Part shown: piece after piece, positions 1 to 56,518 of the stretch
Layout of the letters: each line of letters begins with the position of its first letter
How positions within the stretch are numbered: position 1 is the first letter of the stretch
Origin: a virus
Length of the DNA: 56,518 nucleotides
Virus record (IMG/VR): IMGVR_UViG_3300045988_112927
Location: 1-56,518 of that record
Direction: 5' to 3' (one strand)
Translations under genes and position numbers: made by a program
The notes under the pieces: generated by a model
What the model saw: the letters and a program-made list of their open reading frames with translations, nothing else
Databases searched by the model: none
Told to the model about the DNA's origin: nothing

Positions 1-60
1 AGAAAAGAAGTAGGCTGTTTTATCTATGGATTACCAGATTGTTATAAAATATATAAGACA

Positions 61-501
61 ATGTATAAGAGTAAAATCAAACATAATACTTGGAGTATTA
101 TGAAAATTGAAATTTATAAGGATAATGAGCCTTATATAGAATTTTATAGAAATTATCCAAGCATTTCTATAGCTTTTGCAGAACAAAATAGTAAAGAATT
201 TATTATTACATCAGAAGATTATCAATGTATTACTATTATCAATTTAACCGATAAAGTAATTAAAACATATACAGATGTTGATGATATTCAGATGGGGTGT
301 GGATTCTGCCCCGTTGATATTGACTGGGATGAATATACTTTGTATATTGAAGGTTGCATATGGGGATGCCCTTATGAAACTATGATATGTAGAGATATTG
401 ATTTACAGAATCCAATAGATGCATTCAATAATGCCGAGTGGGATACCGAGTATGATGATGACATATATACTGACCCAGATGATGAAGAGGATGAGGATTG
501 A
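61..501 (+). CDS. hypothetical small Cys-rich protein with poly-acidic C-terminal tail
   Basis: 146-aa ORF. Two Cys pairs (GCGFCP, GCIWGCP) followed by a DE-rich tail (DDDIYTDPDDEEDED). The stop overlaps the -35 of the downstream promoter. No recognisable enzymatic motif. Confidence 0.5.
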   Translation: MYKSKIKHNTWSIMKIEIYKDNEPYIEFYRNYPSISIAFAEQNSKEFIITSEDYQCITIINLTDKVIKTYTDVDDIQMGCGFCPVDIDWDEYTLYIEGCIWGCPYETMICRDIDLQNPIDAFNNAEWDTEYDDDIYTDPDDEEDED

Positions 502-526
502 CTTTTAATAAAAAATATGATATAAT
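498..526 (+). promoter_or_regulatory. sigma70/SigA-type promoter (TTGACT - 17 nt - TGaTATAAT, extended -10)
   Basis: Seen directly: TTGACT at 498-503, a 17-nt AT-rich spacer, then TATAAT at 521-526 preceded by a TG at 518-519. It lies immediately upstream of the polymerase gene. Confidence 0.55.
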
Positions 527-541
527 ATAAATAAGAATAAA

Positions 542-3500
542 ATGAGAGGAAATAATAGTCGAATGAGAAGTTATTTTAATTGTCATACACATACAATGTA
601 TTCAAATATTCGTTTGTTAGATTGTATCAATAGACCAAAAGCTCTCATTGATAAAGCCCGTGAAATGGGGTTAAGTGGTATTATGATTACTGACCATGAA
701 TGTCTTTCAGCGCATATGGAAGTAAATCAATATGCTAAAAAGCTTCAAGAAATTGACCCTGATTTCACGGTCGCTTTAGGTAATGAGATTTATTTAACTG
801 ACACTAGAGATAAGGGTCAGAAATATTATCACTTCATTCTTGGAGCGAAAGATGCTTATGGACATAAAGGACTTAGAGAATTGAGTTCTATTGCTTGGTA
901 TAATAGTTATGAGGACAGAAGAATGGAGCGTGTTCCGCTTCTGAAATCAGAACTTAGAGAAGTTATGTCCAGATATAAAGGTCATATTGTCGCAACCAGC
1001 GCTTGTATGGGCGGTGAGTTATCAACTTTAGCTTTAGCTTTAGAGTTAGCTAATGATGTTAATGATATGACCAATGCTAAAATCTACTATGACAGAATAG
1101 TGGAATTTTTGGCGTTCTGTAAAGATGTGTTCGGAGATGATTTTTATATTGAGTGCGCACCTTCGGAGAATCAGGACCAGATTATTGTAAATCATAAATT
1201 GTATAAAATAGCAAAAGCTATGGGTATGAAAATGGTTGTTGGTACTGATGCTCACTACTTAACTAAAGAAGATAGACCAGTTCATAAAGCGTACTTAAAT
1301 TCTAAAGGTGGAGAACGTGAAGTAGATGCTTTCTATGAGTTCTCTCGTTTAATGGATACTGAAGAAGTTGCAAACTTACTTATTCCATGTTTCTTAGATT
1401 TAGATGAAAATCCAGGAGACATTGTGAATTGGATTATGGATAATACTGAAGAATTAAGAAGTAAATTTACTTTTTATTCTCTTGAAAGAAAGCAGATGAT
1501 TCCTAAAGTTTCAGTGAAAGATTATCCTAAGTCAAGTGCATGGGAATATGATATGTTTCCAGTTATCAGTTCCTTACTTACAAGTGATGAAATCCAAGAG
1601 AGATATTGGATTAACGAGTGTCTTATTGAGTTAGGTAATAAAGGATTAGATGATAATATTGAATATGTAAAGCGTCTTGAGATTGAAGCTGATATTATTA
1701 AATATATTGGTGAACAATTAAATGACTGCTTATTTGCATATTTTAATACATTTAAGCATTATATTGATTTATTCTGGGAGTGCGGCAGTATCGTAGGACC
1801 GGGTCGTGGTTCTGCAACAGGTTTCTTATCAAACTATCTACTTGGTATTACTCAGCTTGACCCTATTCGTTGGAATCTTCCTTATTGGCGTTTCTTGAAT
1901 AAAGAACGTGCGGAATTGCCTGATATTGATATCGACTTGGCGCCATCAAAGCGTCCGGGAATTTTCAAGGCAATTAGAAAGGAAAGAGGGGAACTTGGAC
2001 TCGTACAGGTTGCGACATTTGGAACGGAAGGAACGAAGTCCGCAGTTCTTACAGCTTGTAGAGGTTATAGAAGTGAAGAGTATCCAGAAGGAATTGATGT
2101 TGATGAAGCTCAATATATGTCATCTTTAATTCCTCAAGAGCGTGGATTTTTATGGCCGATTGCTGATGTTATTCATGGCAATGATGAAAAGAATAGAAAA
2201 CCAGTTAATGCTTTCATTAGAGAAGTAAATCAATATCCAGGTTTATTAGATATTATTGAATCTATTGAAGGCTTGGTTAATAAGCGTTCTTCTCATGCTT
2301 CTGGTGTAATTTTATATGGAGATGACCCATATGAAACTGCGGCATTTATGAGGACTCCAAGTGGTGATTTAATCACTTGTTATGATTTGCATAAAGCAGA
2401 AGCGGCTGGAGATACAAAGTACGACTTCCTTGTAACTGAAGTTTCAGACAAAATTATTAAATGTTTTGAACTATTAACAAAAGATAAAGTAATTGAAAAT
2501 GATAGTTTAAGACAACTTTACAATAAATATTTACATCCGGAAATAATTGACACAACTAATCAAAAGATTTGGGACCACCTTGCCGCAGGAGATATTCTTG
2601 ATGTATTCCAGTTTTCTACTGGAGTAGGTCTTGCGATTGCAAAGAGACTTAAACCTCAAGACCCTATGGAAATGACGGCTGCGAACGCTATGATGAGACT
2701 TATGTCAGAGAAAGGCGTAGAGTCACAACAAGATAGATATGTTCGTATTCAATCTCAAGGTATCCAAGCCTTTGATGCTGAAATGAGAAGATTACATCTA
2801 TCAGAAGAATTTATTAAGAAGATGCATAAGCATTGTGATAAGTATTATGGATGTTGCCCCATCCAGGAGCAAATGATGGAAATGCTTATGGATATTGCGG
2901 GATTCACATTAGGCGAAGCTAATAATGCTCGTAAAATTGTTGCTAAAAAGCAAATGTCCAAGATTCCTGAACTGCGCGAGCAGGTATGGGGATGCTTTGA
3001 TGACCAGGCTACTGCGAAGTATTTCTGGGACAATGCGATTGCGCCACAGTTAGGTTATGCGTTCAGTATGAACCATTCACTTCCATATTCATTTGTTGGT
3101 ATTCAAACTATTTGCTTAGCAATCAATTTTAATCCTATTTATTGGGATACAGCTTGCTTGATTGTAAATAGTGGAGCAACTGATGAAGAAGCTGGTGGCT
3201 CAACTGATTATGGTAAAATCGCAAAAGCCATTGGAGATATTATGTCTGCTGGTATTAAAGTTAGTTTGGCTAATATCAATAAATCTGACTTTGGATTTGC
3301 GCCTGATGTTGAAAATAATAGAATTCTTTTTGGTTTGAAGGGTATGTTAAATGTTGGTGATGATATTGTCGCAAATACCATTGCAAACAGACCATATGTT
3401 TCTCCAAGAGATTTCTTAAATAAAGTAAGACCTGGAAAGCAAGCTATGATATCATTAATTAAGGGTGGAGCCTTTGATGAAATGATGGATAGAAAACTCT

Positions 3501-4438
3501 GTATGGGTTGGTATATCTGGGAAACTTGCGATAAGAAAAAGAGAATTACTTTACAGAATATGAGTGGACTTATTAGATATGGAGTAATTCCTACTGATGA
3601 TGAAAAACTCGTAACTGCAAAAAGAATCTTTGAGTTCAATAGATATTTAAAAGCAGTTTGCAAATCTCTTGACCCTAAGACTTATTACCTTGATGAAAGA
3701 GGACTTAACTTCATTATGGAGTTAGGATATGAAAATCTTTTAACTGTTGTAATGGATAACTATATGTTAGATGTTGCAGAATGGGAGAAGAAAGTATATC
3801 AGCCTTGGATGGATGTTGTTCGTAATTGGATTGCTTCTGACAAAGAAGGAATTTTAAATAAATTAAATACTTGCATCTTTAAAGAAGATTGGGATAAATA
3901 CGCTCAAGGAACATTATCAGCTTGGGAAATGGAAGTATTATGTTTCTACTATCATGACCATGAATTAAAGAATGTGAATATGGCTAAATATGGTTTATCT
4001 GATTTCCATAGTCTTCCAGAAGAGCCGGTAGTAGAAAGAACTTTCACATCTCGCGCAGGTACTGAAGTTAAGATTTTCAAAATCTTTAAGATTTGTGGAA
4101 CTTGCATTGCAAAGAATAAAACCAAAGGAACTGTAACATTATTAACTAATACAGGAGTTGTAGAAGTTAAATTCAGAAAAGAATATTTCTCATTATTCGA
4201 TAAACAAATTTCTGAGAAAGGTGCCGATGGTGTAAAGCACGTAGTTCAAAAATCATGGTTTAATCGTGGAAATATGATTGTAGTCCAAGGAATTAGGTCT
4301 GGAGATGACTTTATTGCTAAAAAATATCAAAGCACAGGTGGTCATCAACTATATCGTATCGAAGAAATTAAAGAAGATGGTTCTTTAATATTAGCGGACA
4401 GTAGGCCTTCTGGAAATCCTGAGGACGAAATTGATTAA
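542..4438 (+). CDS. dnaE: DNA polymerase III alpha subunit (DnaE-type replicative polymerase) with N-terminal PHP domain
   Basis: 1298-aa ORF. The N-terminal PHP-domain signature is HTHTxYS ... MITDHE ... GTDAHY. The body is long and PolIIIalpha-like (GLKGMLNVGDDIV-type helix-hairpin-helix region). The more likely start is the ATG at 563 (MRSYFNCHTHT), given the promoter at 498-526 and GAGGA at 548-552. Confidence 0.85.
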   Translation: MRGNNSRMRSYFNCHTHTMYSNIRLLDCINRPKALIDKAREMGLSGIMITDHECLSAHMEVNQYAKKLQEIDPDFTVALGNEIYLTDTRDKGQKYYHFILGAKDAYGHKGLRELSSIAWYNSYEDRRMERVPLLKSELREVMSRYKGHIVATSACMGGELSTLALALELANDVNDMTNAKIYYDRIVEFLAFCKDVFGDDFYIECAPSENQDQIIVNHKLYKIAKAMGMKMVVGTDAHYLTKEDRPVHKAYLNSKGGEREVDAFYEFSRLMDTEEVANLLIPCFLDLDENPGDIVNWIMDNTEELRSKFTFYSLERKQMIPKVSVKDYPKSSAWEYDMFPVISSLLTSDEIQERYWINECLIELGNKGLDDNIEYVKRLEIEADIIKYIGEQLNDCLFAYFNTFKHYIDLFWECGSIVGPGRGSATGFLSNYLLGITQLDPIRWNLPYWRFLNKERAELPDIDIDLAPSKRPGIFKAIRKERGELGLVQVATFGTEGTKSAVLTACRGYRSEEYPEGIDVDEAQYMSSLIPQERGFLWPIADVIHGNDEKNRKPVNAFIREVNQYPGLLDIIESIEGLVNKRSSHASGVILYGDDPYETAAFMRTPSGDLITCYDLHKAEAAGDTKYDFLVTEVSDKIIKCFELLTKDKVIENDSLRQLYNKYLHPEIIDTTNQKIWDHLAAGDILDVFQFSTGVGLAIAKRLKPQDPMEMTAANAMMRLMSEKGVESQQDRYVRIQSQGIQAFDAEMRRLHLSEEFIKKMHKHCDKYYGCCPIQEQMMEMLMDIAGFTLGEANNARKIVAKKQMSKIPELREQVWGCFDDQATAKYFWDNAIAPQLGYAFSMNHSLPYSFVGIQTICLAINFNPIYWDTACLIVNSGATDEEAGGSTDYGKIAKAIGDIMSAGIKVSLANINKSDFGFAPDVENNRILFGLKGMLNVGDDIVANTIANRPYVSPRDFLNKVRPGKQAMISLIKGGAFDEMMDRKLCMGWYIWETCDKKKRITLQNMSGLIRYGVIPTDDEKLVTAKRIFEFNRYLKAVCKSLDPKTYYLDERGLNFIMELGYENLLTVVMDNYMLDVAEWEKKVYQPWMDVVRNWIASDKEGILNKLNTCIFKEDWDKYAQGTLSAWEMEVLCFYYHDHELKNVNMAKYGLSDFHSLPEEPVVERTFTSRAGTEVKIFKIFKICGTCIAKNKTKGTVTLLTNTGVVEVKFRKEYFSLFDKQISEKGADGVKHVVQKSWFNRGNMIVVQGIRSGDDFIAKKYQSTGGHQLYRIEEIKEDGSLILADSRPSGNPEDEID

Positions 4439-4460
4439 ATATATAAATAAAAATCCTATA

Positions 4461-4492
4461 TATAATAACCGAGAAAAATCTTGGTTATTATA
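4461..4492 (+). promoter_or_regulatory. intergenic stem-loop (10-bp stem, 12-nt loop) between the polymerase gene and the homing endonuclease gene
   Basis: TATAATAACC (4461-4470) pairs with GGTTATTATA (4483-4492). AAGGAGG at 4494-4500 and a GTG start at 4510 follow immediately. There is no U-tract, so this is probably not a simple terminator. Confidence 0.35.
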
Positions 4493-4509
4493 TAAGGAGG
4501 TATTTATTT

Positions 4510-5238
4510 GTGTATACAGTATATATTCATAGGAATAAAAAAAATCAAAAAGTGTATGTAGGATTAACTAAACAGACTCCTCAATCAAGGTGGAGAAGAA
4601 ATGGTGAAGGCTATAAAAATCAACCTAAATTTTGGAATGCTATTAAAAAATATGGTTGGGATAATTTTGAGCATATTATATTAAAAACGGGATTAACTGC
4701 AAAAGAGGCTGGTGAACTAGAACAAAATTTAATTAAAAGTTTTAATAGTATTCAAAATGGTTATAATGCCGATGAAGGCGGAATAATAACAAATCACTCT
4801 CAAGAAACCATAGATAAAATAAAAAAAGCTATGATTGGGAAGAATCATACACAAGAAACTAAAGATAAAATTAGTAATTCTAAAAATAATGATAAAAAAA
4901 TTGTAATTTGTATTGAAACTGGTATAGAATATGAAAGTGCAGCGTATGCTATGAAACAAACTGGGATTGATAGAAGTTCTATAAGTAAAGTTTGTTATGG
5001 TACTATGAATACTGCTGGTGGATATCATTGGTGTTTTAAAGGTCAAGAACCAATTTACACTAAAGATAAACGATTTAAATCAGTTATTTGTTTAAGCACT
5101 GGAAAAATATATCCTTCTATATCTGAAGCTGCTAGAGATACAAATTCTGACCCAAGCAATATAAAAAAAGTTTGTGATGGTAAATATAAAACTACAAATA
5201 AATTAAAATGGAAATATTATCAAGGTGAAGAAGAATAG
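4510..5238 (+). CDS. GIY-YIG homing endonuclease with NUMOD3 DNA-binding repeats (free-standing)
   Basis: The N-terminus VYIHRNKKNQKVYVGLT...R...GYNADEGG has the GIY-YIG layout. It is followed by tandem NUMOD3-like motifs (HSQETIDKIKKAM, HTQETKDKISNSK) and C-terminal DNA-binding-like repeats (SISKVCYG / SNIKKVCDG). The gene is extremely AT-rich and has its own RBS and a GTG start. Confidence 0.8.
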   Translation: MYTVYIHRNKKNQKVYVGLTKQTPQSRWRRNGEGYKNQPKFWNAIKKYGWDNFEHIILKTGLTAKEAGELEQNLIKSFNSIQNGYNADEGGIITNHSQETIDKIKKAMIGKNHTQETKDKISNSKNNDKKIVICIETGIEYESAAYAMKQTGIDRSSISKVCYGTMNTAGGYHWCFKGQEPIYTKDKRFKSVICLSTGKIYPSISEAARDTNSDPSNIKKVCDGKYKTTNKLKWKYYQGEEE

Positions 5239-5245
5239 GAGGAGT

Positions 5246-5267
5246 AATGCGGCCAACCGGTCGCATT
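5246..5267 (+). terminator. GC-rich hairpin directly after the homing endonuclease gene (terminator-like, weak U-tract)
   Basis: AATGCGGCC (5246-5254) pairs with GGTCGCATT (5259-5267), 9 bp with one G-U pair and loop AACC. CUUCCUCU follows. It is a notable GC-rich island in AT-rich DNA. GGAGG at 5280-5284 then serves the next gene. Confidence 0.35.
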
Positions 5268-5289
5268 CTTCCTCTATGCGGAGGTATTA

Positions 5290-5829
5290 ATGTATAAAAT
5301 AATCGCACTTGTAGGAGAGGCTGGCAGTGGCAAAGATACTATTATGAAACACGTATTAGAAGCTTGTCCTGGACTACATGAAATTGTTAGCTGCACCACT
5401 CGTCCCATGAGAGAAGGGGAAGAAGAAGGTGTAAACTATTTTTATCTTACTAAAGAGGATTTTGCAGAAAAAGTCCTTAATGGAGAGATGTTTGAAGCAA
5501 CATGTTTTAATGGCTGGTTTTATGGAACAGCTAAACAATCTTTGAGAGAAGACGTGGTAAATATTGGAGTATTTAACCCAGAAGGAATTGAAGCTTTATT
5601 GTTAAGTAATGAAGTTGAAGTTACAGTTTATTATGTGCGCGCGTCCGATAAGAATCGTCTATTAAGGCAGCTTAGTAGAGAAAGAGACCCGGATGTAGAC
5701 GAAATTATTAGACGATTTAAAGCTGATAGAGAAGATTTCTTTGAATTGGAATTTCCATATATAGAACTTCCAAATGACACAATTCTTGGATTGGAAAATG
5801 CTGTTAAGACGATTGTGAGCCAGCTCTAA
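5290..5829 (+). CDS. gmk: guanylate kinase-like nucleoside monophosphate kinase
   Basis: P-loop IALVGEAGSGKDT. The guanylate-kinase signature block is SCTTRPMREGEEEGVNYFYLTKEDF...NGWFYGT (compare TTRxPRxGExDGxDYxFxxxxxF...YGT). Confidence 0.7.
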   Translation: MYKIIALVGEAGSGKDTIMKHVLEACPGLHEIVSCTTRPMREGEEEGVNYFYLTKEDFAEKVLNGEMFEATCFNGWFYGTAKQSLREDVVNIGVFNPEGIEALLLSNEVEVTVYYVRASDKNRLLRQLSRERDPDVDEIIRRFKADREDFFELEFPYIELPNDTILGLENAVKTIVSQL

Positions 5830-5929
5830 ACCTCTGGTGACTTAGGACAATTTTGGACATTCTATTTCATATAGTTTTCATATATGTTGTAGAGATTGTT
5901 TTCACTTTAAGAATATATGGAGGTTTGAT

Positions 5930-8158
5930 ATGAAAGTAATAAAGAGAAATGGGACTCCAGTTCCATTTGATAAAACAAAAATTGTTGACGCTATCAACAG
6001 AGCATTTTTAGAAGTTGATGGAATTTTATATGAGACAGAAACAGCAGAAGATATTGCAGAAGATATTGAAGAATTAGTTAATAAAACAAATAGTGATATT
6101 ACAGTGGAAGCTATCCAAGACTGCGTAGAAGATTTTCTTATGCGCTCAGAGCGCCGTGACGTGGCTCGCGCATATATCCGTTATAGATATAAGAAAGAAA
6201 TCGCAAGACATTACTCAGACGATTTCATTGACGCAATCTCAGAGAAATTGCGCGCCACCAATGTGCAGAACCAGAACGCCAACGTAGACGAGCATTCATT
6301 CGGCGGCCGCATGGGAGAAGCTACTGATTTATTGACAAAACAATATGCTTTAGATTTCTGTGTATCTCCAATGGCTCGTGCGAATCATTTAAACAATGAG
6401 ATTTATATTCACGATTTAGGTTCATATGCTGTTGGCATGCATAACTGTTTATCTATTCCTTTTGATGATTTATTAGCTAAAGGATTTAATACAAGACAAA
6501 CTGATGTGCGCCCGGCTAATTCAGTAAATACCGCTTTACAGCTTGTAGCAGTTGTTTTCCAGCTACAATCTCTACAGCAATTCGGAGGAGTATCTGCTAC
6601 TCATTTAGATTGGACATTAGTTCCATATGTGCGTAAGAGTTTTACAAAGCATTTAAAAGATGGTATGAAATACTTTGAAAATAAATCTGAGTATAAATTA
6701 AAAAGATTTTATAAATGGTTAGAAAAAGATTGCCATAAAGATGGTACTGTTCATTTTGATGATACTGAAATCCAAAATTTACATCCTCAAGCTTGGGATT
6801 ATGCCATGGACATGACTTTAAGAGAAACTAAGCAGGCAGTAGAAGGCATGTACCATAACTTGAATACATTACAATCAAGAAGCGGTAATCAATTACCTTT
6901 CACCTCTATTAACTATGGAACCTGTACTTTACCAGAAGGTAGAGTTGTTATTGAAGCTTTGTTGGAAGGCTCTAAAGCTGGTGTAGGTAAATTCCATAAA
7001 ACTTCTATTTTCCCTTGTGGAATTTTCCAAGTTATGAAAGGTGTTAATAAAGAACCTGGTACACCTAACTATGATTTATTTAAGAAGGCATTAGAATCAA
7101 CTGCGCAAAGATTATATCCTAATTATGCGAATGTTGATTGGAGCGGGAACGCAGGATATGATAAGAACGACCCTTGCACATATTTCTCAACAATGGGATG
7201 TAGAACCGCTAATGGTTGGGATATTAATGGTTTCGGTCAAAGAAAAGACGGACGTGGAAATATTTGTCCTGTAACAATTATTATGCCTACACTTGCTATG
7301 AAAGCAAAGAAAGAAAGTGAACGCACTGGCGCAGATATTGTTGAAACATTTATGGGTATCTTAGATAGCAAGATTTTTGAAGCAAGAGATATGTTAATTG
7401 AAAGATTTGAATATATCTGTAAACAATCTCCTAACGCAGCTAAATTCATGTATGAAAATAATGTAATGGCTGGCTATATCCCAGAAGAAGGAATTAGAAG
7501 TGCGCTTAAGCATGGTACTCTTGCTCTTGGTCAGTTAGGACTTGCGGAAACTCTTCAAATCTTAATTGGTTGCGACCATACTGAATCAAAAGGTATGGAG
7601 TTAGCTAAGAGAATTGAACAGTTATTCAAAGACCGTTGTAATCAATTTAAGGAAGAGTATAAATTAAATTTTGGTGTTTATTATACACCTGCTGAAAATT
7701 TATGCTATACTGCTATGCAGAAATTCCAAAAGAGATATGGATATATTCCAAATGTTTCAGATAAAGATTTCTTTACTAACAGTATCCACGTTCCAGTATG
7801 GAAAGAAATGTCTCCTTTTGAGAAGATTGATATTGAGTCTCAGTTAACTGGATATTCTTCTGCGGGATGTATTACTTATATTGAGTTAGATTCCGGTATT
7901 AAGAATAATCTTGATGCATTGGAAGTTTTAGTTAATTATGCTATGGATAAGGACATTCCTTATTTTGCAGTTAATGTTCCAAATGATATGTGTGAAGATT
8001 GTGGCTATACCGATGAAATCAATGATGTATGTCCTCAATGCGGCAGTCGCCATATCCGAAGATTACGCCGAGTTACTGGTTACTTAACCGGAGATTATAA
8101 AACTGCTTTCAATAAAGGAAAACAGCAAGAAACTGAAATGAGAGTGAAACATCGCTAA
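5930..8158 (+). CDS. nrdD: anaerobic ribonucleoside-triphosphate reductase (class III RNR), NrdD
   Basis: 742-aa ORF. It has an N-terminal ATP-cone (KVIKRNGTPVPFDKTKIVDAINRAF). The C-terminal Zn ribbon is CEDCGY...CPQCGS, followed by the glycyl-radical motif RRVTGYL. The RBS GGAGG lies 6 nt upstream. Confidence 0.9.
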   Translation: MKVIKRNGTPVPFDKTKIVDAINRAFLEVDGILYETETAEDIAEDIEELVNKTNSDITVEAIQDCVEDFLMRSERRDVARAYIRYRYKKEIARHYSDDFIDAISEKLRATNVQNQNANVDEHSFGGRMGEATDLLTKQYALDFCVSPMARANHLNNEIYIHDLGSYAVGMHNCLSIPFDDLLAKGFNTRQTDVRPANSVNTALQLVAVVFQLQSLQQFGGVSATHLDWTLVPYVRKSFTKHLKDGMKYFENKSEYKLKRFYKWLEKDCHKDGTVHFDDTEIQNLHPQAWDYAMDMTLRETKQAVEGMYHNLNTLQSRSGNQLPFTSINYGTCTLPEGRVVIEALLEGSKAGVGKFHKTSIFPCGIFQVMKGVNKEPGTPNYDLFKKALESTAQRLYPNYANVDWSGNAGYDKNDPCTYFSTMGCRTANGWDINGFGQRKDGRGNICPVTIIMPTLAMKAKKESERTGADIVETFMGILDSKIFEARDMLIERFEYICKQSPNAAKFMYENNVMAGYIPEEGIRSALKHGTLALGQLGLAETLQILIGCDHTESKGMELAKRIEQLFKDRCNQFKEEYKLNFGVYYTPAENLCYTAMQKFQKRYGYIPNVSDKDFFTNSIHVPVWKEMSPFEKIDIESQLTGYSSAGCITYIELDSGIKNNLDALEVLVNYAMDKDIPYFAVNVPNDMCEDCGYTDEINDVCPQCGSRHIRRLRRVTGYLTGDYKTAFNKGKQQETEMRVKHR

Positions 8159-8168
8159 GGTGATTAAA

Positions 8169-8202
8169 AATTTGCTCTGTAGACTTTACTACAGAGCAAA
8201 TT
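8169..8202. promoter_or_regulatory. perfect 14-bp stem-loop between nrdD and nrdG
   Basis: AATTTGCTCTGTAG (8169-8182) pairs with CTACAGAGCAAATT (8189-8202), with a 6-nt loop. It is flanked by A-runs on both sides. No clear U-tract follows on the + strand. Confidence 0.5.
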
Positions 8203-8231
8203 GAACATAAAAAAGTAGAAGAGGGAGTTCA

Positions 8232-8729
8232 ATGAAATACAGTGGATTAATACTTAACGATATGTCGGCGGCTCCTGGAGTCTGCGTGACGTTTTTTACA
8301 CAAGGTTGCCCACACAGATGTAAAGGTTGCCACAATCCTGAGACTTGGAATTTTGATGGTGGTAAAGAATTTACGCCTGATGTTTTAGATGAAATATGCA
8401 ATGGATTAACCGCTCAAGGAGTTAAAAGAAACTTCTGTTTAATGGGAGGAGAACCTCTTTGTTCAGAAAATTCTTTTCTTTCTTATTTAGTTGTTAAGAC
8501 TGTAAGAGAGAAAGTACCAGAAGCAAAGATATATATATGGTCTGGATATACTTTTGAGCAGTTAATTGAAAGCGGAGATAAGCGTACAAAAGATACCTTA
8601 AAAGAAGCTGATTATCTAATTGATGGTCCGTTTATAGAAGAATTGCGCGATGTCACCTTGCCGATGCGAGGAAGTAGCAATCAAAGGATTATTGATTTGA
8701 CAACTGAGTTAAAAAATGATATAATGTAA
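8232..8729 (+). CDS. nrdG: anaerobic RNR activating protein (radical SAM), NrdG
   Basis: The N-terminal CxxxCxxC cluster is GCPHRCKGCHNPETW. The size of 165 aa and the position directly downstream of nrdD are typical. Confidence 0.9.
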   Translation: MKYSGLILNDMSAAPGVCVTFFTQGCPHRCKGCHNPETWNFDGGKEFTPDVLDEICNGLTAQGVKRNFCLMGGEPLCSENSFLSYLVVKTVREKVPEAKIYIWSGYTFEQLIESGDKRTKDTLKEADYLIDGPFIEELRDVTLPMRGSSNQRIIDLTTELKNDIM

Positions 8730-8750
8730 ATAAAAGTGAGGTGTTAGTAG

Positions 8751-9266
8751 ATGGCTAATTTTATTCAAGTGGCGAATAAAAACGTTTTAACCAATCTGCG
8801 AAATCACGAAATAGGCGAACTTGCTTATGTTACAGATGAAAAGAAAATGTATGTATATAATGGCGAATGGGAAATAATGGAATCTGATGATAGCTCATTA
8901 TCAATTCCATTATATGAAATGAATAAAATGATATTAAGTGAATTACCGGCATTAAATGATGAAGAAATAGAAAAAGCAAAAGCTGTTATTCGTGAATATG
9001 TTTCAAATAATGCAGATGATTATTATATGTTATTATGCCATGAATTAAAGTATTTTACAGTATTTGCACAAGATGAATATTGTGATGTAGATGAAACTAT
9101 TGAAAATGTTATTTTTGATTGCCTAAATTATGTTGGAACTGTTAAATCTGTTGAATTATCAAAAGATGGTGGAGCCATTGAAATTTGGGTAACAACACCA
9201 GAAGACGATACATATGTCATGTATTTGTTTGATTATGGAAGGGGAATCGTACCATGCAGAATTTAG
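8751..9266 (+). CDS. hypothetical protein: N-terminal module shared with the tail-fibre N-termini, plus an acidic C-terminal domain
   Basis: MANFIQV...IGELAYVTDEKKMYVYNGEWEI aligns with the 2050-aa fibre N-terminus MANVKFL...EGSLYVTAEKVGTEW...YLYYDTNGERI. The remainder is DE-rich with no known motif. Confidence 0.5.
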   Translation: MANFIQVANKNVLTNLRNHEIGELAYVTDEKKMYVYNGEWEIMESDDSSLSIPLYEMNKMILSELPALNDEEIEKAKAVIREYVSNNADDYYMLLCHELKYFTVFAQDEYCDVDETIENVIFDCLNYVGTVKSVELSKDGGAIEIWVTTPEDDTYVMYLFDYGRGIVPCRI

Positions 9267-9532
9267 TATTTTGTAAAATCAATTTATTCGATGCTCTTCA
9301 AACCGTTATGCTAGTTAATGAGAGCGGTGCTACAGAGCTCGCGCACGTTGATTTACAGAACTTAGGACATACGATTGCTTCTGTATGTAATGAAGAAAAA
9401 GTGTTCAATGTGCGTCTTAATGGTAGTAGAGAGTATACTGAAAGTATTGCTGATGATATTAGAGTAGCTAATACATTTATGTATCATTCAAATCACGAAA
9501 TAAATATCGAGGTATCAGTAGAAGGAGAGTAA
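9254..9532 (+). CDS. hypothetical protein (92 aa)
   Basis: The ORF overlaps the upstream gene by 13 nt. No motif recognised. Confidence 0.45.
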   Translation: MQNLVFCKINLFDALQTVMLVNESGATELAHVDLQNLGHTIASVCNEEKVFNVRLNGSREYTESIADDIRVANTFMYHSNHEINIEVSVEGE

Positions 9533-9533
9533 A

Positions 9534-9779
9534 ATGAAATATTTAGTATCAACAACAGAAGTGTATAGAGTAGGAACTGTAGAAGAAGTAGAGGCTCTTC
9601 ATGAGGAACTAAAAAATGATGCAAGATTTACTTTAGTTTCTTTTAGTTATAAATATAAATGCCAGAAGCAAAAAGGTGAAATCATTGATGAGTGGCAACA
9701 GGTAACTGTTAAGAAAGAGTTCAATGAAGAGAAAAACCCTTGCACAGAAGTAGAAATTAATTATGAGGTGAAATTCTAA
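9534..9779 (+). CDS. hypothetical protein (81 aa)
   Basis: The ORF is tightly packed, and its stop overlaps the next start (TAATG). No motif recognised. Confidence 0.45.
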   Translation: MKYLVSTTEVYRVGTVEEVEALHEELKNDARFTLVSFSYKYKCQKQKGEIIDEWQQVTVKKEFNEEKNPCTEVEINYEVKF

Positions 9780-10339
9780 TGGCAAAGTTTGAAAAAGTAT
9801 CAAGAATGGCTGATGTTGATTTTGAAATGCCAAGACGTAAAACTGCGCAAAGTGCTGGATATGATATGGTTGTAGCAGAAGATGTTACTATTTATCCTGC
9901 ATTTGAGTTAATCCAAAAGATGGCAGATACTTATGACCATAAAGTATACAGTTTGGAAGAGATTGCGGCAATGACAAAATCAATTCAAGCAAAACCAACT
10001 TTGGTATCTACTGGAGTTAAATGTAAAATGGATGGAGACACTTATCTTGAACTTAGTGTTCGCAGTTCTTGTCCATTAAAGCATTGGTTAATGTTGGCTA
10101 ACAGCGTTGGTATTATTGACGCAGATTATTATAATAACTCAGATAATGAGGGAGAAATTTTCTTCCAGTTCATTAATTTGAGTCCTTTCCCAATTCGATT
10201 AAAAAAAGGAGAAGCTATTGGTCAAGGTATTATCAAGCCTTATATTAAGACTGAAGATGATACTGCGAATGGTTTGCGCGAAGGTGGCTTTGGTTCTACC
10301 GATAGCGCAGCTCAACCGACCTTAGCTCCAGCAACCTAA
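9779..10339 (+). CDS. dut: dUTP diphosphatase (trimeric dUTPase family) with an insertion between motifs I and II
   Basis: Motif I is SAGYDM. Motif III is GIIDADYYN..GEI. The motif IV-like block is AIGQGII. Motif V is REGGFGSTD. At 186 aa it is about 35-50 aa longer than minimal dUTPases. Confidence 0.75.
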   Translation: MAKFEKVSRMADVDFEMPRRKTAQSAGYDMVVAEDVTIYPAFELIQKMADTYDHKVYSLEEIAAMTKSIQAKPTLVSTGVKCKMDGDTYLELSVRSSCPLKHWLMLANSVGIIDADYYNNSDNEGEIFFQFINLSPFPIRLKKGEAIGQGIIKPYIKTEDDTANGLREGGFGSTDSAAQPTLAPAT

Positions 10340-10845
10340 TGTCTAATTTATTAGCACTGGACCAAGCAAGTGTCACATCAGGATACGCCGTTTTTAAAGA
10401 CGGCGTTCTTGTTGATTATGGCAAATTTACTTTTGATGATGACATTGGAGACCGTTTAGTTAAAATAAGAAATAAAGTTCTTGCTTTAATTAAATCACAT
10501 GATATTAACGAAGTAGCTTTTGAAGATATTCAAATGCAATCCAATGTTATGAATAATGTCCAAACATTTAAAGTATTATCTGAGGTATTTGGAGTTATTC
10601 AAGAGTTAATTACAGAATTGGGAATAAAATATACAGTTGTACCATCTGCCACATGGAAGTCGACTCTAAATATCAAAGGACGCACTCGTCCGGAACAAAA
10701 GCGGAATGCGCAAGCTTATGTTTTAGAAACTTATAATGTTAAGGCTATACAAGATGTTTGTGATGCTATATGTATTGGTACTCACGTACTAAAAAGACCA
10801 GGTGTAGGAACCGTTTCGACTGATGGATATGATTGGTCTGATTAG
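10339..10845 (+). CDS. RuvC-like Holliday junction resolvase (phage-type)
   Basis: The N-terminus LALDQASVTSGYAVF places the catalytic Asp in the RuvC position. AFEDIQ supplies a Glu. The C-terminal DAICIG matches RuvC architecture. The start overlaps the dut stop (TAATG). Confidence 0.7.
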   Translation: MSNLLALDQASVTSGYAVFKDGVLVDYGKFTFDDDIGDRLVKIRNKVLALIKSHDINEVAFEDIQMQSNVMNNVQTFKVLSEVFGVIQELITELGIKYTVVPSATWKSTLNIKGRTRPEQKRNAQAYVLETYNVKAIQDVCDAICIGTHVLKRPGVGTVSTDGYDWSD

Positions 10846-10910
10846 TTAAAACTTACTCCTTCTATTTTTATATACTTAGAGAGGTATTATTGGGAATAGG
10901 AGGATTAAAT

Positions 10911-11357
10911 ATGGAATTTTTCTTAGAACACATTTTAGAAATCATATTTGGTCTAATCTCCGCTGGTGCTTTAGCCTTTTGTAAACATTTAGCTAACCAA
11001 CTGAAGGATTATAAAAAGCTTTTAGCAGCTCAAGATGTGAGTGAATCAAAAGCGCTGATTCAAAATGAAATAGTTCCATTGTCTAAAAAAATTGATGAAT
11101 TTAAAGTGATACTTCAAGAACATGAAGAAATTTCTTTACATCGTATAGAAATGATTGTTGAAATGTATCGCTTTGATTTAATTCAATCTTGTAAACATTA
11201 TTTACGACAAGGCTATATGACACAAGACCAATATGACCAACTTACCGAATTATATAAAGTCTACCATGGCTTAGGTGGAAATGGTCAGGCTCAGGAATAC
11301 TTTGAGAAAACAGCAGACCTTCCAATTCATAATAATGAGGAAGAATCGGAAAAATGA
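10911..11357 (+). CDS. single-pass membrane protein with coiled-coil C-terminus (function unknown; possible lysis or membrane-associated factor)
   Basis: The start is placed at the ATG at 10911, served by AGGAGG at 10898-10903 with 7-nt spacing. The ORF track's 10890 is a TTG. The hydrophobic segment is ILEIIFGLISAGALAF, followed by a charged helical region. Confidence 0.5.
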   Translation: MEFFLEHILEIIFGLISAGALAFCKHLANQLKDYKKLLAAQDVSESKALIQNEIVPLSKKIDEFKVILQEHEEISLHRIEMIVEMYRFDLIQSCKHYLRQGYMTQDQYDQLTELYKVYHGLGGNGQAQEYFEKTADLPIHNNEEESEK

Positions 11358-11402
11358 AAAAGGGCGTAACCTATATTATTTATAATAGGTTACGCCCTTT
11401 TT
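11357..11402. terminator. bidirectional rho-independent terminator at the convergence of the + and - modules
   Basis: AAAAAGGGCGTAACCTAT - 10-nt loop - ATAGGTTACGCCCTTTTT. The 14-bp GC-containing stem is flanked by an A5 run on one side and a T5 run on the other. It sits between the stops at 11357 (+) and 11404 (-). Confidence 0.7.
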
Positions 11403-11403
11403 C

Positions 11404-11808
11404 TTATTTATCAACTTGAATTTTATTTACATTTACACTTGCTTCAATTTGAGAAGTAATGTAAGCATTCAAATCTCCAAAAGCTTCAGATAAATATTCT
11501 TTTGCATCATCACTTAAGATTCCAAGTACAGCTTCTAATGTAGTATTAAAAGCAATCTTTTGCGCTTCTGCATCAAATTTACCCTGTTTCTTTAAAGACT
11601 CTACATATGTCTGATTAGTTGCTAACACACAAGCAGAAATTGTATCTGCTAACATTGTTGTGTATTTGTCAATCAAAGCGTTATCAGACTCTTCTACAAT
11701 TTTTGCACTTTTAACTTGAATGTATTTAACTAGATAAGTAGTTAAAACAGCAAGCAAAGGAATAATACATACCTCAAAAATTTGAGATAACATTTCTAAC
11801 CAATCCAT
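11404..11808 (-). CDS. holin-like small membrane protein (single N-terminal TM), last gene of the structural operon
   Basis: 134-aa ORF. The TM is CIIPLLAVLTTYLV, followed by a long hydrophilic helical tail. The RBS GAGGAGG is present. It sits at the operon end, where lysis genes typically lie. The assignment is tentative. Confidence 0.4.
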   Translation of the reverse strand: MDWLEMLSQIFEVCIIPLLAVLTTYLVKYIQVKSAKIVEESDNALIDKYTTMLADTISACVLATNQTYVESLKKQGKFDAEAQKIAFNTTLEAVLGILSDDAKEYLSEAFGDLNAYITSQIEASVNVNKIQVDK

Positions 11809-11814
11809 GAATAA

Positions 11815-12186
11815 TTAAGCCTCCTCTTTTTTAATAATCATAGTAGCAGAAACTCCATACTCAATTCCACTAAATTCACCTTCTGATTCAGCTATATCAT
11901 GTAGATTGATTAAACAAGAATTAAACTGAGTAAAATTAGTGCTTTCATATACGATACTTCCTTCCTCATTTTTTACAGTAATTTTTTGAATAGAATCTGG
12001 AATACAAAAATCACTAAGTTCTAAAAGAGTATCATTTTTTACTTGCGCACTATCAGCATCATATAAAGATAAATTTAAGTTTCGAGTTTTATTACCACGA
12101 GAATCTACTGCTATATTTTCTGTTAATTTGCCAATAGGATAGGTTTTTGAACTATCCTCGTTAATTATCAAATAATATTTTAGCAT
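11815..12186 (-). CDS. hypothetical protein (123 aa)
   Basis: An ATG start with AGGAGGG 7 nt upstream, driven by the consensus promoter at 12211-12239. No recognisable domain. Confidence 0.45.
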   Translation of the reverse strand: MLKYYLIINEDSSKTYPIGKLTENIAVDSRGNKTRNLNLSLYDADSAQVKNDTLLELSDFCIPDSIQKITVKNEEGSIVYESTNFTQFNSCLINLHDIAESEGEFSGIEYGVSATMIIKKEEA

Positions 12187-12210
12187 CTTAGTCCCTCCTA
12201 TTTTAGTTAT

Positions 12211-12239
12211 ATTATATCAAAAAATTTGGATAAAGTCAA
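12211..12239 (-). promoter_or_regulatory. consensus sigma70/SigA-type promoter on the minus strand (TTGACT - 17 - TATAAT)
   Basis: On the minus strand, TTGACT is the reverse complement of 12234-12239. A 17-nt spacer contains T6. TATAAT is the reverse complement of 12211-12216. The -35 lies inside the hairpin at the fibre gene's stop. Confidence 0.5.
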
Positions 12240-12255
12240 GTTTTTACTTGACTTT
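12232..12255 (-). terminator. hairpin spanning the stop codon of the 2050-aa fibre gene (10-bp stem, T-run downstream on the minus strand)
   Basis: AAAGTCAAGT (12232-12241) pairs with ACTTGACTTT (12246-12255). The fibre stop codon (12244-12246) is in the loop. On the minus strand the stem is followed by AUCCAAAUUUUUUG. Confidence 0.4.
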
Positions 12256-15200
12256 AATCCAAATTCGTCCGTTTACTTTAACCGGGTCTCTATCAGAGCC
12301 TTCTCCTCCACCCCACTCTTCATAAGTAGGAACGCAAGATACAGTACCAACGATTCTATCAGGATAATTAATAATTTCTTCACGAGTCATAATATCGACC
12401 GTTCCGCCCGGAGCGGCGCAAACACAATCACCAGGTTTATAATTATTTCTATCTTGATAAGTATATACAAGAACACGACCTGCTACTGCTATTGGAGTTT
12501 TAGCCTTTTCAGTCTCGCCTTGAGAGAATCCCCATGTATCTGAAGAAACACCGGCGAAATGTTGAAGTCTTTCAGTTGTTTTGGTTAAACTATCTTTTCC
12601 AGTTTCAGTTAATACATATCCATATTCGGTTGTATCAGCTTCTCGACACTCTGCGTAGTCATTCCATACTGCGCCAGTTACTGAATTACCTTCAATCCAA
12701 ATTCTCTTCCATGCATCTGCAGTTCCTGAGCGTACTGCACGATACCATAATTGGAAATGGTTTGGGTTACAGAAAATTTCTTGCCAGTAAGTAGTTCCCC
12801 ATGACATTCTTAATACTTGGACATTTGCTACAGAACCATTTTCATCACCATTACCAGCTGGGAAACTCCATAAGTTTCTGTTATTAGAACTACCTGCATA
12901 AGCATTACCAGCTGCCGTTCCCAAAGGAATTTGACCTGAAAAGTAGGTTAAAGTCTGATTATAAGCTGGAGCGCTTTGATTTGCTTTTACTTCAGTTGCC
13001 GGACCATTGAATTTAGCGGCTATAACGGTACCATTCGTCATGTCAACTTTAAAACGTTCATTAGCACCATCATGTAATCTAAAATAATTATCATAACTAT
13101 CTATACAAATTGTTTTATAAGAAGATGTCGCAGGATTTAATTTTATCTCTCCGCCTTCATGAGCAGTGTTTTGTGCAGTTACCGTTAAATATGTTGTAGT
13201 TAAAGCACCAGTCATGGTGTCTCCAGACTTTTTAACATAACGACCATCAAGAGTATTCATATATGTTGCAGTATTTAACAAAGTACCACTTGAAGCTGGC
13301 AAATAATTAGTATAATTAGCATCAGAGGTTGTAGCTATTAATGCATTATACCCTTCTCCTGCGCTATATAAATAAATTTCTCCTCTTTGGTTTCCTGTAG
13401 TTTCGTTAACTTTATAAGCATTACCAAGAGTCATTCTCATAAAACCTATATTGGCGGCTTGATAATAATAGTAACATCTTAATCTTGCTCCATCAGAGCT
13501 GTAAATTTGTCCATCGGTACTATTTATAAGAGGTAAATACCAGTTAACATCTTGATTTGCTGTTCTTGTAGTAGAATATACAAGTCTACCAAGATGAACT
13601 CCCATATAACCAGAAGCATTGGGAATCGTTACGGTTCTATTAGAAGTAGCAACTGCGGACTGAATATTAGTATATGCTGTTCTAGTACCATAAATCCATA
13701 AATTTCCTCTGGCATTATGAGCACCGCTTGTAGAAGCTACATCTTTATTATTACCAATTCTTAATACCATAACACCAGCAGTACCATTTGTAGTTGTAAC
13801 AGTGCCATCTGAGGCAGTAGATTGAGTTGCGGCTGTACCTATTTTAGATACATACATACCTAAAGTTTCAACAGAAGATTCTCTAAACCATAATCCAACA
13901 TTAATTGCAGCAACATCTATATAAGTATTACCATTAAATGAAGATGTTCCCTTTACATATAGCTTATGTCCAAAGTCTACCCCACCAATGCTTACATTAT
14001 TCAGATGTGCTTGCGCGCTACTGTTAACATAGTAAGTTGTTCCATTGGCAAAATATGTAATACCATTATGAGTAACATTGCCATCAAATTTAGTGGTACC
14101 ATTTACATATAATCTATATGAAGTGTTTCTACTAGTTTGTCCAAGAGCTAAATATGGTAGTGAAGCAGCTCCTGTTGTATGGTCCATGATTAAACCATAC
14201 ACCGAATAAGTAGTTTGTTTTGCACTATTATAATTACATCTAATAGAGAATACTCCACCCTCATTAGCTAATTGCCAAGAAGCATTTCCACCTCTCCATA
14301 ACTCAATACCGACATTACCACTACCACCATTTAATTCAGAACTTACGATTAATTGTCCAGTTACATTCGATGAACTAGATGCGTTACCTTCAATTCTTAA
14401 TCTACCAGTATTAGAACTTAATGACATTCTTGCTGTTGGCTTAGTTGTTGCTGCAACACTAGCATTAGAAGTAGCCTCCCAAATCCATCCATATCCTGCG
14501 GCATTCTCAATTAAACTTCTTCTTGCCCATGAAGTAACTTCTGTCGTCGTAGATGGCTTTCCATTAGTAGGACATAATCCATCTTGTGGGTCAGACATAT
14601 AATCTACCCATGTATAATAATTAGGATGATACCAATAGATACGACCATTAGTATTCCCACCAGCTCTGTTGAGCATCAATCTATTTCCACTAATATATCC
14701 AAGACCACTAATAGAAGCAACGTTAGTTGAACCTCTTTTGAAAATCCAACCTCTATTACCTGTATCACTCATAGTGAAATAAGTAGCCCAGTCGCTAGTT
14801 ACATATGAATGAGTTCCCGCACTTGAAGTCTGTCTAAAATAAATAGCATAGCTTGAAGATGCATTATATAAAGTAATACCGCCATCACTACCAGAGCCAC
14901 CCATATTAGTATGTAACCATCTTGTGTACATACCATTAAAATAGTTACCTGAAGTACCAATAGATTGAGCATTAGCTTGCCCAACTTCTGCTTTAACTGG
15001 AATTACAGCACCAGCAGTGGTAACTTGTATACCAATTCTATTTGCTATAGTATCTGCATTAGCTTCAATATTAACAGCACCATCTGCTAATAAATATAAA
15101 ACCTCTGTTCCACCTGCAACTGACATGCTTTGCGCAGACTCTCCGGCGCCAATAATAGTAACTCCACCACCACCAATAGAAATACCATTGCCGTGAGCAT

Positions 15201-18200
15201 CTGAAGTATTATCGATAACTCTAATTAAAGAAGTTGTAGCTTGAGTACCAATAGCATAAATGTTTCCATTCTTTGGTAAATATACATTTCCGTTTAAGTA
15301 TGAGGTTCCTTGCACATATAAATTATATCCGATGTTTGCGGCGCCACCGACACTTACAATAGGTAAAAATGTATGACCTGAACTATTGATATAATATGTA
15401 GAACCTCCTGCAAAATAAGCAGTACCATGAGTTCTAGTACCATTTGTAAAGATTTCAAATCTTGTTTTTGGAACTGTTGAATCACACACTGCAGTCCAAG
15501 AACCACTTACAGCAGTTTCGTATGTTTGGAATAAATGACCTGCGGCTACATGACGAATTCTGTCTGGACCCGAACCATTTACAGCAGTCATTGAAGATGT
15601 AGAACCCATGTCATTACCTTTAAATAAAAGTAATTCAGAAGATTCACTATCACCCCATCTGTTTTCACCGATATAAGTATGATTAAAACTTCCGGCTCCA
15701 TCACCAGTAGTACCATAGAATGCAATATAGTTGGTATCTCCGTTCGCATTATTACCAACTCTTAATCCATTATTAAAAGTAGCAGTACTATTTACTGTTA
15801 AAGTATTAAATTTTGCATTAGCAGAATTATCAATATAATATGTCGTACCATTAGCAAAATATAATATACCATTAAATAAACTGTTATCTGTAACTTTTAA
15901 AGCGTAATTAGTATCTGGCGCAACCCTAATTCCAACTGAACGAGCGAAATAACCATCACCACTTGAATTAGCATAAAAAGTTGAACCACCCGTTTTAAAT
16001 TGAGTGGTCGCATTAAATGTATACGCAAATACTTCTTTCCATCTTGTACCAGTTGTACCAATATCCTGAGCATTATTAGATGTAGCCAATGGAACACCAG
16101 GAAATATTGTATTACCAGAACCATTTAATAATGTTAATGTGCGTTTTACTGTAGCAAAAACCCCACTATATTGACGAACATGAATTGGTTCATTGTAATC
16201 ATCAGCCGTAGCAATTTCCAAATAACCACCATTTGAAGCGGTTGCTCCTGCTCGAATTCTTGCATAATCATTATCGCCAACAGTCCATTGAATGCCTTTA
16301 GCTAGACCAGAAGATATATTAGGGAAATAAATCATTCCTGTAAATGTTTTATCTCCTGCAATAGTTTGTGCGGCGTTGGTTATTACGCCCGCAGAACTAG
16401 CACTAGCGACCGGAACGTTGATTGCCGCAAGGTCAGCACCAGTACCATCCTTATATGTCAAAGTTACTGTAGTTCCAGTGCTACTAAATGCCATAGAAGA
16501 AACATATTTTGAAGAAATAGTATTTCCTCTATCATCAGCATATGCTCGAGCAGCCATACCTTCTACTACATCAACAATCAATTTTGCAAAACCAGAAGTA
16601 GAAACCTTATTAGTTGCATTAGCTACAATAGTTGCCCATGTATCTGTTGCCCCTGGGTTAAATTTGAATTTATCATTCTTAACTGGAGTTCCAACATTAC
16701 TACTATGAGAAAACCATACATTACGTGCGCTATTGCCAGTATTATTTTCAATACCAGAGTAATTAAAACCGCTTGCCTTTTGGATTGTTAAAGAACCATT
16801 AGAGTCAAGAGTTTTTGCGCCAGTTAGTGTTTGCGCTCCGGTCGTAATAGCGCCAGCCGCACTAGCACTTGCAGTAGGAAAATCAACAGTAGCCTTTAAT
16901 GCTCCACTTCCACTATATAGATTAACAACAACTTTAGTTGTTTTATTTGTAGTACCATCAAATCCAATATTAGCTAAATAATGTGTTTTGAACACATTAT
17001 TCATATCATCAGTTTTAGCTCCATCTGCACTTGAAGCATGATTTGCTTCTTGAACAGTAGCACCATCACTTGCTACAATAGTATTTGTGTATGTAACACC
17101 TAATTTTGTAGCACCATCTGAAATTGATGTATAACACTCTGTTGAAGTTTTTTTATCAGCAGAAGTAGTATTATCAACTTCAGTAGAACTAATTAAAGTC
17201 CAACTTCTACTACCTTGTAATTGATAAACAGTACATCTAGGCCAAGTACCAACTTTATAATATAAATCTGCTAATGAATTACCTGATGTATTTCTTAATC
17301 CAATTTGTAAAGCATCTTTTGATATATTATATCTATATAACCATTTAATAGTAGCATTAGCAGTATTGCCAGTAGAAATATTATTAGTTCTTAAAGAAAC
17401 TTTAGCTACACCATATCCTCCGCCATCATAACTATGACGAATTGCAATTATCATTTCTTTATCATTATAACTAGCTGTTACATTGCCAGTAGTTGCAATT
17501 CTATGCCAAGGATAATTAGCAGTATTACCTCCACCAACAGAACAAGAATAACTTCTTGCATTTAAAGTAACATTTTTACTTCCGTCAATAGTTACAACAC
17601 CTTGCAAATCTTCAGCTAAAGTAATATTTCTAGCATTAAGCCATTTATCTGCAGTAGCCGCATTACCATTTAAACTACCAGTTACATTACCATTTAATGC
17701 ACCATTAAAAGTTGTTGCATTAATAGTAATACCATAAATAATCTTCCAACGTAATTTATCAGTACCAAGACTCAGACTGTTATCTGCTTTTGGTTGAACA
17801 TTTCCACCAAATTGTGTAGTACCACCATCATTATTGATATAAATAATTGAAGCAGTAGTGCCATTTGATTTGGCTTGAATTTCATTAGCATCTATAGCAA
17901 TATGCGAACCAGTAGGCGAACCGATTAATAAAGAGCCAGAGTTTGCTGTAGCTGCGGCAGCGTCGATTCCACCGGTAATAACTACCTGACCCGTAAAAGT
18001 CTTTTTACCAGCAAAAGTCTGCGCGCCGGTAATCACAGTTCCGGCCGTAGTAGCTGAAGCAACCGGCATTAATATAGTCGTAGTATTACCATCACCTTTG
18101 GTATAAGTTAAAGTTACACCATCTGTGCTAGCATACTTTGTTCCTTCCATAGAAATTGCTTTTATGTACGTTTGAGCAATATTTTGGTTTCTGTCATCCT

Positions 18201-18396
18201 GTGAAGCTTTTGTCACAAAATTAGAAACTTTAATACGCTCTCCATTAGTATCATAATATAAATAGCTTCTCCACTCTGTACCAACTTTTTCAGCAGTTAC
18301 ATATAAACTACCTTCGACTATTGGATTAGCGTAAGCGCCATTTACTTTCTTAAGAAGGTTGGTTTCTGTACCGGTTAAAAATTTTACATTTGCCAT
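12244..18396 (-). CDS. giant tail fibre protein (2050 aa)
   Basis: Gly/Ser/Thr/Asn-rich beta-rich composition. YFANGTTYY(I/V)-type segments recur four times. MNTLDGRYVKKSGDTMTGAL is the T4 gp37/lambda Stf-type fibre repeat signature. The N-terminal MANVKFL...GSLYVTAEK module is shared with other fibres. A distinct C-terminal ~150-aa domain follows. Confidence 0.8.
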   Translation of the reverse strand: MANVKFLTGTETNLLKKVNGAYANPIVEGSLYVTAEKVGTEWRSYLYYDTNGERIKVSNFVTKASQDDRNQNIAQTYIKAISMEGTKYASTDGVTLTYTKGDGNTTTILMPVASATTAGTVITGAQTFAGKKTFTGQVVITGGIDAAAATANSGSLLIGSPTGSHIAIDANEIQAKSNGTTASIIYINNDGGTTQFGGNVQPKADNSLSLGTDKLRWKIIYGITINATTFNGALNGNVTGSLNGNAATADKWLNARNITLAEDLQGVVTIDGSKNVTLNARSYSCSVGGGNTANYPWHRIATTGNVTASYNDKEMIIAIRHSYDGGGYGVAKVSLRTNNISTGNTANATIKWLYRYNISKDALQIGLRNTSGNSLADLYYKVGTWPRCTVYQLQGSRSWTLISSTEVDNTTSADKKTSTECYTSISDGATKLGVTYTNTIVASDGATVQEANHASSADGAKTDDMNNVFKTHYLANIGFDGTTNKTTKVVVNLYSGSGALKATVDFPTASASAAGAITTGAQTLTGAKTLDSNGSLTIQKASGFNYSGIENNTGNSARNVWFSHSSNVGTPVKNDKFKFNPGATDTWATIVANATNKVSTSGFAKLIVDVVEGMAARAYADDRGNTISSKYVSSMAFSSTGTTVTLTYKDGTGADLAAINVPVASASSAGVITNAAQTIAGDKTFTGMIYFPNISSGLAKGIQWTVGDNDYARIRAGATASNGGYLEIATADDYNEPIHVRQYSGVFATVKRTLTLLNGSGNTIFPGVPLATSNNAQDIGTTGTRWKEVFAYTFNATTQFKTGGSTFYANSSGDGYFARSVGIRVAPDTNYALKVTDNSLFNGILYFANGTTYYIDNSANAKFNTLTVNSTATFNNGLRVGNNANGDTNYIAFYGTTGDGAGSFNHTYIGENRWGDSESSELLLFKGNDMGSTSSMTAVNGSGPDRIRHVAAGHLFQTYETAVSGSWTAVCDSTVPKTRFEIFTNGTRTHGTAYFAGGSTYYINSSGHTFLPIVSVGGAANIGYNLYVQGTSYLNGNVYLPKNGNIYAIGTQATTSLIRVIDNTSDAHGNGISIGGGGVTIIGAGESAQSMSVAGGTEVLYLLADGAVNIEANADTIANRIGIQVTTAGAVIPVKAEVGQANAQSIGTSGNYFNGMYTRWLHTNMGGSGSDGGITLYNASSSYAIYFRQTSSAGTHSYVTSDWATYFTMSDTGNRGWIFKRGSTNVASISGLGYISGNRLMLNRAGGNTNGRIYWYHPNYYTWVDYMSDPQDGLCPTNGKPSTTTEVTSWARRSLIENAAGYGWIWEATSNASVAATTKPTARMSLSSNTGRLRIEGNASSSSNVTGQLIVSSELNGGSGNVGIELWRGGNASWQLANEGGVFSIRCNYNSAKQTTYSVYGLIMDHTTGAASLPYLALGQTSRNTSYRLYVNGTTKFDGNVTHNGITYFANGTTYYVNSSAQAHLNNVSIGGVDFGHKLYVKGTSSFNGNTYIDVAAINVGLWFRESSVETLGMYVSKIGTAATQSTASDGTVTTTNGTAGVMVLRIGNNKDVASTSGAHNARGNLWIYGTRTAYTNIQSAVATSNRTVTIPNASGYMGVHLGRLVYSTTRTANQDVNWYLPLINSTDGQIYSSDGARLRCYYYYQAANIGFMRMTLGNAYKVNETTGNQRGEIYLYSAGEGYNALIATTSDANYTNYLPASSGTLLNTATYMNTLDGRYVKKSGDTMTGALTTTYLTVTAQNTAHEGGEIKLNPATSSYKTICIDSYDNYFRLHDGANERFKVDMTNGTVIAAKFNGPATEVKANQSAPAYNQTLTYFSGQIPLGTAAGNAYAGSSNNRNLWSFPAGNGDENGSVANVQVLRMSWGTTYWQEIFCNPNHFQLWYRAVRSGTADAWKRIWIEGNSVTGAVWNDYAECREADTTEYGYVLTETGKDSLTKTTERLQHFAGVSSDTWGFSQGETEKAKTPIAVAGRVLVYTYQDRNNYKPGDCVCAAPGGTVDIMTREEIINYPDRIVGTVSCVPTYEEWGGGEGSDRDPVKVNGRIWIKVK

Positions 18397-18493
18397 AAAA
18401 TTTTATAAACCTCCTTTTTCGCTTAAATTTATTTTTATCATCTATAATATCTTAAAATTCTCGCAAGCAATATTTTTATATTCTGGCCAAATA

Positions 18494-18529
18494 AGAAAAA
18501 GGGGGAGAAGTATTAAAACTTCTCCCCCT
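18494..18529 (-). terminator. rho-independent terminator (minus strand) after the 199-aa gene
   Basis: GGGGGAGAAG (18501-18510) pairs with CTTCTCCCCC (18519-18528), with an 8-nt loop. The A5 run at 18496-18500 on the + strand becomes a U-tract after the stem on the minus strand. Confidence 0.6.
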
Positions 18530-18534
18530 ATAAT

Positions 18535-19134
18535 TTATAGAGTAATCCAATAAACGTCTTTATCTGCAATTTCTTTTGCAACCTCAAGGATTTGCTCAAG
18601 ATAACTTGCATAATATTCTTTATCAGAATTTTCCCATTCTTCTGGGTCAACGTCAATACCATGTAATACTTTACTCGTAGCAGCTGTTGTACTTAAGTTA
18701 TATAATAACTTCTTTTCCGTATTGATACTGTCTAATAAGTAAAATCTTATTGAATACTGAACATCACCTGCGGCCTTGGTTGCCTCGCCTTCGATTGCCC
18801 AAGGGAAAAGCATCTCATTGGTGTCTGAAAAAGTATCGACATCATAGTAAGGTACCGCATATACACGACCCTCGCCAGCCGCGTTAATATATTGAATAAC
18901 GCAGACTAGCTTTGAAAGGTCGATTGTATCAAAATAACGAGGGCATCTAAAATAGATAACCTCTGAACGGTGGTCAGCTTCTACGCTTAAATACTCAGGC
19001 GCTTCAATTTGACGAGCCGCTAAATCGACTGTGTAAATCTTCTCAGTGCCTGGAAGCAAGATGGCTAAGCTAGGCTTGTTTTCATCTTGAATTTCGTAAA
19101 GTAAACTTAGATATTCTTGAGATTCTGTTGTCAT
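18535..19134 (-). CDS. structural protein (199 aa), paralogous to the N-terminal half of the 671-aa protein
   Basis: It shares a block with ORF 19168-21183: VIYF..PRYFDTIDL...FPW...AG.VQYSIRFY...YNLSTT against IVYF..NRFYDAIDL...FGW...AGTIQFAVRFY...YSLSTL. Confidence 0.5.
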   Translation of the reverse strand: MTTESQEYLSLLYEIQDENKPSLAILLPGTEKIYTVDLAARQIEAPEYLSVEADHRSEVIYFRCPRYFDTIDLSKLVCVIQYINAAGEGRVYAVPYYDVDTFSDTNEMLFPWAIEGEATKAAGDVQYSIRFYLLDSINTEKKLLYNLSTTAATSKVLHGIDVDPEEWENSDKEYYASYLEQILEVAKEIADKDVYWITL

Positions 19135-19167
19135 AAGCCCAAACCCTCCTTGTTAATCTTGCTTTAA

Positions 19168-21183
19168 TTAAGCGTTTACAACTCGGAAGAATCTGGAATT
19201 CTTAGAAGCTTCTGTGCCATTATATACGTTAGTAACCTGGCAGAAGAAGTAACCATCAGTAGCTGGCTGATATGTAGGTTCTGTAGCGCCTTCCATAGCA
19301 ATGTCGTTGTCAATCTCGTATGTACCTGCATCAGCTTTAGCAACGTCTTCTTCAACGTTTCCATTTAAGCCGGCAAAGTATCTATACCATTGATACTTAA
19401 TAGTATCTTCGCCATCTACACGCTGACATAACTCACCACTGGTTGAAGGAATCTCAGCCGCAATAGTAAGTCTCTCATTATCATTAGTAATATCAGTTAA
19501 CTTGAAGTTTAAGTCTCCAATAACGCTGATATTGCACTGTGTAGCTGGGTGAGTTACACGACAAATTCCAGACTCAAGTGTATCTGCTTCTTTATTTAAG
19601 TTGTTAGTAATAGCAACTTTGTAATAACCATCACCAACGCCACCAGTAGTAGGATTCTCTTCCTCTGTACCATCAATAGTTAAAGCCTTGTCGGTTGCAC
19701 CATCAATAGCAACGAAAGCCTTCTCTCCTGGAGCCTTTCTATACCACTGATATGTCATCTTACCAGCATCTGAAACAGTAGGAGCTGGCTCAAGAGTAAC
19801 ATCAAAACTCTCTCCCTCAAGAATTGCTCTCTGTGGAAGATTGTCTTCATCAGTCGCAATTACTGGCTTAACAGGTCTTGGAACAATAAGAGTCTTTGTT
19901 ACTGTGGTAGCTGTTGACTGGCGCACACGGTTAGTAGCGATTACATAATACTTACCTACACCATCAATAGTACCAGTAGAGAACTTCTCATATACACCAA
20001 GGATAGGATAATCATCGCTTTCTTTATCCAATGTACCTGAGTAAAGTACGAATGAACTTAAAGAAGCATCTGTAGGCTGATAATATAATACACCATCTCT
20101 TCTTACAGTATCCTTTGTCTTAGCCATAGTAATTTCATGGTGAATATCCATTCTACTATTGTCGTCAATATTGTATTTCTTCCAAATATATGAAATCTGT
20201 CCAGCATCAGGAGCGATAGCCTGAACGTCATATGTGTAAGGAACAGTTCTGAAACCATCTGCATCAAGGTCAAGGTCTTTATGCTCGATAAGGTCTTTAA
20301 CCCAAATAGGAGTTTCAGCTTTAACAGCACCATTAGTAACTTCTGAGTTTTCAAATCTATCAGAAATCATACCAGTAGCATCATCAATTAACTGCTTATC
20401 TAAAATAATAGCAGGTAAGTCGAAGTCTAATGCTGGCTTAATTACTGCGGTCTGTGTTAATGTTGATAATGAATATGTTAAGATATCATTATCTTGGTCG
20501 AATTCATAGAAACGTACAGCGAACTGAATTGTTCCTGCCTTCTGAGTAATCTTTGAAGATAGAGGCCAACCAAAGATAATATAACCAGGCTCGCTCTCTA
20601 CGTCTTTTACCCAAGGTACAGATACACCATCAATTGGCTTACCTTCTGCGTCAGTTGCGGCAGAGCGCCACTGAATATAGATATCTTTTGTATCTAAGTC
20701 AATAGCATCATAGAATCTATTGATTTTGAAATATACGATTTCAGCAATTTCATCACCCTGAACTGCAATTCCGTTTGTAGCAAAGCTCTTTGGAACTGTA
20801 ATAGTTCTTGAGTTAGCGTCAATCTCAAATACATCCTCATCTAAAGGAAGAATAGTATATCTACGATTAATCTCATTCAACTGAACAATATAAGAGAAAT
20901 ATTCATCTAATGATGTAATGTCATCTGAAATAAAGTATGACTTAGAAGCATCAAATGAATTCTCGGTGCATAAAACATACCCTTTTTCGGAATCTTCGAT
21001 AAAGTATCTGCCAGGAGTATAAGTCTCTGCAGTAAGAGTAACTGGGTCAAATCCTTTTACAGCGTTACTATCACCATACTGCACCTTGTTACCATTAGAA
21101 TCATGGGTTCTCAAGTCTTCTGATGCTCTGCTATAAAGGAAAGAATACTTATCGGCATTCGCTTTATTAACATAAGTAATCAT
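19168..21183 (-). CDS. structural protein with C-terminal Ig-like domains (671 aa)
   Basis: The N-terminal domain is paralogous to the 199-aa protein. The C-terminal third has three repeats, each fitting an Ig I-set-like pattern (SYIWKKY, TYQWYRKAPG...DGYYKVAITN, KYQWYRYFAG...DGYFFCQVTN). Confidence 0.55.
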   Translation of the reverse strand: MITYVNKANADKYSFLYSRASEDLRTHDSNGNKVQYGDSNAVKGFDPVTLTAETYTPGRYFIEDSEKGYVLCTENSFDASKSYFISDDITSLDEYFSYIVQLNEINRRYTILPLDEDVFEIDANSRTITVPKSFATNGIAVQGDEIAEIVYFKINRFYDAIDLDTKDIYIQWRSAATDAEGKPIDGVSVPWVKDVESEPGYIIFGWPLSSKITQKAGTIQFAVRFYEFDQDNDILTYSLSTLTQTAVIKPALDFDLPAIILDKQLIDDATGMISDRFENSEVTNGAVKAETPIWVKDLIEHKDLDLDADGFRTVPYTYDVQAIAPDAGQISYIWKKYNIDDNSRMDIHHEITMAKTKDTVRRDGVLYYQPTDASLSSFVLYSGTLDKESDDYPILGVYEKFSTGTIDGVGKYYVIATNRVRQSTATTVTKTLIVPRPVKPVIATDEDNLPQRAILEGESFDVTLEPAPTVSDAGKMTYQWYRKAPGEKAFVAIDGATDKALTIDGTEEENPTTGGVGDGYYKVAITNNLNKEADTLESGICRVTHPATQCNISVIGDLNFKLTDITNDNERLTIAAEIPSTSGELCQRVDGEDTIKYQWYRYFAGLNGNVEEDVAKADAGTYEIDNDIAMEGATEPTYQPATDGYFFCQVTNVYNGTEASKNSRFFRVVNA

Positions 21184-21297
21184 TCAATCGTCCAATCCTT
21201 TCTTAAAATTTATTTTCAATGAAGGAGCCTACGCAAGCCGTAAACCCCTCCATCGACTTCTTTCAAAAATATTTGAAAAAAGAATAGTTTATAATAA

Positions 21298-21516
21298 TCA
21301 TTTCTGACCAGTTGGAGCTTTTACTTCTCTCCAGTTTTCAAGTTCACCTTCTGGAATCATAACTGACTCGACATAATTCTTATTATCTCTAGTAAGCTTT
21401 AAGCCTTCATCAGCCTGAAGAAAATATTTACGAGTATAGTAAATATCTTCTAAATGAACGGGACTAGTAATAGTCCCGTTCGTACCAAGGTAAACATAAT
21501 AAACAGTTTTTGTCAT
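21298..21516 (-). CDS. hypothetical small protein (72 aa)
   Basis: An ORF between two structural genes on the same strand. No motif recognised. Confidence 0.4.
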   Translation of the reverse strand: MTKTVYYVYLGTNGTITSPVHLEDIYYTRKYFLQADEGLKLTRDNKNYVESVMIPEGELENWREVKAPTGQK

Positions 21517-21534
21517 TATTTTTTACCCCCTTTA

Positions 21535-24500
21535 TTATGCGCTAACATAGCTAATAGTGCCGACAATAGTTGAACCGCTTGAATCTACAGCTAATGAAGG
21601 TAAGATTTCTGCCTCCACTCTTGCCTTAACAGCATCACTTACGTCACCGAAGAATGTTACTGTCATAATCTTACGAGTTCTATTCTGCGCGAAAGGTTGA
21701 GTTCCGAAATCAGCGATTCTAGTAGGAGCTCCTTTCTTACCGAAGTTAACTACGAATGCTGGTTCGTTACCATTACCAATACCAGAAGAATAAGCAAACG
21801 CCTGCGCACCGATATATTCCACAGAAGCTGGAATATTTAATGTTACAGTTGTTGAAGAGCGAAGCGCACCAGAGAATACGTAATTATCAATGTAAGTCAA
21901 AGATGAATTACTGAAATTCAATGGAGCTAAATATGAACATTGTGAGAAGCAACTTTCACCTAAGTAAGTAACTGATTTTGGTAAATCAAAATATTTCAAA
22001 GATGTTAAGTTTTGGAATGTCATTCTAGCTACTTCTAGTACTTGAGGTGTTCCATCCCAGAAGACATGAGTCACTGGAGATGCTTGGAAGCCCGCAATAG
22101 AGATTACAGGTTTATTATTATAAGTAGTAGGAAGAGTTACTTTACCTGATAATGAGATATTAGGTTGTAATCTATAACCACTTGTAATTACGCCTGTTAG
22201 AGGGTCTTCAAAGTCATACTCGATAAAATCGAAATATTTAGAATCTGTTGCACTAGCGTATACGCTTTCTTTTAAGAATACTCCATAGAACTGAGTATTC
22301 TGAGTTGCTAAAATTGAACTGATATTTACTAACTTAGCTTCATTCTCATTTGTTACGATAAGTTGTTTAATATTTTGAGTCCATCCTAAGAATCTATATC
22401 TTTCTTCGTCTCCTAAGTCATCTTCTGGTATAGAAGGAATAATACTTGGAGCACTTAATACTTCACCATGAGTAATGTTTTCGCTATACCAAGTTGTCAT
22501 ACTACTCTCGTTTGCGCCAGCCATATACTCAATAGTCCATTTATGAACTGTGAAGATTGCATAGAATGTGTAATCTGTTTTACCAGACTCTAACTTCAAA
22601 GCATTCCATGCGGCAGCCTGTTCCTCCGCACTTGCAGACGCGCTCGCAATCAAACCACTCATATCATTAGTTGTTGACCAACCGTGGAAATCGTAGTTAT
22701 CTTTTACTGGAGCATAAATTTCATATGGATTTGTGAACCATTCTCCAGAGCCAATCTTCTGAACTGAAGGTTCAGTATTATTAGCATCCTTGTTTGGAAC
22801 GTAATTCCATGTTCCATCGTCTTCTTGCAAGATGAAACGAGCTGAATTTGCAGGAGTAACAGTCTTGAAGAATACTGTTAAACCAGGGAAGTTCTTAACT
22901 AAAGTATTTCTTACCCAAAGTTCATCTATAGCCTCATCATTAGCAACATACATAATACCAGTAATGTTAGGAATTGTACTTCCTTCATTTGTACTGATAT
23001 ATAAACCATTAGTGATGAACTCTTTGAACATTTCTACATCAGCAATCTGATTGATATCTTCATCAGAGATTGTTTCATCAAGTCTATATAATTCACCATT
23101 TAATACCTGGATATCAAATGTTGAAGCATTATAAGTATATTCAGAGAAACCATAGTGTCCGTTGTCAACGAAGTATTTAGCTGAGCTATCGTATACATCA
23201 CCTTCAACTAACTGAACATATGGAGACCAGTTAACTTTAGTCATTGCAATTTGAGAATATTGAGCAGTTTGCTTACTTCTCAAATCAAAATATTTCTTTA
23301 AGAGTTTGTAACTATCATATCCAAGAGCACCACCTAAAAGGCTTAAGGTGCTAATAGACGTAGTTCCTTCACCCTCGAACATACCTTGTAAGTATAGTCC
23401 TTTTTCCGCAACTAATTCTCCATGAGCATTTGCTTCTGGGTAATGATACTCAGTAATTAAGTGAGTAAGCAAGTTCGCTTCAGTTAATGATAATCTTGTG
23501 ATTGATGTTGGTAAATACAATGTATTAAGAGCAACACCATCAGCGAATGAGATATCTGTGAAGTTAGAACCAGTAGCACGGAAGTTCTGTAATTTTTCAC
23601 AAGATGTCAAATCAAGTACTGGAGTACCTGTATTTATTGTGATGTTACAGAAGTTAACCTCTTTTAATAGTGGCATACCTGTTGCGTCTCTACCTGCTGG
23701 GATTGATGGCTGGTTAACTTTATTATTATACCATGTATAATAATTCTTTCCATCAACTGTTACAACAGTGTTGTTTCCAGAAACATCTACGCCCTCTGGA
23801 ACTTCCATAAGTCCGTCGTAACCCATCTTCAAAGTAGTTAACTTAGAAGCGTCGCCAGAGATTTCAAACTCTTGCCAGTATAAGTTACTCATATCACCTA
23901 AGTCAGCCATTTGATTTAAGCCGTATACATATAACAACTGCTCTGGGTAGTTATTACTCTTACGAACACCATTTTCAATAGCGTCGATATTGAATTTAAC
24001 TGGATTAATACCATCATACTTCTTAGATGGATAAGCCTCGTTGTCGTCACTTACTGTTACATAAGAGCTTCGAATTGGAGTAAGATTTAACCAATACTCT
24101 GCATCAAACAAGTTGGTCTTCTTTCCATCTGCGCCATAGTATGGAGCACCAGAAGTTTCAACCCAGATATCTGAAGTCTTTGTAGCGTTGTTAGCAGCCA
24201 CACGACCACGGATACGATTAGCACCACCACGTTGGTAGTTACCTTGATTTAACCAAGAGTCAATATACTCAATACGGTTTGTCAAGAACTGCTGTCTTGA
24301 TAATGAACGGTCACCTTGTAATGCATAGAAATAAGTTCCGTTTGCATCATATGTGTAAGTACCAGTAGTATCAGAAGAAATATGACCTGTAGTACCATCT
24401 TTGTAACCTTTACTATTTGTAATAGTAATATACTTGTAATACTCATCTAAGTTGGTTGCAATTAAAGGTCTTTCACCTCTCATTGCGATACAACCAGTTA

Positions 24501-27500
24501 CTTTAGGGTCGAATTTATACCAACCTTCAATTCTATCAATGCTATATAATGGAGCATTCTTCAACTGTGACCAACTTACATTATTAGTAACACCTTTTAA
24601 GTGTTTATACTTCATAAGGATGTAAGAATCTTTGAAGTACTTGTAGAAGTTATTCCAAAGAACTGAATCAGAAGTTGAATAGTTACCAGCTTCAGTAGCA
24701 TCAACATTATATTCGAATGAAGGAATACCGGTATTGTTAATACCTAACTGTGTATCAATATCATAGAAGATTGGATACCATACATAGTCTCCGCCTGCTT
24801 TTTGAGGACCCCAAGAAGCCCACATTGCGTTCTTACCACGTGAGTCGTAACACTCAAATACTTCAGTCATAATAAAATAAGTAGCTAAGTATTCGATATC
24901 AAAGTGGTCTGCGAGTTCATTTACGAACTTAGCAGCACGATATTCTTTAGTATCATGAGTATATGTCTTATTACCATACTTAACCTGGATAGCTTCATAG
25001 AATTTACCTGGTTCATAATTTGCACTTGTAACCTCGGCTACAGTTACACATTTACCAGCTTCTGTTTGACTTCCATCGTAGTTATAATATGTCTTGCCTT
25101 CTGTAAAGTAAGAATCCTCACAAATCTTAACGATTAAATCTGTCTTTGACTTATAAGAATCGTCCTCTACTAATCTATAATATGCGCATGAATTATCAAA
25201 GTCTTGTTCACTTCTTAATACATAAGAACCATTTACGAGTTCGTAGAACTTGTTAGCTTCATACATTAAGGTTGAATCAACTGCATAAGCATTTACATAA
25301 CTTTGAGTACTGCTATCATATTTGTAGTAAACCTGATTAAATACATAATCATCATCAGATAATACATACTGTCCATCTTCTGTAAAGATATAATATGTAC
25401 CTGGAACATATAAAGTGTTACCAACATTTACTTCTTCGTAAGTACCTTGAGAAGGAACCATATCAGTATTTGTTGACCATACCCATTTATTTACTTTCTC
25501 CCAGTTTTCATATAACTTGTAAAGAAGATTGCGGCCGCCCTCATATTCTCCGGCTGATGGGTCAAAGTAGTACTCTTCACCATACTCCTCAACGATTGCA
25601 GCAATATCATCTGGTTTAGCTTCATTCATTGCATATAAAACATCAAGAGCGTCTTCATTACTATTGTAACGATATTCTACATGGTCTGCAACAATTGGAG
25701 CTTTTGCTGAAGTGAACTCATTAGCTACTCCACTTGGAGCCTTAAAGCTTAACTCCATTCTTCCCCATGGGTCTCTAAATGAACAGAAACCACGGTTATT
25801 GTTTGAGAATTCCCAACATTCTACAATGTCACGAACTTTCTTGCCATCAAGATAATTAGCAGTTACTTTCTTGCTTGGCTTGAAACCATAGCATTCATCA
25901 GAACCTTTATCAAGAAGCATTCTATACAAACCGATGAACTGATAACTTCCATCAGATTTCTTATGGAAAGCTAATACTGGGAAACCTTGAACTGAAGTTC
26001 TATATTCATTCCAGTTAATTTCTCCAGTTACAGAACTCTTTAATTCGTCTGTATTACTCAATGCGCCTGCCGCAACATAGTCCTGTAAAGGATGCTTTGA
26101 ATAAGCATTATATACTAAGTTAGCAAAACCGCCATTGTATGAACCAGAAGACTCCATGAAGTCAACTTTCATAGTCCATTTATTAGTTCCATTTGTATAG
26201 TTATCTAAATACCAATAAGACTGACGAGATTCCTCATCTCCTAATTCAATTTCCTTGTTTGCAATCTTCTCTTGGTCATCAAGATAAGTCTGCGCCCAAG
26301 GTCCTCTATTTAAGAAGATATGAATTCTTTCTTGCTCATCTGCATCATATTTGGTCTTTGTCTTAATTTTATAATTACGTCTTGGATAGAACTCTGAAGA
26401 TGTACCTTGTACAGCCATTTCAATGTTTTCACCTTTCCAAGAAGGACAGTGATGTTTATAGTAAAGCTTAACAGCTGCTTCTTTTTCTTCTGCCGTAGAT
26501 TTATCAGTGAATAAGCCATCAGCCTTAGCCAATTCTTCCAATTCACCAGAAGCATAAGCTCTATCTAAACCTGTATTAACAAATTCAACTCCAATGCTTA
26601 ACTTAGTTTTCTTTGAATAAGAAAGCTTATCGTTATTATTAGTATTGGTTGTATCAAAAATGATATAAGGCATAATTGGAGCATCTGGATGGTCTTCATT
26701 ATACTTAATCATATTTGTATAGTTGAACTGATATTCATTGATTGCTAAGTTTTCTTCTGCTAACTTATTTTGGTCGTACATAGTAACGTCTCTTAAGTCT
26801 ACAGAATAGTTTGTTACAATATCATTTACATTCAAATCAGTGTTATAAACTCTGATTTTGTATAAGTCAATATCGCAATAGTTAGAGTTAAATACCATTG
26901 CGGCAGAGTTGATAATAAACTGTCCTGCTACAGTAGATTTAATAACTCCAGTGATAACACCATTGATATAGATATACATTAACTTAGAAGTATGAGAATA
27001 AACCATACTAATGTTAACCATCTTATCTTCAACGTAGTTTACGTTTACAGTGTTTGTTCCGTTTGAGAAGAATGCGTCCTGAGGTCCTAAAGCGAAACCT
27101 ACTGCACTATTTTCATCGCCTGAGTAGTATCCGCAGATAACTCGGTCAAGTGAGATTTCCTTCTGAACGTAATCAAACTCTAAGCTATCATATTCAACAC
27201 GAGTTTCATCTACATCTAACTCATAGATAGGTAAGTAATATTGTAAGAAAGCATCGTAGTTACTATACTTACTCTGAGCCTTAAATGCTGTATAGAATTT
27301 ATCGTCTGATTTATAACGAGTTACATTGTGGATTAAGTTTGAGTAATCCTGTACGTTTCTAACCTTGAATTGAACTTCAATAGAGTTAGACTGCTTAGAA
27401 CTATCTGTTGAAGCAAATGTCATAGCTCCTAAAGGAATAGAGAATTTTGCTCCATTTGAAATTCTTAAGCAAGTATTGTTATCATCATCAAGAACCCAAC

Positions 27501-28995
27501 CATTGTTATACCAGTTGAAATCTTCAAAAGTAGCTTTAATATTACCATCTTTTGTAGTCCAAATCTGTCTGTTAACAACTGATTCATTGTTTGAACGTCC
27601 TCTTGACTCGAATTCAAGTTTCAAGTAATCCTGTTTTACAGGCTCCATTGTACGGTTAGGGTCCTGAGACACCATGAATGAAATGCTTCTTTCAACATCG
27701 CCGCAACCAATAGAGTATCTATTAACCATATCAAGGTCAGCATCTGTGATTTCAAAATAATTCCACTTGTCTAATGAAGAGGTATTGATATCACGAGGTG
27801 AACTTGCAATTTCAGTTCCGTTTTTCTTTAAGGTAATACGAGCACTTGCAGTATTAGCAGGGTCATATACTAAGAAAGGAATCTTAATTGGGTCATAGTT
27901 ATAATACTCACTCTGATAATTACCTAACCAGATAACTGGCTCAGTGTTTCCAGCTTCGAATACACCAATCTCGAATTCGATTGGGTCTACCATAATTCCC
28001 TCTGTCCATTTACCGCTTACTACGATTGCTTGCCATAATTCAATACGAATCTTGTGAGAACCATGAGTAGCAACAGATGAAGGAACCATATAACTCTGAT
28101 AGTTTTCAGCACTAGCAGTTAACTGCTTTGTAGCAATAAGCTGGTCATCAAAGTAATATTTCAAAATCTTATTCATAGCACCAATAGCATTACATTGTAA
28201 CTGTACTGTTGTTGGTGTGTAACGATTCAATGCTGAGAAGTTTGCGCTCTGGGTTAAAACTAACTGAGAAGTTACAACTTCAATATTCTTTGAAGTAGAC
28301 TCTCCGGAGTTTACGCCGGCCGCATACATAGTTAATCTTGTGGTTGTATCTGCTCTTAAATGACTTCCTAAATCGAAAGTTGAATTAACGCCAGATTGAA
28401 CATCCAAAATACCCTGTGCATATAAAGTATATGCAGTACCAGATTTTGCTTCCAATGTCCAGTGAACTGTTAATTTATCGTCCATTTGAGAACCATCAAC
28501 ATCAACACCAGAAGTAGCTAAGAATGAAATTGCAATAGCTTGACCATTAATCAAGTTTGAAGTCTCTGGTGACTTAATCTGAATACCAATTTTCTTGGCA
28601 AAGCTTGCGCCACCACCTCCGCCGCCGCTACCACCGGAACCACTAACAGACATAAGTGTACAAATCATAATTCTTTCTTCGGCATTTACTTCTTGTACAC
28701 GATAAAAAATTCCGTCTTGATTAAGAATTAAATCTCCCTCTTTTGGAGTAATATCCTCTTCTAAGTGGTCGAATTCTAAAGTGTATAAAGAGTATTCATC
28801 AGGTTCGATTGTAGGAGCATTACCATATAATAAAGCAACGCCACTTCCACCCATGGCTACTCTTGTATCCATATCAAGGTCGAAATAAATTTTTCCCGTA
28901 TCAGATGCGAAATAAACATAACCAGGGTTCTTACCAGTACTCTGGATTTGAGCATCTGTGCCTGTGACAGGTCTAAATCTTGTCTTATCTGTCAT
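21535..28995 (-). CDS. giant fibre/adhesin-like structural protein (2486 aa) with C-terminal Listeria-Bacteroides repeats and BspA-type LRRs
   Basis: The N-terminal module is RPVTGTDAQIQSTGKNPGYVYFASDTGKIYFD, shared with other fibres. A Gly-rich linker GSGGSGGGGGGAS follows. The C-terminus contains two Y.F.GW...FY(A/G)(I/V)F repeats (Flg_new-like). It also has IP.SV.YIG..AF, LPKSVTYLGESCFSQCSYL and LTYIDNYVFSGA segments (LRR_5/BspA-like). Confidence 0.7.
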   Translation of the reverse strand: MTDKTRFRPVTGTDAQIQSTGKNPGYVYFASDTGKIYFDLDMDTRVAMGGSGVALLYGNAPTIEPDEYSLYTLEFDHLEEDITPKEGDLILNQDGIFYRVQEVNAEERIMICTLMSVSGSGGSGGGGGGASFAKKIGIQIKSPETSNLINGQAIAISFLATSGVDVDGSQMDDKLTVHWTLEAKSGTAYTLYAQGILDVQSGVNSTFDLGSHLRADTTTRLTMYAAGVNSGESTSKNIEVVTSQLVLTQSANFSALNRYTPTTVQLQCNAIGAMNKILKYYFDDQLIATKQLTASAENYQSYMVPSSVATHGSHKIRIELWQAIVVSGKWTEGIMVDPIEFEIGVFEAGNTEPVIWLGNYQSEYYNYDPIKIPFLVYDPANTASARITLKKNGTEIASSPRDINTSSLDKWNYFEITDADLDMVNRYSIGCGDVERSISFMVSQDPNRTMEPVKQDYLKLEFESRGRSNNESVVNRQIWTTKDGNIKATFEDFNWYNNGWVLDDDNNTCLRISNGAKFSIPLGAMTFASTDSSKQSNSIEVQFKVRNVQDYSNLIHNVTRYKSDDKFYTAFKAQSKYSNYDAFLQYYLPIYELDVDETRVEYDSLEFDYVQKEISLDRVICGYYSGDENSAVGFALGPQDAFFSNGTNTVNVNYVEDKMVNISMVYSHTSKLMYIYINGVITGVIKSTVAGQFIINSAAMVFNSNYCDIDLYKIRVYNTDLNVNDIVTNYSVDLRDVTMYDQNKLAEENLAINEYQFNYTNMIKYNEDHPDAPIMPYIIFDTTNTNNNDKLSYSKKTKLSIGVEFVNTGLDRAYASGELEELAKADGLFTDKSTAEEKEAAVKLYYKHHCPSWKGENIEMAVQGTSSEFYPRRNYKIKTKTKYDADEQERIHIFLNRGPWAQTYLDDQEKIANKEIELGDEESRQSYWYLDNYTNGTNKWTMKVDFMESSGSYNGGFANLVYNAYSKHPLQDYVAAGALSNTDELKSSVTGEINWNEYRTSVQGFPVLAFHKKSDGSYQFIGLYRMLLDKGSDECYGFKPSKKVTANYLDGKKVRDIVECWEFSNNNRGFCSFRDPWGRMELSFKAPSGVANEFTSAKAPIVADHVEYRYNSNEDALDVLYAMNEAKPDDIAAIVEEYGEEYYFDPSAGEYEGGRNLLYKLYENWEKVNKWVWSTNTDMVPSQGTYEEVNVGNTLYVPGTYYIFTEDGQYVLSDDDYVFNQVYYKYDSSTQSYVNAYAVDSTLMYEANKFYELVNGSYVLRSEQDFDNSCAYYRLVEDDSYKSKTDLIVKICEDSYFTEGKTYYNYDGSQTEAGKCVTVAEVTSANYEPGKFYEAIQVKYGNKTYTHDTKEYRAAKFVNELADHFDIEYLATYFIMTEVFECYDSRGKNAMWASWGPQKAGGDYVWYPIFYDIDTQLGINNTGIPSFEYNVDATEAGNYSTSDSVLWNNFYKYFKDSYILMKYKHLKGVTNNVSWSQLKNAPLYSIDRIEGWYKFDPKVTGCIAMRGERPLIATNLDEYYKYITITNSKGYKDGTTGHISSDTTGTYTYDANGTYFYALQGDRSLSRQQFLTNRIEYIDSWLNQGNYQRGGANRIRGRVAANNATKTSDIWVETSGAPYYGADGKKTNLFDAEYWLNLTPIRSSYVTVSDDNEAYPSKKYDGINPVKFNIDAIENGVRKSNNYPEQLLYVYGLNQMADLGDMSNLYWQEFEISGDASKLTTLKMGYDGLMEVPEGVDVSGNNTVVTVDGKNYYTWYNNKVNQPSIPAGRDATGMPLLKEVNFCNITINTGTPVLDLTSCEKLQNFRATGSNFTDISFADGVALNTLYLPTSITRLSLTEANLLTHLITEYHYPEANAHGELVAEKGLYLQGMFEGEGTTSISTLSLLGGALGYDSYKLLKKYFDLRSKQTAQYSQIAMTKVNWSPYVQLVEGDVYDSSAKYFVDNGHYGFSEYTYNASTFDIQVLNGELYRLDETISDEDINQIADVEMFKEFITNGLYISTNEGSTIPNITGIMYVANDEAIDELWVRNTLVKNFPGLTVFFKTVTPANSARFILQEDDGTWNYVPNKDANNTEPSVQKIGSGEWFTNPYEIYAPVKDNYDFHGWSTTNDMSGLIASASASAEEQAAAWNALKLESGKTDYTFYAIFTVHKWTIEYMAGANESSMTTWYSENITHGEVLSAPSIIPSIPEDDLGDEERYRFLGWTQNIKQLIVTNENEAKLVNISSILATQNTQFYGVFLKESVYASATDSKYFDFIEYDFEDPLTGVITSGYRLQPNISLSGKVTLPTTYNNKPVISIAGFQASPVTHVFWDGTPQVLEVARMTFQNLTSLKYFDLPKSVTYLGESCFSQCSYLAPLNFSNSSLTYIDNYVFSGALRSSTTVTLNIPASVEYIGAQAFAYSSGIGNGNEPAFVVNFGKKGAPTRIADFGTQPFAQNRTRKIMTVTFFGDVSDAVKARVEAEILPSLAVDSSGSTIVGTISYVSA

Positions 28996-29032
28996 TACGG
29001 TTTATATCTCCTTTCTATCTTTGTCTAAAATA

Positions 29033-29073
29033 AGAAAAAGCGGAAGAGAAGCGAAAAACACTTCTCTTCCGCT
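29033..29073 (-). terminator. rho-independent terminator (minus strand) after the 597-aa gene
   Basis: AGCGGAAGAGAAG (29039-29051) pairs with CTTCTCTTCCGCT (29061-29073), with a 9-nt loop. The A5 run at 29035-29039 gives a U-tract on the minus strand. Confidence 0.6.
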
Positions 29074-29112
29074 CCAAACTCTCTAAATAAAATAAAATTT
29101 AAAGATTAGTGA

Positions 29113-30906
29113 TTAACTGAAGCTGCCCCAAACTAACTCGATTTTTAATCCCTCCGCAGTTGTGGAGCTAGAGCTTGTGATACCATTAGTATCATCTTCC
29201 GTAATTTTTAATGATTCACTACTGAAAGCCACTCTACTTGTAACTGTCATTTCTGCTCCACTAGGTGCGGTGAATCCCATAGTATCCGCGATTATACCAA
29301 CAGATTTACCATTCTTAGTATAAACAGAAGTTGCATATGCGTTACTTGATAAATGACCACTTCTATCTTGAATCTTATATTTCTTTACAGTAATTCCAGT
29401 AACGTGTCCAGAAGAATCTGAAGTTACACCTGTTACTACTGGGATTACTACTTGAGTTCCAAAGTTATCATAAGCACCGACTTTGATTGCTGACATAGAA
29501 ATTTCAGTCGTAGCAACATCATCAGTACGAGTTACACTACCATGCTTGATAGTTAATGTCTCTTGGTAACCTTTTGTACCAGCAATAGCACTACTTGCTT
29601 TATCAATTACGATATGTGCAGTAGTATCACCTTTAATCTGTAAAACACCAGTTTCCTGATTGTTTTGATTCTGTAATGAAATACCACCACCATTTGTTAC
29701 AGACTCACTTACAAAATGATAAGTTGTATCTGTGTCAGCAGTAGATTCTACTACATCAAACGATAAAGTCGCTGTTGTAATATAACCACTAGCATCCTCA
29801 GTACCTTTAGCAATCAATAAAGTTCCAACAGTAAGTTTAGTTGAACCATCAACTGAAACTCCATCAGAACATACTAAAAATACATCACCAATAGAACACT
29901 GCACTACTGTTGAACCATTATATACAGTTGTTACTTTTGTAGTAGTATTATAATTAACTCTCGTAGCTACTGAACCGCCAGTACCAATAGTACCACGATA
30001 TGTCATGGCATTTAATGCTTTTAATGTATCAGCAATATCAGCTTTAGAATATACATCTAAAGTAGCTACACCATTAACAAAATCAACTTCTGTATTATTG
30101 TTACCATATTTAATCTTAGGTCTAAAGTTTTCACTTACAGTATGATTATGGTTATCCTTAATAGAAATATCAAAACCAGTAGTACCTTCGATTGAAATAC
30201 TTGCGTTCTTGCTATCTTTAGCAGCAACTTCTACATTACCATTTTTAACTGTAAAAGTTACATTACTCCCGCTTTCACCGGTAAAAGTACCTGGAATAAA
30301 ATTGAAATCACTATTATGATTTTCGTCAGAAGTTAACTTTACTTTTGCGCCAGTGCCATCTTGCTCTGCGCTGATAGCGTATTGGTCTCCAGTAATTGTA
30401 ATTACATGGCAATCAACACCATTAATTTGAGTTGTTGCAACATCAACTTTAATGCCATTCGCACCATCAAATTCTAAGTAATCACTTTCTACCTGAGTTG
30501 TCTGTCCACCTGGAGTCTTATTATATACAACATTATTGATTCGGATTTTATCATCTGAAATTTCAGCAACTACGAATTCAATAGCGTCTACATAAGTGTC
30601 TGGGTTAATTTGTGCCCATACAGAACCATTAAATACACAAAGAATGTTCTGACTTGAAACATAATAAAAACGTCCCGCATAAGCCGCTTTATTAGCACTC
30701 GTAATATTAGGCAAGTCACTAATATTAGTAACTGTAATAACACCCTCATTTACCGGTGCGATTGATGTATCGTCATTACCAATGTATAATCTATGTGTAT
30801 CAGAGGTTAAATAGAAACTACCAGGAGTTGCACCAGCAGAAGCACCTTGTGCAATTAAGGCATCTACAGCAGATTGTAGACCAAGTTTAAAACCTACATT
30901 AGCCAT
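29113..30906 (-). CDS. fibre-like structural protein (597 aa)
   Basis: The N-terminus MANVGFKL...GSFYLTSDTHRLYIGND is the shared fibre N-module. The remainder is Thr/Gly/Val-rich with repeated beta-sandwich-like segments. Confidence 0.55.
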   Translation of the reverse strand: MANVGFKLGLQSAVDALIAQGASAGATPGSFYLTSDTHRLYIGNDDTSIAPVNEGVITVTNISDLPNITSANKAAYAGRFYYVSSQNILCVFNGSVWAQINPDTYVDAIEFVVAEISDDKIRINNVVYNKTPGGQTTQVESDYLEFDGANGIKVDVATTQINGVDCHVITITGDQYAISAEQDGTGAKVKLTSDENHNSDFNFIPGTFTGESGSNVTFTVKNGNVEVAAKDSKNASISIEGTTGFDISIKDNHNHTVSENFRPKIKYGNNNTEVDFVNGVATLDVYSKADIADTLKALNAMTYRGTIGTGGSVATRVNYNTTTKVTTVYNGSTVVQCSIGDVFLVCSDGVSVDGSTKLTVGTLLIAKGTEDASGYITTATLSFDVVESTADTDTTYHFVSESVTNGGGISLQNQNNQETGVLQIKGDTTAHIVIDKASSAIAGTKGYQETLTIKHGSVTRTDDVATTEISMSAIKVGAYDNFGTQVVIPVVTGVTSDSSGHVTGITVKKYKIQDRSGHLSSNAYATSVYTKNGKSVGIIADTMGFTAPSGAEMTVTSRVAFSSESLKITEDDTNGITSSSSTTAEGLKIELVWGSFS

Positions 30907-30929
30907 ATAATATTTTTACTCCTTTCTTA

Positions 30930-31862
30930 TTAAACTGTTTCTTCTTCAACCATATCTTGCCATTTAAGCAATGCTTTTAAAGTTTCAACATCAATACCTA
31001 AATCATTCAATCCCTGGTCTAAGTCTGCAATATCAGCAATAGCTTTATTAAGACTCCCAGTTAAGGTATTCATTTTAACAATTAAACCTGTTGAAGAATT
31101 ATTTATTGCATCATCTAAATTCCCAACTTGTGTTATTAAGCCAGGTGTTCCATCCGCAGCGTCGTATAAAACTTCTTCATGTTTATTTACTTTAACAACG
31201 ATATCTGCGATGTTAATTGCAGAATCATGTTCATTAATCCAATCTGCAATTTCTTTTAAAGTATCAAAGCTTTCTGGAGCATCTGAGACTATTTTTGCAA
31301 CTGCTTCATCTACAATATCAGTAGCGATATCTACGATTGTACCAGTCTTTCCACCTCTTAAAAGAGCTAACTCATCTTTCCAAGCCTGCGCATTTTTAGC
31401 TACAGTATCAGTTAAATTGTCTAATTCTTTTTCAACGTCTTCAGTAGGATTTGACCATGTTCCGTCACCTTGTAAATACATGTCTTGCTGTCCAGCCAAT
31501 GGAACTGGTACTAGACCAGACTGACCATTTGAATCGGCTGTGGCACCAATCATTACATCTACAATAATAGCAAAAACTTCTTGAAGTGTTTTATTCTCCC
31601 AATTACCAGTAGCCCCATTGTAAACCAAAAGGGAATTAGTAGGGATACCTTCAGAAATTAAAACGCCTTCCAAATCTTTAATATGAGTCGCTGAATCTCC
31701 ATCAGCAATTAACTTAGAGCCTAAGTATAATTTACCTTTTTCAGAGCCAGGTTCAGAAATAAAATAAAGAGTATCGCTATCTTTACTTTCGATGGATTGC
31801 CAAGCAGCTGGAGTTCCACGTAAGAACTTTACATAATTACCATATTTTGTTGTATAAGCCAA
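30930..31862 (-). CDS. short fibre protein (310 aa): shared N-terminal module plus a C-terminal domain paralogous to the C-terminus of the 1884-aa protein
   Basis: The N-terminus is KFLRGTPAAWQS...DTLYFISE..GSEKGKLYLGSKLIADG. The C-terminus is SFDTLKEIADWINEHD, parallel to FDTIKEIADWLESND of ORF 31965-37619. The start codon is TTG, served by AAGGAGG with 9-nt spacing. Confidence 0.55.
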   Translation of the reverse strand: MAYTTKYGNYVKFLRGTPAAWQSIESKDSDTLYFISEPGSEKGKLYLGSKLIADGDSATHIKDLEGVLISEGIPTNSLLVYNGATGNWENKTLQEVFAIIVDVMIGATADSNGQSGLVPVPLAGQQDMYLQGDGTWSNPTEDVEKELDNLTDTVAKNAQAWKDELALLRGGKTGTIVDIATDIVDEAVAKIVSDAPESFDTLKEIADWINEHDSAINIADIVVKVNKHEEVLYDAADGTPGLITQVGNLDDAINNSSTGLIVKMNTLTGSLNKAIADIADLDQGLNDLGIDVETLKALLKWQDMVEEETV

Positions 31863-31926
31863 AATATTTTACCTCCTTTACTAAGCCTTTCCTATGTATA
31901 TATAAAAAATATCTCCTTTAAATTAC

Positions 31927-31966
31927 ACAAACCTGGCCTATATAGACCAGGTTTGTTTATTTAATT
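31927..31966. terminator. hairpin with flanking A/T tracts immediately downstream of the 1884-aa gene stop
   Basis: ACAAACCTGG (31927-31936) pairs with CCAGGTTTGT (31947-31956). One extra C-G pair is interrupted by a mismatch. TTTATTTAATT follows on the + strand and AAATTA precedes. Confidence 0.45.
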
Positions 31967-34900
31967 AAGCTTCAAGTGTTGCGATACGCTCTTCTAATTG
32001 AGCAACCTTTTGGAATAGCCAAACAATTGTTTTATCTGCATTTTCATCAAAATCTGCAGGCACTTCATATACTAAGTTATCATCAGTTGAAGTTACGAAA
32101 TCTCCAACTGTTGGTAAAGCTTTTCTTGTTACAGAAATCTTACCATCAGTTTCAGAAACGCTTGATACATATTTTCCAGTTTGTTCAGAGTCAGTAACAT
32201 CAAGTCCATTAATAGCGTCTTTAATTTGCTTTTTAATAGAGCCGGTAGTGTTAGCATCACCATTTAATACTGCGATAGCATCAATAACTCCATCTGCGCC
32301 AGAGTCATTACTCTCTAACCAATCAGCAATTTCTTTGATAGTATCAAATGCGGCATTAATATTCTCGCCACCAAGTAAATCTCTAATAGCTTGCGCTCTT
32401 GCATTCTCTTCATCATTGATTTGAGTTTGCAGTTTACTTAAAGCTTCAGCTAAAGTATCGGTAGCAGCGACATCCGCATTATCTGTCTTCTTAGTATATC
32501 CTGTAAGAGTTAATGAACTTAAATTCTTACGAGTTGTACTTAAAGCACCAGTAGATTCAACAAAAGCTAATTGAGTGATAACATCTGCGCCAGTTGCATT
32601 TGCATCTGTAAGACTTCCTTTTGGAATTGTTACAGTATGAGTTTCACCTTTGAACTTATGTCCTTTTGAATCAAAATACCAATCTTCAATAGTAAATGTT
32701 TCACCAAATTTAGGTGTTGCATTTGACTTTGAAGTATAAGTAGAAGATACTGGACCAATATGTTCAAACTTAGCTTTTCCATCACTTACTGTTGGTTTTA
32801 ACCAAGAATCACCCTCGAATACAAAGGTATCTTGAGTATTCTTTGCTGTTGATTTACCAACTGTTGCGTTTGAATCTGTAAATACTTTATATCCATAAGG
32901 TAAAGTAACAGTATTTTCATTTACCTTAGTTACATGTCCTTTTTCATCTCTCTCAAGAGTTTCAAGAACGATTGTATCGCCATTATCGTTTACATTAGAT
33001 GTAGAAGTTGTATCATCCACTTTCTTAGGATAATCATGGCTGTATACTACTTTGTCTTTTGTAACTGTTGCTGTCAACCACTCATCTGAACTAAAAGTAA
33101 GAGTATCAAATGTAGCAGTTGCGGCAGTGTTTCCAGAGTCACCAATAATCTTACCATAACCAAAAGGCATTGTTAATGTCTTTGTATCATGACTTACATA
33201 ATGACCTGCCTTATCAAATGTGTATGTAGGAATAGCAAATGTAATATTCTTACTTTCTTCACTTGATAAGCTTGCACTTGATGTGCTTGAAGATGTATCG
33301 TGGATATCGTGCGAAATCTTCAAACTGTCATTGTCTTTATCAGTATCAATTCTAATCCACTTATTACCTGAGTTAATACTCAATACGTCTTGAGTATTAT
33401 CAGCTACAACATCATTCTTTACAACATTATCTGCTGTATTTACAGTTTCATCTGTACTGCGTCCATTTGTTTTGATAGTTTTGAAACCATATGGCAATGT
33501 AAAAGTTTCTTCATGCTTTCCAACCATATGACCCATATCATCAATTAATGGAGTTAATAAAGTTAATTTATCTGTTGCTAAAGATGAAGCAATTCCATCC
33601 GTATTTAAGTTTGTAGCATGAGATGTATCTTTAACTTTTTGGAAGTTATGGTGAATAGTAATTAAAGGATTGGTAATAGTACCATCGATATTTACTGTCA
33701 ACCATTGTTTATACATATCTTCCACAGTATCTGCTACTTTAGCAAATTTATCTGCGGCCACGCCCTTACGGTCGGAATCAAGAGCCTTAGTAGTCTTAGA
33801 AGTTGCGGTCTGGTCAGTACTCCAGTCCATACCTCTTACTCTACCATAGTTATCTACTGCTAAGAATTTCTCTGGAGCTAATTCATGGAATCTAGCAATT
33901 AAGTCTTGCATCTTATTGATAGTTCCTTGAACAGTAGAATCATCTCTAGTGTATTTATCTCCTGCGAGTAACATCTGGTTAATCTTAACAATTAAACCAT
34001 GGATTGTATTAAGGCCTCGCGCAAAATCCTTTAAAGGAACAAGTTCCCAAGTTTCAGCTCTCTTTGCTAATGTTACAGTTGAAGGAACTTCTAAGATATT
34101 ACTATCCCATTCAGAGCCTTTCTCATATACACCAGCTTTATCCTCTAAGATATAGTATTTATCTTCTTTATAGAATTCATCTATATCTTCAGGCATTTCA
34201 ATATCACGAACTAATTCATATTCTCCAGTAATAGGATTCTTAGTGTAATATTCTCCTGGTTCGTAGAAGGTTCTTCCACTTAAATCAACAAGAGTAGCAC
34301 TTTCAATCTTACAATATTCATTATGCGTTTTAGTTAAATAATTATCTAAAACATAACTATTATTATTTGTTATATAATGATAAATATGAGGAGTATAGAA
34401 AGCTGATTGAACCATTAAAGCAAAGTTTAATTTATTCTTATCAGAATCTGTTGTCGCAATATATGGATGATTGTTTGTAAGTTTATCTCTCATACCAAAA
34501 GCATAGAACTGTTGGTCTGGATTTGATGGGTCAATTTCCTGCATTGTTACAGGATAATAACCTAAGAATTTCTTTTCTTCATCATACTTCTTAAAGAAGA
34601 AAGTATTTTTTACAAAAGGAGTTAAATTTAATTGATTCTCAGTATCAATTTCAACTTGGTCTTCTGCTGGTGTATAGATAATCTGTTCAACAGCATACTC
34701 GGTTGAAGCTGAAATTGTTTCATCAGCACTTACTTCAACATAATCAAATTTTCCTTTATCATCGCTTGCAGCGCCATTTGCAGAATATACCTTTTTATAC
34801 ACTCTATTGTTTGTAATCAAAAGAGTAGGTACGTCTCTATAGCTTACAGATATAAAGTAAACTTGTTTTACATATCCAATATTCTCTTCTTCTTTGTCCT

Positions 34901-37619
34901 TAATTTTAACTGTATAATGGATATTAGCTTCACCTTTATCATTAGTTCCATCGACAGACATATCTTTGATATATTCTCCATCTTTGTAGTAATAATAAAG
35001 ACCTGGCATATAAATTCCATCATAGTCATCTTTTACAGATTTAACGAGTGATTCATCTACAGTATAATAGGTTCTACCATTAATAGAGCTCTCATTAAAG
35101 TCTAACCAATAGCCATTACCGTCTGAGTAAAAGAATTTTCCTGGCTCATATGCTCCACTAAGTTCAAGTGTAGCACTTGGAGTTACTTCATAATATTGAT
35201 GACCTTTTTGATATTTGGTATCAATAATATAATCCTGCATTGTTAAATCTAACGAACCATCTGAATTATATACTTTATTATAAGGACTTGAGTTAATATC
35301 AAGATAATGATACTGACCTGTCCAAGCTTCCATTCCTTTAATAGGCTCGAAAATATCTTCTGGGTCTATCATATTAGAAACTTCTTTATAAAATGGACCA
35401 ACATCACTAGCAGTAGCTTTTCTGTAAGTTCCATCTGCATTTTTTACATAATACTTAGTTTTATCAAAATTATCAGCATTAACTTCTGATTCTTCTAAAA
35501 GTACTTTACCAGTAGTTAAAGTAACTGGAGTATATACATAAGTCTTATGTTTCATAGTATATTGACCTTGAAGTTTCTTAATAGCTTCAGAGCCGCCTAA
35601 AGAATTATCACTAGGATTTACATAGTAAATTCTTTCTTCATCTAAATTATCCAAACTTGCAGATAATTTATCTACTGTATCAGCAGTAATAATCATACCC
35701 ATAAGGTCATGAACTGCATTGATACATCCTGCTAAAGTATTTACTTCAGCAGTATTATAAGGTTTATCGCTTCTATAATGAACTAAACGCAAACCATTTC
35801 TGTCAAGATGACCTTTTGCATCTTCCCACTCATAGTCCATATTACGCATATTAGTATTTTTAATAGCGTCGTTAGTATCACGACCACCAAATACCATATC
35901 CCAAATCTTAGAAATTGTATCTCCAAGAGAAGGAAGCATAATTGATAATTCTTGAGTATCTGGGTACATCTTTGATTCCGTGCCGTTCTTATGAGGTTTG
36001 TATTCTTGACCACTCATACCAGTAGGAGCAATACTAATTTTATCCTCATTAGTCCATCCACTATCTGCGATAGATTTATTGTAACCTGAAAGAGCCTTAC
36101 TGTTAATAATGTCTTCACTGTAAGATACTTTCTTAGGGTCAAAACCTTTCTTATTGTAATAAATTGCGGCTTCGATTGAGTTATTCTTCTCGTCGCACGT
36201 TTCCGTCCAAGTAGTCTGAGTAGGACTGAAATACCCAACTTTCTCTTCTCCAGTATAGGTATTATAGAAATTACCTTTCCAGTTTGTAACTTGGTCTGAA
36301 GGATAGATAATTGTATCGGTACTTAAATCACTTGAACCGCCGAATCCACCTGCTAAGTCAATAGAAGGTCCCATTAACTGCTTTGCGGACTTTGTTCTGA
36401 ATCCCCACTGTGGCTGAGTATGAAGTTTATAGTAAACATTCGTACTGTCTTTATCAAAGTGAGGCACTAAAGGAATCATTGTAGGAGCATCAAAAGCGAT
36501 ATCGAATGTTGGAACTACTGAATTTAATTCAGCAATCATAACATACTTATCTTGTCCGCCTACGACTGTTTTCTGCCATACAGTTGAATCATACCCTCTA
36601 GTTGCGCCAGTCCCTGTACTGTCACCATATTCAGAGATATACGCACGGTCGATAGATAGGTTTTTGAAATAAGTATCATCTGCATTTTGGTCTTCAACTA
36701 CAGCTCTCCACTTATAGAGACCATCTTCTCCAACACTTTGAATCTGCCAAAATTCATCTTTATAGTTCAAAGAATATCTGTGCCATTTTGGAATTCTATA
36801 AATGTGTCCAACTTGTAAAGGAGCACTTGCTGTTAAAATATCTTCTCCATACTTCATACCATCAATATTAGAGGTACTTGTTGTTAAAAAGATATCGAAA
36901 TCTCTAATCTCTAAACGCTGATAATAATTAACAGCTTCATCAAAAGTCCCTTTTGTATCATTTTCATATTCTTCTGTTTCTTCATTATAAACAAAGAATG
37001 TATTAGGTTCATATGTTATTGGAGTTAAAGTAATCTGATAATAACTCGCTTTTACCCTCGCCGCAACGGCGTCCGCAATTTCTTTATCAGAAGCGCCTGG
37101 TTTACTAACTACAAATTCATCTTCTACTTGTTTTCTCAAGTATTCTGTAAGCCATGCATTGTATGTAGCAGCGTTTACTTCAAAATCCATACTATATTTA
37201 CCATTACTTGAAATATTAGTAATTCTTACATAAACAGAAGAATGATTTACATTATTAGCTCTTCTTCCAACTGGAATTCTAATAATTTCTCCGGTAGAGA
37301 ATGAATTATTATCTTTTGTCACTAATAATTCTTTATCTGGATATGAATAAAAATATTTATCTGCTACTGTGCATTGATTTGGAGAGCCTTTATATAAAGA
37401 CCCATCATACATCCAAAAAGCTTCACCATCTTCTAAAGACCCTGTGATATCATAAAAACCATCTTGAGTTTTCTGACTGTAATCTACTAAAACATATCTA
37501 CCTGGATAAACACCATCACCAAGACGAGCGCCATTATCCATATCTCTCTTATTAGCATATGTTCTATCAAATTGGAAAGTAGTCTTTGAAGTGTTACTTA
37601 TATTGCCATAAAATCCCAT
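31965..37619 (-). CDS. giant tail fibre/structural protein (1884 aa) with internal ~100-aa repeats and a C-terminal ADW-motif domain
   Basis: Four tandem repeats carry D(K/S)(A/K)GH....T(L/V)T(L/M/I)P(Y/F)GY. The C-terminal ~150 aa has FDTIKEIADWLESNDSGADGVIDAIAVL, homologous to the 310-aa protein's C-terminus. The coiled-coil end is VAQLEERIATLEA. Confidence 0.6.
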   Translation of the reverse strand: MGFYGNISNTSKTTFQFDRTYANKRDMDNGARLGDGVYPGRYVLVDYSQKTQDGFYDITGSLEDGEAFWMYDGSLYKGSPNQCTVADKYFYSYPDKELLVTKDNNSFSTGEIIRIPVGRRANNVNHSSVYVRITNISSNGKYSMDFEVNAATYNAWLTEYLRKQVEDEFVVSKPGASDKEIADAVAARVKASYYQITLTPITYEPNTFFVYNEETEEYENDTKGTFDEAVNYYQRLEIRDFDIFLTTSTSNIDGMKYGEDILTASAPLQVGHIYRIPKWHRYSLNYKDEFWQIQSVGEDGLYKWRAVVEDQNADDTYFKNLSIDRAYISEYGDSTGTGATRGYDSTVWQKTVVGGQDKYVMIAELNSVVPTFDIAFDAPTMIPLVPHFDKDSTNVYYKLHTQPQWGFRTKSAKQLMGPSIDLAGGFGGSSDLSTDTIIYPSDQVTNWKGNFYNTYTGEEKVGYFSPTQTTWTETCDEKNNSIEAAIYYNKKGFDPKKVSYSEDIINSKALSGYNKSIADSGWTNEDKISIAPTGMSGQEYKPHKNGTESKMYPDTQELSIMLPSLGDTISKIWDMVFGGRDTNDAIKNTNMRNMDYEWEDAKGHLDRNGLRLVHYRSDKPYNTAEVNTLAGCINAVHDLMGMIITADTVDKLSASLDNLDEERIYYVNPSDNSLGGSEAIKKLQGQYTMKHKTYVYTPVTLTTGKVLLEESEVNADNFDKTKYYVKNADGTYRKATASDVGPFYKEVSNMIDPEDIFEPIKGMEAWTGQYHYLDINSSPYNKVYNSDGSLDLTMQDYIIDTKYQKGHQYYEVTPSATLELSGAYEPGKFFYSDGNGYWLDFNESSINGRTYYTVDESLVKSVKDDYDGIYMPGLYYYYKDGEYIKDMSVDGTNDKGEANIHYTVKIKDKEEENIGYVKQVYFISVSYRDVPTLLITNNRVYKKVYSANGAASDDKGKFDYVEVSADETISASTEYAVEQIIYTPAEDQVEIDTENQLNLTPFVKNTFFFKKYDEEKKFLGYYPVTMQEIDPSNPDQQFYAFGMRDKLTNNHPYIATTDSDKNKLNFALMVQSAFYTPHIYHYITNNNSYVLDNYLTKTHNEYCKIESATLVDLSGRTFYEPGEYYTKNPITGEYELVRDIEMPEDIDEFYKEDKYYILEDKAGVYEKGSEWDSNILEVPSTVTLAKRAETWELVPLKDFARGLNTIHGLIVKINQMLLAGDKYTRDDSTVQGTINKMQDLIARFHELAPEKFLAVDNYGRVRGMDWSTDQTATSKTTKALDSDRKGVAADKFAKVADTVEDMYKQWLTVNIDGTITNPLITIHHNFQKVKDTSHATNLNTDGIASSLATDKLTLLTPLIDDMGHMVGKHEETFTLPYGFKTIKTNGRSTDETVNTADNVVKNDVVADNTQDVLSINSGNKWIRIDTDKDNDSLKISHDIHDTSSSTSSASLSSEESKNITFAIPTYTFDKAGHYVSHDTKTLTMPFGYGKIIGDSGNTAATATFDTLTFSSDEWLTATVTKDKVVYSHDYPKKVDDTTSTSNVNDNGDTIVLETLERDEKGHVTKVNENTVTLPYGYKVFTDSNATVGKSTAKNTQDTFVFEGDSWLKPTVSDGKAKFEHIGPVSSTYTSKSNATPKFGETFTIEDWYFDSKGHKFKGETHTVTIPKGSLTDANATGADVITQLAFVESTGALSTTRKNLSSLTLTGYTKKTDNADVAATDTLAEALSKLQTQINDEENARAQAIRDLLGGENINAAFDTIKEIADWLESNDSGADGVIDAIAVLNGDANTTGSIKKQIKDAINGLDVTDSEQTGKYVSSVSETDGKISVTRKALPTVGDFVTSTDDNLVYEVPADFDENADKTIVWLFQKVAQLEERIATLEA

Positions 37620-37625
37620 CTGTCA

Positions 37626-38015
37626 CTACTCCTTTCCATCGTCATAAATAATATCAACAATAAGAAACGCATTATTGTTATCTTTAATTAGTTTCATTGA
37701 ATCTACATCGAATGTTATCGCTGTAATTTCAGTATCACCTGCTAAATCTAATTCATAAATGCCAGTAGAGCCAATAATAATTGGCTCTAAAGCATTGTTT
37801 AAATAAAATTTAGTTCCAGGTAAAGCCTGGATACCAAGCTGAAGTACTGGGAAACAATCTCCGAAAACTAATCCAGAACAATAATGAGTATAAGAAGTAG
37901 GTACTAAACCGCCGCTTTCACTAGCGATTTGCTGAGGTTGGTTTTTTTCATTACCATTGGCACTATTTTCAACGCCATCTGCATAATAGCGATATTGTTT
38001 AATTCTATTTGCCAT
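37626..38015 (-). CDS. hypothetical structural-module protein (129 aa)
   Basis: The ORF is tightly packed between large structural genes. No motif recognised. Confidence 0.4.
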   Translation of the reverse strand: MANRIKQYRYYADGVENSANGNEKNQPQQIASESGGLVPTSYTHYCSGLVFGDCFPVLQLGIQALPGTKFYLNNALEPIIIGSTGIYELDLAGDTEITAITFDVDSMKLIKDNNNAFLIVDIIYDDGKE

Positions 38016-38030
38016 TTCTCCTTATCCTCC

Positions 38031-41024
38031 TTAATATAATCTTTCTACGGCTTTTGTCGCAGAAATATTCATTGTCCCTTGATATTGCAAAGGCAATGTA
38101 ATCTTATTTATAATATATTCTCCATTGATACCACTATTATCGTCTTTTACTGAAATACGTGTATTAGGTTCTAAGTAATACACTGGTAAGGCGGTAATAC
38201 TGATAGTCTCAGCACAATGAGAATATTGATACAAATTGTTATCCAAAACATCATATGCGGACTTGCCTCGCGCACTAATGTTAAATAGATTCTCAATAGC
38301 TGAATTTAAACGAACTATTGTATATCCTGGTCTTAAAGCTTTAATTTCAGCAATACGCATATCAACCATTGTAGAAATTATATCAGTTTTAATTTTATCT
38401 ACGTCTTCTTGTGTAGAAACTTTATAATCATCTTTTATAGTTTCTTCCCATTTCGCTTCTGTTTCATATGCTTTTAAGATTTTTAATCTTTCTTCTTTCT
38501 TTAAAGTAAGAGGATTTACAAAAATCACGTTTGGAGTATCTCTAAAATAAATGGCTTTTACATTAGAGTCATTTTCAGCTTTTGGCCTATCTCCAACATT
38601 ATGAGCTGAACACATAGCCATTTGACCATCACTTGTATCTAAGAAATCTATCCAGAAATTAAGTAATTCTGGTGATTCTAATACTGTTAAAGACCAATGT
38701 GAGTCTGCATCATACTCACTTGTAATTTCTACATAGTAAACATTTTCAACTTTATATCCACTTGCTTTTTCTAAGTAGTAATAATAAGTTTTATCAACAA
38801 CAGAATTCCAACCTGGTTCTGTAAAATTAACAAACGAGTAATCTCTATATTCATTCTTTTTCAAGAACTGAATTCCTTTATCATATTGCATACCTACTTG
38901 ACATTGCACAGGAGTAAAATATGTTTTTATAGGTTCTCCATTAGGTTTCTTTTTATTATAGTCTTGATTTGTAATTTCAACTCTCTTAAAAGTATGCTGA
39001 TATTCAGGATTATAAATATCTCTCCAGAAGCTAATAATATCAGTATAATATTGTTCATACCCAGTAATACCAGTAGGATAGAAACTCTCTCCGGTCATAG
39101 GATTAACATTATTTTCAGCTACCCTAATTAAAAAGTCATCTTCCTCATGGTGATTGTAATAATCTACTGCCATTTGATATAAGATTTCTCTCCATTCTTC
39201 TGAGAATCTTCCTTCAAGATATTCCACTTCTTCCTCAATTCTATCGTTAACTTTTTCATCAAACTCTGCTTGAGGAATTGTAGGTTTATAAATATATGAA
39301 GTACCTTTTCCTTGTTCCGCTCTATTAGTAAAATAACTATAAGAGTGACCACACCCATTTCCATGGCCGGTATATCCCAATGTTAAATATAAAGTACCAT
39401 TTGCAGTATAATTATATTCAACGTCAAAGATATAAATATTATATCCTTCTCCCCAAACTGTTCCAGGAGGGAACATAGAGTTCAAATCAATATCTCCTTT
39501 TGGTACATAATCTTGGCAATAACTGCCGATGGACCCGGTCGGATAGTCCCCTGTTAATCTTTTATAATATTCAGCCCAGTCGATAATCTCCCACCAATCT
39601 TCAGATAACCCATTTGGATTTGGAATCTTCTCATATTCCTCAATACCTTTTAATATCTCATCCATCATATTATTTTTAACTACTTCTTTTTTGAACTCCA
39701 TATTTGCCCAAACTTCTCCATCATAGTTTTTATAATACTTTGGTTTATCATCTACTGCATAGCGCAAATGGATAGGAATTTCACTACCAGTCTGAGTTTT
39801 TCTAACTCCCCAAATAGAAAAATCATTCTTCAAATTGGATAAGTTAGGATTATTTTGGAAAGACGTAACGATGTTCGCATTTTCAAAATTATATGTGATA
39901 GCGGAGCTCTCAGTCAGGTTATCGACATATGTTTCACTATCTTCATTAGAAACGATATTGTTCCAAGAGGTATTCAAATACGTCTTTTGTTTTTGGAATA
40001 CAAAACGACCATCTAAATCATAGAAATATTCAAAATCACCTAACATATTTTTAATCTTATCTAAAAGATTAGTTATTGTACTACCAACAGATAAGATAAG
40101 GTCGCCCGCATAAGTTAAGTCTGTCATACGGTATCCTATGGTTTCGCCATATTCTATTTTAATGACTGTGTATCTGCGCTCACTCTCCGCTCCGTCATAC
40201 GCAACAAGTACGGTCGGATTGGTATGTTCAGCTAAATAATCTCCTCTATCATCATAAATAATTCGTGTGTCTTCTACACTTATTAATTCATCACTAACTT
40301 TTCCATCATCTTTAACATAGAAATATTCTTTTTGATTTGTTTGTCCGCCAATTCGAGGATTTGTAACTTCTTGAGTTTCACAATCAACTAAAAGATACAT
40401 TGGCTCTGTACCTCTATATTCCATTAACTCAACACCATAATCTTCTAAATCGTTAATAATAATATTACTAAATGGCTCTCGTGCAAAAGTATGTACAGCG
40501 CTTTGAATAATTTCTTTTAAAGTTAATGCCTGATTTACATAACTTCCATCAGCTTGTTGAACATCAACAGTGCCGAAGTCTTGAGTTAAAGCTGTTATAA
40601 CTCCACCCATTTCACCATTTAATAAGCTCATTTTATCTTTTCCTTGCAAAGATATCGTATAATTATTGATTGTTTGTGAAGTATTAAATGTTGTAATTAA
40701 ATAAATACCTTGAGGAAACCAAATAATATCATCATATCTCGAATCTATGTTATTTCTTAATCCTATGAATAATTGGAATTTTGTATTCAATCCCCAATAA
40801 TAATCATGGATATTCATTTCTTCGGCAACAAGGCTAAGAGAACAAGTTCTCCTAACCGATGAATTGCCGTCAATATTTATTGAGCCTTGAGTGACTTTAC
40901 CAGTAATCTCCTCAATAGGCTTTTCTTCAAAGTTTAAGGAGATTACACGAGCAAAAACTTCACGTTCTTGCTCTTGGTCTAAAGCACGCAAAAAATCTTT
41001 ATCTAATAAAGGATTTCTTATCAT
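38031..41024 (-). CDS. large baseplate/tail-tip protein (997 aa), possibly Tal/hub-like
   Basis: It sits downstream of the tape-measure protein in a tail gene array. The N-terminal region (ITGKVTQGSINIDGNSSVRRTCSLSLV) is reminiscent of tail-tip/hub N-domains, but this is weak. Its start overlaps the stop of the upstream gene (ATGA). Confidence 0.45.
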   Translation of the reverse strand: MIRNPLLDKDFLRALDQEQEREVFARVISLNFEEKPIEEITGKVTQGSINIDGNSSVRRTCSLSLVAEEMNIHDYYWGLNTKFQLFIGLRNNIDSRYDDIIWFPQGIYLITTFNTSQTINNYTISLQGKDKMSLLNGEMGGVITALTQDFGTVDVQQADGSYVNQALTLKEIIQSAVHTFAREPFSNIIINDLEDYGVELMEYRGTEPMYLLVDCETQEVTNPRIGGQTNQKEYFYVKDDGKVSDELISVEDTRIIYDDRGDYLAEHTNPTVLVAYDGAESERRYTVIKIEYGETIGYRMTDLTYAGDLILSVGSTITNLLDKIKNMLGDFEYFYDLDGRFVFQKQKTYLNTSWNNIVSNEDSETYVDNLTESSAITYNFENANIVTSFQNNPNLSNLKNDFSIWGVRKTQTGSEIPIHLRYAVDDKPKYYKNYDGEVWANMEFKKEVVKNNMMDEILKGIEEYEKIPNPNGLSEDWWEIIDWAEYYKRLTGDYPTGSIGSYCQDYVPKGDIDLNSMFPPGTVWGEGYNIYIFDVEYNYTANGTLYLTLGYTGHGNGCGHSYSYFTNRAEQGKGTSYIYKPTIPQAEFDEKVNDRIEEEVEYLEGRFSEEWREILYQMAVDYYNHHEEDDFLIRVAENNVNPMTGESFYPTGITGYEQYYTDIISFWRDIYNPEYQHTFKRVEITNQDYNKKKPNGEPIKTYFTPVQCQVGMQYDKGIQFLKKNEYRDYSFVNFTEPGWNSVVDKTYYYYLEKASGYKVENVYYVEITSEYDADSHWSLTVLESPELLNFWIDFLDTSDGQMAMCSAHNVGDRPKAENDSNVKAIYFRDTPNVIFVNPLTLKKEERLKILKAYETEAKWEETIKDDYKVSTQEDVDKIKTDIISTMVDMRIAEIKALRPGYTIVRLNSAIENLFNISARGKSAYDVLDNNLYQYSHCAETISITALPVYYLEPNTRISVKDDNSGINGEYIINKITLPLQYQGTMNISATKAVERLY

Positions 41025-43741
41025 TCTATACCATTCTCCTCCTTATACTGTTTAATAGCTTTATCAAGAGCATCTACATAGAGATTATAAGCAGTTTTTA
41101 CTTGAAGTATGATTCCATCAAGTTTAGAAGCCTTCCCAATAGCATCATAATATTTTTCTAAGTAATACTCATAATTAGCTTTCTTATTTTTCAAATCAGT
41201 ATAACCTATACTATCATTTGTTTCCATAGAATAAGTTATAATTTGTTTAGCAAAACTCATTTCAGTAATAATACCATCATTTACTAAAATAGTTCTATTA
41301 GCAATATCGTCTCCATCTTTTAAAATATATTTACCAGTCTCAGCGATATTAACAACTTCATCATCAATTACTATATCAAATAATTCTGGAGTGATTGGTT
41401 GTAATCTATCCATTTTTGGGTCATAATAGTAATCAATATATGGAGCAAAATATTCAGTGGCTCTGTCTACAATATATTGCTCATTGTTAGATGGACCACC
41501 ATTGCCAAATTGTTCTTTATAATAATAACGATAATCTGAACGTTTGCAACGTAAATGATATATTGCAAGCGGGTCCATTAATGATTTATCAAATTCTTGA
41601 GTGCAATCCATATCAATATAGAATCTTTGAGCCGCCTCAGTAAAATATTGAGGCTTCTCTTTATAATCTTGATAAGTAAAATTGATATATACATCTTGCA
41701 CATCTCGTTTAATAAATCTTATAAACGCAACATGAAGAACCTCTGTTCTAACGTCTTCGACTAAATAAAAAATATTCTTTAATACAAAATTATGGTCTGT
41801 ATAATAACCAGAAGGATAAGAGCCAATATATTGCTGACAAGGAACATCCTCAACATGGACTCTTTGAATAAGATTAAATACATTAGCCGCTTTTGAACGA
41901 TAACTATATGTAATCAATCCTTGCGCCATGTCTCTTTTTGAGATTTTAATATATTCAAAAGGTTTCTCACTTTCTATCCTGTATGCACCAGTAGCACCAA
42001 TCATAATTGAAACAGGTTCTTTCTCATCAGAATGCTTGATATAGATTACTGCGCCCGGTCGCATATCCGCCGCAGATAACGAATAAAATAGTCTTGTATT
42101 TAATTGAACCAAATCATCCATTTCTACATCAGTCAAATCATCAGAAGATTGTTGTTTAACTAAATCTACAGTTACCCATCTTGTTTGAGTTGAGAAATTC
42201 TCGCTTGTATCAATTAGATTATAATACATCAAATTTGTCATATCACATTTAGCAATTTCATAAGCTGTTGCTGAGAAATTATGAAGCATACGACCTAATT
42301 GGTCTTGAGGACTCAGTGAAACATTCATTAAACGAACAATATAATTTCCCTCTGTTGGAGAACGAAAAAGTTTTGGTTTTCCATTGTTCAACCAATCTAA
42401 AGCAGTTAATTTGAATAATCTTTCTGCTGTTATATTTTCTCCAGTTAGATTATAATTGTTCTCTGAAATTTTTAGTTCCTCTGCGCTCATAAACATATGA
42501 GTATCATCCATATGATATGAAATCAATCCAGAAATAGGGAAATCTTTATAGCTAACATTTCCATTTCTAATAATAGTTGGATGCTGTCTTCCTATAGTAT
42601 CAACTTTGGTTTCTTGAACCGTAGTCTTAAAACTTGTTACTTTTGGATTGAAACGAATCTTTAATTGTTTCTCTCCATCATATAAAAAAGCATCCTCAAA
42701 ATCTGAAAATACTGAATTAGAAATAATACGGTCTGAATAAACTCCACTATCATTATACTGTTGAAGAGAATACTTATAAGTAACACCTTGTTCAATAGTA
42801 CAGTCTACAATTCCCCAATCACTTGGAACTATTGATTGAAGGTCAAAGCGTTTAAATTCTTCCCAAGTATAATTATTTCTACTTGAAGCTCTTGAAATTA
42901 AGAAAGCTCCGGAAATAATTGGGTCTTCAGTATCTAAAATACTTAATTTAATATGACCATTATCATAATCTAAATCAGCTTTTAATTCTGCTTTAATATC
43001 TGGTGATACTGAACGTCTTTGAATAATTCTATATCTTGGAGAACTTACTCTTAATCCATTTGTTGTAGTTGCGATGAATCTGATATAATATGACCTATTC
43101 ATATCAAGGTCGCCCGCAAATATATGAGTTTCCGTTGACATATAAGAAACTTCATCATTTTGAGTATTATGAATAATCTCTCCAGAATCTTCAAAGATAC
43201 TATCATCATCGTTATAAATAATAAAACGACAAGAATACATCTTTTCAGTAGTATCTCTACTTACTTTTGCACCAGATAATTTATCAGTATATCTATCTTG
43301 TGAATAAACACCAACATAAGAATAATTATGTTGATTGATTTGTCCAAATTCAAAATTTTCAATAGATACAGTTGGTTCAGTAGTATATTTAATAACTCCG
43401 ACAGTTGAATAATATCCAATCTGCCCTGAAGGATGAATATAAGCTAATTGAACTTTATAATATTGTCCAACTTTAAATAATTTATATGTATCATCTAATC
43501 TAATATTAAAATCAACATACATATCATCCAATTTATCAAAACTACCTCTTTCTGTATCATTGGTTTGTACTGTTAAAGTAGTAAGATAATTACCACTTAC
43601 AGTTTTAATCTTTAAAGCAAACCCGTCGACATCTGAAGCACTAACCGCCCTATTCATAGAAAAAGGGACTGATAAAATATCAGTCCCATAGAAGGCTGGA
43701 AGCGCCCCCTCTATTACGGGAGGGTATAACTTCACTGCCAT
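41021..43741 (-). CDS. large tail/baseplate structural protein (906 aa)
   Basis: The gene is translationally coupled to neighbours and has a GAGGAG RBS. Its position in the tail module supports the call. No specific motif recognised. Confidence 0.45.
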   Translation of the reverse strand: MAVKLYPPVIEGALPAFYGTDILSVPFSMNRAVSASDVDGFALKIKTVSGNYLTTLTVQTNDTERGSFDKLDDMYVDFNIRLDDTYKLFKVGQYYKVQLAYIHPSGQIGYYSTVGVIKYTTEPTVSIENFEFGQINQHNYSYVGVYSQDRYTDKLSGAKVSRDTTEKMYSCRFIIYNDDDSIFEDSGEIIHNTQNDEVSYMSTETHIFAGDLDMNRSYYIRFIATTTNGLRVSSPRYRIIQRRSVSPDIKAELKADLDYDNGHIKLSILDTEDPIISGAFLISRASSRNNYTWEEFKRFDLQSIVPSDWGIVDCTIEQGVTYKYSLQQYNDSGVYSDRIISNSVFSDFEDAFLYDGEKQLKIRFNPKVTSFKTTVQETKVDTIGRQHPTIIRNGNVSYKDFPISGLISYHMDDTHMFMSAEELKISENNYNLTGENITAERLFKLTALDWLNNGKPKLFRSPTEGNYIVRLMNVSLSPQDQLGRMLHNFSATAYEIAKCDMTNLMYYNLIDTSENFSTQTRWVTVDLVKQQSSDDLTDVEMDDLVQLNTRLFYSLSAADMRPGAVIYIKHSDEKEPVSIMIGATGAYRIESEKPFEYIKISKRDMAQGLITYSYRSKAANVFNLIQRVHVEDVPCQQYIGSYPSGYYTDHNFVLKNIFYLVEDVRTEVLHVAFIRFIKRDVQDVYINFTYQDYKEKPQYFTEAAQRFYIDMDCTQEFDKSLMDPLAIYHLRCKRSDYRYYYKEQFGNGGPSNNEQYIVDRATEYFAPYIDYYYDPKMDRLQPITPELFDIVIDDEVVNIAETGKYILKDGDDIANRTILVNDGIITEMSFAKQIITYSMETNDSIGYTDLKNKKANYEYYLEKYYDAIGKASKLDGIILQVKTAYNLYVDALDKAIKQYKEENGIE

Positions 43742-43746
43742 AGTTC

Positions 43747-44130
43747 TTACTCCTCTTCTTTAATCATATACATAATTGCAGCCATCTGTGCAGAAGATAA
43801 TTCAACAGAACCGAACCAGTCTAATTCGATTTGGTTGATTTTAACATCCTGCTCAAGTGAGAATAAATCTGCAAGTTCTTTATTTACAGTATCAATAACA
43901 TCTTCTTTAAAAGTATAGTTACCAGACTCTTCATCTAATTCTCCGTACTTCTGTACGATTTCCATACGAGTCTTATCAATCTCTTTTGCCATCTCTACAA
44001 TGCCATTCATATTTTTCTGTAAATAGAAATTTACCTTTACTGGTAAACTCATCTCATCTTTGAAAGCTTCTAATAACATTGAAGCTGTGTTATAAATGTC
44101 AATATTTGACATAGTTTTTGTAATTGCCAT
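43747..44130 (-). CDS. hypothetical structural-module protein (127 aa)
   Basis: A small acidic ORF between two giant tail genes. No motif recognised. Confidence 0.4.
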   Translation of the reverse strand: MAITKTMSNIDIYNTASMLLEAFKDEMSLPVKVNFYLQKNMNGIVEMAKEIDKTRMEIVQKYGELDEESGNYTFKEDVIDTVNKELADLFSLEQDVKINQIELDWFGSVELSSAQMAAIMYMIKEEE

Positions 44131-44156
44131 ATCCTTTATCTCCTTTATAAATTTAT

Positions 44157-47100
44157 TTATGAAGTGCTAATATCTTCTGTTCTTGAAGGCGGTGAACTTT
44201 CTGCGCTACAAGCTATACAAATACCATTTTTAAAAGTAATTGAAAAACTGGCTGAGCCGAGGCCAAATCCTGGGTCATAAGAAAATGAATATGTACCATC
44301 CTTAACACTGTTGGCAATAGTTTCTGCAAATCCTTTACCTATTTCAGCTCCTATTCGTTCCCCAGTGTCTTTATTATACCAAGCTATACTATGACCTCCA
44401 CCTAATGATAAATTACCATTTCTCATGTAAAGGTCTCCACCTATTTTTAAATTACCATATAACTGAATCCATCCTACGCTATCATCAAAATATCCTTTTA
44501 ATCCAATCCCTTTATTGTTTCCAATTGTTGTATCTCCAGCGATACCCCAACCTAACATAATTCCTAAATCAATACCAATACCAGCACTTCCTACATTTAA
44601 ACCACTTACCCATGGATGTACTGTATCTCCACCCATTTTAAAATAACCAGTATCTTTTATTATTTCTATTCTACCATTTGTAAATAATGTAGTATTTCCT
44701 GTTTTAGAGGTTAATTTATCTGTATTAATTGTCCAACCGCCAATTTCTCCTCCATTTTCACTAAACTTATAATATTTAGTTTCGCCGCCACCTTTACTTT
44801 GAATATATCCTGTTACATCACAATTACCACTAATAGTAACATTTCCGCCAATTTCAACCGTCCCTTTAATTAATGCATTACCTTCTGAATGTAAGTTCCC
44901 AGAAGAATCCACCCAAAATACATTACTAACACTAATACCGCTAGTTCCTAAATATACTCCACCAGATGCTTTAAAAGCTCCAGTATATAATGCTGTATCT
45001 GAAATGGTAAATGGTCCAATTTTACCACCTGAAGTAGCAGTAATATGAGTGAAAGTAGCTTCACCATTTTTCTTTATACACCATGATGTAGTTCCGCTTC
45101 CGCCTTCTAAAGAGTTTCCACCATCACTAGCAGAAAAATTAATTTTGACTCCACCATTAGTAGAATTATATCCAGATGATTGCATATAATAACTTCCATT
45201 AGTAGCATAAAAAATATTAGTAGAACCATCATTTATTTGGAAAAATGGAGAACCTGTGCCACTTAATTTTACAAAAGCGCCAGAACCATTGTCATCATAA
45301 GTGATTAAAGTTCCATTGTTTAAATCAATCTTCATGCCTTTCTTATCACCAAAGTTAGAAGATTGTAAATAAAATCGACTTTCGCCCGCATAAATAATAT
45401 CAATATTTTTTACAGCATCTCTTATTTGGAAGAACGGATGACCATTGCCGCTTATTCTTACATAGTTACCAGTACTATTATTATCATAGGCTTGAAAAAT
45501 ACCTTTTGCAATATCTAATTTTGCACCAACTTTATCTGCGAAATCTTCAGATTGTAAATAATATTTTTCAGAACCAATACGCATAATTTCTTTTGCATTT
45601 TCAGTTTTTATAACTAAATAAGGGTCAAGACTTTGTATTAAAACTTGACTATTAGTAGTAGTATACTTGAATCTTTTAGTATCAGTATTTTCACCTACTT
45701 TTTTAGCACCTCTAATATCAATAATACCATCATCAAGGTCAATCATCATACCAGTTTGACCTATGCTATATGACATTGATTTTATAATACCAGAATTACC
45801 ATCAAATTCAATACGCCCCTTACCAGCTTTACCGAAGAAAGCAGTACCATCGTCTAAGAGTCCAAATGATTGTTGTCCATGATGATAACCATATACACCT
45901 GTATGGCTAATCTTATCCATACCTGCGCCAGTCTCTACATCACCCATTAAGACGCCGGTAAATGAATTATCATCCTCTTTTTTACCAGCTCCAATCATTG
46001 TTGCTAATATTGTACCATTTTTTTCATCAATTGTCAAGCTTCCGTCCCATGCGTTTAGCATTGCGCTCGGCCATCGATTCTGTAAAATTACTAATGGTTG
46101 AATCCAATATCCAGATTCTGTTTTACAAATTAAAGTAACTTTTTTACTTAAACCATTTAGATACATTCCAACAGGTCTAAGAATAAATGAACCATTATTT
46201 TGTCTTACAGTTGGATAATAAGGAGAATTATTTTCTTCATCATCATAAATAACTTTACATTCAGTTATTGTAAACTCTTCTCCTCCAGTAGTAAGAATTC
46301 TAAATGGGTCTTTATAGTAAATAGGATTACTACCTGAACTGTCATAAATAACTTGAGTAGGAACCTCTGCCCAAGCCAGTGCCACATTAGTAACAAATGG
46401 AATGGAATAATAAGAAGATAATGTAACAGTTCTTTGTTCAACTTTTTCTTCTAAATGTGTTGGATTACCTTCTTCATCTACAGTAGTAAAATCTAAACCA
46501 TCTCCTACTTGCTTTCCGATTTCAGCATTGCCGCAATTAATCTCTGCTTCAACAATATTGTGACAAAAATTAACATAATCATCGTCTACATTACCACTAA
46601 TTGCTCTTGCATAAACTGGTACAGCATAAATAGTCAACTCTTTTTCTTGGTCTACTGGATTACCATCTATATCAATATCACTTGTTCTAACGGTTTCTTT
46701 ATAACTTAAAGTAGTATTTACACTAACTGTTAAAGCCTCTAATGTACCAGAAGCCCATCTCTTCCAAGTGATATTATCAATTTGAATTTCTTGATTATTA
46801 TAATCAAATAAACGAGCTTCAACCATTGCATTTTGCATACCAGGAGTAACTGCAGAAAGTAAATTACCAGGAACAATAGTTCCATCAACATTCTTATACT
46901 CTCTTAATTGGAGTAATAAAGTTGTATCCGTACCATTGGTTCCATGAGGACCAAAAGCCATATCAGCATGCGCGCAATATGTTAAATTATTCTTGAATAC
47001 ATCACAATAAACAGTGTTATTAGTAGAACTTTGTTGGTAATACTTTTTAATCTTGTAAGTTTGTTTTACAGAGATTTGTTGAGATGTAGCATCTGCGCTC

Positions 47101-49106
47101 TGGTCATTATCATACTTACCATAATCTTCAGTTCCTTTTCTGATTAAATAATAATAACCATTAAAAGGAATTAAATCTCCATTACTATTAACAAGTCTAA
47201 CTACCTGTCCGTCCAATACTGTTTCTGTTTCAATGTAATCAAGTTCTGTGTATTTCTTTTGCTCATCTTCAGAAAGACCATTAACATAATCTCTTGTTAC
47301 ATAATCCGTTCCTAAGACCGGCGCCGCAATCATTGTAGATTCGCTAGGAATCTTCCAACAGATAGTAGAAGCTTTATCTAAGTCAGGTTCGCCAGTCACT
47401 AATGAACTATAAACTGCTTCTAAAATTCTTGTCTTATAAGCCTCTCTTGTATTTAATAATTCATTAGTCATTCCGTAAATACAATAATTACCTTTTAATC
47501 CAACTTCATCCACAATAATTTGTAAACCTTGAACTAAATCTAAAGTAGCTTGATTTGGAACAAGAGTTTCATTTTGCAAAGTTAAAGTTTCACTATAATA
47601 ATAAGTTTTCTTTGCCTTATAATCACTCCAAATTTGAATAACTGTGTTCTTGAATCCCTCTAAACTAGCCTCAATAACTTTCTTTAATTGTTCTTGAGAA
47701 GCTAATTGAGATTGATAATATTTTTGTTGGTCTTGCGGCAAAGCCTTTAATCTTGCAATTTCAGATTCAGCATTTCTTAAATCTTCATGTAATTTGCCCT
47801 CTTGAGTACAATTACCACTTTCGTCATATGTACCATATTGTTCTGCGTCACCTGCTTTTGCGATTGCGGAAGCCACTTCACTTTCAACCCATTTATCATT
47901 AGGACATTCAATAATTACTTTATATTTTTCATATTGTAAAGTAATATCTGGGTCAATAGTTAATTCTAAACTATTTAACGCTTCTGAGACTTCTTCCCAA
48001 AAATGTCCAGCGATATCGTCACATACACCTTCCTGTTGTTTGTAATGATACCAATGAATTGTTGCTTCATCTGGGTTAAAATCGTCTTCTACTTCAACTA
48101 AATGAGTTTCTTTATCATCAATAAAATGAACCCATCTTACTTGAAGTTTTTTGGTGTTTAAATTTTTATATACACCATCAACTTTTACTTTTTGAGTAGA
48201 AACATCATAAGTTTCTCCATCTAAAGTATAAAGGAATACAGTATCTTCACAGAATTGATTTGCATCAAATCCGAAAGATAAATATAAATCCTTCATAAAT
48301 ATATTATTTGGTAGCAGCACTCCTTCGTCCTCTGTTGCTATCTTATTTTTCGTAATATCATAGAAATTATTAGATTGATAAAATACAACTCTAATAGTTT
48401 CAATTTCAGTAATCATACTGATATCAAAAACAATTTCTTGAGAATAATATGTCTCAAAATTATAAATATCTCCATAAAATTCAGAGCTATCTAAATAATA
48501 TGAATAATGTTTATTGGTAGTCCCACTACTATTACTCTTTGTAGTTTCTCTACTTGTAATATCAATACGAAGACCGTAAGAACCAGTAACTGGTTCAAGA
48601 TAAGATAACCATGTTCTGAATTTTGCACTTAGACCCATTCTAGTGTATTCTTTTGCAATAGGTCTATCTTCATGCTCACTTCTTTGCCATTGCCAAATAA
48701 CATCTTCATTTACTGGACCATTAGCTAAAAGACTATGCTCTTCAGTATGTTTATCTTCATTGGTATTGCTAATATAATTCTTTGTAATATCTAAATAACT
48801 ATTAAAGGGCTCTACATAGGTGTAATATTCGCCATTCTCTTCAACATAACGACCAGTTATAATCTTACGATTAGAATAGTCGCCTTCTGGTATAGTTACA
48901 TAGACAGACATGCCATTCTTATATGTTGTAACATCAGAATAAGCGATAAATACTGATGAACTATCTGTAACTTTATATTCGCCACGTTCTTTATTAGTAT
49001 CATCAATAATTTCGCATAAAAGCGTCTTGTCATATTTTAATTGCCCCAATTTCTGCGCAGTTAAAATATCAATCGCTTGAAATAAATTATCTGATATATT
49101 TCCCAT
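44157..49106 (-). CDS. giant tail protein (1649 aa) immediately downstream of the tape-measure gene
   Basis: The C-terminal half contains ~45-aa Gly-rich repeats (G.YVRISGNGHPFFQIRD / GAFVKLSGTGSPFFQIND ...). A GGAGGG RBS is present. Its position after the TMP suggests a distal tail or baseplate component. Confidence 0.5.
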   Translation of the reverse strand: MGNISDNLFQAIDILTAQKLGQLKYDKTLLCEIIDDTNKERGEYKVTDSSSVFIAYSDVTTYKNGMSVYVTIPEGDYSNRKIITGRYVEENGEYYTYVEPFNSYLDITKNYISNTNEDKHTEEHSLLANGPVNEDVIWQWQRSEHEDRPIAKEYTRMGLSAKFRTWLSYLEPVTGSYGLRIDITSRETTKSNSSGTTNKHYSYYLDSSEFYGDIYNFETYYSQEIVFDISMITEIETIRVVFYQSNNFYDITKNKIATEDEGVLLPNNIFMKDLYLSFGFDANQFCEDTVFLYTLDGETYDVSTQKVKVDGVYKNLNTKKLQVRWVHFIDDKETHLVEVEDDFNPDEATIHWYHYKQQEGVCDDIAGHFWEEVSEALNSLELTIDPDITLQYEKYKVIIECPNDKWVESEVASAIAKAGDAEQYGTYDESGNCTQEGKLHEDLRNAESEIARLKALPQDQQKYYQSQLASQEQLKKVIEASLEGFKNTVIQIWSDYKAKKTYYYSETLTLQNETLVPNQATLDLVQGLQIIVDEVGLKGNYCIYGMTNELLNTREAYKTRILEAVYSSLVTGEPDLDKASTICWKIPSESTMIAAPVLGTDYVTRDYVNGLSEDEQKKYTELDYIETETVLDGQVVRLVNSNGDLIPFNGYYYLIRKGTEDYGKYDNDQSADATSQQISVKQTYKIKKYYQQSSTNNTVYCDVFKNNLTYCAHADMAFGPHGTNGTDTTLLLQLREYKNVDGTIVPGNLLSAVTPGMQNAMVEARLFDYNNQEIQIDNITWKRWASGTLEALTVSVNTTLSYKETVRTSDIDIDGNPVDQEKELTIYAVPVYARAISGNVDDDYVNFCHNIVEAEINCGNAEIGKQVGDGLDFTTVDEEGNPTHLEEKVEQRTVTLSSYYSIPFVTNVALAWAEVPTQVIYDSSGSNPIYYKDPFRILTTGGEEFTITECKVIYDDEENNSPYYPTVRQNNGSFILRPVGMYLNGLSKKVTLICKTESGYWIQPLVILQNRWPSAMLNAWDGSLTIDEKNGTILATMIGAGKKEDDNSFTGVLMGDVETGAGMDKISHTGVYGYHHGQQSFGLLDDGTAFFGKAGKGRIEFDGNSGIIKSMSYSIGQTGMMIDLDDGIIDIRGAKKVGENTDTKRFKYTTTNSQVLIQSLDPYLVIKTENAKEIMRIGSEKYYLQSEDFADKVGAKLDIAKGIFQAYDNNSTGNYVRISGNGHPFFQIRDAVKNIDIIYAGESRFYLQSSNFGDKKGMKIDLNNGTLITYDDNGSGAFVKLSGTGSPFFQINDGSTNIFYATNGSYYMQSSGYNSTNGGVKINFSASDGGNSLEGGSGTTSWCIKKNGEATFTHITATSGGKIGPFTISDTALYTGAFKASGGVYLGTSGISVSNVFWVDSSGNLHSEGNALIKGTVEIGGNVTISGNCDVTGYIQSKGGGETKYYKFSENGGEIGGWTINTDKLTSKTGNTTLFTNGRIEIIKDTGYFKMGGDTVHPWVSGLNVGSAGIGIDLGIMLGWGIAGDTTIGNNKGIGLKGYFDDSVGWIQLYGNLKIGGDLYMRNGNLSLGGGHSIAWYNKDTGERIGAEIGKGFAETIANSVKDGTYSFSYDPGFGLGSASFSITFKNGICIACSAESSPPSRTEDISTS

Positions 49107-49182
49107 ATTAAAGGCCCTCCTTTCTCTCCACTCTAAATATTTTTAAAATTATGTTTAGTATATTTATCTTAATTGACCAAAT

Positions 49183-49215
49183 AGAAAAAGGGGATAGACA
49201 AAATTGTCTATCCCC
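49183..49215 (-). terminator. rho-independent terminator (minus strand) directly after the tape-measure gene
   Basis: GGGGATAGACA (49190-49200) pairs with TGTCTATCCCC (49205-49215), with a 4-nt loop. The A5 run at 49185-49189 gives a U-tract on the minus strand. Confidence 0.6.
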
Positions 49216-49221
49216 ATATAT

Positions 49222-52200
49222 TTATTTTCTATGAGCGTATTGAGATGCCGCATTGACAAGATTATTAAATGCTTCTTCAATTTCATTATGATTTTGAACA
49301 TTAGGGAACTCAGCATGGATTGTTACTTCTTGCTGAAGAACCTCATCATGGTCTTTAATAGTGCTTACACTAAGTAAGCTATTTAATCCATGACTTGCTG
49401 TTAAAGCATTCAAATCAATGGCATTACTAATATCTCTAATCATTTCAACTGCACTTAATAGATTTTCAGTATCACGAGCATTTAAAACAATTTCTTTCTG
49501 ATGAAGCATAGCAAGTCTTCCTTCTACACCCCAAGAGCCAGTATAACCTCCGGTATCAAATGAACTAACCCATCCATATCTTGACCATCCTGGCTTCTTA
49601 GCAATACCATATGGATATTTAGAACCAGGAGCGCTATCTACAAGATAGAAAGTTCCATTTGTTGCGGCAGGTGGATGAGATTTATCTCCTGCGCCATTTG
49701 CGTCCCAGTGTGCCGGTTCGCTAATGAATTTTCCTCCATTATTTCCGTCTCCCGAACCTGAACCACTTCCAGAACCACTACCTGAGCCTGAACCACTTCC
49801 AGAACCACTACCTGAGCCTGAGCCGCTTCCAGAACCAGAGCCAGACCCACTGCCTGAACCAGAGCCAGAGCTTCCAGTTCCTTCAACTTCAGATTGTTTT
49901 GCAAGCAATTCATTGAATGATTCTATTAAAGCTTCATTTTTAGCAATCATTTTATCAATAGCAGAAGAATAATTCTCTTCCCAATTTGCAACAGAATCAA
50001 TGATTTCATCCATGGTATCAACCATTGTCTCGCCCATCTGCTCGGCTGCGTCGGCCGCATTCTGAGACTCTTCTTCAACGGTAGCTACAGTCTGTTCAAC
50101 TTGCTGTCCAAATTTATCTGTTGATGTACCAGCTTCATTCATAGCTCTCTCAGTATTGATTTGCCATGTTTGATAAGCTAAGTCTAAATCACCTAATAAA
50201 GTACCCTTTTGAGTTGGATTACCAATTGCATCATTCAATGCTCTTTGATAATCTTCCATAGAGGTAAATCCAGTTAATGAAGCTAATGCAGTATCATTGA
50301 ATGAAATACCTAAATCTTCTAATGCATGATTTAACTGCTCTGAATGATAATCAAATTTTTCTTGATAGTAAGCTGTAATTCTTTCTACTTCTGCGTACCA
50401 TTCATCTGTACCATATGTAGCTTGGATATTCTGAATTTCATCAGCCATAGCTTGAACTGTTGAGATAAGACTCTCTTGCATCTCTTTAGAATGCTGGTCA
50501 GCTAATTCTTGAATTTCATATGATTTATTTTCATATGCTTGAATTGCTGTACTAATCTTATCTTCATCAGCAGTATATACATAACCCCAATTACCTTCAT
50601 TATCACGAGCCATGCGCACTTGAGATTTTATATTCTTAGCTTCTTCTAACGCTAATTCAGCTTGCTTTAATTCGTACTTTTTCTGCAACTGTTGTAAATC
50701 ATATTCACTTAATTCAACACCAGTTTCTTCTATATCTTGAATCTCTTCTAATAGTTCTTTATAATCCTGTTTTGCTTTAATATTATCAGTATCATCAATG
50801 GATTTTGTAATATCACGAGCCAACTTGGCTAATTCATAAGACTGCTTGTAATCAGCTAAGTATCTTTCACTTTCTTCTTTTTGCTTATCAAACTGGTCTT
50901 GAAGTTTTGTGATACTACCTGCCTCGCCAGCCATCTTGTCTGTAAAGTTCTCTACAACTGAGGTTATAGTCTTCTCAAAGGCATCGGCCGCAGACTGTAA
51001 AGCATCTTCCCAGCTACTCATGAACTCTTCTTCGGCTTCTGAAATCTGCTCATCCATTTCATCAAGGGTATCTTGCCAATATTCAGCTAAATCTGTTAAA
51101 CCTTGTGCTTGTGCTTTATCAAGTTCTTCTTGCGCTTTTGCACGAGAATCTTTCATTGCATCAAATTTAGATTTACTTGCAGATAACTTATTAATTGCTG
51201 TATCTACAGTTGACTGATTTAAAGCACCCATCAATTCATCTGTAATACCAAGATAGTCTTGACCAACAATATCAATAATATTCTGATAGCTTTGAGTAAC
51301 AGATTGTAAATGCTCAATCTTAGAAGTTTGTTTGTCAAACTCAGAAGATAATTCTTCAAAAGCGGATAAAACTTTTGCTCTTACAGTTTCACGTAACTCT
51401 ATAAGAGTTTTATTCTCTTCTAATAAAGCGCTTCTATAATCTCTCATAGCAGCAATTTCATCTTCTGTGAAACTCATTTGAGAGATTTTCTCAATAGTAG
51501 CTTCATCGCCAGATAAGAACTTATCTATATCACTTTCAGATAAACCATGATTTTCAAAGATTCCTTTTAAACCATCCTGATAAGCTTTAATCTTTTTCAT
51601 TGATTGGTCTACTGATTGCCCCAATAGAGCAATAGATTCAGCTGCATCATATGCACTATCATCCATCTTATCTAAAAGATAATTGATATATTCTAATGAA
51701 TCTTCTGCAACATTAACTTTTAATTCAACAACATATTGAACCTTTTCTAATGCTAAGTCATATAACTGATTTTGCATATCAATTAAAGTCTGCTGAGATT
51801 CTTCAAATAAATCAACAGTATCTTCATATTGAGAAATTTCATCTTTGAAATCAGAGTATCTTTCTTGCGCCTTTTCCCAAGCCTCATCAGCCGCTTCAAT
51901 AGCATTATCATAAGCAGTGTCAGCCGCTTCATCTTTTCCACTACTATTATAAGCATTAACTGCTGCATTCTTCGCATTTATATAAGCGTCATATGCCGCA
52001 TTATATTCAGCAACCTTTGCTGAAACCATCTCATCATAGTTAGTGATATTTCCGTTCTCATTAATTTGCGCACCATACTTACTTAAAGCCGCAGAATCTT
52101 TTTTAAGATTAGCTTCAATTTCAGATAAATATTGTTTTTGAAGGGCAATTTGCTTTTCTAAAGCTTTTGCCTCTTGGTTCATTAACTTAAGTTTGTCTTT

Positions 52201-55200
52201 ACCAAATGCTCTATCTTTAGCTTTACTTATTTTATCTAATTCTCTAGTAATAGATTCTAATTCATTTTTTATCTCATGGTATCTTTCTGTTTCATCATTA
52301 ATATCTTTTTTATCTTTTTCTTCAGCTTTAAAAGATTTTTTATCTTGTTTTTTAGAACCTCCACCGCCGGACTTTTTAGCTGTTGATGATTTTGGTGCTG
52401 TTGTTTTTACTCCTATGCCACCACCATAAGAACCATTTGGTGTGATAGTTTTTAAAGCGACTCCTCCAACTTTATTATGAGTAACAATATCAACAGTTTC
52501 AGGGTCTCCAATTACTGGCATACCATTATCATCTAATTTTACATTTGGATATTGATATGTACTTTCTTTATCAACTGTAGCTTCTTCTAATTCTACATCA
52601 TACCCCATAGATTTAAAATAAGCTTGAGCTTGTTCTGCAGTCATACCAGCTGCATCAATCATTTGTTGGCAAGAATTAAAGAAACCAGTTTTATCATTTT
52701 CATCAATAGCAACGCCTACAGTAAATTGCTTATCATCCATGTTAGATATATATTCATTTAAAGAAGCTATATCTGCATCTAATTGAGAAAAATCTGTTGC
52801 ACCGGTTATATTTAAAAGAATTTCTTGCCCAGCGATATCTCTTAATTCATCAACTGCGCCTTCGACTCCATTAGTAACATCATTGATTAAATCCCAATGT
52901 TTTTGAGCAAAATCGGTAGGTAATAAAGAAAAATCTTCTGTATCTAAATTAAGTATATCTTGCACTGCTGAATTAACTTCTGGTAGAATAGAAGAAACAT
53001 CTTCAAGAGAAGCATCTGAATCAGACATAATATCATTATAATCATCCCATTTATCACATAATGATTTTACACCTTTTTCCATACGCTTATTAGCTAAAGC
53101 AACTTCATTAAGACCATCTACATTGTCTTTATAACATTCATTTGTTTCAAGTAATAATTTTCTATAAGTCTCAAATTCATCTACATCAATACCAAAATCT
53201 TCAGCTTTTTTACTATATTCAGCGTTTACACCATCAAAATAATCTGATATATCCCAATCATTTAAACCTTCTTTAAAAGACGCCCCAAATGCTTCAGCAC
53301 TTTCAAATCCAAGGTCAACTAAATTTTGCTCGGTTAAACCAAACATAGCAGCTATATCTTCTCCAGACATAGCATTCATTGCATTTACTTCTGATTCGCT
53401 TAATTTACTATATAAAGAACTAAAATCAAATTCTCCGCCTTTAGCTATACCAGTAATAAAACTTTGGCTCCAATCAGCGCCATATTGTTCACCATTTTCA
53501 ATAATTGAACCAAATATTTTTTCTGCATCAGCTTCTGATAACTGGGATTCTGCCATTTGGTCTGCCATCTGCTGAATAGCATAATCAGCAATTTTTTGAG
53601 CCCATAAAGTCTGAGCTTGCTCATTATCTACGTCTAAATTAAATGGTTTTCTGCTCGCATCAGTTCCGCTTAATTTAGTATAACCATTTTTATCTTTAAC
53701 AGAAGTTATATTATATCCAAGAGATTCATAATATGCTCTTAACATTTCTTGAGCATTTATATTTCCATCATATGCTTGAGTAGTACCTTCAAAAATATCT
53801 TGATAATTATTTTTTAACCAATCTTCATTAAACTTCCCGCCACTAATATTAGAAATATAATCTTTAATATTATTTTCTGTTACATTACCAGCATCCCATG
53901 TAGAAACATTCTTATATACATCATTAGAAGCTTTTAACTCTTGTTCTTTTATCCAATCTTGGATATTCTCTCCATTATCATCAGATACTACAGCGGATAT
54001 GGCACTTGTTATTTGATTAGCTAATTGCTCATTAACTTTACCATCTTCATCGGTGGCTAACTGTGATGCTACAGTTCCATATTTTGCATCTGCGACAGCA
54101 TTCAAGATTTGTTTAGCATAATAATCACTTGCGTTAGCAGCTTCTTTAACACTATCACAAAAACCATATAAAGAAGGAAGAGTTTCATCATTTAAGAATG
54201 TTCCTAAATTATCTACTATAGTTTGAGATAATCCATAAGAATCATCACTATCTTGAATAGCTTGTCTCAAATGTTCAGTATCTAATTGCATGCCATCACT
54301 TTCTTCTGTAATTCTTGCAATTACATTAGATAATTCTTCAACTTGCTTTCCAGTTGATTGAACTGCTACAGCGCCGTCATAAGTTTGGACAACATAAGAA
54401 CCAATAGTATTTTTAGCAACATTATCTGCATTAACTCGTAACTGAGCTTGGTCCTTATGCATTTGAGCCCCGTAGTATGACATTTGAGTAGAAGCTTCTC
54501 TTCTTGACAATTCTCCTTGAATACGCTGTAATGCATCATCATTTATAATTATTTCACCATTGTCACCTAATTTATATTCTCCAAATAATTTATATGTTTC
54601 AATTAATTCTCTTGCTTTTTTATTAGCTTCTTCTACAGCATTGGTCATTTCTTCAGTGCCAGATTCTAATTCTTCTAACCCCTTAAGACCATCTTTATAA
54701 TCTTCTAAAGATTGTTTGAAAGATTCAACAGCAGTTGTCGCATCATTATAAGCATTTTGGGTAGATTCTAAAGTAGCATTAGCTCTTTCCAACTGCTCCT
54801 CATTAGTTACAATGGAATTACTTACAAGAGCAAATAATCCAACTAATGCTCCAATAGCAGCAATAACTAAACCAATAGGCCAAAGTACTGTGTATAAAGC
54901 TGCGCCGAATCCAATAGTCGCTCCAGTGGCTGCATTAGTCATTACACCTTCTTCAGTTACCGCAATAGTAACTCCTTTAAAACCTAATGCTGCCGCTATT
55001 GATGAAGTTACAGAAGACATTTGAGCAAGATTATTTTTACTAAATGCAGTTGTAACCATAGGAATTACCATTCCTAAAGTAGTCATTACTGCAACCACTT
55101 TTTCAAAACCAGACACATCTGGATTTGATAATGTATCAAATAATCCTACTACAGAACTAATCGCCATTCCCATTGTAGATAGAGTTTGAGCACAAGCTAC

Positions 55201-56518
55201 TACACTTTGAGAATAACTTATTGAACCCTTACCAGCATTTTCAAATTCTTTATTCAAACGGTCAACATTCTTGGTAGCGTTATTTGTAGCATTATCATAT
55301 GTATCAGTTTGATTTTTTAATTGAACTAAATTATTTCCTAAAGCATCTGCAGTTTCTATGGCAACACCAGTCTTCTTAGAAAAATTTTCAATTTGATTGC
55401 CCCAATTTAATTGTCTATTAACAGACAGTTCATCTAATTTCTGAGCAAATTGTTCAGCATCAATCTTACCTTCTTCAAAATCTTTTTGTAAAGATTGTAA
55501 TTGACTGGTTAAACTTTTACTTACTCCAGGAGTTTTAGATATTTTATCTAATTCCTTTTGAAATTCTTTAGAGCTCTGTTTTGAAATCTTTAAAGCTTTT
55601 TCATATCTACTTATTTCTGATTGAGCCGCCGCAAACGCATCTGCTTCTTGTTTTAATTTTTTTCTTGCGTCACCATAATTTGATTGCTTACCAGATTTTT
55701 TAGCTTCCAATAATGCTTGTTTTGATAATTCACTTGTTTCCTGTTGAATTGTATCTAATTTTTTAGCTTCTTCAACAGCTTGTTCTTGAAGAATTTGATG
55801 AGTATCCATCATGATTTGGCATCTCTTTAATTCTTCTTCTGACATCATTTGTGAATTTTCTAATAAACTTTGTTGTAATTGAGCAGTTTGTTGTATATTT
55901 TCACTTTGTTGTGAGCCTTCAGTTGTTCCAGTCCCAAAAGATAATTGTGCTGTTTCTTGCCAAGCTTGTTTTTTGGTTTTCATCTCCTCTTCATATGCGC
56001 TAGGTTTTAACATTTTAATGTTATGAGCCATATTCTCTAAACCTTTTGCAATCTGAACTTGGAATACTTTTGTGGCAATGGCAGATAAAGTTAATAATAC
56101 GCCTTTCACTCCTCCAAGACCGTCGACAAAAGCACCTACACCAGTTAAAAGTTTTTCAAATCCATTTAATAAATCTATGAAGAAATCATCATTTAATAAA
56201 CTTGAATAAATTTTTTCTGCAGCGGCTCTTACTCTATCTTGAGCTGCTTCCCAGCTTTCTGCGTAAATATCAGCTTGTTCTTGTAAAGCACCATCAGCAT
56301 TTTGTGCTGAAATAAGATTTTGTTGATAAAAATCCCAATTATCCATCAGAGCAACTAATTGAGTATATTGACGAACACCTGCTACAGTCTGCGCTAAAGC
56401 AACTTGTTGGTCTTTATTTAATGAACCCCATTTCGAACCCATATCATTTAAAATGGAATCCATATTTCTTAATTCTCCGTTTTGGTCTTTAATACTAATA
56501 CCAACGGCATCCAATGCT
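49222..56518 (-). CDS. tail tape measure protein (more than 2430 aa; N-terminus truncated at the window edge)
   Basis: The N-terminal conserved TMP region is [37 protein letters not shown]. The body is a very long coiled-coil. Internal hydrophobic segments are present ([23 protein letters not shown]). A (GS)n linker precedes a C-terminal domain. The reading frame is open to position 56518, and the track 'start' is a TTG. Confidence 0.8.
49750..49881 (-). repeat. coding tandem repeat giving a (Gly-Ser)~22 linker in the tape-measure protein, with a 30-nt higher-order repeat
   Basis: The protein reads [10 protein letters not shown]...[12 protein letters not shown]. The DNA has GAACCACTTCCAGAACCACTACCTGAGCCT repeated in tandem. 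Confidence 0.8.

Follow-up and report, generated by a model that had tools for sequence, protein, structure and literature searches.

The window analysed here, a 56,518-nucleotide stretch of viral DNA (IMG/VR record IMGVR_UViG_3300045988_112927), carries a gene for a homing endonuclease between the replicase gene dnaE and a set of nucleotide-metabolism genes, with a stem-loop on either side. This arrangement raises the question of whether gene and hairpins together form a mobile cassette and, if so, which sequence the enzyme targets and how its production is held in check. We consider it probable that the gene is an intact, free-standing I-TevI-type gene at the dnaE/gmk junction, for which intronless homing, a target in the dnaE tail and hairpin-limited translation hold jointly.

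An endonuclease gene in an uncultured gut phage

The endonuclease gene (4510..5238, + strand) runs from a GTG start to a TAG stop and encodes 242 amino acids. From sequence and predicted fold, its Shine-Dalgarno (SD) sequence is AGGAGG (4495..4500, +), 9 nt 5' of the GTG; all relatives have ATG at this position, followed by TAT ACA GTA, which identifies the GTG as the homologous start. The gene is intergenic: dnaE (542-4438) ends just 5' of the endonuclease leader, and the conserved right-hand neighbour is the guanylate kinase gene gmk (5290..5829, +; Pfam Guanylate_kin, 3.6e-18), followed by nrdD (5930-8158) and nrdG (8232-8729). The preliminary description, made from the letters alone, had proposed a self-contained GIY-YIG/NUMOD3 cassette next to dnaE and upstream of nrdD, with its own ribosome-binding site, a GTG start and an AT content above that of its surroundings. 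The open reading frame and its neighbours agree with this account, as do the Pfam domains, the absence of the gene from about 80 syntenic relatives, and a GC content of 26-30% across the gene versus 31-41% in its flanks.

The encoded protein comprises a GIY-YIG domain (aa 1-86), a NUMOD3 motif (aa 96-122) and two helix-turn-helix (HTH) modules (aa 130-176 and aa 190-235). Among Pfam models, GIY-YIG (PF01541; 1.1e-9, 38.9 bits against a cutoff of 22.6) and I-HmuI_NUMOD-like (1.8e-8, 34.2 bits against 27) were matched, NUMOD3 lay barely above its cutoff (21.0 against 20.4 bits) and NUMOD1 fell under it (21.5 against 22.8 bits). The protein also matched phrog_314 and, over aa 3-226, TIGR01453 'group I intron endonuclease' (69.7 bits against a cutoff of 56.05). 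A single-sequence search of the PDB with the endonuclease missed I-TevI; a profile of the family was required, and recovered both the I-TevI catalytic domain (1MK0, E 2.1e-7) and its DNA-binding domain (1I3J, E 0.009). In an alignment of 26 homologs, residues Y5, Y16, G18, R27, E71 and N86 are invariant and line up with Y6, Y17, G19, R27, E75 and N90 of I-TevI, so that the loss of catalytic residues named in the preliminary description as grounds for doubt has not occurred; the 'GIY' motif itself reads T-V-Y in the window protein, with the tyrosine retained. As judged by these alignments, the product is an I-TevI-type GIY-YIG endonuclease with intact catalytic residues, NUMOD3 and two HTH modules.

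By its substitution pattern the gene is under purifying selection (dN/dS ~0.08-0.12), the individual estimates of 0.075-0.12 coming from comparisons with carriers L097 and L100 only, since the values for L101 and L103 are invalid owing to in-frame TAG codons. The best-conserved segment of the gene is its 3' end, corresponding to the second HTH module. No ribozyme was found, in that no Rfam family reached its gathering score in 3800-6200 at an E-value threshold of up to 1; the lone match listed there, antisense_SR1, was rejected as chance (26.5 bits against 45).

The host is an uncultured gut-metagenome phage of roughly 190 kb, and it is not T4-like. Here the preliminary description, which had framed the gene by T4-like phages, has to be amended: the best DnaE relatives among deposited phages belong to the SPbeta group, at only ~39% identity, and the T4 seg and mob genes offer an analogy rather than kinship. 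A near-identity search with 3400-6400 against 50,697 deposited phage genomes returned no match, and the best endonuclease protein matches among deposited phage genomes are 26-37% identical. The genetic code of the window is standard over its 56 kb, with TAG serving as stop in 4 of 28 ORFs; no in-frame TAG occurs in its ORFs of 1,650-2,490 aa, and the 56 kb contain no tRNA gene. In TAG-recoded relatives, the homologous endonuclease genes contain TAG in frame 2-5 times, at positions of Gln. Short homologs that appeared degenerate, such as P0062 (166 aa), were rejected as such: in L192 the gene spans its whole length, two in-frame TAG codons included, which marks the truncation as an artefact of code-11 gene calling.

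Occupied and empty junctions and a putative target in dnaE

The gene order dnaE-gmk-nrdD-nrdG is kept in about 80 related gut-phage contigs of IMG/VR that lack the endonuclease of the window. At 78 of 80 such junctions there is no endonuclease gene, and the remaining two hold an unrelated (32%) GIY-YIG gene; in endonuclease-free relatives the dnaE stop codon is overlapped by the start of the next gene, either gmk or a small zinc-ribbon ORF. Querying IMG/VR with the endonuclease returned only relatives of at most 48% identity, which mostly occupy other loci (1 of 80 lies near dnaE/gmk), and the close clade was taken from ENA, Logan and NCBI. The preliminary description had named relatives with the same cassette at unrelated loci, devoid of flanking structure, as evidence that would tell against it; instead, 11 of 11 located variants (55-100% identity: the window, P0001, P0002, P0008, P0014, P0018, P0033, P0034, P0046, P0030 and L192) lie directly 3' of dnaE, each with an upstream structure. 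These variants, that of the window included, form one clade by sequence identity (at least 55%), and wherever a member was located it directly follows dnaE. Three contigs (L091-L093) considered as endonuclease-free alleles with identical gmk were rejected, given that the same endonuclease 3' end is present; the apparent absence, seen as a difference in gene spacing, arose from a frame miscalled at the contig edge. Among the contigs compared, no endonuclease-free allele of exactly this phage was found.

Besides these empty junctions, the comparison with related genomes that had been recommended for delimiting the insertion yielded a pair of breakpoints. The best two-breakpoint partition of the alignment between the window and the diverged relative L097 falls at 4242/5234, with 92.0% identity inside and 63% and 61% outside. 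The shared block spans 993 bp and comprises the last 197 nt of dnaE (4242..4438, +; 91.4% identical to L097, against 63% further upstream), the leader and the endonuclease gene, and identity falls to 59% from 5234 on. A 92% block within ~62% flanks suggests recent lateral transfer, and its extent points to co-conversion of the dnaE 3' end, as read from the alignment of this one pair, a pattern that ordinary recombination could also yield. The comparison with L100 gave a uniform 75-88% identity over gene and flanks, indicative of vertical descent. Carriers other than L097 fit long vertical residence.

The dnaE tails of occupied and empty junctions differ in a short motif, TAYCARGG, which is present in 29 of 41 distinct endonuclease-free tails versus 0 of 11 distinct tails next to an endonuclease gene. 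The conserved junction of endonuclease-free relatives reads CGT TAT CAA GGA GGA ATT GAA GAA GAT G, and we regard this dnaE-tail/SD/ATG junction as the likely target, with a putative cut site in or near CGTTATCAAGGAGG of empty alleles. The diverged C-terminal tail of the window's dnaE, R-PSGNPEDEID-stop (4403..4438, +), is without the TAYCARGG and AAGGAGG of endonuclease-free relatives, and forms a candidate cleavage-immune version of the target. Conservation of the target motif is also explained by its role as an SD, embedded in dnaE, for the overlapping gene that follows. The endonuclease gene ends in the codons TAT CAA GGT GAA GAA GAA TAG (5218..5238, +), which bear a likeness to the dnaE tails of empty junctions (p about 0.015 in a local alignment with that of L076) and might descend from the original insertion site; L101 has a clearer remnant of the dnaE tail 3' of the endonuclease stop (p<0.005), and in L189 such a remnant is fused.

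Under the homing explanation, the enzyme would cut endonuclease-free genomes during mixed infection, in or near the junction of dnaE tail, SD and start codon, and repair from the carrier genome would copy the endonuclease gene and, with it, the neighbouring 3' end of dnaE. Carriers would be protected through loss of the target sequence from their own dnaE tail. Alternatively, the gene might be a long-resident, immobile and vertically inherited endonuclease derivative that benefits the host through competitor exclusion or local recombination and amplification, its patchiness reflecting repeated loss. Such a gene would accord with the single locus held across DnaE divergence down to 42-45% identity, with the uniform identity to L100 and with the strong purifying selection. 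A precedent would be the T4-type SegB, which is reported to help phages escape immunity in that it promotes the amplification of anti-defence loci (PMC13096335). We nevertheless judge this alternative unlikely, since the L097 block represents a transfer event and the endonuclease is closer to that of the window than is the DnaE C-terminus in 6 of 9 comparisons (for example 93 vs 69, 79 vs 63, 61 vs 45 and 58 vs 42). Also, endonuclease-free L001 (DnaE C-terminus 86%) nests between the carriers L100 (89%) and L097 (69%). Given that competitor exclusion and homing are the same biochemical act, the two accounts differ mainly in emphasis.

The hairpins on either side of the gene

The upstream stem-loop, previously placed at 4461-4492, is real and larger than reported. 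The structured 5' leader (4439..4515, +) is predicted to form an outer stem (4439-4451/4503-4515) with the GTG start inside it, around an inner AU-rich hairpin (4454..4498, +) comprising a 16-bp stem (4459-4474/4479-4494) with an AAAA loop and a 4-bp extension that pairs TCCT (4454-4457) with AGGA (4495-4498). Neither the whole leader (-31.7 kcal/mol, z -8.5) nor the inner hairpin (-21.3 kcal/mol, z -8.2) was equalled by any of 200 shuffled sequences, and the leader is the most stable among the 26 gene leaders of the window (-28.2 vs a mean of -11.9, sd 7.1). In the minimum-free-energy fold the GTG is paired, as are SD bases 4495-4498; the SD of the window is thus only partly occluded (4 of 6 bases), and the structures of relatives include several G.U pairs.

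In predicted folds, every copy located possesses a leader of 64-80 nt with a long AU-rich hairpin over the SD and start codon (z from -4.7 to -9.0, SD paired in each). The inner hairpin recurs in six homologous leaders: 96.9% of the cells in their alignment are paired, and 5 of the 16 pairs show compensatory change of both partners, the other 11 pairs being invariant among these six sequences and the shuffle control not amounting to a probability. Other sub-clades (L186, L188, L189 and L190) carry hairpins of unrelated sequence in the same place, and the constant feature among these is the position of the 3' arm, which either borders on the SD or contains it. Most leaders hold a -10-like TATAAT or TATAGT in the 5' arm or loop, with no -35 element or TG extension, boxes of this type being common in DNA of 27% GC; consensus scans of 3800-6200 on the + strand placed no sigma-70-type promoter or intrinsic terminator at the leader. 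Taken together, the predicted folds make the leader hairpin look like a part of the cassette that serves expression control, and the endonuclease's own RNA hairpin probably keeps its production low.

In the homing explanation, this hairpin would travel with the gene and fold away the SD and start codon on transcripts reading through from dnaE; with both held in a stable fold, translation of the nuclease would be low or conditional. Relief might come from ribosomes terminating on dnaE just 5' of the leader, or from a shorter transcript starting inside the hairpin, as in T4, where a mapped late promoter within the structure relieves the block (PMC2988022). In every lineage, an anti-SD or anti-start strand is found no further than about 20 nt from the dnaE stop, a proximity that suggests terminating ribosomes as the source of relief. 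A stronger version of the explanation, which we hold to be doubtful, would make hairpin and endonuclease a portable, self-insulating module whose translation depends solely on ribosomes that terminate on dnaE. This module would have spread across genetic codes, with in-frame TAG acting as a second, late gate in TAG-to-Gln hosts, and would target the overlapping junction of dnaE stop, SD and start codon. If this were true, nuclease output would be tied to replicase expression, and the target, constrained three ways by coding, ribosome binding and initiation, would be very hard for recipients to mutate away.

The downstream GC-rich hairpin, described as 5246-5267, is likewise real, with an inner stem at those positions within a structure spanning 5238..5275 (+; -26 kcal/mol, z -4.8). 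It lies outside the exchanged block, which ends at 5234, and in relatives with or without the endonuclease a small zinc-ribbon ORF precedes gmk and contains such a hairpin. By this comparison, the downstream hairpin is a relic of the hairpin in the relatives' zinc-ribbon ORF and not part of the endonuclease cassette. A 16-codon mini-ORF, MRPTGRILPLCGGINV (5247..5297, +), the end of which overlaps the gmk start, was compared with the motifs ..MRHTGMVL.. and ..ENV-stop of the zinc-ribbon ORF (L100, L001); on sequence grounds it is an internally deleted remnant of that ORF, and it may act as a translational relay to gmk. L097 retains an analogous MRPTIRILPLFWRKI. Hairpin and mini-ORF would thus be zinc-ribbon leftovers that bridge the endonuclease stop to the gmk start. 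The two roles that had been offered for the flanking hairpins, remnants of the insertion site or determinants of expression and immunity, therefore divide between them: the upstream structure resembles expression control, and the downstream one is a relic of the insertion neighbourhood, its assignment to the cassette being given up.

Both stable stem-loops directly follow stop codons, and the downstream one is GC-rich and succeeded by the pyrimidine-rich UUCUUCCUCU, features that could denote an intrinsic terminator or insulator of dnaE upstream and an end to the endonuclease transcript downstream. We find this reading improbable, given that the consensus scan gave no terminator-like site in 3800-6200, that the upstream stems are AU-rich, 16-24 bp long and reach the SD without a U-tract, and that the downstream hairpin sits within a coding ORF in relatives. 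Furthermore, gmk, nrdD and nrdG follow in the same orientation, separated by short gaps or overlapping, and the + strand from the endonuclease gene to gmk holds no sigma-70-type promoter, so that all three would be starved if termination here were efficient.

The upstream palindrome, a near-perfect inverted repeat directly 5' of the gene, might also act as DNA, either as an operator for autorepression, for which I-TevI sets a precedent by repressing itself through an operator resembling its homing site (PMC2988022), or as a cruciform or recombination site marking the cassette border. Several features lead us to doubt this strongly. The G.U pairs of the stem (4471/4482 in the window, others in L185) work in the sense RNA only, being mismatches in DNA and in antisense RNA. 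The hairpin sequence is wholly different in L186, L188, L189 and L190 despite the second HTH being the best-conserved module, with which an operator should co-vary. I-TevI-style mimicry of the target by the leader or the translation start was rejected, as neither resembles the putative target junction significantly (p 0.58). Lastly, the near-perfect duplex of 20-24 bp in several lineages, a length compatible with double-strand-specific RNases (cf. T7 and lambda processing sites), might be an RNase III-type processing site that parts dnaE from the endonuclease/gmk message and sets their stabilities, which is very improbable because the constant position of the 3' arm at or in the SD is predicted by SD occlusion and not by processing alone.

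Implications and relation to known systems

The window gene is an intact but ordinary selfish gene for a DNA-cutting enzyme. The finding changes no concept, and extends to unrelated, uncultured large gut phages that replicate with DnaE the picture known from T4, that of a free-standing GIY-YIG endonuclease gene beside replication and nucleotide-metabolism genes, checked by a hairpin that buries its ribosome-binding site. For comparison there is an unusually clean set of sites, about 80 of them empty and 11 occupied; it includes one recent transfer block whose breakpoints are mapped, and several hairpins that do the same structural work with unrelated sequences. Experiments thereby gain a candidate target and a regulatory RNA that are both defined. 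On the annotation side, such cassettes and adjoining relics account for local islands of high AT content and for the unusual hairpins and mini-ORFs of phage replication modules, and code-11 gene calling truncates the endonuclease genes of TAG-recoded relatives.

Among known systems, T4 SegA-SegG, and especially SegB, SegF and SegG, share with the window a GIY-YIG gene placed between two conserved genes of the same orientation and patchily distributed among relatives. Adjacent markers appear co-converted here (block 4242-5234), as in the intronless homing of Seg enzymes (PMC2988022). Unlike the T4 system, the host is an unrelated DnaE-replicase gut phage, the tail of the protein consists of NUMOD3 and two NUMOD1/I-HmuI-like HTH modules, and the putative target is dnaE rather than any T4 target.

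I-TevI, encoded in the T4 td intron (PDB 1MK0, 1LN0 and 1I3J), resembles the window protein in its catalytic domain, which aligns to residues 5-92 with the Tyr/Tyr-Gly/Arg/Glu/Asn set kept. Consistent with this likeness, the TIGR01453 cutoff is passed and the C-terminal HTH weakly matches the I-TevI DNA-binding domain (E 0.009); the burial of the RBS in a leader hairpin, predicted here, is a further shared feature. In contrast to I-TevI, the window gene is intergenic with no ribozyme in 3800-6200, no zinc-finger linker was identified in its protein, and no resemblance of an operator kind was detected between its leader and the putative target.

Hairpins that sequester the RBS are known for I-TevI, I-TevII, I-TevIII, segB and Aeh1 mobE (PMC2988022). 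These, with seg43(25) of Aeromonas phage 25, are alike to the window in having a very stable hairpin at or across the endonuclease SD within a longer operon (PMC2988022). In the present clade the structure is conserved across sub-clades and the sequence is not, and, unlike in T4, most leaders offer only a -10-like box, with no promoter found by consensus scan. Finally, in Agate gut phages, stop-recoded codons of an intron endonuclease have been proposed to delay its production until late infection (Borges et al., bioRxiv 10.1101/2021.08.26.457843). Homologs of the window endonuclease in TAG-recoded relatives similarly carry in-frame TAG, whereas the window phage itself uses the standard code, its relatives recode TAG to Gln rather than TGA to Trp, and its gene is free-standing rather than intron-encoded.

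An endonuclease gene fixed to the dnaE/gmk junction

As the preliminary description had proposed, the 242-aa reading frame at 4510-5238 (+ strand, GTG start, TAG stop) was identified as a free-standing homing endonuclease gene through Pfam matches to GIY-YIG (1.1e-9, aa 1-86), I-HmuI_NUMOD-like (1.8e-8, aa 140-173) and NUMOD3 (21.0 bits, narrowly above the cutoff of 20.4), as well as to TIGR01453 'group I intron endonuclease' (69.7 bits, cutoff 56, aligned over aa 3-226) and PHROG 314 'homing endonuclease' (6e-39); NUMOD1 scored 21.5 bits, under its cutoff of 22.8. The catalytic residues are retained: all 26 aligned homologs share Y5, Y16, G18, R27, E71 and N86, which correspond to the Tyr, Tyr-x-Gly, Arg, Glu and Asn used for catalysis by I-TevI. 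A profile built from these 26 sequences matches the I-TevI catalytic domain (PDB 1MK0) at 2.1e-7, and the I-TevI DNA-binding domain (1I3J) weakly, at 0.009. Synonymous changes greatly outnumber replacement changes (dN/dS of 0.075 and 0.12 against the gut-phage contigs L097 and L100, respectively), indicating a protein under selection and no decaying relic. The gene lies next to dnaE (542-4438) and upstream of gmk, encoding guanylate kinase (5290-5829), nrdD (5930-8158) and nrdG (8232-8729), and it is more AT-rich than its surroundings (26-30% GC, versus 31-41% alongside), both as originally noted.

Among 80 IMG/VR contigs with a DnaE C-terminus 62-86% identical to that of the window, the order dnaE-gmk-nrdD-nrdG is retained, and in 78 of them the dnaE/gmk junction holds no endonuclease gene. 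The junctions of L027 (5330-6172) and L028 (7220-8062) hold a different GIY-YIG gene (32% identity) with two in-frame TAGs, followed by another small Cys-rich ORF, apparently the result of a separate invasion of this site. At empty sites dnaE is followed by gmk or by a zinc-ribbon ORF of 64-79 aa, the start of which usually overlaps or abuts the dnaE stop; the gap ranges from -8 to +25 nt and reaches about 200 nt where the zinc-ribbon ORF is present. Homologs of 55-93% identity came solely from assemblies in ENA, Logan and NCBI. All ten whose contexts were fetched (P0001, P0002, P0008, P0014, P0018, P0033, P0034, P0046, P0030 and P0062) lie directly 3' of dnaE at a spacing of 64-80 nt, none of them being a copy at an unrelated locus devoid of flanking structure. 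This position is constant even at a DnaE C-terminus identity of 42-45%, and is independent of whether gmk, the zinc-ribbon ORF, or a DUF3310 gene and class II reductase (L101) comes next. IMG/VR relatives of at most 48% identity are located elsewhere (1 of 80 near dnaE/gmk); the endonuclease clade is therefore position-specific.

Also identified in many relatives were other endonuclease genes (GIY-YIG, HNH_3, LAGLIDADG and a NUMOD3-only ORF) splitting nrdD and dnaE, presumably within introns or as gene-splitting insertions (L100:8903-9856; L186:9199-10127; L188:1248-2299 and 7136-10120; L101:2342-3401; also L026, L041, L043, L045, L031 and L054). Both genes are uninterrupted in the window. In this phage clade, the genes for replication and nucleotide metabolism form a hot spot for mobile endonucleases.

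Probable movement, candidate target and possible ancestral insertion point

Identity between the window and L100 is uniform (75-88%) over dnaE, leader, endonuclease gene, gmk and nrdD, a pattern that indicates shared descent. For L097, the best two-breakpoint partition fell at 4242/5234, with 92.0% identity inside (993 columns) versus 63.0% upstream and 60.8% in gmk; the shared block takes in the 197 nt at the 3' end of dnaE, the leader and nearly the entire endonuclease gene, ending in its final codons. Free-standing endonuclease genes are copied with the DNA between the gene and the cut in the neighbouring gene (PMC2988022), and the block would be the footprint expected from such copying up to a cut in dnaE. 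Ordinary recombination is another possible source. Two further comparisons favour movement: the endonuclease is closer to that of the window than the adjoining DnaE C-terminus is in six of nine cases, and endonuclease-free L001 (DnaE C-terminus 86%) falls between two carriers, L100 (89%) and L097 (69%).

The dnaE tail of empty sites is conserved in nucleotides (CGT TAT CAA GGA GGA ATT GAA GAA GAT G.. TAA), and the overlapping gene downstream has AAGGAGG as its Shine-Dalgarno (SD) sequence and starts at the ATG. Homing endonucleases exploit sites of this kind, held constant at once by coding, ribosome binding and initiation. TAYCARGG occurs in 29 of 41 distinct empty-site tails and none of 11 distinct carrier tails (Fisher p = 2e-5, phylogeny not corrected for), and an SD-like motif within the last 36 nt of dnaE in 36 of 41 and 3 of 11, respectively. 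These counts fit a motif that is the putative target of the endonuclease, carriers being immune variants; they also fit a carrier tail that, with the endonuclease gene intervening, may have been freed from supplying an SD and have drifted, and the two readings are not exclusive. The tail beside the L027/L028 gene likewise lacks the RYQG/TATCAAGG motif.

Sequences resembling the dnaE tail were also found 3' of the endonuclease gene. In L101, AAGATATCAAGGAGAAGTAGAAGATG directly follows its stop and leads into the next gene (p<0.005 for the resemblance); in L189 the gene terminates in ..GAAGATGTATAA, then gmk, the arrangement of dnaE in empty sites; and the final codons in the window, TAT CAA GGT GAA GAA GAA TAG, resemble the L076 dnaE tail (p about 0.015). 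These resemblances suggest, though we hold this loosely, an ancestral insertion just upstream of TATCAAGG, near 4405/4406, with a right edge near 5217/5218.

Hairpins on either side of the gene

The preliminary description had reported hairpins at 4461-4492 and 5246-5267, interpreting them as possible remnants of the insertion site or determinants of expression and immunity. Both are real. The fold predicted for the leader (4439-4515) has a free energy of -31.7 kcal/mol (z -8.5) and consists of an inner hairpin (4454-4498), at whose base TCCT (4454-4457) pairs with AGGA (4495-4498) of the SD AGGAGG, and an outer stem (4439-4451 with 4503-4515) that includes the GTG start; it is the stablest among 26 gene leaders of the window (-28.2 versus a mean of -11.9, sd 7.1). 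All carrier leaders fold significantly (z -4.7 to -9.0), with the SD partly or fully paired in each, and empty sites are too short to accommodate the structure. Across six leaders sharing a homologous 16-bp stem (window, L097, L100, L101, L103 and L185), 96.9% of cells pair, versus just 36-49% in slid controls. Five pairs changed on both sides, e.g. A-U to G-C in L101 and G-C / G.U / A-U at columns 43/54, in a small sample where 11 of 16 pairs are invariant and the shuffle control gives no probability. Given that G.U pairs would mismatch in DNA or antisense RNA, the structure is one of sense-strand RNA. Hairpins of unrelated sequence occupy the equivalent place in L186, L188, L189 and L190, with the SD ending or sitting within the 3' arm; thus structure and placement are kept, and sequence is not.

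The closest precedent is found in the hairpins that hide the ribosome-binding sites of I-TevI, I-TevII, I-TevIII, T4 segB and Aeh1 mobE, stopping translation of long early transcripts and being bypassed by a late promoter inside the structure (PMC2988022). Most carrier leaders contain a TATAAT or TATAGT box, located in the loop or the 5' arm; this box lacks both a -35 element and a TG extension, is expected by chance in 27% GC DNA, and is not listed by a consensus promoter scan. No Rfam family, terminator-like site or + strand sigma-70-like promoter was found at either hairpin. In every lineage the anti-SD or anti-start strand lies at most about 20 nt from the dnaE stop, and ribosomes terminating on dnaE could transiently open the hairpin. 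The upstream hairpin is a component of the cassette that probably controls expression. In contrast to this promoter-poor leader, the phage uses sigma-70/sigma-A-like promoters elsewhere: in the - strand leader (12186-12244) of ORF 11815-12186, a hairpin is followed by a promoter of host type that comes close to consensus, TTGACT - 17 nt - TGATATAAT. A 12-bp perfect hairpin, TTTGCTCTGTAG/CTACAGAGCAAA (8172-8199), was also observed between nrdD and nrdG; it leaves the nrdG SD untouched and forms part of a leader fold with a free energy of -21.4 kcal/mol.

The downstream hairpin (5238-5275, inner stem 5246-5267; -26 kcal/mol, z -4.8) lies outside the cassette, since L097 identity falls to 59% from 5234 onward and a small zinc-ribbon ORF (CxxCG ... 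CxxxxCDG) precedes gmk both in carriers (L100:6724-6942; L103:6720-6929) and in endonuclease-free relatives (L001:7193-7411; L003:7181-7402; L010, L019, L024 and L055). This ORF had no match in NCBIfam or PHROGs. Several members contain a GC hairpin at the codons C-G-x-x-M-R-H-T, whose stems (GGCGC/GCGCC, GGTGGGGA/TCCCCACT, GGTTCCA/TGGAACC) and encoded amino acids vary by lineage while pairing is retained, which suggests a selected nucleic-acid structure inside the coding region. The window retains a 16-codon ORF (5247-5297, MRPTGRILPLCGGINV) that begins like MRHTGMVL of the zinc-ribbon ORF and, like the full-length version, overlaps the gmk ATG with its last codons (..NV, stop); a similar mini-ORF is present in L097. 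The downstream hairpin is a remnant of this small neighbouring gene. Across these genomes, each stop in the series endonuclease gene, (mini-)ORF, gmk adjoins or overlaps the start that comes next, and translational coupling down the operon thus seems to be preserved. An exact hairpin-loop inversion (GATTAT versus ATAATC) separates L004:1045-1068 from L001:7249-7272 in otherwise near-identical contigs, introducing a TAA stop in the zinc-ribbon ORF of L004; template switching at a palindrome may have produced a genuine inversion, or else the difference arose in assembly.

The phage, its genetic code and known systems

The identical endonuclease was found in constant context on a 190,353-bp ENA gut-metagenome contig and eight shorter gut contigs, and a nucleotide search of deposited phage genomes with 3400-6400 gave no match. 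SPbeta-group Bacillus phages and large Enterococcus phages have DnaE proteins about 39% identical to the one encoded here, so this is not a T4-like phage, a correction to the comparison with T4-like phages in the preliminary description. Five very large - strand ORFs (1,649-2,486 aa; 12244-18396, 21535-28995, 31965-37619, 44157-49106 and 49222-56514) occupy most of the remaining window, one with a faint BppL_N (baseplate/receptor-binding) match in public annotation. About 1.4 kb upstream of the window start, the 190 kb contig (L081:721-2115) has a gene whose 464-aa product contains a signalling domain of methyl-accepting chemotaxis proteins (PF00015), adjoining a lysozyme-like gene and a PIF1/UvrD-type helicase, which is unusual for a phage.

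The window uses the standard code over its 56 kb (TAG stops 4 of 28 ORFs; no tRNA genes). In several relatives TAG is a glutamine codon, their endonuclease genes having two to five in-frame TAGs where the window has CAA or CAG (L101, 6037-6039 and 6112-6114; L103, 6037-6039, 6112-6114 and 6136-6138; also L185, L189 and L192). TAG likewise stands at a conserved Gln in the L073 dnaE tail (GGA CAC TAG CTA TAT AAA), and L028:7220-8075 is another recoded locus. Code-11 gene calling fragments or shortens such genes in public records, e.g. P0062 (GCA_017940785.1).

Overall, the original observation is confirmed and its interpretation supported, with corrections to phage identity and to each of the two hairpins; cleavage specificity, homing and hairpin function are predictions from sequence and modelled folds. 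Every element of the cassette has a well-studied counterpart in T4-type phages, and the clean comparative series adds to the usefulness of the finding.

Follow-up and report, generated by a model that had tools for sequence, protein, structure and literature searches.

The window, the whole 56,518-nt stretch of viral DNA analysed here, belongs to a human-gut metagenome contig of ~190 kb. Its plus strand encodes, in order, PolIII-alpha, a GIY-YIG endonuclease, guanylate kinase, NrdD, NrdG (8232-8729), a 171-aa acidic protein referred to here as X171 (8751-9266), the small proteins p92 (92 aa; 9254-9532) and p81 (81 aa; 9534-9779), dUTPase (dut, 9779-10339), a RuvC-like resolvase (10339-10845) and a 155-aa protein. 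From 11808 the genes lie on the minus strand, with a holin and a 123-aa protein followed by a 44-kb tail block (12244-56514) with genes for, among others, a tape-measure protein and several very large proteins that resemble fibres. The end of the nearest fibre gene, on the opposite strand, is ~3 kb away from X171. An earlier sequence-only reading had placed the X171 gene among nrdG, dut and ruvC, outside the tail operon and with the gene for a 2050-aa fibre on the other strand, and this placement is borne out. Re-reading of the ORF likewise confirmed its length, the sequence quoted in that reading and the strongly acidic nature of its product (pI 4.21). A ribosome-binding site, GAGGTG, can be read at 8738-8743, 7 nt before the ATG. 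The p92 gene overlaps the 3′ end of X171 by 13 nt and, judging from this overlap, is likely to be translationally coupled to it; p81 comes next in this unit.

X171 is a genuine, conserved gene, and its setting is conserved as well. The order polIII-gmk-nrdD-nrdG-X-p92-p81-dut-ruvC-p155 recurs in practically all of the 51 IMG/VR loci and in the contigs of metagenome-assembled genomes (MAGs). The p92 gene follows the X171 homologue, usually overlapping it, in L001, L006, L007, L008, L026, L027 and most IMG/VR loci, and the order X171-p92-p81 is kept across most of the clade. In the distant phage Phass-1 the X171 homologue is still near the polIII-alpha gene, and no nrdD, nrdG, dut or ruvC was detected within the 12.5-kb locus. 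With the exception of Phass-1, members of the X171 family lie between nrdG and dut/ruvC in every locus examined, and they are never found among tail genes. Relatives that lack the N-terminal module described below hold the same operon position.

Some relatives, such as L027 (472-621) and L007 (5761-5946), have a small Cys-rich ORF (49-61 aa, e.g., ...CVCEIEKTQDTKCMCKAF...CNCG...) after nrdG and before the X171 homologue; it is absent from the window. The GIY-YIG endonuclease gene of the window (4510-5238, plus strand) lies between the polIII-alpha gene and gmk, where L006 has a 72-aa ORF instead (2302-2520). In L007 (1-5289), PolIII-alpha carries an intein with a LAGLIDADG element, and nrdD is split by a GIY-YIG gene. 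Evidently, selfish elements come and go in the replication module.

The X171 gene has a promoter signal of its own. A predicted extended -10 promoter of the sigma-70/sigma-A type is located in the 3′ end of nrdG (8697-8725, plus strand), 26 nt upstream of the X171 ATG. It consists of TTGACA, a 17-nt spacer with the TG, and TATAAT, thus matching 12 of 12 consensus positions in addition to the TG. Near-perfect sites of the form TTGAC[AT]-17(TG)-TATAAT occur three times in the 56.5 kb, at 498-526 (plus), 8697-8725 (plus) and 12239-12211 (minus), where they precede the PolIII-alpha gene, X171 and the unit formed by the 123-aa protein (p123) and the holin, respectively. None was found within the 44-kb tail block, and these sequence signals suggest that transcription of the tail genes relies on another type of promoter or on a phage factor. 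A near-consensus promoter is located 40-65 nt upstream of the X171 homologue in L006, L007, L008 and L027 and upstream of the homologues in 17 of the 23 distinct IMG/VR loci, including cases with a different gene upstream.

X171 has a net charge of -20, and in acidity per length it ranks second in the window. The strong negative charge is conserved, ranging from -12 to -23 across 41 family members. Most proteins encoded by the same phage are also acidic, however, and the charge is therefore a weak clue. The most acidic protein of the window is encoded by a 146-aa ORF upstream of the PolIII-alpha gene (61-501, plus strand; pI 4.05, -17 charges per 100 aa), for which no family match was found.

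The AlphaFold2 (AF2) model of X171, built on 41 sequences, has a pLDDT of 81.9 and describes a protein of two parts. The N-domain (residues 1-42 of the model) has the order beta-alpha-beta-beta-beta and is followed by a disordered acidic hinge and an alpha/beta C-domain. In the DNA, the N-module of predicted fibre- or multiplexin-type fold (residues 1-44) occupies 8751-8882 and ends in a foldon-like hairpin, MYVYNGEWEIM; the low-confidence acidic linker (residues 45-53; pLDDT <50 at residues 46-49) occupies 8883-8909; and the acidic C-domain (residues 54-171), with the predicted order alpha-alpha-beta-beta-alpha-beta-beta-beta, occupies 8910-9263. No convincing relative of the C-domain was found by structure or by sequence. 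Residues N58, K132, S133 and E144 of this domain are invariant, and it also has an aromatic cluster. According to the model and fold comparison, the N-module is followed by no shaft, beta-helix or receptor-binding-like domain, and the earlier statement that the rest of the protein is an acidic domain unrelated to fibres agrees with these results. X171 has no sequence or fold likeness to DNA mimics of the Ocr or ArdA type. The possibility that it is a flavodoxin-like partner for NrdG was dropped, as the topology of the AF2 model differs.

The sequence-only reading had gone further and described a residue-for-residue alignment between the N-terminus of X171 and that of the 2050-aa fibre (residues 1-56 at 18229-18396, minus strand). 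This match is no better than shuffled controls. A Smith-Waterman alignment of X171 residues 1-44 with fibre residues 1-60 scored 29, against 21.9 +/- 4.5 for 2000 shuffles (z = 1.58, p = 0.08), and a higher z of 5.7 was obtained from an unrelated stretch of the RuvC-like protein. When X171 was compared with the fibre by BLASTP, nothing significant emerged, the best N-terminal pieces having E = 30-36. With hidden Markov models of the N-module, the fibre scored -0.7 bits under the A1-derived model and was absent among the top matches listed for the A2-derived model, and searches of the six-frame translated window matched only X171 itself. In hhalign, the X171 module and the N-terminus of the 2050-aa fibre were paired with a probability of 0.35-0.5%; the module profile gave nothing with the N-terminus of a 310-aa protein and only in-register hints with the N-termini of 597-aa and 2486-aa proteins (P 0.002-0.007). 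The profile of the 2050-aa fibre N-terminus could draw on a single homologue from a word-indexed search. Its IMG/VR matches are internal repeats of other fibres, none of them N-terminal, and the N-terminus of the 2486-aa protein has no IMG/VR relatives.

A relative of the X171 module does exist within the window, in a 597-aa tail protein (29113-30906, minus strand). This protein opens with two tandem beta-alpha-beta-beta-beta modules. Module 1 (residues 1-52; 30751-30906, minus strand; MANVGFKLG...GSFYLTSDTHRLYIG) is the canonical N-terminus common to other fibres, and module 2 (residues 56-103) was located by hhalign at 30598-30741 on the same strand. When all window proteins were cut into 70-aa tiles (n = 501) and compared with the X171 module profile by hhalign, module 2 was the top match (P 2.1e-5). 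Profiles built from homologues of the 597-aa protein, with 6 IMG/VR sequences and with 15 database sequences, gave P 1.9e-6 and P 1.7e-6, respectively, and the excised module 2 gave P 4.8e-8 with a probability of 94.9% over 44 columns. In these profile-profile comparisons the probability was 90-95% and the match spanned the entire module. The real alignment scored 32.1, compared with 7.9 +/- 1.9 and a maximum of 16.6 for 250 column shuffles. The two modules share about 23-25% identity and the same order of predicted secondary structure, and module 2 is the sole statistically supported homologue of the X171 module in the window.

Module 1 behaves differently. It is related to the N-termini of the 2050-aa fibre (12244-18396; P 9.8e-5, probability 58%) and the 2486-aa protein (21535-28995; P 1.6e-4), and it has a faint likeness to module 2 (in register; P 0.007-0.008) and to the X171 module (P 0.007). 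The 2050-aa fibre N-terminus is thus a relative of module 1 and not of X171. Because three fibre proteins share module 1, it is a natural candidate for a common docking element, and it is a relative of module 2, not of this fibre-shared module, that X171 carries. The short core G-x-h-Y-h-x-x-(D/E), common to modules 1 and 2, is probably what the sequence-only reading had recognized. Its assignment of a fibre N-terminal module to X171 therefore stands as to type, since phage fibres and tailspikes have such modules at their N-termini, and fails as to the specific alignment with the 2050-aa fibre, which is at chance level.

To place the module more widely, 114 diverse N-modules of the family were scanned singly against 24,736 Pfam models. 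The recurring matches were Collagen_trimer (18/114), DUF2793 (10/114), Mtd_N (6/114; best E 8.6e-6), Tail_spike_N (6/114) and Fibritin_C (4/114), most of which, judging from how Pfam names and describes them, represent N-terminal or trimerization elements of fibres and tailspikes. The matches of X171 itself are weak, fall at residues 19-38 and are below the gathering thresholds (Mtd_N 12.4-12.7 bits against a cut-off of 26.3; Collagen_trimer 13.7-14 against 23.8). In its predicted structure the module is a small fold (~45-55 aa) with the order beta-alpha-beta-beta-beta that can be superposed on solved trimerization domains, and a profile-to-PDB alignment pairs module positions 17-44 with residues 18-45 of 3n3f. 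A model made independently for residues 1-125 of the 597-aa tail protein, and thus without the X171 C-domain, has the same top structural match and the same strand-helix order as X171. Foldon chains gave weak matches to the module HMM (E about 0.8) that cover one hairpin only and are not significant. The structural relatives are autonomous trimerization domains, namely the collagen XV/XVIII trimerization domain, the N-terminal domain of Mtd and the foldon-like hairpin, and the label "fibre-attachment" that had been given to the module is consequently unjustified.

The X171 family is large. The first search yielded 46 homologues, many of them full-length, and a search of 1.84 billion representative proteins with the family profile (E<=1e-3) returned at least 1,499 clusters (50% identity), almost all from metagenomes. 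Most clusters are 160-180 aa in length and have the two-part architecture of X171. Pfam, PHROGs and NCBIfam contain no family covering X171, p92 or p81; sequence searches of the PDB with the whole-family profile and with the module profile gave nothing significant; and the relatives in BFVD are all uncharacterized. Among GenBank phages, three different queries matched only Phass-1 and one unannotated 5.5-kb fragment. With regard to hosts, the family was otherwise found only in phage-sized contigs of Bacillota MAGs. Four such contigs (L085, L087, L088 and L089; 158-176 kb) have a replication module like that of the window and were binned with Acutalibacteraceae, Bacilli and Clostridium, a weak pointer to Bacillota as the hosts of these phages.

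Where the N-module is found in the family, it always starts at residues 1-3, and the spacing between module and C-domain ranges from about 0 to 36 residues among relatives. The C-domain occurs alone, without the N-module, in L027, L080, L082 and L083, in several clusters of 119-141 aa and in BFVD proteins of 110-125 aa. In L075-L078 (e.g., L075 3896-4459) a charged, helical-looking leader (MKETPNAIYMEPEEYEAYLKEQEEKQEKLKAYYESLKEG...) is found where the beta module would be, and this leader may serve as another means of oligomerization. The C-domain-only form in L027 was at first considered to result from a split gene, an idea that was dropped because the upstream ORF there encodes an unrelated Cys-rich peptide. 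From the variable gap and the module-less or leader-swapped relatives, it follows that the C-domain is the conserved core of the family and the N-terminal piece an exchangeable accessory.

Some apparent truncations of X171 homologues are artefacts of recoding. In-frame stops occur inside the homologues of L039 (TAG at 4214), L054 (TAG at 4037), L055 (TAG at 3986) and L082 (TGA at 4088 and 4112), and L054 and L055 were accordingly rejected as true truncations. Several IMG/VR relatives have other genes fragmented too, such as nrdD, which indicates that parts of the X171 clade recode TAG or TGA. The window itself reads cleanly under code 11, while Phass-1 is filed in the 'code 15 clade'.

Because X171 joins a trimerization module to a place in a DNA-metabolism operon, the most likely identity for it is that of a soluble, trimeric early protein and not of a piece of the tail. 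In the full form of this proposal, to which we would give about an even chance, three copies of X171 form a soluble homotrimer outside the virion, with the module as the clamp by which a new acidic alpha/beta domain is oligomerized. The protein would be made from a host-type promoter together with the DNA-metabolism genes p92, p81, dut and ruvC. Its first ~44 residues, a module of the type that nucleates trimers at the N-termini of phage fibres and tailspikes and in the NC1 region of collagen XV/XVIII, would hold three acidic C-domains together through a short flexible hinge. The C-domain would then be the working part, probably binding a host or phage partner with trivalent avidity. Trimer formation is suggested by the similarity of the predicted fold to known trimerization domains, an effector or binding role of the C-domain would follow from such an architecture, and X171 would presumably be absent from virions. 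Expression is expected to be early or middle, with the reservation that a consensus promoter is a sequence signal and no measure of timing, and that the p123/holin unit has a similar one. It also counts against a non-virion protein that structural genes can sit outside the main structural block.

X171 could instead be a virion-associated mini-fibre or decoration, its N-module docking or trimerizing on the particle and its C-domain displayed on the tail or head. Such a role would be consistent with the homology of its module to part of a tail protein that this phage encodes, with the presence of the module fold at the N-termini of tailspikes and Mtd, with the short distance (~3 kb) between the gene and the end of the tail/lysis block, and with the promoter shared in kind with the p123/holin unit. 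However, the gene is fixed between nrdG and dut/ruvC in all loci but Phass-1 and never lies among tail genes, its product lacks a shaft, beta-helix or receptor-binding-like domain, module-less family members keep the operon position, and the module resembles the non-shared module 2 rather than the fibre-shared module 1. We consider this role unlikely.

The operon position could also be read as a sign that X171 is an accessory factor of NrdD/NrdG, the anaerobic ribonucleotide reductase, or of the trimeric dUTPase. In nearly all loci the gene is directly downstream of nrdG, or of the Cys-rich ORF that follows nrdG, and it lies upstream of dut in one unit, the C-domain-only variants included. This adjacency may be simply inherited, since all of the loci belong to one syntenic clade, and a conserved promoter separates X171 from nrdDG. 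The Phass-1 homologue, near the polIII-alpha gene of a 12.5-kb locus in which none of nrdD, nrdG, dut and ruvC was detected, and the lack of likeness to flavodoxin, thioredoxin, NrdH, NrdI or a known reductase partner also argue against an accessory function, which is likewise unlikely.

Still less probable is a role in fibre assembly as a regulator, cap or decoy, by which X171 would co-assemble with the 597-aa protein or compete for docking sites. Module 2 of that protein is indeed the sole significant intragenomic relative of the X171 module, but ~23-25% identity is low for mixed trimers, and X171 does not carry module 1, the likely docking element of three fibres. Variants of X171 without the module exist. 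The fusion of module and C-domain is common to most of the family, and recent capture of the module from the phage's own fibre was for this reason dropped. The known genes for tail-fibre assembly chaperones of the Tfa type are located immediately downstream of the fibre gene that they serve, whereas X171 adjoins no fibre gene, the nearest being that on the opposite strand ~3 kb away. A variant of this idea, with a very slim chance of being correct, is that a fibre module exapted into an early, soluble protein still recognizes its structural cousin, so that X171 joins module 2 of the 597-aa protein in mixed or stacked trimers and thereby times, caps or decorates fibre assembly. If true, X171 would regulate the display of tail fibres in trans and from a separate promoter, and would do so across a large clade of gut phages. 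For the cap, decoy, assembly-regulator and mini-fibre roles raised in the sequence-only reading we found no positive evidence, and the promoter, the fixed operon place, the module-less members and the missing shaft or receptor-binding-like domain speak against them. Finally, that the N-terminal likeness to fibre modules is a chance short motif in a single-domain or unrelated two-domain protein is highly improbable, even with the pairwise and HMM comparisons with the 2050-aa fibre at chance level and all Pfam matches of X171 below threshold.

On the preferred reading of X171 as a soluble trimer, a minimal fibre trimerization module with a multiplexin-like fold would be a portable oligomerization device, reused here outside virion proteins. 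The kind of module is known. In the libraries and literature searched we found no earlier description of its use on a small early-type protein that is not a fibre, or of the C-domain family, and literature searches on Mtd_N and on a link between phages and the collagen XVIII domain yielded nothing usable. A family this large, with a fixed and strongly promoted place in the replication module of an abundant uncultivated clade, is nearly absent from GenBank phage records. There is also a risk for annotation, in that proteins with the motif GE-x-A-Y-x-x-D-x-x-K-x-Y should not be called tail fibres by pipelines. The family may offer a compact natural trimerization tag of ~45 residues, and the acidic C-domain is a target for tests of host takeover or anti-defence functions.

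The known systems that X171 resembles differ from it in where the module sits and in what it is joined to. In the 597-aa protein of the same phage, module 2 is internal, placed after module 1 and followed by ~500 residues of beta-rich fibre, while the X171 module is N-terminal. A fold like that of the X171 module is found at the N-termini of Mtd of the Bordetella phage BPP-1 (PDB 1yu0; PF18454 Mtd_N) and of tailspikes, related N-terminal domains being those of Geobacillus virus E2 ORF18 (7chu), PF18668 Tail_spike_N and PF10983 DUF2793. The proteins concerned, either receptor-binding fibres or tailspikes with enzymatic activity, are 380 to >600 aa long and have their genes in tail modules; X171, in contrast, is 171 aa in length, has an acidic alpha/beta domain and is encoded in the replication module. 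The foldon of T4 fibritin (PF07921 Fibritin_C) has a hairpin, A-Y-V-R-K-D-G-E-W-V-L-L, that resembles the last hairpin of the X171 module, K-M-Y-V-Y-N-G-E-W-E-I-M. The foldon has 27 residues and is C-terminal whereas the X171 module is N-terminal, and both would be minimal trimerization devices. The Mtd N-terminal domain and the foldon are both trimer-forming.

The closest parallel in layout is the multiplexin NC1 region of collagen XV/XVIII (PDB 3n3f, 9bnb; PF20010 Collagen_trimer). These collagens are extracellular animal proteins in which the domain lies C-terminal to the collagen helix and N-terminal to endostatin/restin, whereas X171 has no collagen repeats and its sequence likeness falls short of the Pfam threshold. 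In collagen XV/XVIII the trimerization domain is a unit of ~50 residues with a hydrophobic core that stabilizes the oligomer, and such domains have already been put to use in engineered trimeric antibodies (PMC7852327). Downstream of the domain come a hinge and then a globular domain (PMC7852327), and the same succession of trimerization domain, hinge and globular domain is paralleled in the predicted architecture of X171.

What the first reader, a model, noticed from the sequence alone, without database searches (positions are those of the whole stretch)
12244..37619. Array of four to five giant fibre-like proteins sharing one short N-terminal module
Five proteins begin with variants of one ~45-aa module: 12244-18396 (2050 aa), 21535-28995 (2486 aa), 29113-30906 (597 aa), 30930-31862 (310 aa) and, more weakly, 31965-37619 (1884 aa). 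The variants include MANV(K/G)F..., GSLYVTAEK, GSFYLTSDTHRLYIGND, DTLYFISE..GKLYLGSKLIADG and PGYVYFASDTGKIYFD. Their distal parts are entirely different. This is the signature of a common virion-attachment or trimerisation module carrying interchangeable receptor-binding ends. It implies a branched or multi-fibre adsorption apparatus. In total about 7300 aa of fibre protein are encoded.
Basis: partly seen in the sequence, partly recalled or inferred. Interest (0 to 1): 0.7.

Follow-up and report, generated by a model that had tools for sequence, protein, structure and literature searches.

The report
Four tail fibres sharing one N-terminal cap
Four of the five huge tail-fibre genes of this uncultured ~190-kb gut phage start with diverged copies of one small fold that resembles known fibre N-terminal and trimerisation domains, an ordinary design seen here in a large uncharacterised phage family.

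Summary
All five ORFs exist as described, on the minus strand. They lie between the tape-measure/baseplate genes and a holin. Four of them share a homologous N-terminal module of about 45-55 aa: A (12244-18396), B (21535-28995), C (29113-30906) and D (30930-31862). Profiles built only from database homologues match each other with hhalign P = 8e-10 to 9e-7. Real scores are 34-48, against 9-11 for column-permuted controls. The fifth protein, E (31965-37619), scores at null level. It has a different, highly conserved N-terminus, so it is not part of the set.

AlphaFold models of C and D give the same strand-helix-three-strand fold. Its closest structural matches are collagen XV/XVIII trimerisation domains, Mtd_N-containing phage proteins and other N-terminal caps of phage fibres. 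Part of the D-type module corresponds to Pfam PF24243.

The gene order E-D-C-B...A is conserved in related 180-195-kb gut phages. A D-C-B triad is present in 65 of 80 IMG/VR loci. B, C and D are collinear orthologues in the relatives I compared. Only A is a cassette mosaic, along with D-type proteins in more distant phages.

This is a new variant of a known design and of moderate interest.

The parts
12244..18396 (-). A: 2050-aa mosaic tail fibre, the last structural gene before the 123-aa ORF and the holin
   Evidence: ORF. Its homologues carry Gp34_trimer, Phage_fiber_rpt, BppL_N and End_tail_spike. Residues 1-685 are conserved at about 70%. Residues 700-1900 are shuffled. The last ~145 aa are conserved at 50-88% in otherwise different proteins.
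18223..18396 (-). A-type N-module (aa 1-58, MANVKFLTGTETNLL...EGSLYVTAEK...YLYYDTNGERIKV)
   Evidence: hhalign of window A vs the C-type profile gives P=1.8e-7, and vs the C+D profile 6.6e-8. HMM E=2.7e-4 among the window's ORFs. The A-type N-terminus is conserved in about 30 homologues.
21535..28995 (-). B: 2486-aa protein with BspA-type LRR (aa 2321-2404) and a Listeria-Bacteroides repeat near the C-terminus
   Evidence: Pfam LRR_5 at 5e-14. It is collinear and 60-88% identical in related phages, and least conserved in the last ~300 aa. The central part is related to the giant tail protein of hankyphage-like Bacteroides phages.
28840..28995 (-). B-type N-module (aa 1-52, ...RFRPVTGTDAQIQ...PGYVYFASDTGKIYFDLDMDTRVAMGG)
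   Evidence: hhalign of B vs the A-type database profile gives P=8e-10 at 96.5%. B vs the D-type profile gives 2.2e-6. Permutation z=27.
29113..30906 (-). C: 597-aa protein, member of a family of ~550-630 aa conserved over its full length
   Evidence: Full-length alignments to P0152, P0097 and others at 30-50% identity.
30592..30906 (-). C-type N-terminal region (aa 1-105): module aa 1-48 plus a second beta-hairpin subdomain
30930..31862 (-). D: 310-aa protein. It consists of the N-module, a second subdomain, a GLVPxP...YLQGDGTW motif and long helices (coiled-coil-like).
   Evidence: AF2 model with pLDDT 80. About half of its homologues share only the first ~137 aa and have different C-terminal parts.
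31695..31838 (-). D-type N-module (aa 9-56, YVKFLRGTPAAWQSIESKDSDTLYFISEPGSEKGKLYLGSKLIADG)
   Evidence: Pfam PF24243 at 19.9 bits, E=4.6e-4, below the 23.7-bit cut-off. 23 of 76 module-bearing database proteins match PF24243. C-type vs D-type hhalign P=8.9e-7; with longer profiles the alignment spans C 3-105 and D 10-96.
31965..37619 (-). E: 1884-aa conserved tail-fibre-like protein without the module. It has its own conserved N-terminus, MGFYGNI(S/T)NTSKTTFQFD...
   Evidence: 1277 homologues, many aligned over the full length. One is named 'tail fiber protein', and several carry PF03406. Profile vs module types gives P>=0.076.
18535..21516 (-). Three conserved genes between B and A: 72 aa (21298-21516), 671 aa (19168-21183) and 199 aa (18535-19134, a paralogue of the 671-aa N-terminal part)
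   Evidence: The same three genes sit between the B-type and A-type genes in L015 and L016.
37626..56514 (-). Upstream tail genes: 129 aa, 997 aa (phrog_1887 tail protein), 906 aa, 127 aa, 1649 aa, and a tape-measure protein (>2430 aa, cut by the window end)
   Evidence: PHROG matches. The same order is found in L013 and L014.
11404..11808 (-). Holin, marking the end of the structural block
   Evidence: phrog_13712 holin at 1.4e-32.

Best explanation
A, B, C and D are four distinct tail-fibre or tail-appendage proteins of an uncultured ~190-kb gut siphovirus-like phage. Its host probably uses Shine-Dalgarno sites, as Firmicutes do.

Each protein begins with an old, diverged paralogue of one small domain: a strand, a short helix and three strands, about 45-55 aa. 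C and D add a second beta-hairpin subdomain.

I infer that this domain forms the trimeric N-terminal cap at the virion-proximal end of each fibre. It would set the chain register and provide the surface that joins the fibre to the tail tip or to a neighbouring fibre.

Each subtype is conserved across related phages, but the subtypes are only 20-30% identical to each other. The four fibres therefore most likely occupy four different sites rather than competing for one.

D, C and B form an ancient, always co-encoded triad. A is the cassette-shuffled, fast-evolving fibre and the most likely host-range determinant. E is a separate conserved fibre or baseplate-proximal protein without the module.

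Shown: homology of the four modules, fold topology, synteny, and conservation patterns. Inferred: trimerisation, proximal location, attachment.
For: - Module homology: (P=8e-10 to 9e-7; permutation z=8-27).
- Position: in an exhaustive search of 1.84 billion representative proteins, 1848 clusters matched at E<=1e-3. Of 181 single-copy hits among the sequences held, 176 start within the first 12 residues.
- Same predicted topology in independent AF2 models of D and C.
- Foldseek against BFVD: 18 hits at E<=1e-3. They include phage collagen-triple-helix proteins, an Mtd_N-containing protein (6.8e-4), and tail-fibre and tail-collar proteins.
- In the A-type mosaic family, a protein sharing an internal cassette with A carries Pfam Mtd_N at residues 10-49, the equivalent position.
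- Fibre identity: homologues of A have Gp34_trimer, Phage_fiber_rpt, BppL_N and End_tail_spike. An E homologue is named tail fiber. The genes lie between baseplate-type genes and the holin.
- The N-terminal 50-100 aa are the best conserved segment of C and D between phages.
- Synteny E-D-C-B-72-671-199-A holds in four related 179-193-kb contigs.
- A D->C->A/B-type triad is present in 65 of 80 IMG/VR loci.
Against: - There is no direct evidence of trimerisation or of virion location. The models are monomers.
- No module reaches a Pfam gathering threshold.
- Mtd_N was not detected by sequence. hhalign against two Mtd_N-bearing N-termini gave P=0.009 or worse.
- The same unit occurs internally and in tandem in other proteins (P0048, P0088, P0092, P0102). 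It can therefore act as a general fibre building block rather than a dedicated attachment device.
- Many phage fibres trimerise from the C-terminus (established knowledge). An N-terminal nucleation role is therefore not required.
Confidence: 0.6

Rival explanations
1. The module is only a generic small fibre building block, a node or knob that can sit anywhere along a trimeric fibre. It has no specific role in attachment. Its N-terminal position in A-D reflects how such fibres are built, and attachment is made by other regions or by adaptor proteins such as the 129-, 72-, 199- or 671-aa products.
For: There are tandem and internal copies in P0048 (3 copies), P0092 (2), P0088 (at least 5) and P0102 (at least 3). 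Pfam names the D-type core 'Phage_tail_C / phage tail tip domain', which implies a non-N-terminal position in its seed proteins. Profile hits to designed beta-propeller blades show that the hairpin motif is generic.
Against: 176 of 181 single-copy hits start within the first 12 residues. The N-terminal segment is the slowest-evolving part of C and D. D-type homologues keep the first ~137 aa while swapping the rest.
Confidence: 0.22
2. The N-modules of D, C and B (and possibly A) associate with one another. They would form a hetero-oligomeric node from which different fibres branch, as in the branched tailspike complexes of Ackermannviridae.
For: D, C and B-type genes are adjacent, in the same order and on the same strand, in 65 of 80 IMG/VR loci and in all four close relatives compared. 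The modules are paralogous. Branched complexes built through N-terminal domains are documented (PMC11414711 abstract).
Against: No interaction evidence of any kind was obtained here. Co-encoding is equally expected for independent fibres of one tail tip.
Confidence: 0.1
3. The resemblance is chance or convergence: a short beta-hairpin motif (G-x-h-Y-h-x-S-D-T-x-x-h-Y) arising independently.
For: The module is short. Pairwise BLAST between window proteins is weak (B-C E=0.027). Similar motifs occur in PQQ-like propeller blades.
Against: Profile-profile scores lie far above the permuted controls. The four best HMM hits among 379 ORFs are exactly the four N-termini. Intermediate sequences link the types (P0091, P0092, P0164, P0226). 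C and D have the same predicted topology.
Confidence: 0.03
4. Some of these giant proteins, especially B with its BspA-type LRR, are not virion fibres. They would be phage-encoded adhesins or surface proteins expressed for another purpose.
For: LRR_5 and Listeria-Bacteroides repeats are typical of bacterial surface proteins. No proteomics exists.
Against: B lies inside the late structural operon on the same strand. It is conserved in position and is related to the giant tail protein of hankyphage-like Bacteroides phages.
Confidence: 0.05

Closest known systems
Pfam PF24243 (Phage_tail_C, 'Phage tail tip domain', 26-aa model)
   Same: It covers the first strand-helix-strand of the D-type module (KFLRGTPAAW...DTLYFI). 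23 of 76 module-bearing database proteins match it, some with several copies.
   Different: Window D scores 19.9 bits, below the 23.7-bit cut-off. A, B and C do not match. The model covers only half of the module. No function is attached to it, and no paper in the searched library mentions it.
Mtd N-terminal domain of Bordetella phage BPP-1 (Pfam PF18454 Mtd_N; PDB 1YU0) and the N-terminus of the streptococcal prophage hyaluronidase HylP1 (PDB 2C3F)
   Different: There was no Pfam Mtd_N hit even at E<=10. hhalign against two Mtd_N-bearing N-termini was not significant. The structural scores are weak.
NC1 trimerisation domain of collagens XV and XVIII (PDB 3N3F, 9BNB)
Paralogous N-terminal domains of FibL and FibU (BppU-like Ig domains) in staphylococcal siphovirus 80alpha
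   Same: Two different fibres of one siphovirus share a diverged N-terminal domain (21% identity) that forms attachment rings around the tail tip. The authors propose that the fold is a general device for attaching varied structures to tails (PMC7048315).
   Different: The fold is different (Ig-like, about 120 aa). I found no BppU-like domain in A-D.
Branched multi-receptor-binding-protein systems (Ackermannviridae TSP1-4; Klebsiella phages RaK2, phiK64-1 and phiKp24)
   Same: Several tandemly encoded receptor-binding proteins have N-terminal modules used for assembly and very different distal parts (abstracts of PMC11414711, PMC10253068 and 10.1101/2022.03.15.484430).
   Different: Those are myoviruses of Gram-negative hosts with beta-helix depolymerase spikes and gp10-like or other anchor domains. 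No depolymerase domain was detected in A-E. B, C and D are conserved orthologues rather than swapped spikes.

Membership tests
Pfam PF24243 Phage_tail_C | HMM score at or above the gathering cut-off of 23.7 bits | tested here: not met
   D N-terminus scores 19.9 bits, E=4.6e-4. A, B and C give no hit. D-type homologues do pass, for example P0048 at 77.6 bits, and 23 of 76 match. D is therefore a sub-threshold relative.
Pfam PF18454 Mtd_N | Sequence match to the Mtd_N HMM | tested here: not met
   No hit for any of the five N-termini at E<=10. hhalign of two Mtd_N-bearing N-termini against the module profiles gives P=0.009-0.69.
Pfam PF18454 Mtd_N | Same fold as the Mtd N-terminal domain | tested here: inconclusive
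Collagen XV/XVIII NC1-type trimerisation domain | Fold of four strands plus one helix, about 54 aa | tested here: inconclusive
Collagen XV/XVIII NC1-type trimerisation domain | Forms a stable homotrimer | not testable with these tools
   Only single-chain prediction was available.
Phage tail fibre / receptor-binding protein (general) | Homology to established tail-fibre domains | tested here: met
   A-type homologues carry Gp34_trimer (1.3e-9), Phage_fiber_rpt (1.9e-8), BppL_N and End_tail_spike. D has PHROG tail-fibre matches. E homologues carry PF03406 and one is named 'tail fiber protein'. B and C have no such match.
Phage tail fibre / receptor-binding protein (general) | Encoded in the late structural block, downstream of the tape-measure and baseplate genes | tested here: met
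   Order TMP-1649-127-906-997-129-E-D-C-B-72-671-199-A-123-holin. The order is conserved in relatives.
Phage tail fibre / receptor-binding protein (general) | Present in virions | not testable with these tools
   There is no isolate and no proteomics.
Branched multi-RBP complex (Ackermannviridae / RaK2 type) | Several RBP genes in tandem with N-terminal assembly modules | tested here: met
   Four module-bearing genes lie within 25 kb. The D-C-B triad is conserved in 65 of 80 loci.
Branched multi-RBP complex (Ackermannviridae / RaK2 type) | N-terminal modules bind each other or a common adaptor | not testable with these tools
   No multimer prediction or interaction data.
Branched multi-RBP complex (Ackermannviridae / RaK2 type) | Distal beta-helix depolymerase domains | tested here: not met
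   No pectate-lyase or depolymerase family was found in A-E by Pfam or PHROGs.

The most novel reading that the evidence does not exclude
The paralogous N-modules of D, C and B (and perhaps A) do not each cap a separate fibre. Instead they co-assemble into a hetero-oligomeric junction, so that fibres of different kinds branch from one node. The chain selection would resemble that made by collagen NC1-type trimerisation domains. If so, the conserved D-C-B triad of this large uncultured phage clade would be a new type of branching device.
Probability: 0.08. Interest if true: 0.7.

Novelty: new variant of a known kind. Interest (0 to 1): 0.35.

Why it matters
This defines a widespread N-terminal cap of phage fibres. 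It matched 1848 clusters of representative proteins. Pfam captures only part of it, and no function is attached to that entry.

It also shows that one large family of uncultured ~180-195-kb gut phages builds its adsorption apparatus from a conserved set of four cap-bearing fibres plus a fifth, different one.

For host prediction and engineering, the work points to A as the cassette-shuffled specificity determinant. The breakpoints are near residue 685 and near residue 1900. B's LRR tip is a second variable end. The capped N-terminal parts are the segments that must be kept when fibres are swapped.

It does not change current understanding of how phages attach fibres.

Tried and rejected
- Nucleotide and protein searches of the isolate-phage collection with a 20-kb block, with C, and with a D-type consensus found nothing. 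No cultured relative carries the module at BLAST level.
- Single-protein scans of IMG/VR with D and with the 997-aa protein found nothing. Only the alignment-based scan worked.
- The profile search of PDB sequences returned designed beta-propellers (Cake, Scone) through summed weak repeats, and the 80alpha FibU C-terminus at E=0.21. Both were rejected as non-significant. The 80alpha paper shows that this part of FibU was never resolved.
- phmmer of D residues 1-120 against PDB hit only designed helical repeats, which is spurious.
- Foldseek of the full D model against PDB gave no hit below E=0.9.
- Apparent distal similarities appeared without composition correction: A-C over ~300 aa, B-E, and C with the 1649-aa protein. 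They disappeared with default statistics and are treated as compositional.
- The Mtd_N / HylP lead came from memory. It was not confirmed by sequence and only weakly by fold.
- Literature searches for PF24243, for a link between collagen XVIII trimerisation domains and phage fibres, and for Mtd N-domain function returned nothing.
- A possible link of this phage family to the 'Jade' or 'Sapphire' recoded clades (10.1101/2021.08.26.457843) could not be tested.
Full report
**1. Setting**

The window is part of a 190,353-bp gut-metagenome contig, ena:ERZ27229705:k119_78680.

- The plus strand from 61 to 11357 carries replication and nucleotide-metabolism genes: a PolIII-alpha-type DNA polymerase, a homing endonuclease, guanylate kinase, NrdD/NrdG, dUTPase and RuvC.
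- From 11404 to the window end, everything is on the minus strand. This coincides with the GC-skew switch.
- The order in the direction of transcription is:
  - tape-measure protein (>2430 aa, cut by the window end)
  - 1649 aa, 127 aa, 906 aa
  - 997 aa (phrog_1887 tail protein), 129 aa
  - E (1884), D (310), C (597), B (2486)
  - 72 aa, 671 aa, 199 aa
  - A (2050), 123 aa, holin
- Every gene has an AAGGAGG-type ribosome-binding site. This argues for a host that uses Shine-Dalgarno sites, such as Firmicutes.
- No cultured phage is similar at nucleotide level, or at protein level for C.

The five ORFs and their lengths are exact.

Raw pairwise similarity of the N-termini is weak. The best pair is B-C, 44% over 39 aa, E=0.027. 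I therefore collected homologues of each type and compared profiles built without the window's own sequences.

| Comparison | hhalign P | Probability |
|---|---|---|
| B vs A-type | 8e-10 | 96.5% |
| A-type vs D-type | 6e-8 | 94.7% |
| A-type vs C-type | 2.8e-7 | 93.3% |
| C-type vs D-type | 8.9e-7 | 91.4% |
| window A alone vs C-type | 1.8e-7 | 93.7% |

- Forty column permutations per pair gave null scores of 9-11 (maximum 13-19). The real scores were 34-48.
- A C+D-type HMM was run on all 379 six-frame ORFs of the window. It ranked D, C, A (2.7e-4) and B (0.066) first, each at the N-terminus. Everything else had E>=1.5.
- Intermediate sequences link the types: P0091, P0092, P0164, P0226 and P0218.
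- E does not belong. Its N-terminus (MGFYGNI(S/T)NTSKTTFQFD...) is itself highly conserved in more than 100 homologues. A 119-sequence profile of it scores at null level against all module types (P>=0.076).

The observation therefore holds for four proteins, not five. The shared region is about 45-55 aa for all four. C and D align over about 100 aa.

**3. What the module is**

- The AlphaFold model of D (pLDDT 80, 44-sequence alignment) shows strand 12-16, helix 18-23, and strands 31-35, 44-47 and 50-53. A second hairpin/helix subdomain follows at 61-100.
- The independent model of C residues 1-125 (pLDDT 82, pTM 0.58) shows strand 6-9, helix 11-23, and strands 31-34, 40-43, 49-53 and 56-59. 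A second subdomain follows at 73-99. The topology is the same.
- Foldseek against predicted viral structures gave 18 hits at E<=1e-3. They include uncharacterised proteins of gut Siphoviridae, Bacillus phage PBS1 proteins, phage 'collagen triple helix repeat' proteins, an 'Mtd N-terminal domain-containing protein' (6.8e-4), and tail-fibre and tail-collar proteins.
- By sequence, only D approaches a Pfam family: PF24243 'Phage tail tip domain', 19.9 bits against a 23.7-bit cut-off. 23 of 76 module-bearing database proteins do match it.
- Mtd_N (PF18454) is not detected by sequence. It does occupy the equivalent N-terminal position in P0253, a protein that shares an internal cassette with A.

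My conclusion is that the module belongs, at fold level, to a broad class of small N-terminal caps of trimeric phage fibres. The sequence family itself is only partly catalogued.

**4. Distribution**

- An exhaustive HMM search of 1.84 billion representative proteins found 1848 clusters at E<=1e-3 and 187 at E<=1e-10.
- A few proteins carry tandem or internal copies: P0048 has 3, P0092 has 2, P0088 has at least 5, and P0102 has at least 3. The unit can therefore also serve as a repeated element of a fibre. This weakens the idea that it is by nature a docking plug.
- Two multi-stretch hits (P0047, P0114) are probably beta-propeller false positives. I did not confirm this. The profile also picks up designed propeller blades in PDB.

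**5. Comparative genomics**

- E has 1277 homologues, many aligned over the full length, often on 180-198-kb contigs.
- Two such contigs (L013 at 188 kb, L014 at 179 kb) show the same order and sizes: 1630-127-~900-~1050-~127-E-D-C-B.
- Two contigs found through A homologues (L015 at 184.5 kb, L016 at 192.7 kb) show B-72-~680-~199-A-type-small genes, followed by the replication genes on the other strand.
- Identity profiles:
  - In C and D the first 50-100 aa are the best conserved segment. In L014 they are 62-74% identical, against 26-48% for the rest.
  - B is conserved throughout (60-88% in L013) and is least conserved in the last ~300 aa, which hold the LRR.
  - A is conserved over residues 1-700, unalignable from 700 to 1900 (0-39%), and conserved again in the last ~150 aa.
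- BLAST of A against its homologues shows the same pattern. Residues 1-685 are about 70% identical. The middle consists of cassettes in different orders. The C-terminal ~145 aa are shared (50-88%) with many otherwise unrelated fibres.
- D-type proteins of more distant phages keep the first ~137 aa (44-54% identity) and differ afterwards.
- C-type proteins are conserved over their full length.
- An alignment-based scan of IMG/VR with the D family returned 80 loci, mostly on 100-200-kb contigs.
  - 65 of the 80 carry D-type, C-type and A/B-type modules in that order and on the same strand within 3-5 kb.
  - 73 of the 80 carry at least D followed by C.
  - 54 of the 80 have an E-type N-terminus 3-9 kb upstream.

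The array is therefore an old, conserved feature of a large uncultured phage clade. It is not a recent collection of swapped receptor-binding proteins.

**6. Mechanism**

Shown:
- There are four paralogous N-terminal domains with one predicted fold.
- They sit at residue 1 of proteins that are fibre-like by homology (A, D and E families) and by gene position.
- Constraint is strongest on the N-terminal parts of C and D.
- A D-C-B triad is conserved.
- A is a cassette mosaic.

Inferred:
- The domain trimerises. This rests on fold resemblance to collagen NC1 trimerisation domains and on similar caps preceding viral collagen-like repeats, which need a registration domain according to established collagen biology.
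- It forms the virion-proximal end of each fibre.
- It provides the contact to the tail tip or to a neighbouring fibre.

The four types differ strongly from one another, yet each is conserved across phages. I therefore expect four different sites or partners rather than one shared socket. A would be the main variable specificity determinant. B's LRR tip would be a second variable end.

Confidence in this account is about 0.6. The main rival (0.22) is that the unit is a generic fibre node with no attachment role. A branched hetero-oligomeric node (about 0.1) is the most interesting reading that remains open. Chance similarity is essentially excluded.

**7. Comparison with what is known**

The design is familiar: several fibres of one phage carrying diverged copies of one N-terminal domain.
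- In staphylococcal phage 80alpha, FibL and FibU share BppU-like N-terminal domains at 21% identity. The authors propose them as a general ring-forming attachment device (PMC7048315).
- Ackermannviridae and the Klebsiella jumbo phages build branched complexes of tailspikes (abstracts).

What differs here:
- The domain family is different. It is PF24243-like and Mtd_N-like by fold. It is neither Ig-like nor gp10-like.
- The scale is large: 7.3 kb-equivalents of protein, with two proteins above 2000 aa.
- No depolymerase domains were detected.
- The whole set is conserved in a widespread uncultured gut phage family.

I rate this as a new variant of a known kind, with interest 0.35.

**8. Limits**

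- All structural inferences rest on monomer predictions and weak structural scores.
- There are no proteomic or interaction data.
- Pfam thresholds are not reached.
- The positional statistic for the database hits is biased toward sequences that resemble the N-terminal query.
- The host assignment is only an inference from ribosome-binding sites.

Noticed in passing
L008 10286 and 10997 (also L009-L011); many of L017-L096: Relatives carrying the same D->C->B genes have in-frame TAG codons inside these genes, and their ORFs are fragmented under the standard code. These lineages therefore appear to be TAG-recoded, while the window phage reads cleanly in code 11. This also explains why the first homologue search returned only short 'fragments'.
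   Followed up: partly
L012 (NCBI GCA_019973215.1, JAIFIG010003466.1) 700-6700 and 6815-7986: An 8-kb contig carries eukaryote-type genes (Ras, U-box/Ufd2P, CFA20, RFC-like). D-type and C-type N-modules follow on the same strand. It is probably a chimeric or contaminated assembly.
   Followed up: no
window 24130-28456 (B aa 180-1622): The central part of B is about 25% identical to the ~2260-aa giant tail protein of hankyphage-like Bacteroides phages such as BT-TP2 gp44. That protein lies next to a reverse transcriptase gene, which suggests a diversity-generating retroelement.
   Followed up: partly
window 16336-16371 (A aa 676-687): A sub-threshold BppL_N (lactococcal lower-baseplate-protein N-terminal) motif sits at the boundary between A's conserved part (1-685) and its shuffled middle. 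It passes the Pfam cut-off in homologue P0210. It may mark a recombination junction.
   Followed up: partly
window 12247-12681 (A aa 1906-2050): The C-terminal ~145 aa of A are 50-88% identical to the C-termini of many otherwise unrelated giant fibres. No Pfam family matches this region in A. It could be a shared tip or an intramolecular-chaperone-like domain.
   Followed up: partly
window 18535-19134 and 19168-21183: The 199-aa protein is a paralogue of residues 90-255 of the adjacent 671-aa protein (E about 1e-19). Both, together with a 72-aa ORF at 21298-21516, are conserved between B and A in relatives. They could be fibre-assembly or adaptor proteins.
   Followed up: partly
window 32106-32291 (E aa 1777-1838); 31221-31271 (D aa 198-214) and 32301-32351 (E aa 1757-1773): E's C-terminal region is 47% identical over ~60 aa to an unannotated ORF of the Prevotella Lak megaphages. 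D and E share a 17-aa motif (FDTLKEIADWI...) at 65% identity.
   Followed up: no
window 4510-5238: A homing endonuclease gene lies between the DNA polymerase and guanylate kinase genes. It matches both GIY-YIG and HNH-type PHROGs.
   Followed up: no
window 31455-31517 (D aa 116-136): The motif GLVPxPxxGxxxx(F/Y)L(R/Q)GDGTW is nearly invariant in D-type proteins. It marks the end of the ~137-aa segment that distant D-type homologues retain.
   Followed up: no

Follow-up and report, generated by a model that had tools for sequence, protein, structure and literature searches.

A predicted BspA-type leucine-rich-repeat solenoid and two B-repeat-like units at the C terminus of a giant tail-module protein, a candidate distal binding module in a family of uncultured gut phages

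The DNA that we analyzed (the window) is a stretch of 56,518 nucleotides, positions 1 to 56,518 of the IMG/VR virus record IMGVR_UViG_3300045988_112927, which carries phage genes that include those for a DnaE-type polymerase, NrdDG, dUTPase, RuvC and a holin. A tape-measure gene (49222–56514, minus strand; >2,430 aa) is followed on the same strand by a series of giant genes, one of which, located between the tape measure and the holin gene (11404–11808, minus strand) and thus downstream of the tape measure in the tail module, is the subject of this report (Table 1). Its 2,486-aa product also occurs, identical, on the 190,353-bp ENA contig ERZ27229705 k119_78680, where it is named 'hypothetical protein'. 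The tail module encodes further giant proteins of 1,649, 1,884 and 2,050 aa, and neighbours of 906 and 997 aa match tail-region proteins (Enterococcus phages EF1, VRE9, H1, Phass-1; Enterocloster phages). When the tail proteins of the window were compared all-versus-all by BLAST for shared anchor or leucine-rich-repeat (LRR) domains, the only domain held in common was one joining the 199-aa and 671-aa proteins.

Table 1. Features of the giant gene and of the ORF next to it, in window coordinates.
Feature	Position	Strand	Basis or remark
Giant tail-module protein gene	21535..28995	-	2,486 aa; stop codon included; ORF list and translation
N-terminal domain, aa 1-116	28648..28995	-	Identity 0.83 in the 68-75% tier; followed by Gly/Ser linker
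Gly/Ser-rich linker, aa 117-129, VSGSGGSGGGGGG	28609..28647	-	Read from sequence
CotH kinase-like domain, aa 1300-1680 (Pfam core aa 1353-1469)	23956..25098	-	Pfam on cut-out domain
Unit 1, Flg_new / InlB B-repeat-like, aa ~2051-2151, with helical insert	22543..22845	-	Pfam below cut-off, hhalign, model
Unit 2, Flg_new / InlB B-repeat-like, aa ~2152-2243	22267..22542	-	Family profile versus PDB, Foldseek
Beta-hairpin N-cap/connector into LRR, aa 2244-2283	22147..22266	-	Model strands 190-198 and 205-213, pLDDT around 90
BspA-type LRR_5 solenoid (predicted), about six repeats, aa 2284-2449	21649..22146	-	Pfam, PDB sequence matches, Foldseek, model strands
C-terminal cap, helix and strand, aa 2450-2486	21538..21648	-	Model helix 389-398, strand 415-419
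Conserved 72-aa ORF, directly downstream of giant gene	21298..21516	-	Gene call on source contig

An earlier, sequence-only reading of the window had described this protein as a phage fibre that ends in a cassette of Listeria-Bacteroides repeats and BspA-type LRRs. The ORF and every motif quoted for the cassette were present, but the word 'fibre' did not hold: when the whole protein and its segments were scanned with Pfam and PHROG, the matches were limited to LRR_5, Flg_new, CotH and two PHROGs of unknown function, with no fibre-type domain or repeat, trimerisation domain or known receptor-binding-protein domain. Instead, this giant is built of several domains, with a core that is CotH kinase-like. 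No signal peptide or transmembrane segment was found in it (the N terminus is polar, and the maximum 19-residue Kyte-Doolittle hydropathy is 1.34), nor any LPXTG or [SN]PxTG motif, nor an anchoring domain in the Pfam scan. Because these secretion and anchoring signals are absent, the protein would not be displayed in the manner of a bacterial adhesin, which fits delivery within the virion. A PDB search with the N-terminal 1,200 aa returned scFv antibodies, matches that we rejected as artefacts of the Gly/Ser linker.

The two repeat units upstream of the LRR are marked by the motifs YDFHGWSTT (aa 2101–2109) and YTFYAIF (aa 2142–2148) in unit 1 and YRFLGWTQN (aa 2200–2208) and TQFYGVF (aa 2234–2240) in unit 2; the region start given previously, position 22695, cuts the first unit in half, as this unit begins near aa 2051 (nt 22845). 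By the curated thresholds, the 2,486-aa sequence by itself would not qualify as Flg_new or TIGR02543: Flg_new (PF09479) scored 16.5–21.9 bits against a cut-off of 27, in unit 1 only, and TIGR02543 scored 16.6, under its threshold of 20.95. Evidence at the level of the family and of structure nevertheless upheld the assignment. Flg_new was matched by 14 of 28 homologues (Pfam, E ≤ 0.01; best E 2.4e-9) and TIGR02543 by 8 of the 28, and the two units were homologous to each other (hhalign probability 95.7%, E 9.9e-9). The sole PDB match of the family profile was internalin B (InlB), with weak E values of 0.007–0.06 and with unit 2 aligning to 1m9s, 2y5q and 2y5p. An AlphaFold model of aa 2055–2270 (pLDDT 92.3) had 7nms, 7pv9 and 2y5p as its best Foldseek matches in the PDB, with probabilities of 0.97–1.00 and E values of only about 0.01–0.05, and the match to the InlB B-repeat had a TM score of 0.69–0.74 normalised on 2y5p. 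Both Y.F.GW...FY..F units are therefore, by this family-level and structural evidence, genuine beta-grasp domains of the InlB-B-repeat type.

The LRR call was confirmed outright. LRR_5 (PF13306) scored 52.7–55.2 bits, well over its cut-off of 27.7 (E 8e-15, aa 2321–2404), and the motifs, which had been quoted out of sequence order, run LPKSVTYLGESCFSQCSYL (aa 2338–2356), SLTYIDNYVFSGA (aa 2365–2377) and LNIPASVEYIGAQAF (aa 2386–2400). Sequence matches in the PDB were to the BspA-type proteins 4fs7, 4gt6, PcpA (4cp6) and TpLRR (6mlx). The AlphaFold model that includes the LRR had a pLDDT of 80.7 overall and of about 87–96 in most 10-residue LRR blocks; its LRR region consists of short, regularly spaced strands, and its best Foldseek matches were the BspA-type LRR structures 6mlx, 4fdw, 4fd0, 4gt6, 4fs7 and 4cp6 (probabilities 0.75–1.00). 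The C-terminal LRR is thus predicted to fold as a BspA-type solenoid. In the connector that leads into it, alignment A2 shows V2245, Y2246 and G2273 to be invariant.

Homologues of the protein form >100 clusters of full-length sequences of ~2,200–2,800 aa, the named members of which are all 'hypothetical protein', on gut and rumen phage contigs of 140–230 kb that include IMG/VR viral contigs. The cassette is always C-terminal among the full-length homologues, and the whole architecture is kept down to 27% identity. The genetic codes in the family are the standard code, a TAG-recoded one and a TGA-recoded one. Twelve IMG/VR loci (L016–L027) that under code 11 seemed to hold stand-alone cassette genes (ORFs of 312–590 aa) proved to be members of the same kind, as recoding restored a long ORF: with TAG read as sense (10 loci) or TGA (2 loci), each long ORF ends in the cassette, and the restored ORFs span 2,463–2,787 aa in the 11 loci without a contig-end cut and at least 1,039 aa in L021. 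A natural split of another homologue (L001) into 1,937 and 562 aa was likewise discarded as a module boundary, because the two reading frames meet at a 1-nt indel within a run of T, beyond which the homology continues in the +1 frame; we attribute it to a sequencing error or a frameshift. No close relative turned up among 50,697 deposited phage genomes, where the best whole-protein match was 26% identical over 39%; in searches of deposited phage genomes the LRR part matched a single faecal fragment, which is unannotated, and nothing matched the B-repeat part.

At every divergence tier of the family, the LRR and the cap are the least conserved parts of the protein. Identity in the 68–75% tier was 0.53 for the LRR and 0.39 for the cap, as compared with 0.66–0.86 for the other segments, and the cap, the most variable segment of all, fell to 0.07 in the distant tiers. 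The quicker evolution of the tip could reflect relaxed constraint instead of selection on host range.

We consider it reasonably probable that this region serves a giant virion tail protein as its distal binding module, in an uncultured gut phage of ~190 kb. In the mechanism that we propose, the N-terminal domain of ~116 aa together with the Gly/Ser linker would fix the protein to the tail tip or baseplate, and the long multidomain body, including the CotH kinase-like domain, would serve as the arm. The two InlB-B-repeat-type beta-grasp domains would then form a stalk presenting the six-repeat LRR solenoid, the surface of which would bind a component of the host cell envelope; such binding would set host specificity. 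We infer that the protein is incorporated in the virion and that its first 116 aa anchor it there, at the tail or baseplate; BppU_N (PF10651) is among the Pfam domains of a distant relative (P0143). The recognition of a host surface proposed by the sequence-only reading is plausible, inasmuch as the cassette is the C-terminal and fastest-evolving part. The host itself is most likely one of the Bacillota (Clostridia-like). The MAGs in which relatives were found had been assigned to Clostridia, Ruminococcus, Erysipelotrichaceae and Mollicutes; as host evidence this is weak, because the contigs, of ~165–175 kb, are likely to be phage genomes placed in the wrong bin. The named cellular proteins nearest to the LRR_5 part, from Clostridia or Clostridiales, point to the same phylum.

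Which bacteria a phage is able to infect is determined by its receptor-binding proteins, and these are not known for the majority of large uncultured gut phages. The present family of >100 clusters of 'hypothetical protein' supplies a concrete and testable receptor-binding candidate in a lineage of ~190-kb phages, some of which use the standard code and others a TAG-recoded or TGA-recoded one, and its LRR plus B-repeat module, which is small, confidently modelled and fast-evolving, could be expressed as bait for both the host and the receptor. If borne out, this function would extend the range of known phage receptor-binding heads by an LRR solenoid.

The CotH-like domain is the best-conserved part of the protein, and catalysis may accordingly be the primary function, with the LRR there only for targeting. 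On that account, the B-repeats and LRR would keep the CotH-like domain on its substrate rather than bind the primary adsorption receptor, and the domain would modify the host envelope or a phage component, for example by phosphorylation. CotH (PF08757) passed its cut-off of 23.8 bits, at 25.6, when aa 1300–1680 were cut out, and each of the 13 family members tried matched it (best E 1e-9); the call is borderline, as only profile positions 156–267 of 322 are covered and a 500-aa cut scored just 21.9 bits. By tblastn, the region matched gp353 of Bacillus phage G and, over aa 1331–1602, relatives of Bacteroides phage p00. Two motifs in it, D1384-x4-N1389 and D1412-x-D1414, are invariant in the family alignment and may correspond to the CotH catalytic residues, by likeness of motif and not by alignment, as neither sequence nor family-profile searches matched the region to any PDB chain. 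The partial profile coverage and the missing PDB match count against an enzyme as the primary function, as does the want of ATP for an extracellular kinase. In its favour, D228 and D251 of B. subtilis CotH are catalytic (the catalytic Asp and the metal-binding Asp; PMC7821199), and CotH domains recur in phage proteins joined to binding domains, where they have been called unstudied (PMC8008677). A primarily enzymatic role seems to us unlikely on balance, and it is compatible with, not exclusive of, a distal binding module. Less credible still is the full combination, a virion-borne and catalytically active CotH-type kinase-like enzyme docked by the B-repeats and LRR on a host envelope component or mucosal ligand. 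A tail protein that contains a conserved CotH kinase-like domain is a combination that the literature has noted and never studied. If the kinase-like reading were true, the tail would carry a targeted phosphotransferase that alters the cell surface or the tail proteins during adsorption, an activity conserved across a gut phage lineage of ~140–230 kb and three genetic codes.

The LRR might also be an internal docking or assembly surface for another tail component, with the true receptor-binding protein encoded by one of the other giant tail genes. LRRs are generic scaffolds for protein–protein interaction, and the three other giants of the tail module could carry receptor binding; candidate partners are the downstream 72-aa, 671-aa and 199-aa proteins, of which the first, a possible accessory or assembly factor, has a 73-aa counterpart of similar kind at the same position in L001. 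However, a co-evolving interface is not usually the most variable part of a protein, as the LRR and cap are here, and we give internal docking a low probability.

Binding to non-host material (mucin glycans, epithelial surfaces or other cells), serving retention in a niche rather than infection, has some appeal, as the further structural neighbours of the B-repeat model include the mucin-binding domain of Listeria lmo0835, the lectin-like YwfG and a Treponema denticola sialidase, and as BspA-type LRRs and InlB mediate binding to eukaryotic cells, but it is improbable and indeed pure speculation, since a distal, C-terminal and faster-evolving cassette follows the pattern of a host-range determinant, unlike what a conserved ligand such as mucin would call for, and known mucus-adherence domains are Ig-like decorations of the capsid.

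As for the origin of the cassette, it had been proposed that the domain pair was borrowed from bacterial adhesins. The cellular LRR_5 proteins that come nearest, the named ones of which are from Clostridia or Clostridiales, were 25–37% identical over 15–40% of the 421-aa query, and none had Flg_new. Among the best 150 of 94,146 matches in an exhaustive search of representatives with the 421-aa cassette, only a handful matched it continuously: the long ones (2,185–2,513 aa) have the cassette at the C terminus as in the phage family, and the remainder are shorter proteins or fragments. This search was swamped by giant multi-LRR_5 proteins, so that a bacterial protein with two B-repeats and LRR_5 may exist. 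For the idea that the two domains co-occur in bacterial surface proteins the support was modest: of four giant metagenomic LRR_5 proteins, one had Flg_new at threshold and one had Flg_new_2 below threshold. A literature search for LRR_5, BspA or Listeria-Bacteroides repeats in phage tail proteins found nothing relevant, which does not disprove that such work exists. Because the architecture, cassette included, is kept across >100 clusters, down to the lowest identities and under all three codes, any acquisition must have been ancient. The proposal of borrowing is accordingly unsupported or overstated, and the tip appears, from these sequence comparisons, to be an old, conserved yet fast-evolving part of the phage family and not a recent bacterial capture.

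With surface proteins of the BspA/LRR_5 family (Tannerella BspA, Treponema TpLRR 6mlx, pneumococcal PcpA 4cp6, and the structural-genomics LRRs 4fs7, 4fdw and 4gt6 from Bacteroides and Faecalibacterium), the protein shares repeat type and fold. Unlike these proteins, it has only about six repeats, which close a phage protein of 2,486 aa, and it lacks a signal peptide, lipobox, LPXTG, T9SS or choline-binding anchor. The likeness to the B-repeat of InlB (2y5p, 2y5q) lies in the beta-grasp fold and the GY.F.GW ... LYA.F signature, whereas the present sequence scores below the curated HMM thresholds and its unit 1 has a helical insert. The order of domains also differs (B-repeats then LRR here, LRR first in InlB), as does the LRR class (BspA type versus internalin type).

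Among phage proteins, close parallels include the baseplate and receptor-binding proteins of Gram-positive siphophages (TP901-1 BppU/BppL, and evolved Dit/Tal with carbohydrate-binding modules), which are alike in gene position past the tape-measure and distal tail genes and in a logic of N-terminal attachment, arm and variable C-terminal binding head. The giant protein itself had no BppU/BppL match above threshold; it is ten times larger, carries a CotH-like domain, and has an LRR solenoid as its head where the siphophage proteins have beta-sandwich or jelly-roll lectin-like ones. Phage proteins that join CotH to a C-type lectin variable domain (DGR targets in the Bacteroides phage p00/Hankyphage group) share the pairing of a CotH-like domain with a C-terminal ligand-binding module, although that module is a C-type lectin rather than B-repeats and LRR_5, and among the ORFs of ≥100 aa in the window no reverse-transcriptase family was found by PHROG scans. 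The comparison with LRR proteins of crAss-like and other gut phages that had been suggested did turn up structural neighbours, albeit weak ones: UniProt/BFVD entries named 'Leucine-rich repeat protein' from gut-metagenome phages (Siphoviridae/Myoviridae sp. ct*, crAss-like cr273_1) matched the model with E values of 5e-4 to 0.1 and TM scores of 0.2–0.4. These entries are uncharacterised and shorter (280–1,478 aa), and none was seen to have the CotH, B-repeat and LRR_5 architecture; LRR proteins of uncultured gut phages are thus already present in the databases.

The giant protein encoded in the tail module ends, as the sequence-only reading had proposed, in a cassette of two Listeria-Bacteroides units and a BspA-type LRR_5 solenoid. 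The LRR_5 assignment is solid. Pfam LRR_5 matched aa 2321-2404 at 52.7-55.2 bits (E 8e-15; cut-off 27.7 bits), and searching PDB sequences returned the BspA-type LRR structures 4fs7, 4gt6, PcpA (4cp6) and TpLRR (6mlx). The AlphaFold model covering the C-terminal 421 aa (mean pLDDT 80.7, with ~87-96 in most 10-residue blocks across the LRR) had short strands at regular spacing and a cap consisting of a helix plus a strand, and its top Foldseek matches in the PDB were the BspA-type proteins also found by sequence search. Sequence and model together gave about six repeats (aa 2284-2449). A second LRR-like stretch seen by eye (23446-23667, minus strand, aa ~1777-1850; LKEVNFCNITINTGTPVLDLTSCEKLQNFRATGSNFTDISFADGVALNTLYLPTSITRLSLTEANLL) was without any Pfam match, even at E<=10.

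All of the motifs quoted in the sequence-only reading were found within aa 2101-2400, although the LRR motifs occur in a different order from the one listed, and the start it gave, 22695, lies midway through the first repeat unit, whose own beginning is at ~aa 2051 (nt 22845). Taken alone, this sequence failed the curated thresholds for the Listeria-Bacteroides repeat, scoring 16.5-21.9 bits against 27 for Pfam Flg_new (with a match to the first unit only) and 16.6 against 20.95 for TIGR02543. At the family level, however, Flg_new was matched in 14 of the 28 members of an alignment of the repeat region (best E 2.4e-9), and the profile of that alignment matched nothing but internalin B in the whole PDB, weakly (E 0.007-0.06) and with unit 2 aligned to the B-repeat. 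Comparison by hhalign shows homology between the two units (probability 95.7%, E 1e-8), and the nearest structural neighbour of the AlphaFold model of aa 2055-2270 (pLDDT 92.3) was the InlB B-repeat (TM 0.69-0.74 on 2y5p, Foldseek E ~0.01-0.05), with further beta-grasp adhesin modules ranking below it. The agreement of the family, profile, hhalign and model results supports both units being Listeria-Bacteroides repeats despite their sub-threshold scores. The outcome that the sequence-only reading had named as its refutation (no HMM match to LRR_5 or Flg_new, and a predicted fold other than an LRR solenoid) did not occur, and the domain observation is confirmed.

The label 'fibre' fared differently, as no fibre-type domain was detected across the whole giant protein. 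A Gly/Ser linker comes after the N-terminal 116 aa and gave rise to spurious scFv matches, and aa 120-555 matched two PHROGs of unknown function. The most highly conserved part is a CotH-like domain (Pfam CotH, 25.6 bits for the excised aa 1300-1680; cut-off 23.8 bits), which was matched in 13 of 13 tested family members and also resembles gp353 of Bacillus phage G and proteins of the Bacteroides phage p00 group. All family members share D1384-x4-N1389 and D1412-x-D1414 without variation, and as a tentative lead these Asp and Asn residues may be counterparts of the CotH catalytic residues. Searches of the PDB gave no solved CotH to which the domain could be aligned. Catalysis by B. subtilis CotH involves D228 and D251 (PMC7821199), and fusions between CotH domains and binding modules in phages have been described as not yet studied (PMC8008677). 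That the cassette serves as the targeting module of a CotH-like enzyme is a less likely alternative to a role in receptor binding.

A whole-protein search returned 139 homologue clusters, more than 100 of which (2,100-2,800 aa, 27-97% identity, on contigs up to 229 kb) aligned end to end; precomputed Pfam annotation placed LRR_5 in most of these and CotH, Flg_new or BppU_N in some distant ones. In IMG/VR, 20 loci carry the cassette on contigs of 25-192 kb (12 of them >80 kb). At eight, the cassette terminates the ORF in the standard code, with lengths of ~2,490-2,534 aa in the six whose ORF lies wholly within the contig. At the other 12 (L016-L027, contigs of 25-178 kb, match position ~9001-10200 in each), code 11 fragments the giant gene into many small ORFs, the cassette ORFs being 312-590 aa, and a single long cassette-ended ORF appears only if TAG (10 loci) or TGA (L020 and L022) is read as sense; this ORF is 2,463-2,787 aa in 11 complete loci and truncated by the contig end in L021. 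Three genetic codes (standard, TAG-recoded and TGA-recoded) therefore occur in the lineage, a range that by description fits the large gut phage clades of a stop-codon-recoding survey (bioRxiv 10.1101/2021.08.26.457843). Genes of the window follow the standard code (stop codons TAA 18, TAG 4, TGA 3), and tRNA genes are absent from it. One homologue, at locus L001, was called as two genes (1,937 + 562 aa), split at 6190-6250 by an indel of one base within a T run (AAGATTTTTTGATATT) after which homologous reading resumes in the +1 frame; an error of sequencing or assembly would best explain the split, with a frameshift site as the less probable cause.

Within the phage lineage, the cassette is ancient and has been inherited vertically. 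An exhaustive representative search gave 94,146 LRR_5-type matches, and among the best 150 only a handful of proteins matched the cassette continuously; the long proteins among these (2,185-2,513 aa) have it C-terminally, as in the phage family, and the remainder are shorter proteins or fragments. The closest cellular LRR_5 proteins showed 25-37% identity across 15-40% of the 421-aa query, and Flg_new was absent from all of them. Among four giant metagenomic LRR_5 proteins, one paired LRR_5 with Flg_new at threshold.

At every divergence tier the cassette is the fastest-evolving part of the giant protein; in the 68-75% tier, identity was 0.53 in the LRR and 0.39 in the cap, versus 0.66-0.86 in other segments. 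A signal peptide, a transmembrane segment and a wall-sorting motif are all absent from the giant protein; it cannot act as a bacterial surface adhesin, but it could be displayed on the virion. On balance we lean towards the cassette being the distal module with which a giant tail protein binds the receptor; the B-repeats would form a stalk and the LRR would be the head that binds the ligand. Less likely accounts are that the cassette binds mucus or other non-host material, or that it gives another tail component an internal surface to dock on. The phage probably infects a member of the Bacillota: MAGs holding relatives were binned as Clostridia, Ruminococcus, Erysipelotrichaceae and Mollicutes, and Enterococcus and Enterocloster are the hosts of cultured phages whose tail proteins are similar.

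Features of the phage DNA and of the giant protein
Feature	Position	Strand	Details
Homing endonuclease gene, GIY-YIG/HNH-type	4510-5238	plus	directly downstream of DnaE-type polymerase gene
Conserved 72-aa ORF	21298-21516	minus	directly downstream of giant gene
Giant protein ORF	21535-28995	minus	2,486 aa (ORF calling and translation)
CotH kinase-like domain	23956-25098	minus	aa 1300-1680; Pfam
Beta-hairpin cap	aa 2244-2283		N-terminal of LRR repeats; sequence and model
Genes between tape measure and holin		minus	1,649, 127, 906, 997, 129, 1,884, 310, 597, 2,486, 72, 671, 199, 2,050, 123 aa
Tape measure gene	49222-56514	minus	>2,430 aa, continues past window edge

The window is phage DNA. Its plus-strand DnaE-type polymerase is ~39% identical to those of SPbeta-like phages, Enterococcus phages EF1 and VRE9, and Phass-1, and further plus-strand genes encode NrdD/NrdG, a kinase, dUTPase and RuvC. 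The minus-strand block runs from the tape measure protein, whose size implies a very long tail, to the holin. Its 906-aa and 997-aa products are similar to tail-region proteins of Enterococcus phages, Enterocloster phages and Phass-1, and the 199-aa and 671-aa proteins have one domain in common (30% identity). Four more giant tail-module proteins (1,649, 1,884, 2,050 and 997 aa; 12244-49106, minus strand) have almost no recognisable domains. The product of the small ORF next to the giant gene could be an assembly or accessory factor; a similar 73-aa ORF lies at the equivalent position in L001 (7955-8176).

An identical giant protein is present on a 190,353-bp ENA contig, named 'hypothetical protein' there; no close relative was found in deposited phage genomes, and literature searches turned up no work on LRR_5 or Listeria-Bacteroides repeats in the tail proteins of phages. 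In BFVD, uncultured gut Siphoviridae and Myoviridae and a crAss-like phage are represented by entries to which the name 'Leucine-rich repeat protein' was given automatically, and LRR proteins in gut phages are therefore already known of, only unstudied. The giant protein would be a modular tail adhesin of a phage, unusual in its head.

Related Enterococcus phages EF1 and EF5 have polymerase genes interrupted by homing endonucleases. At ~10000-12300, genes change orientation and the GC skew changes sign, with a cumulative GC skew maximum at ~11-12 kb. This pattern would fit an origin or a terminus of replication, or simply the strand switch between modules.
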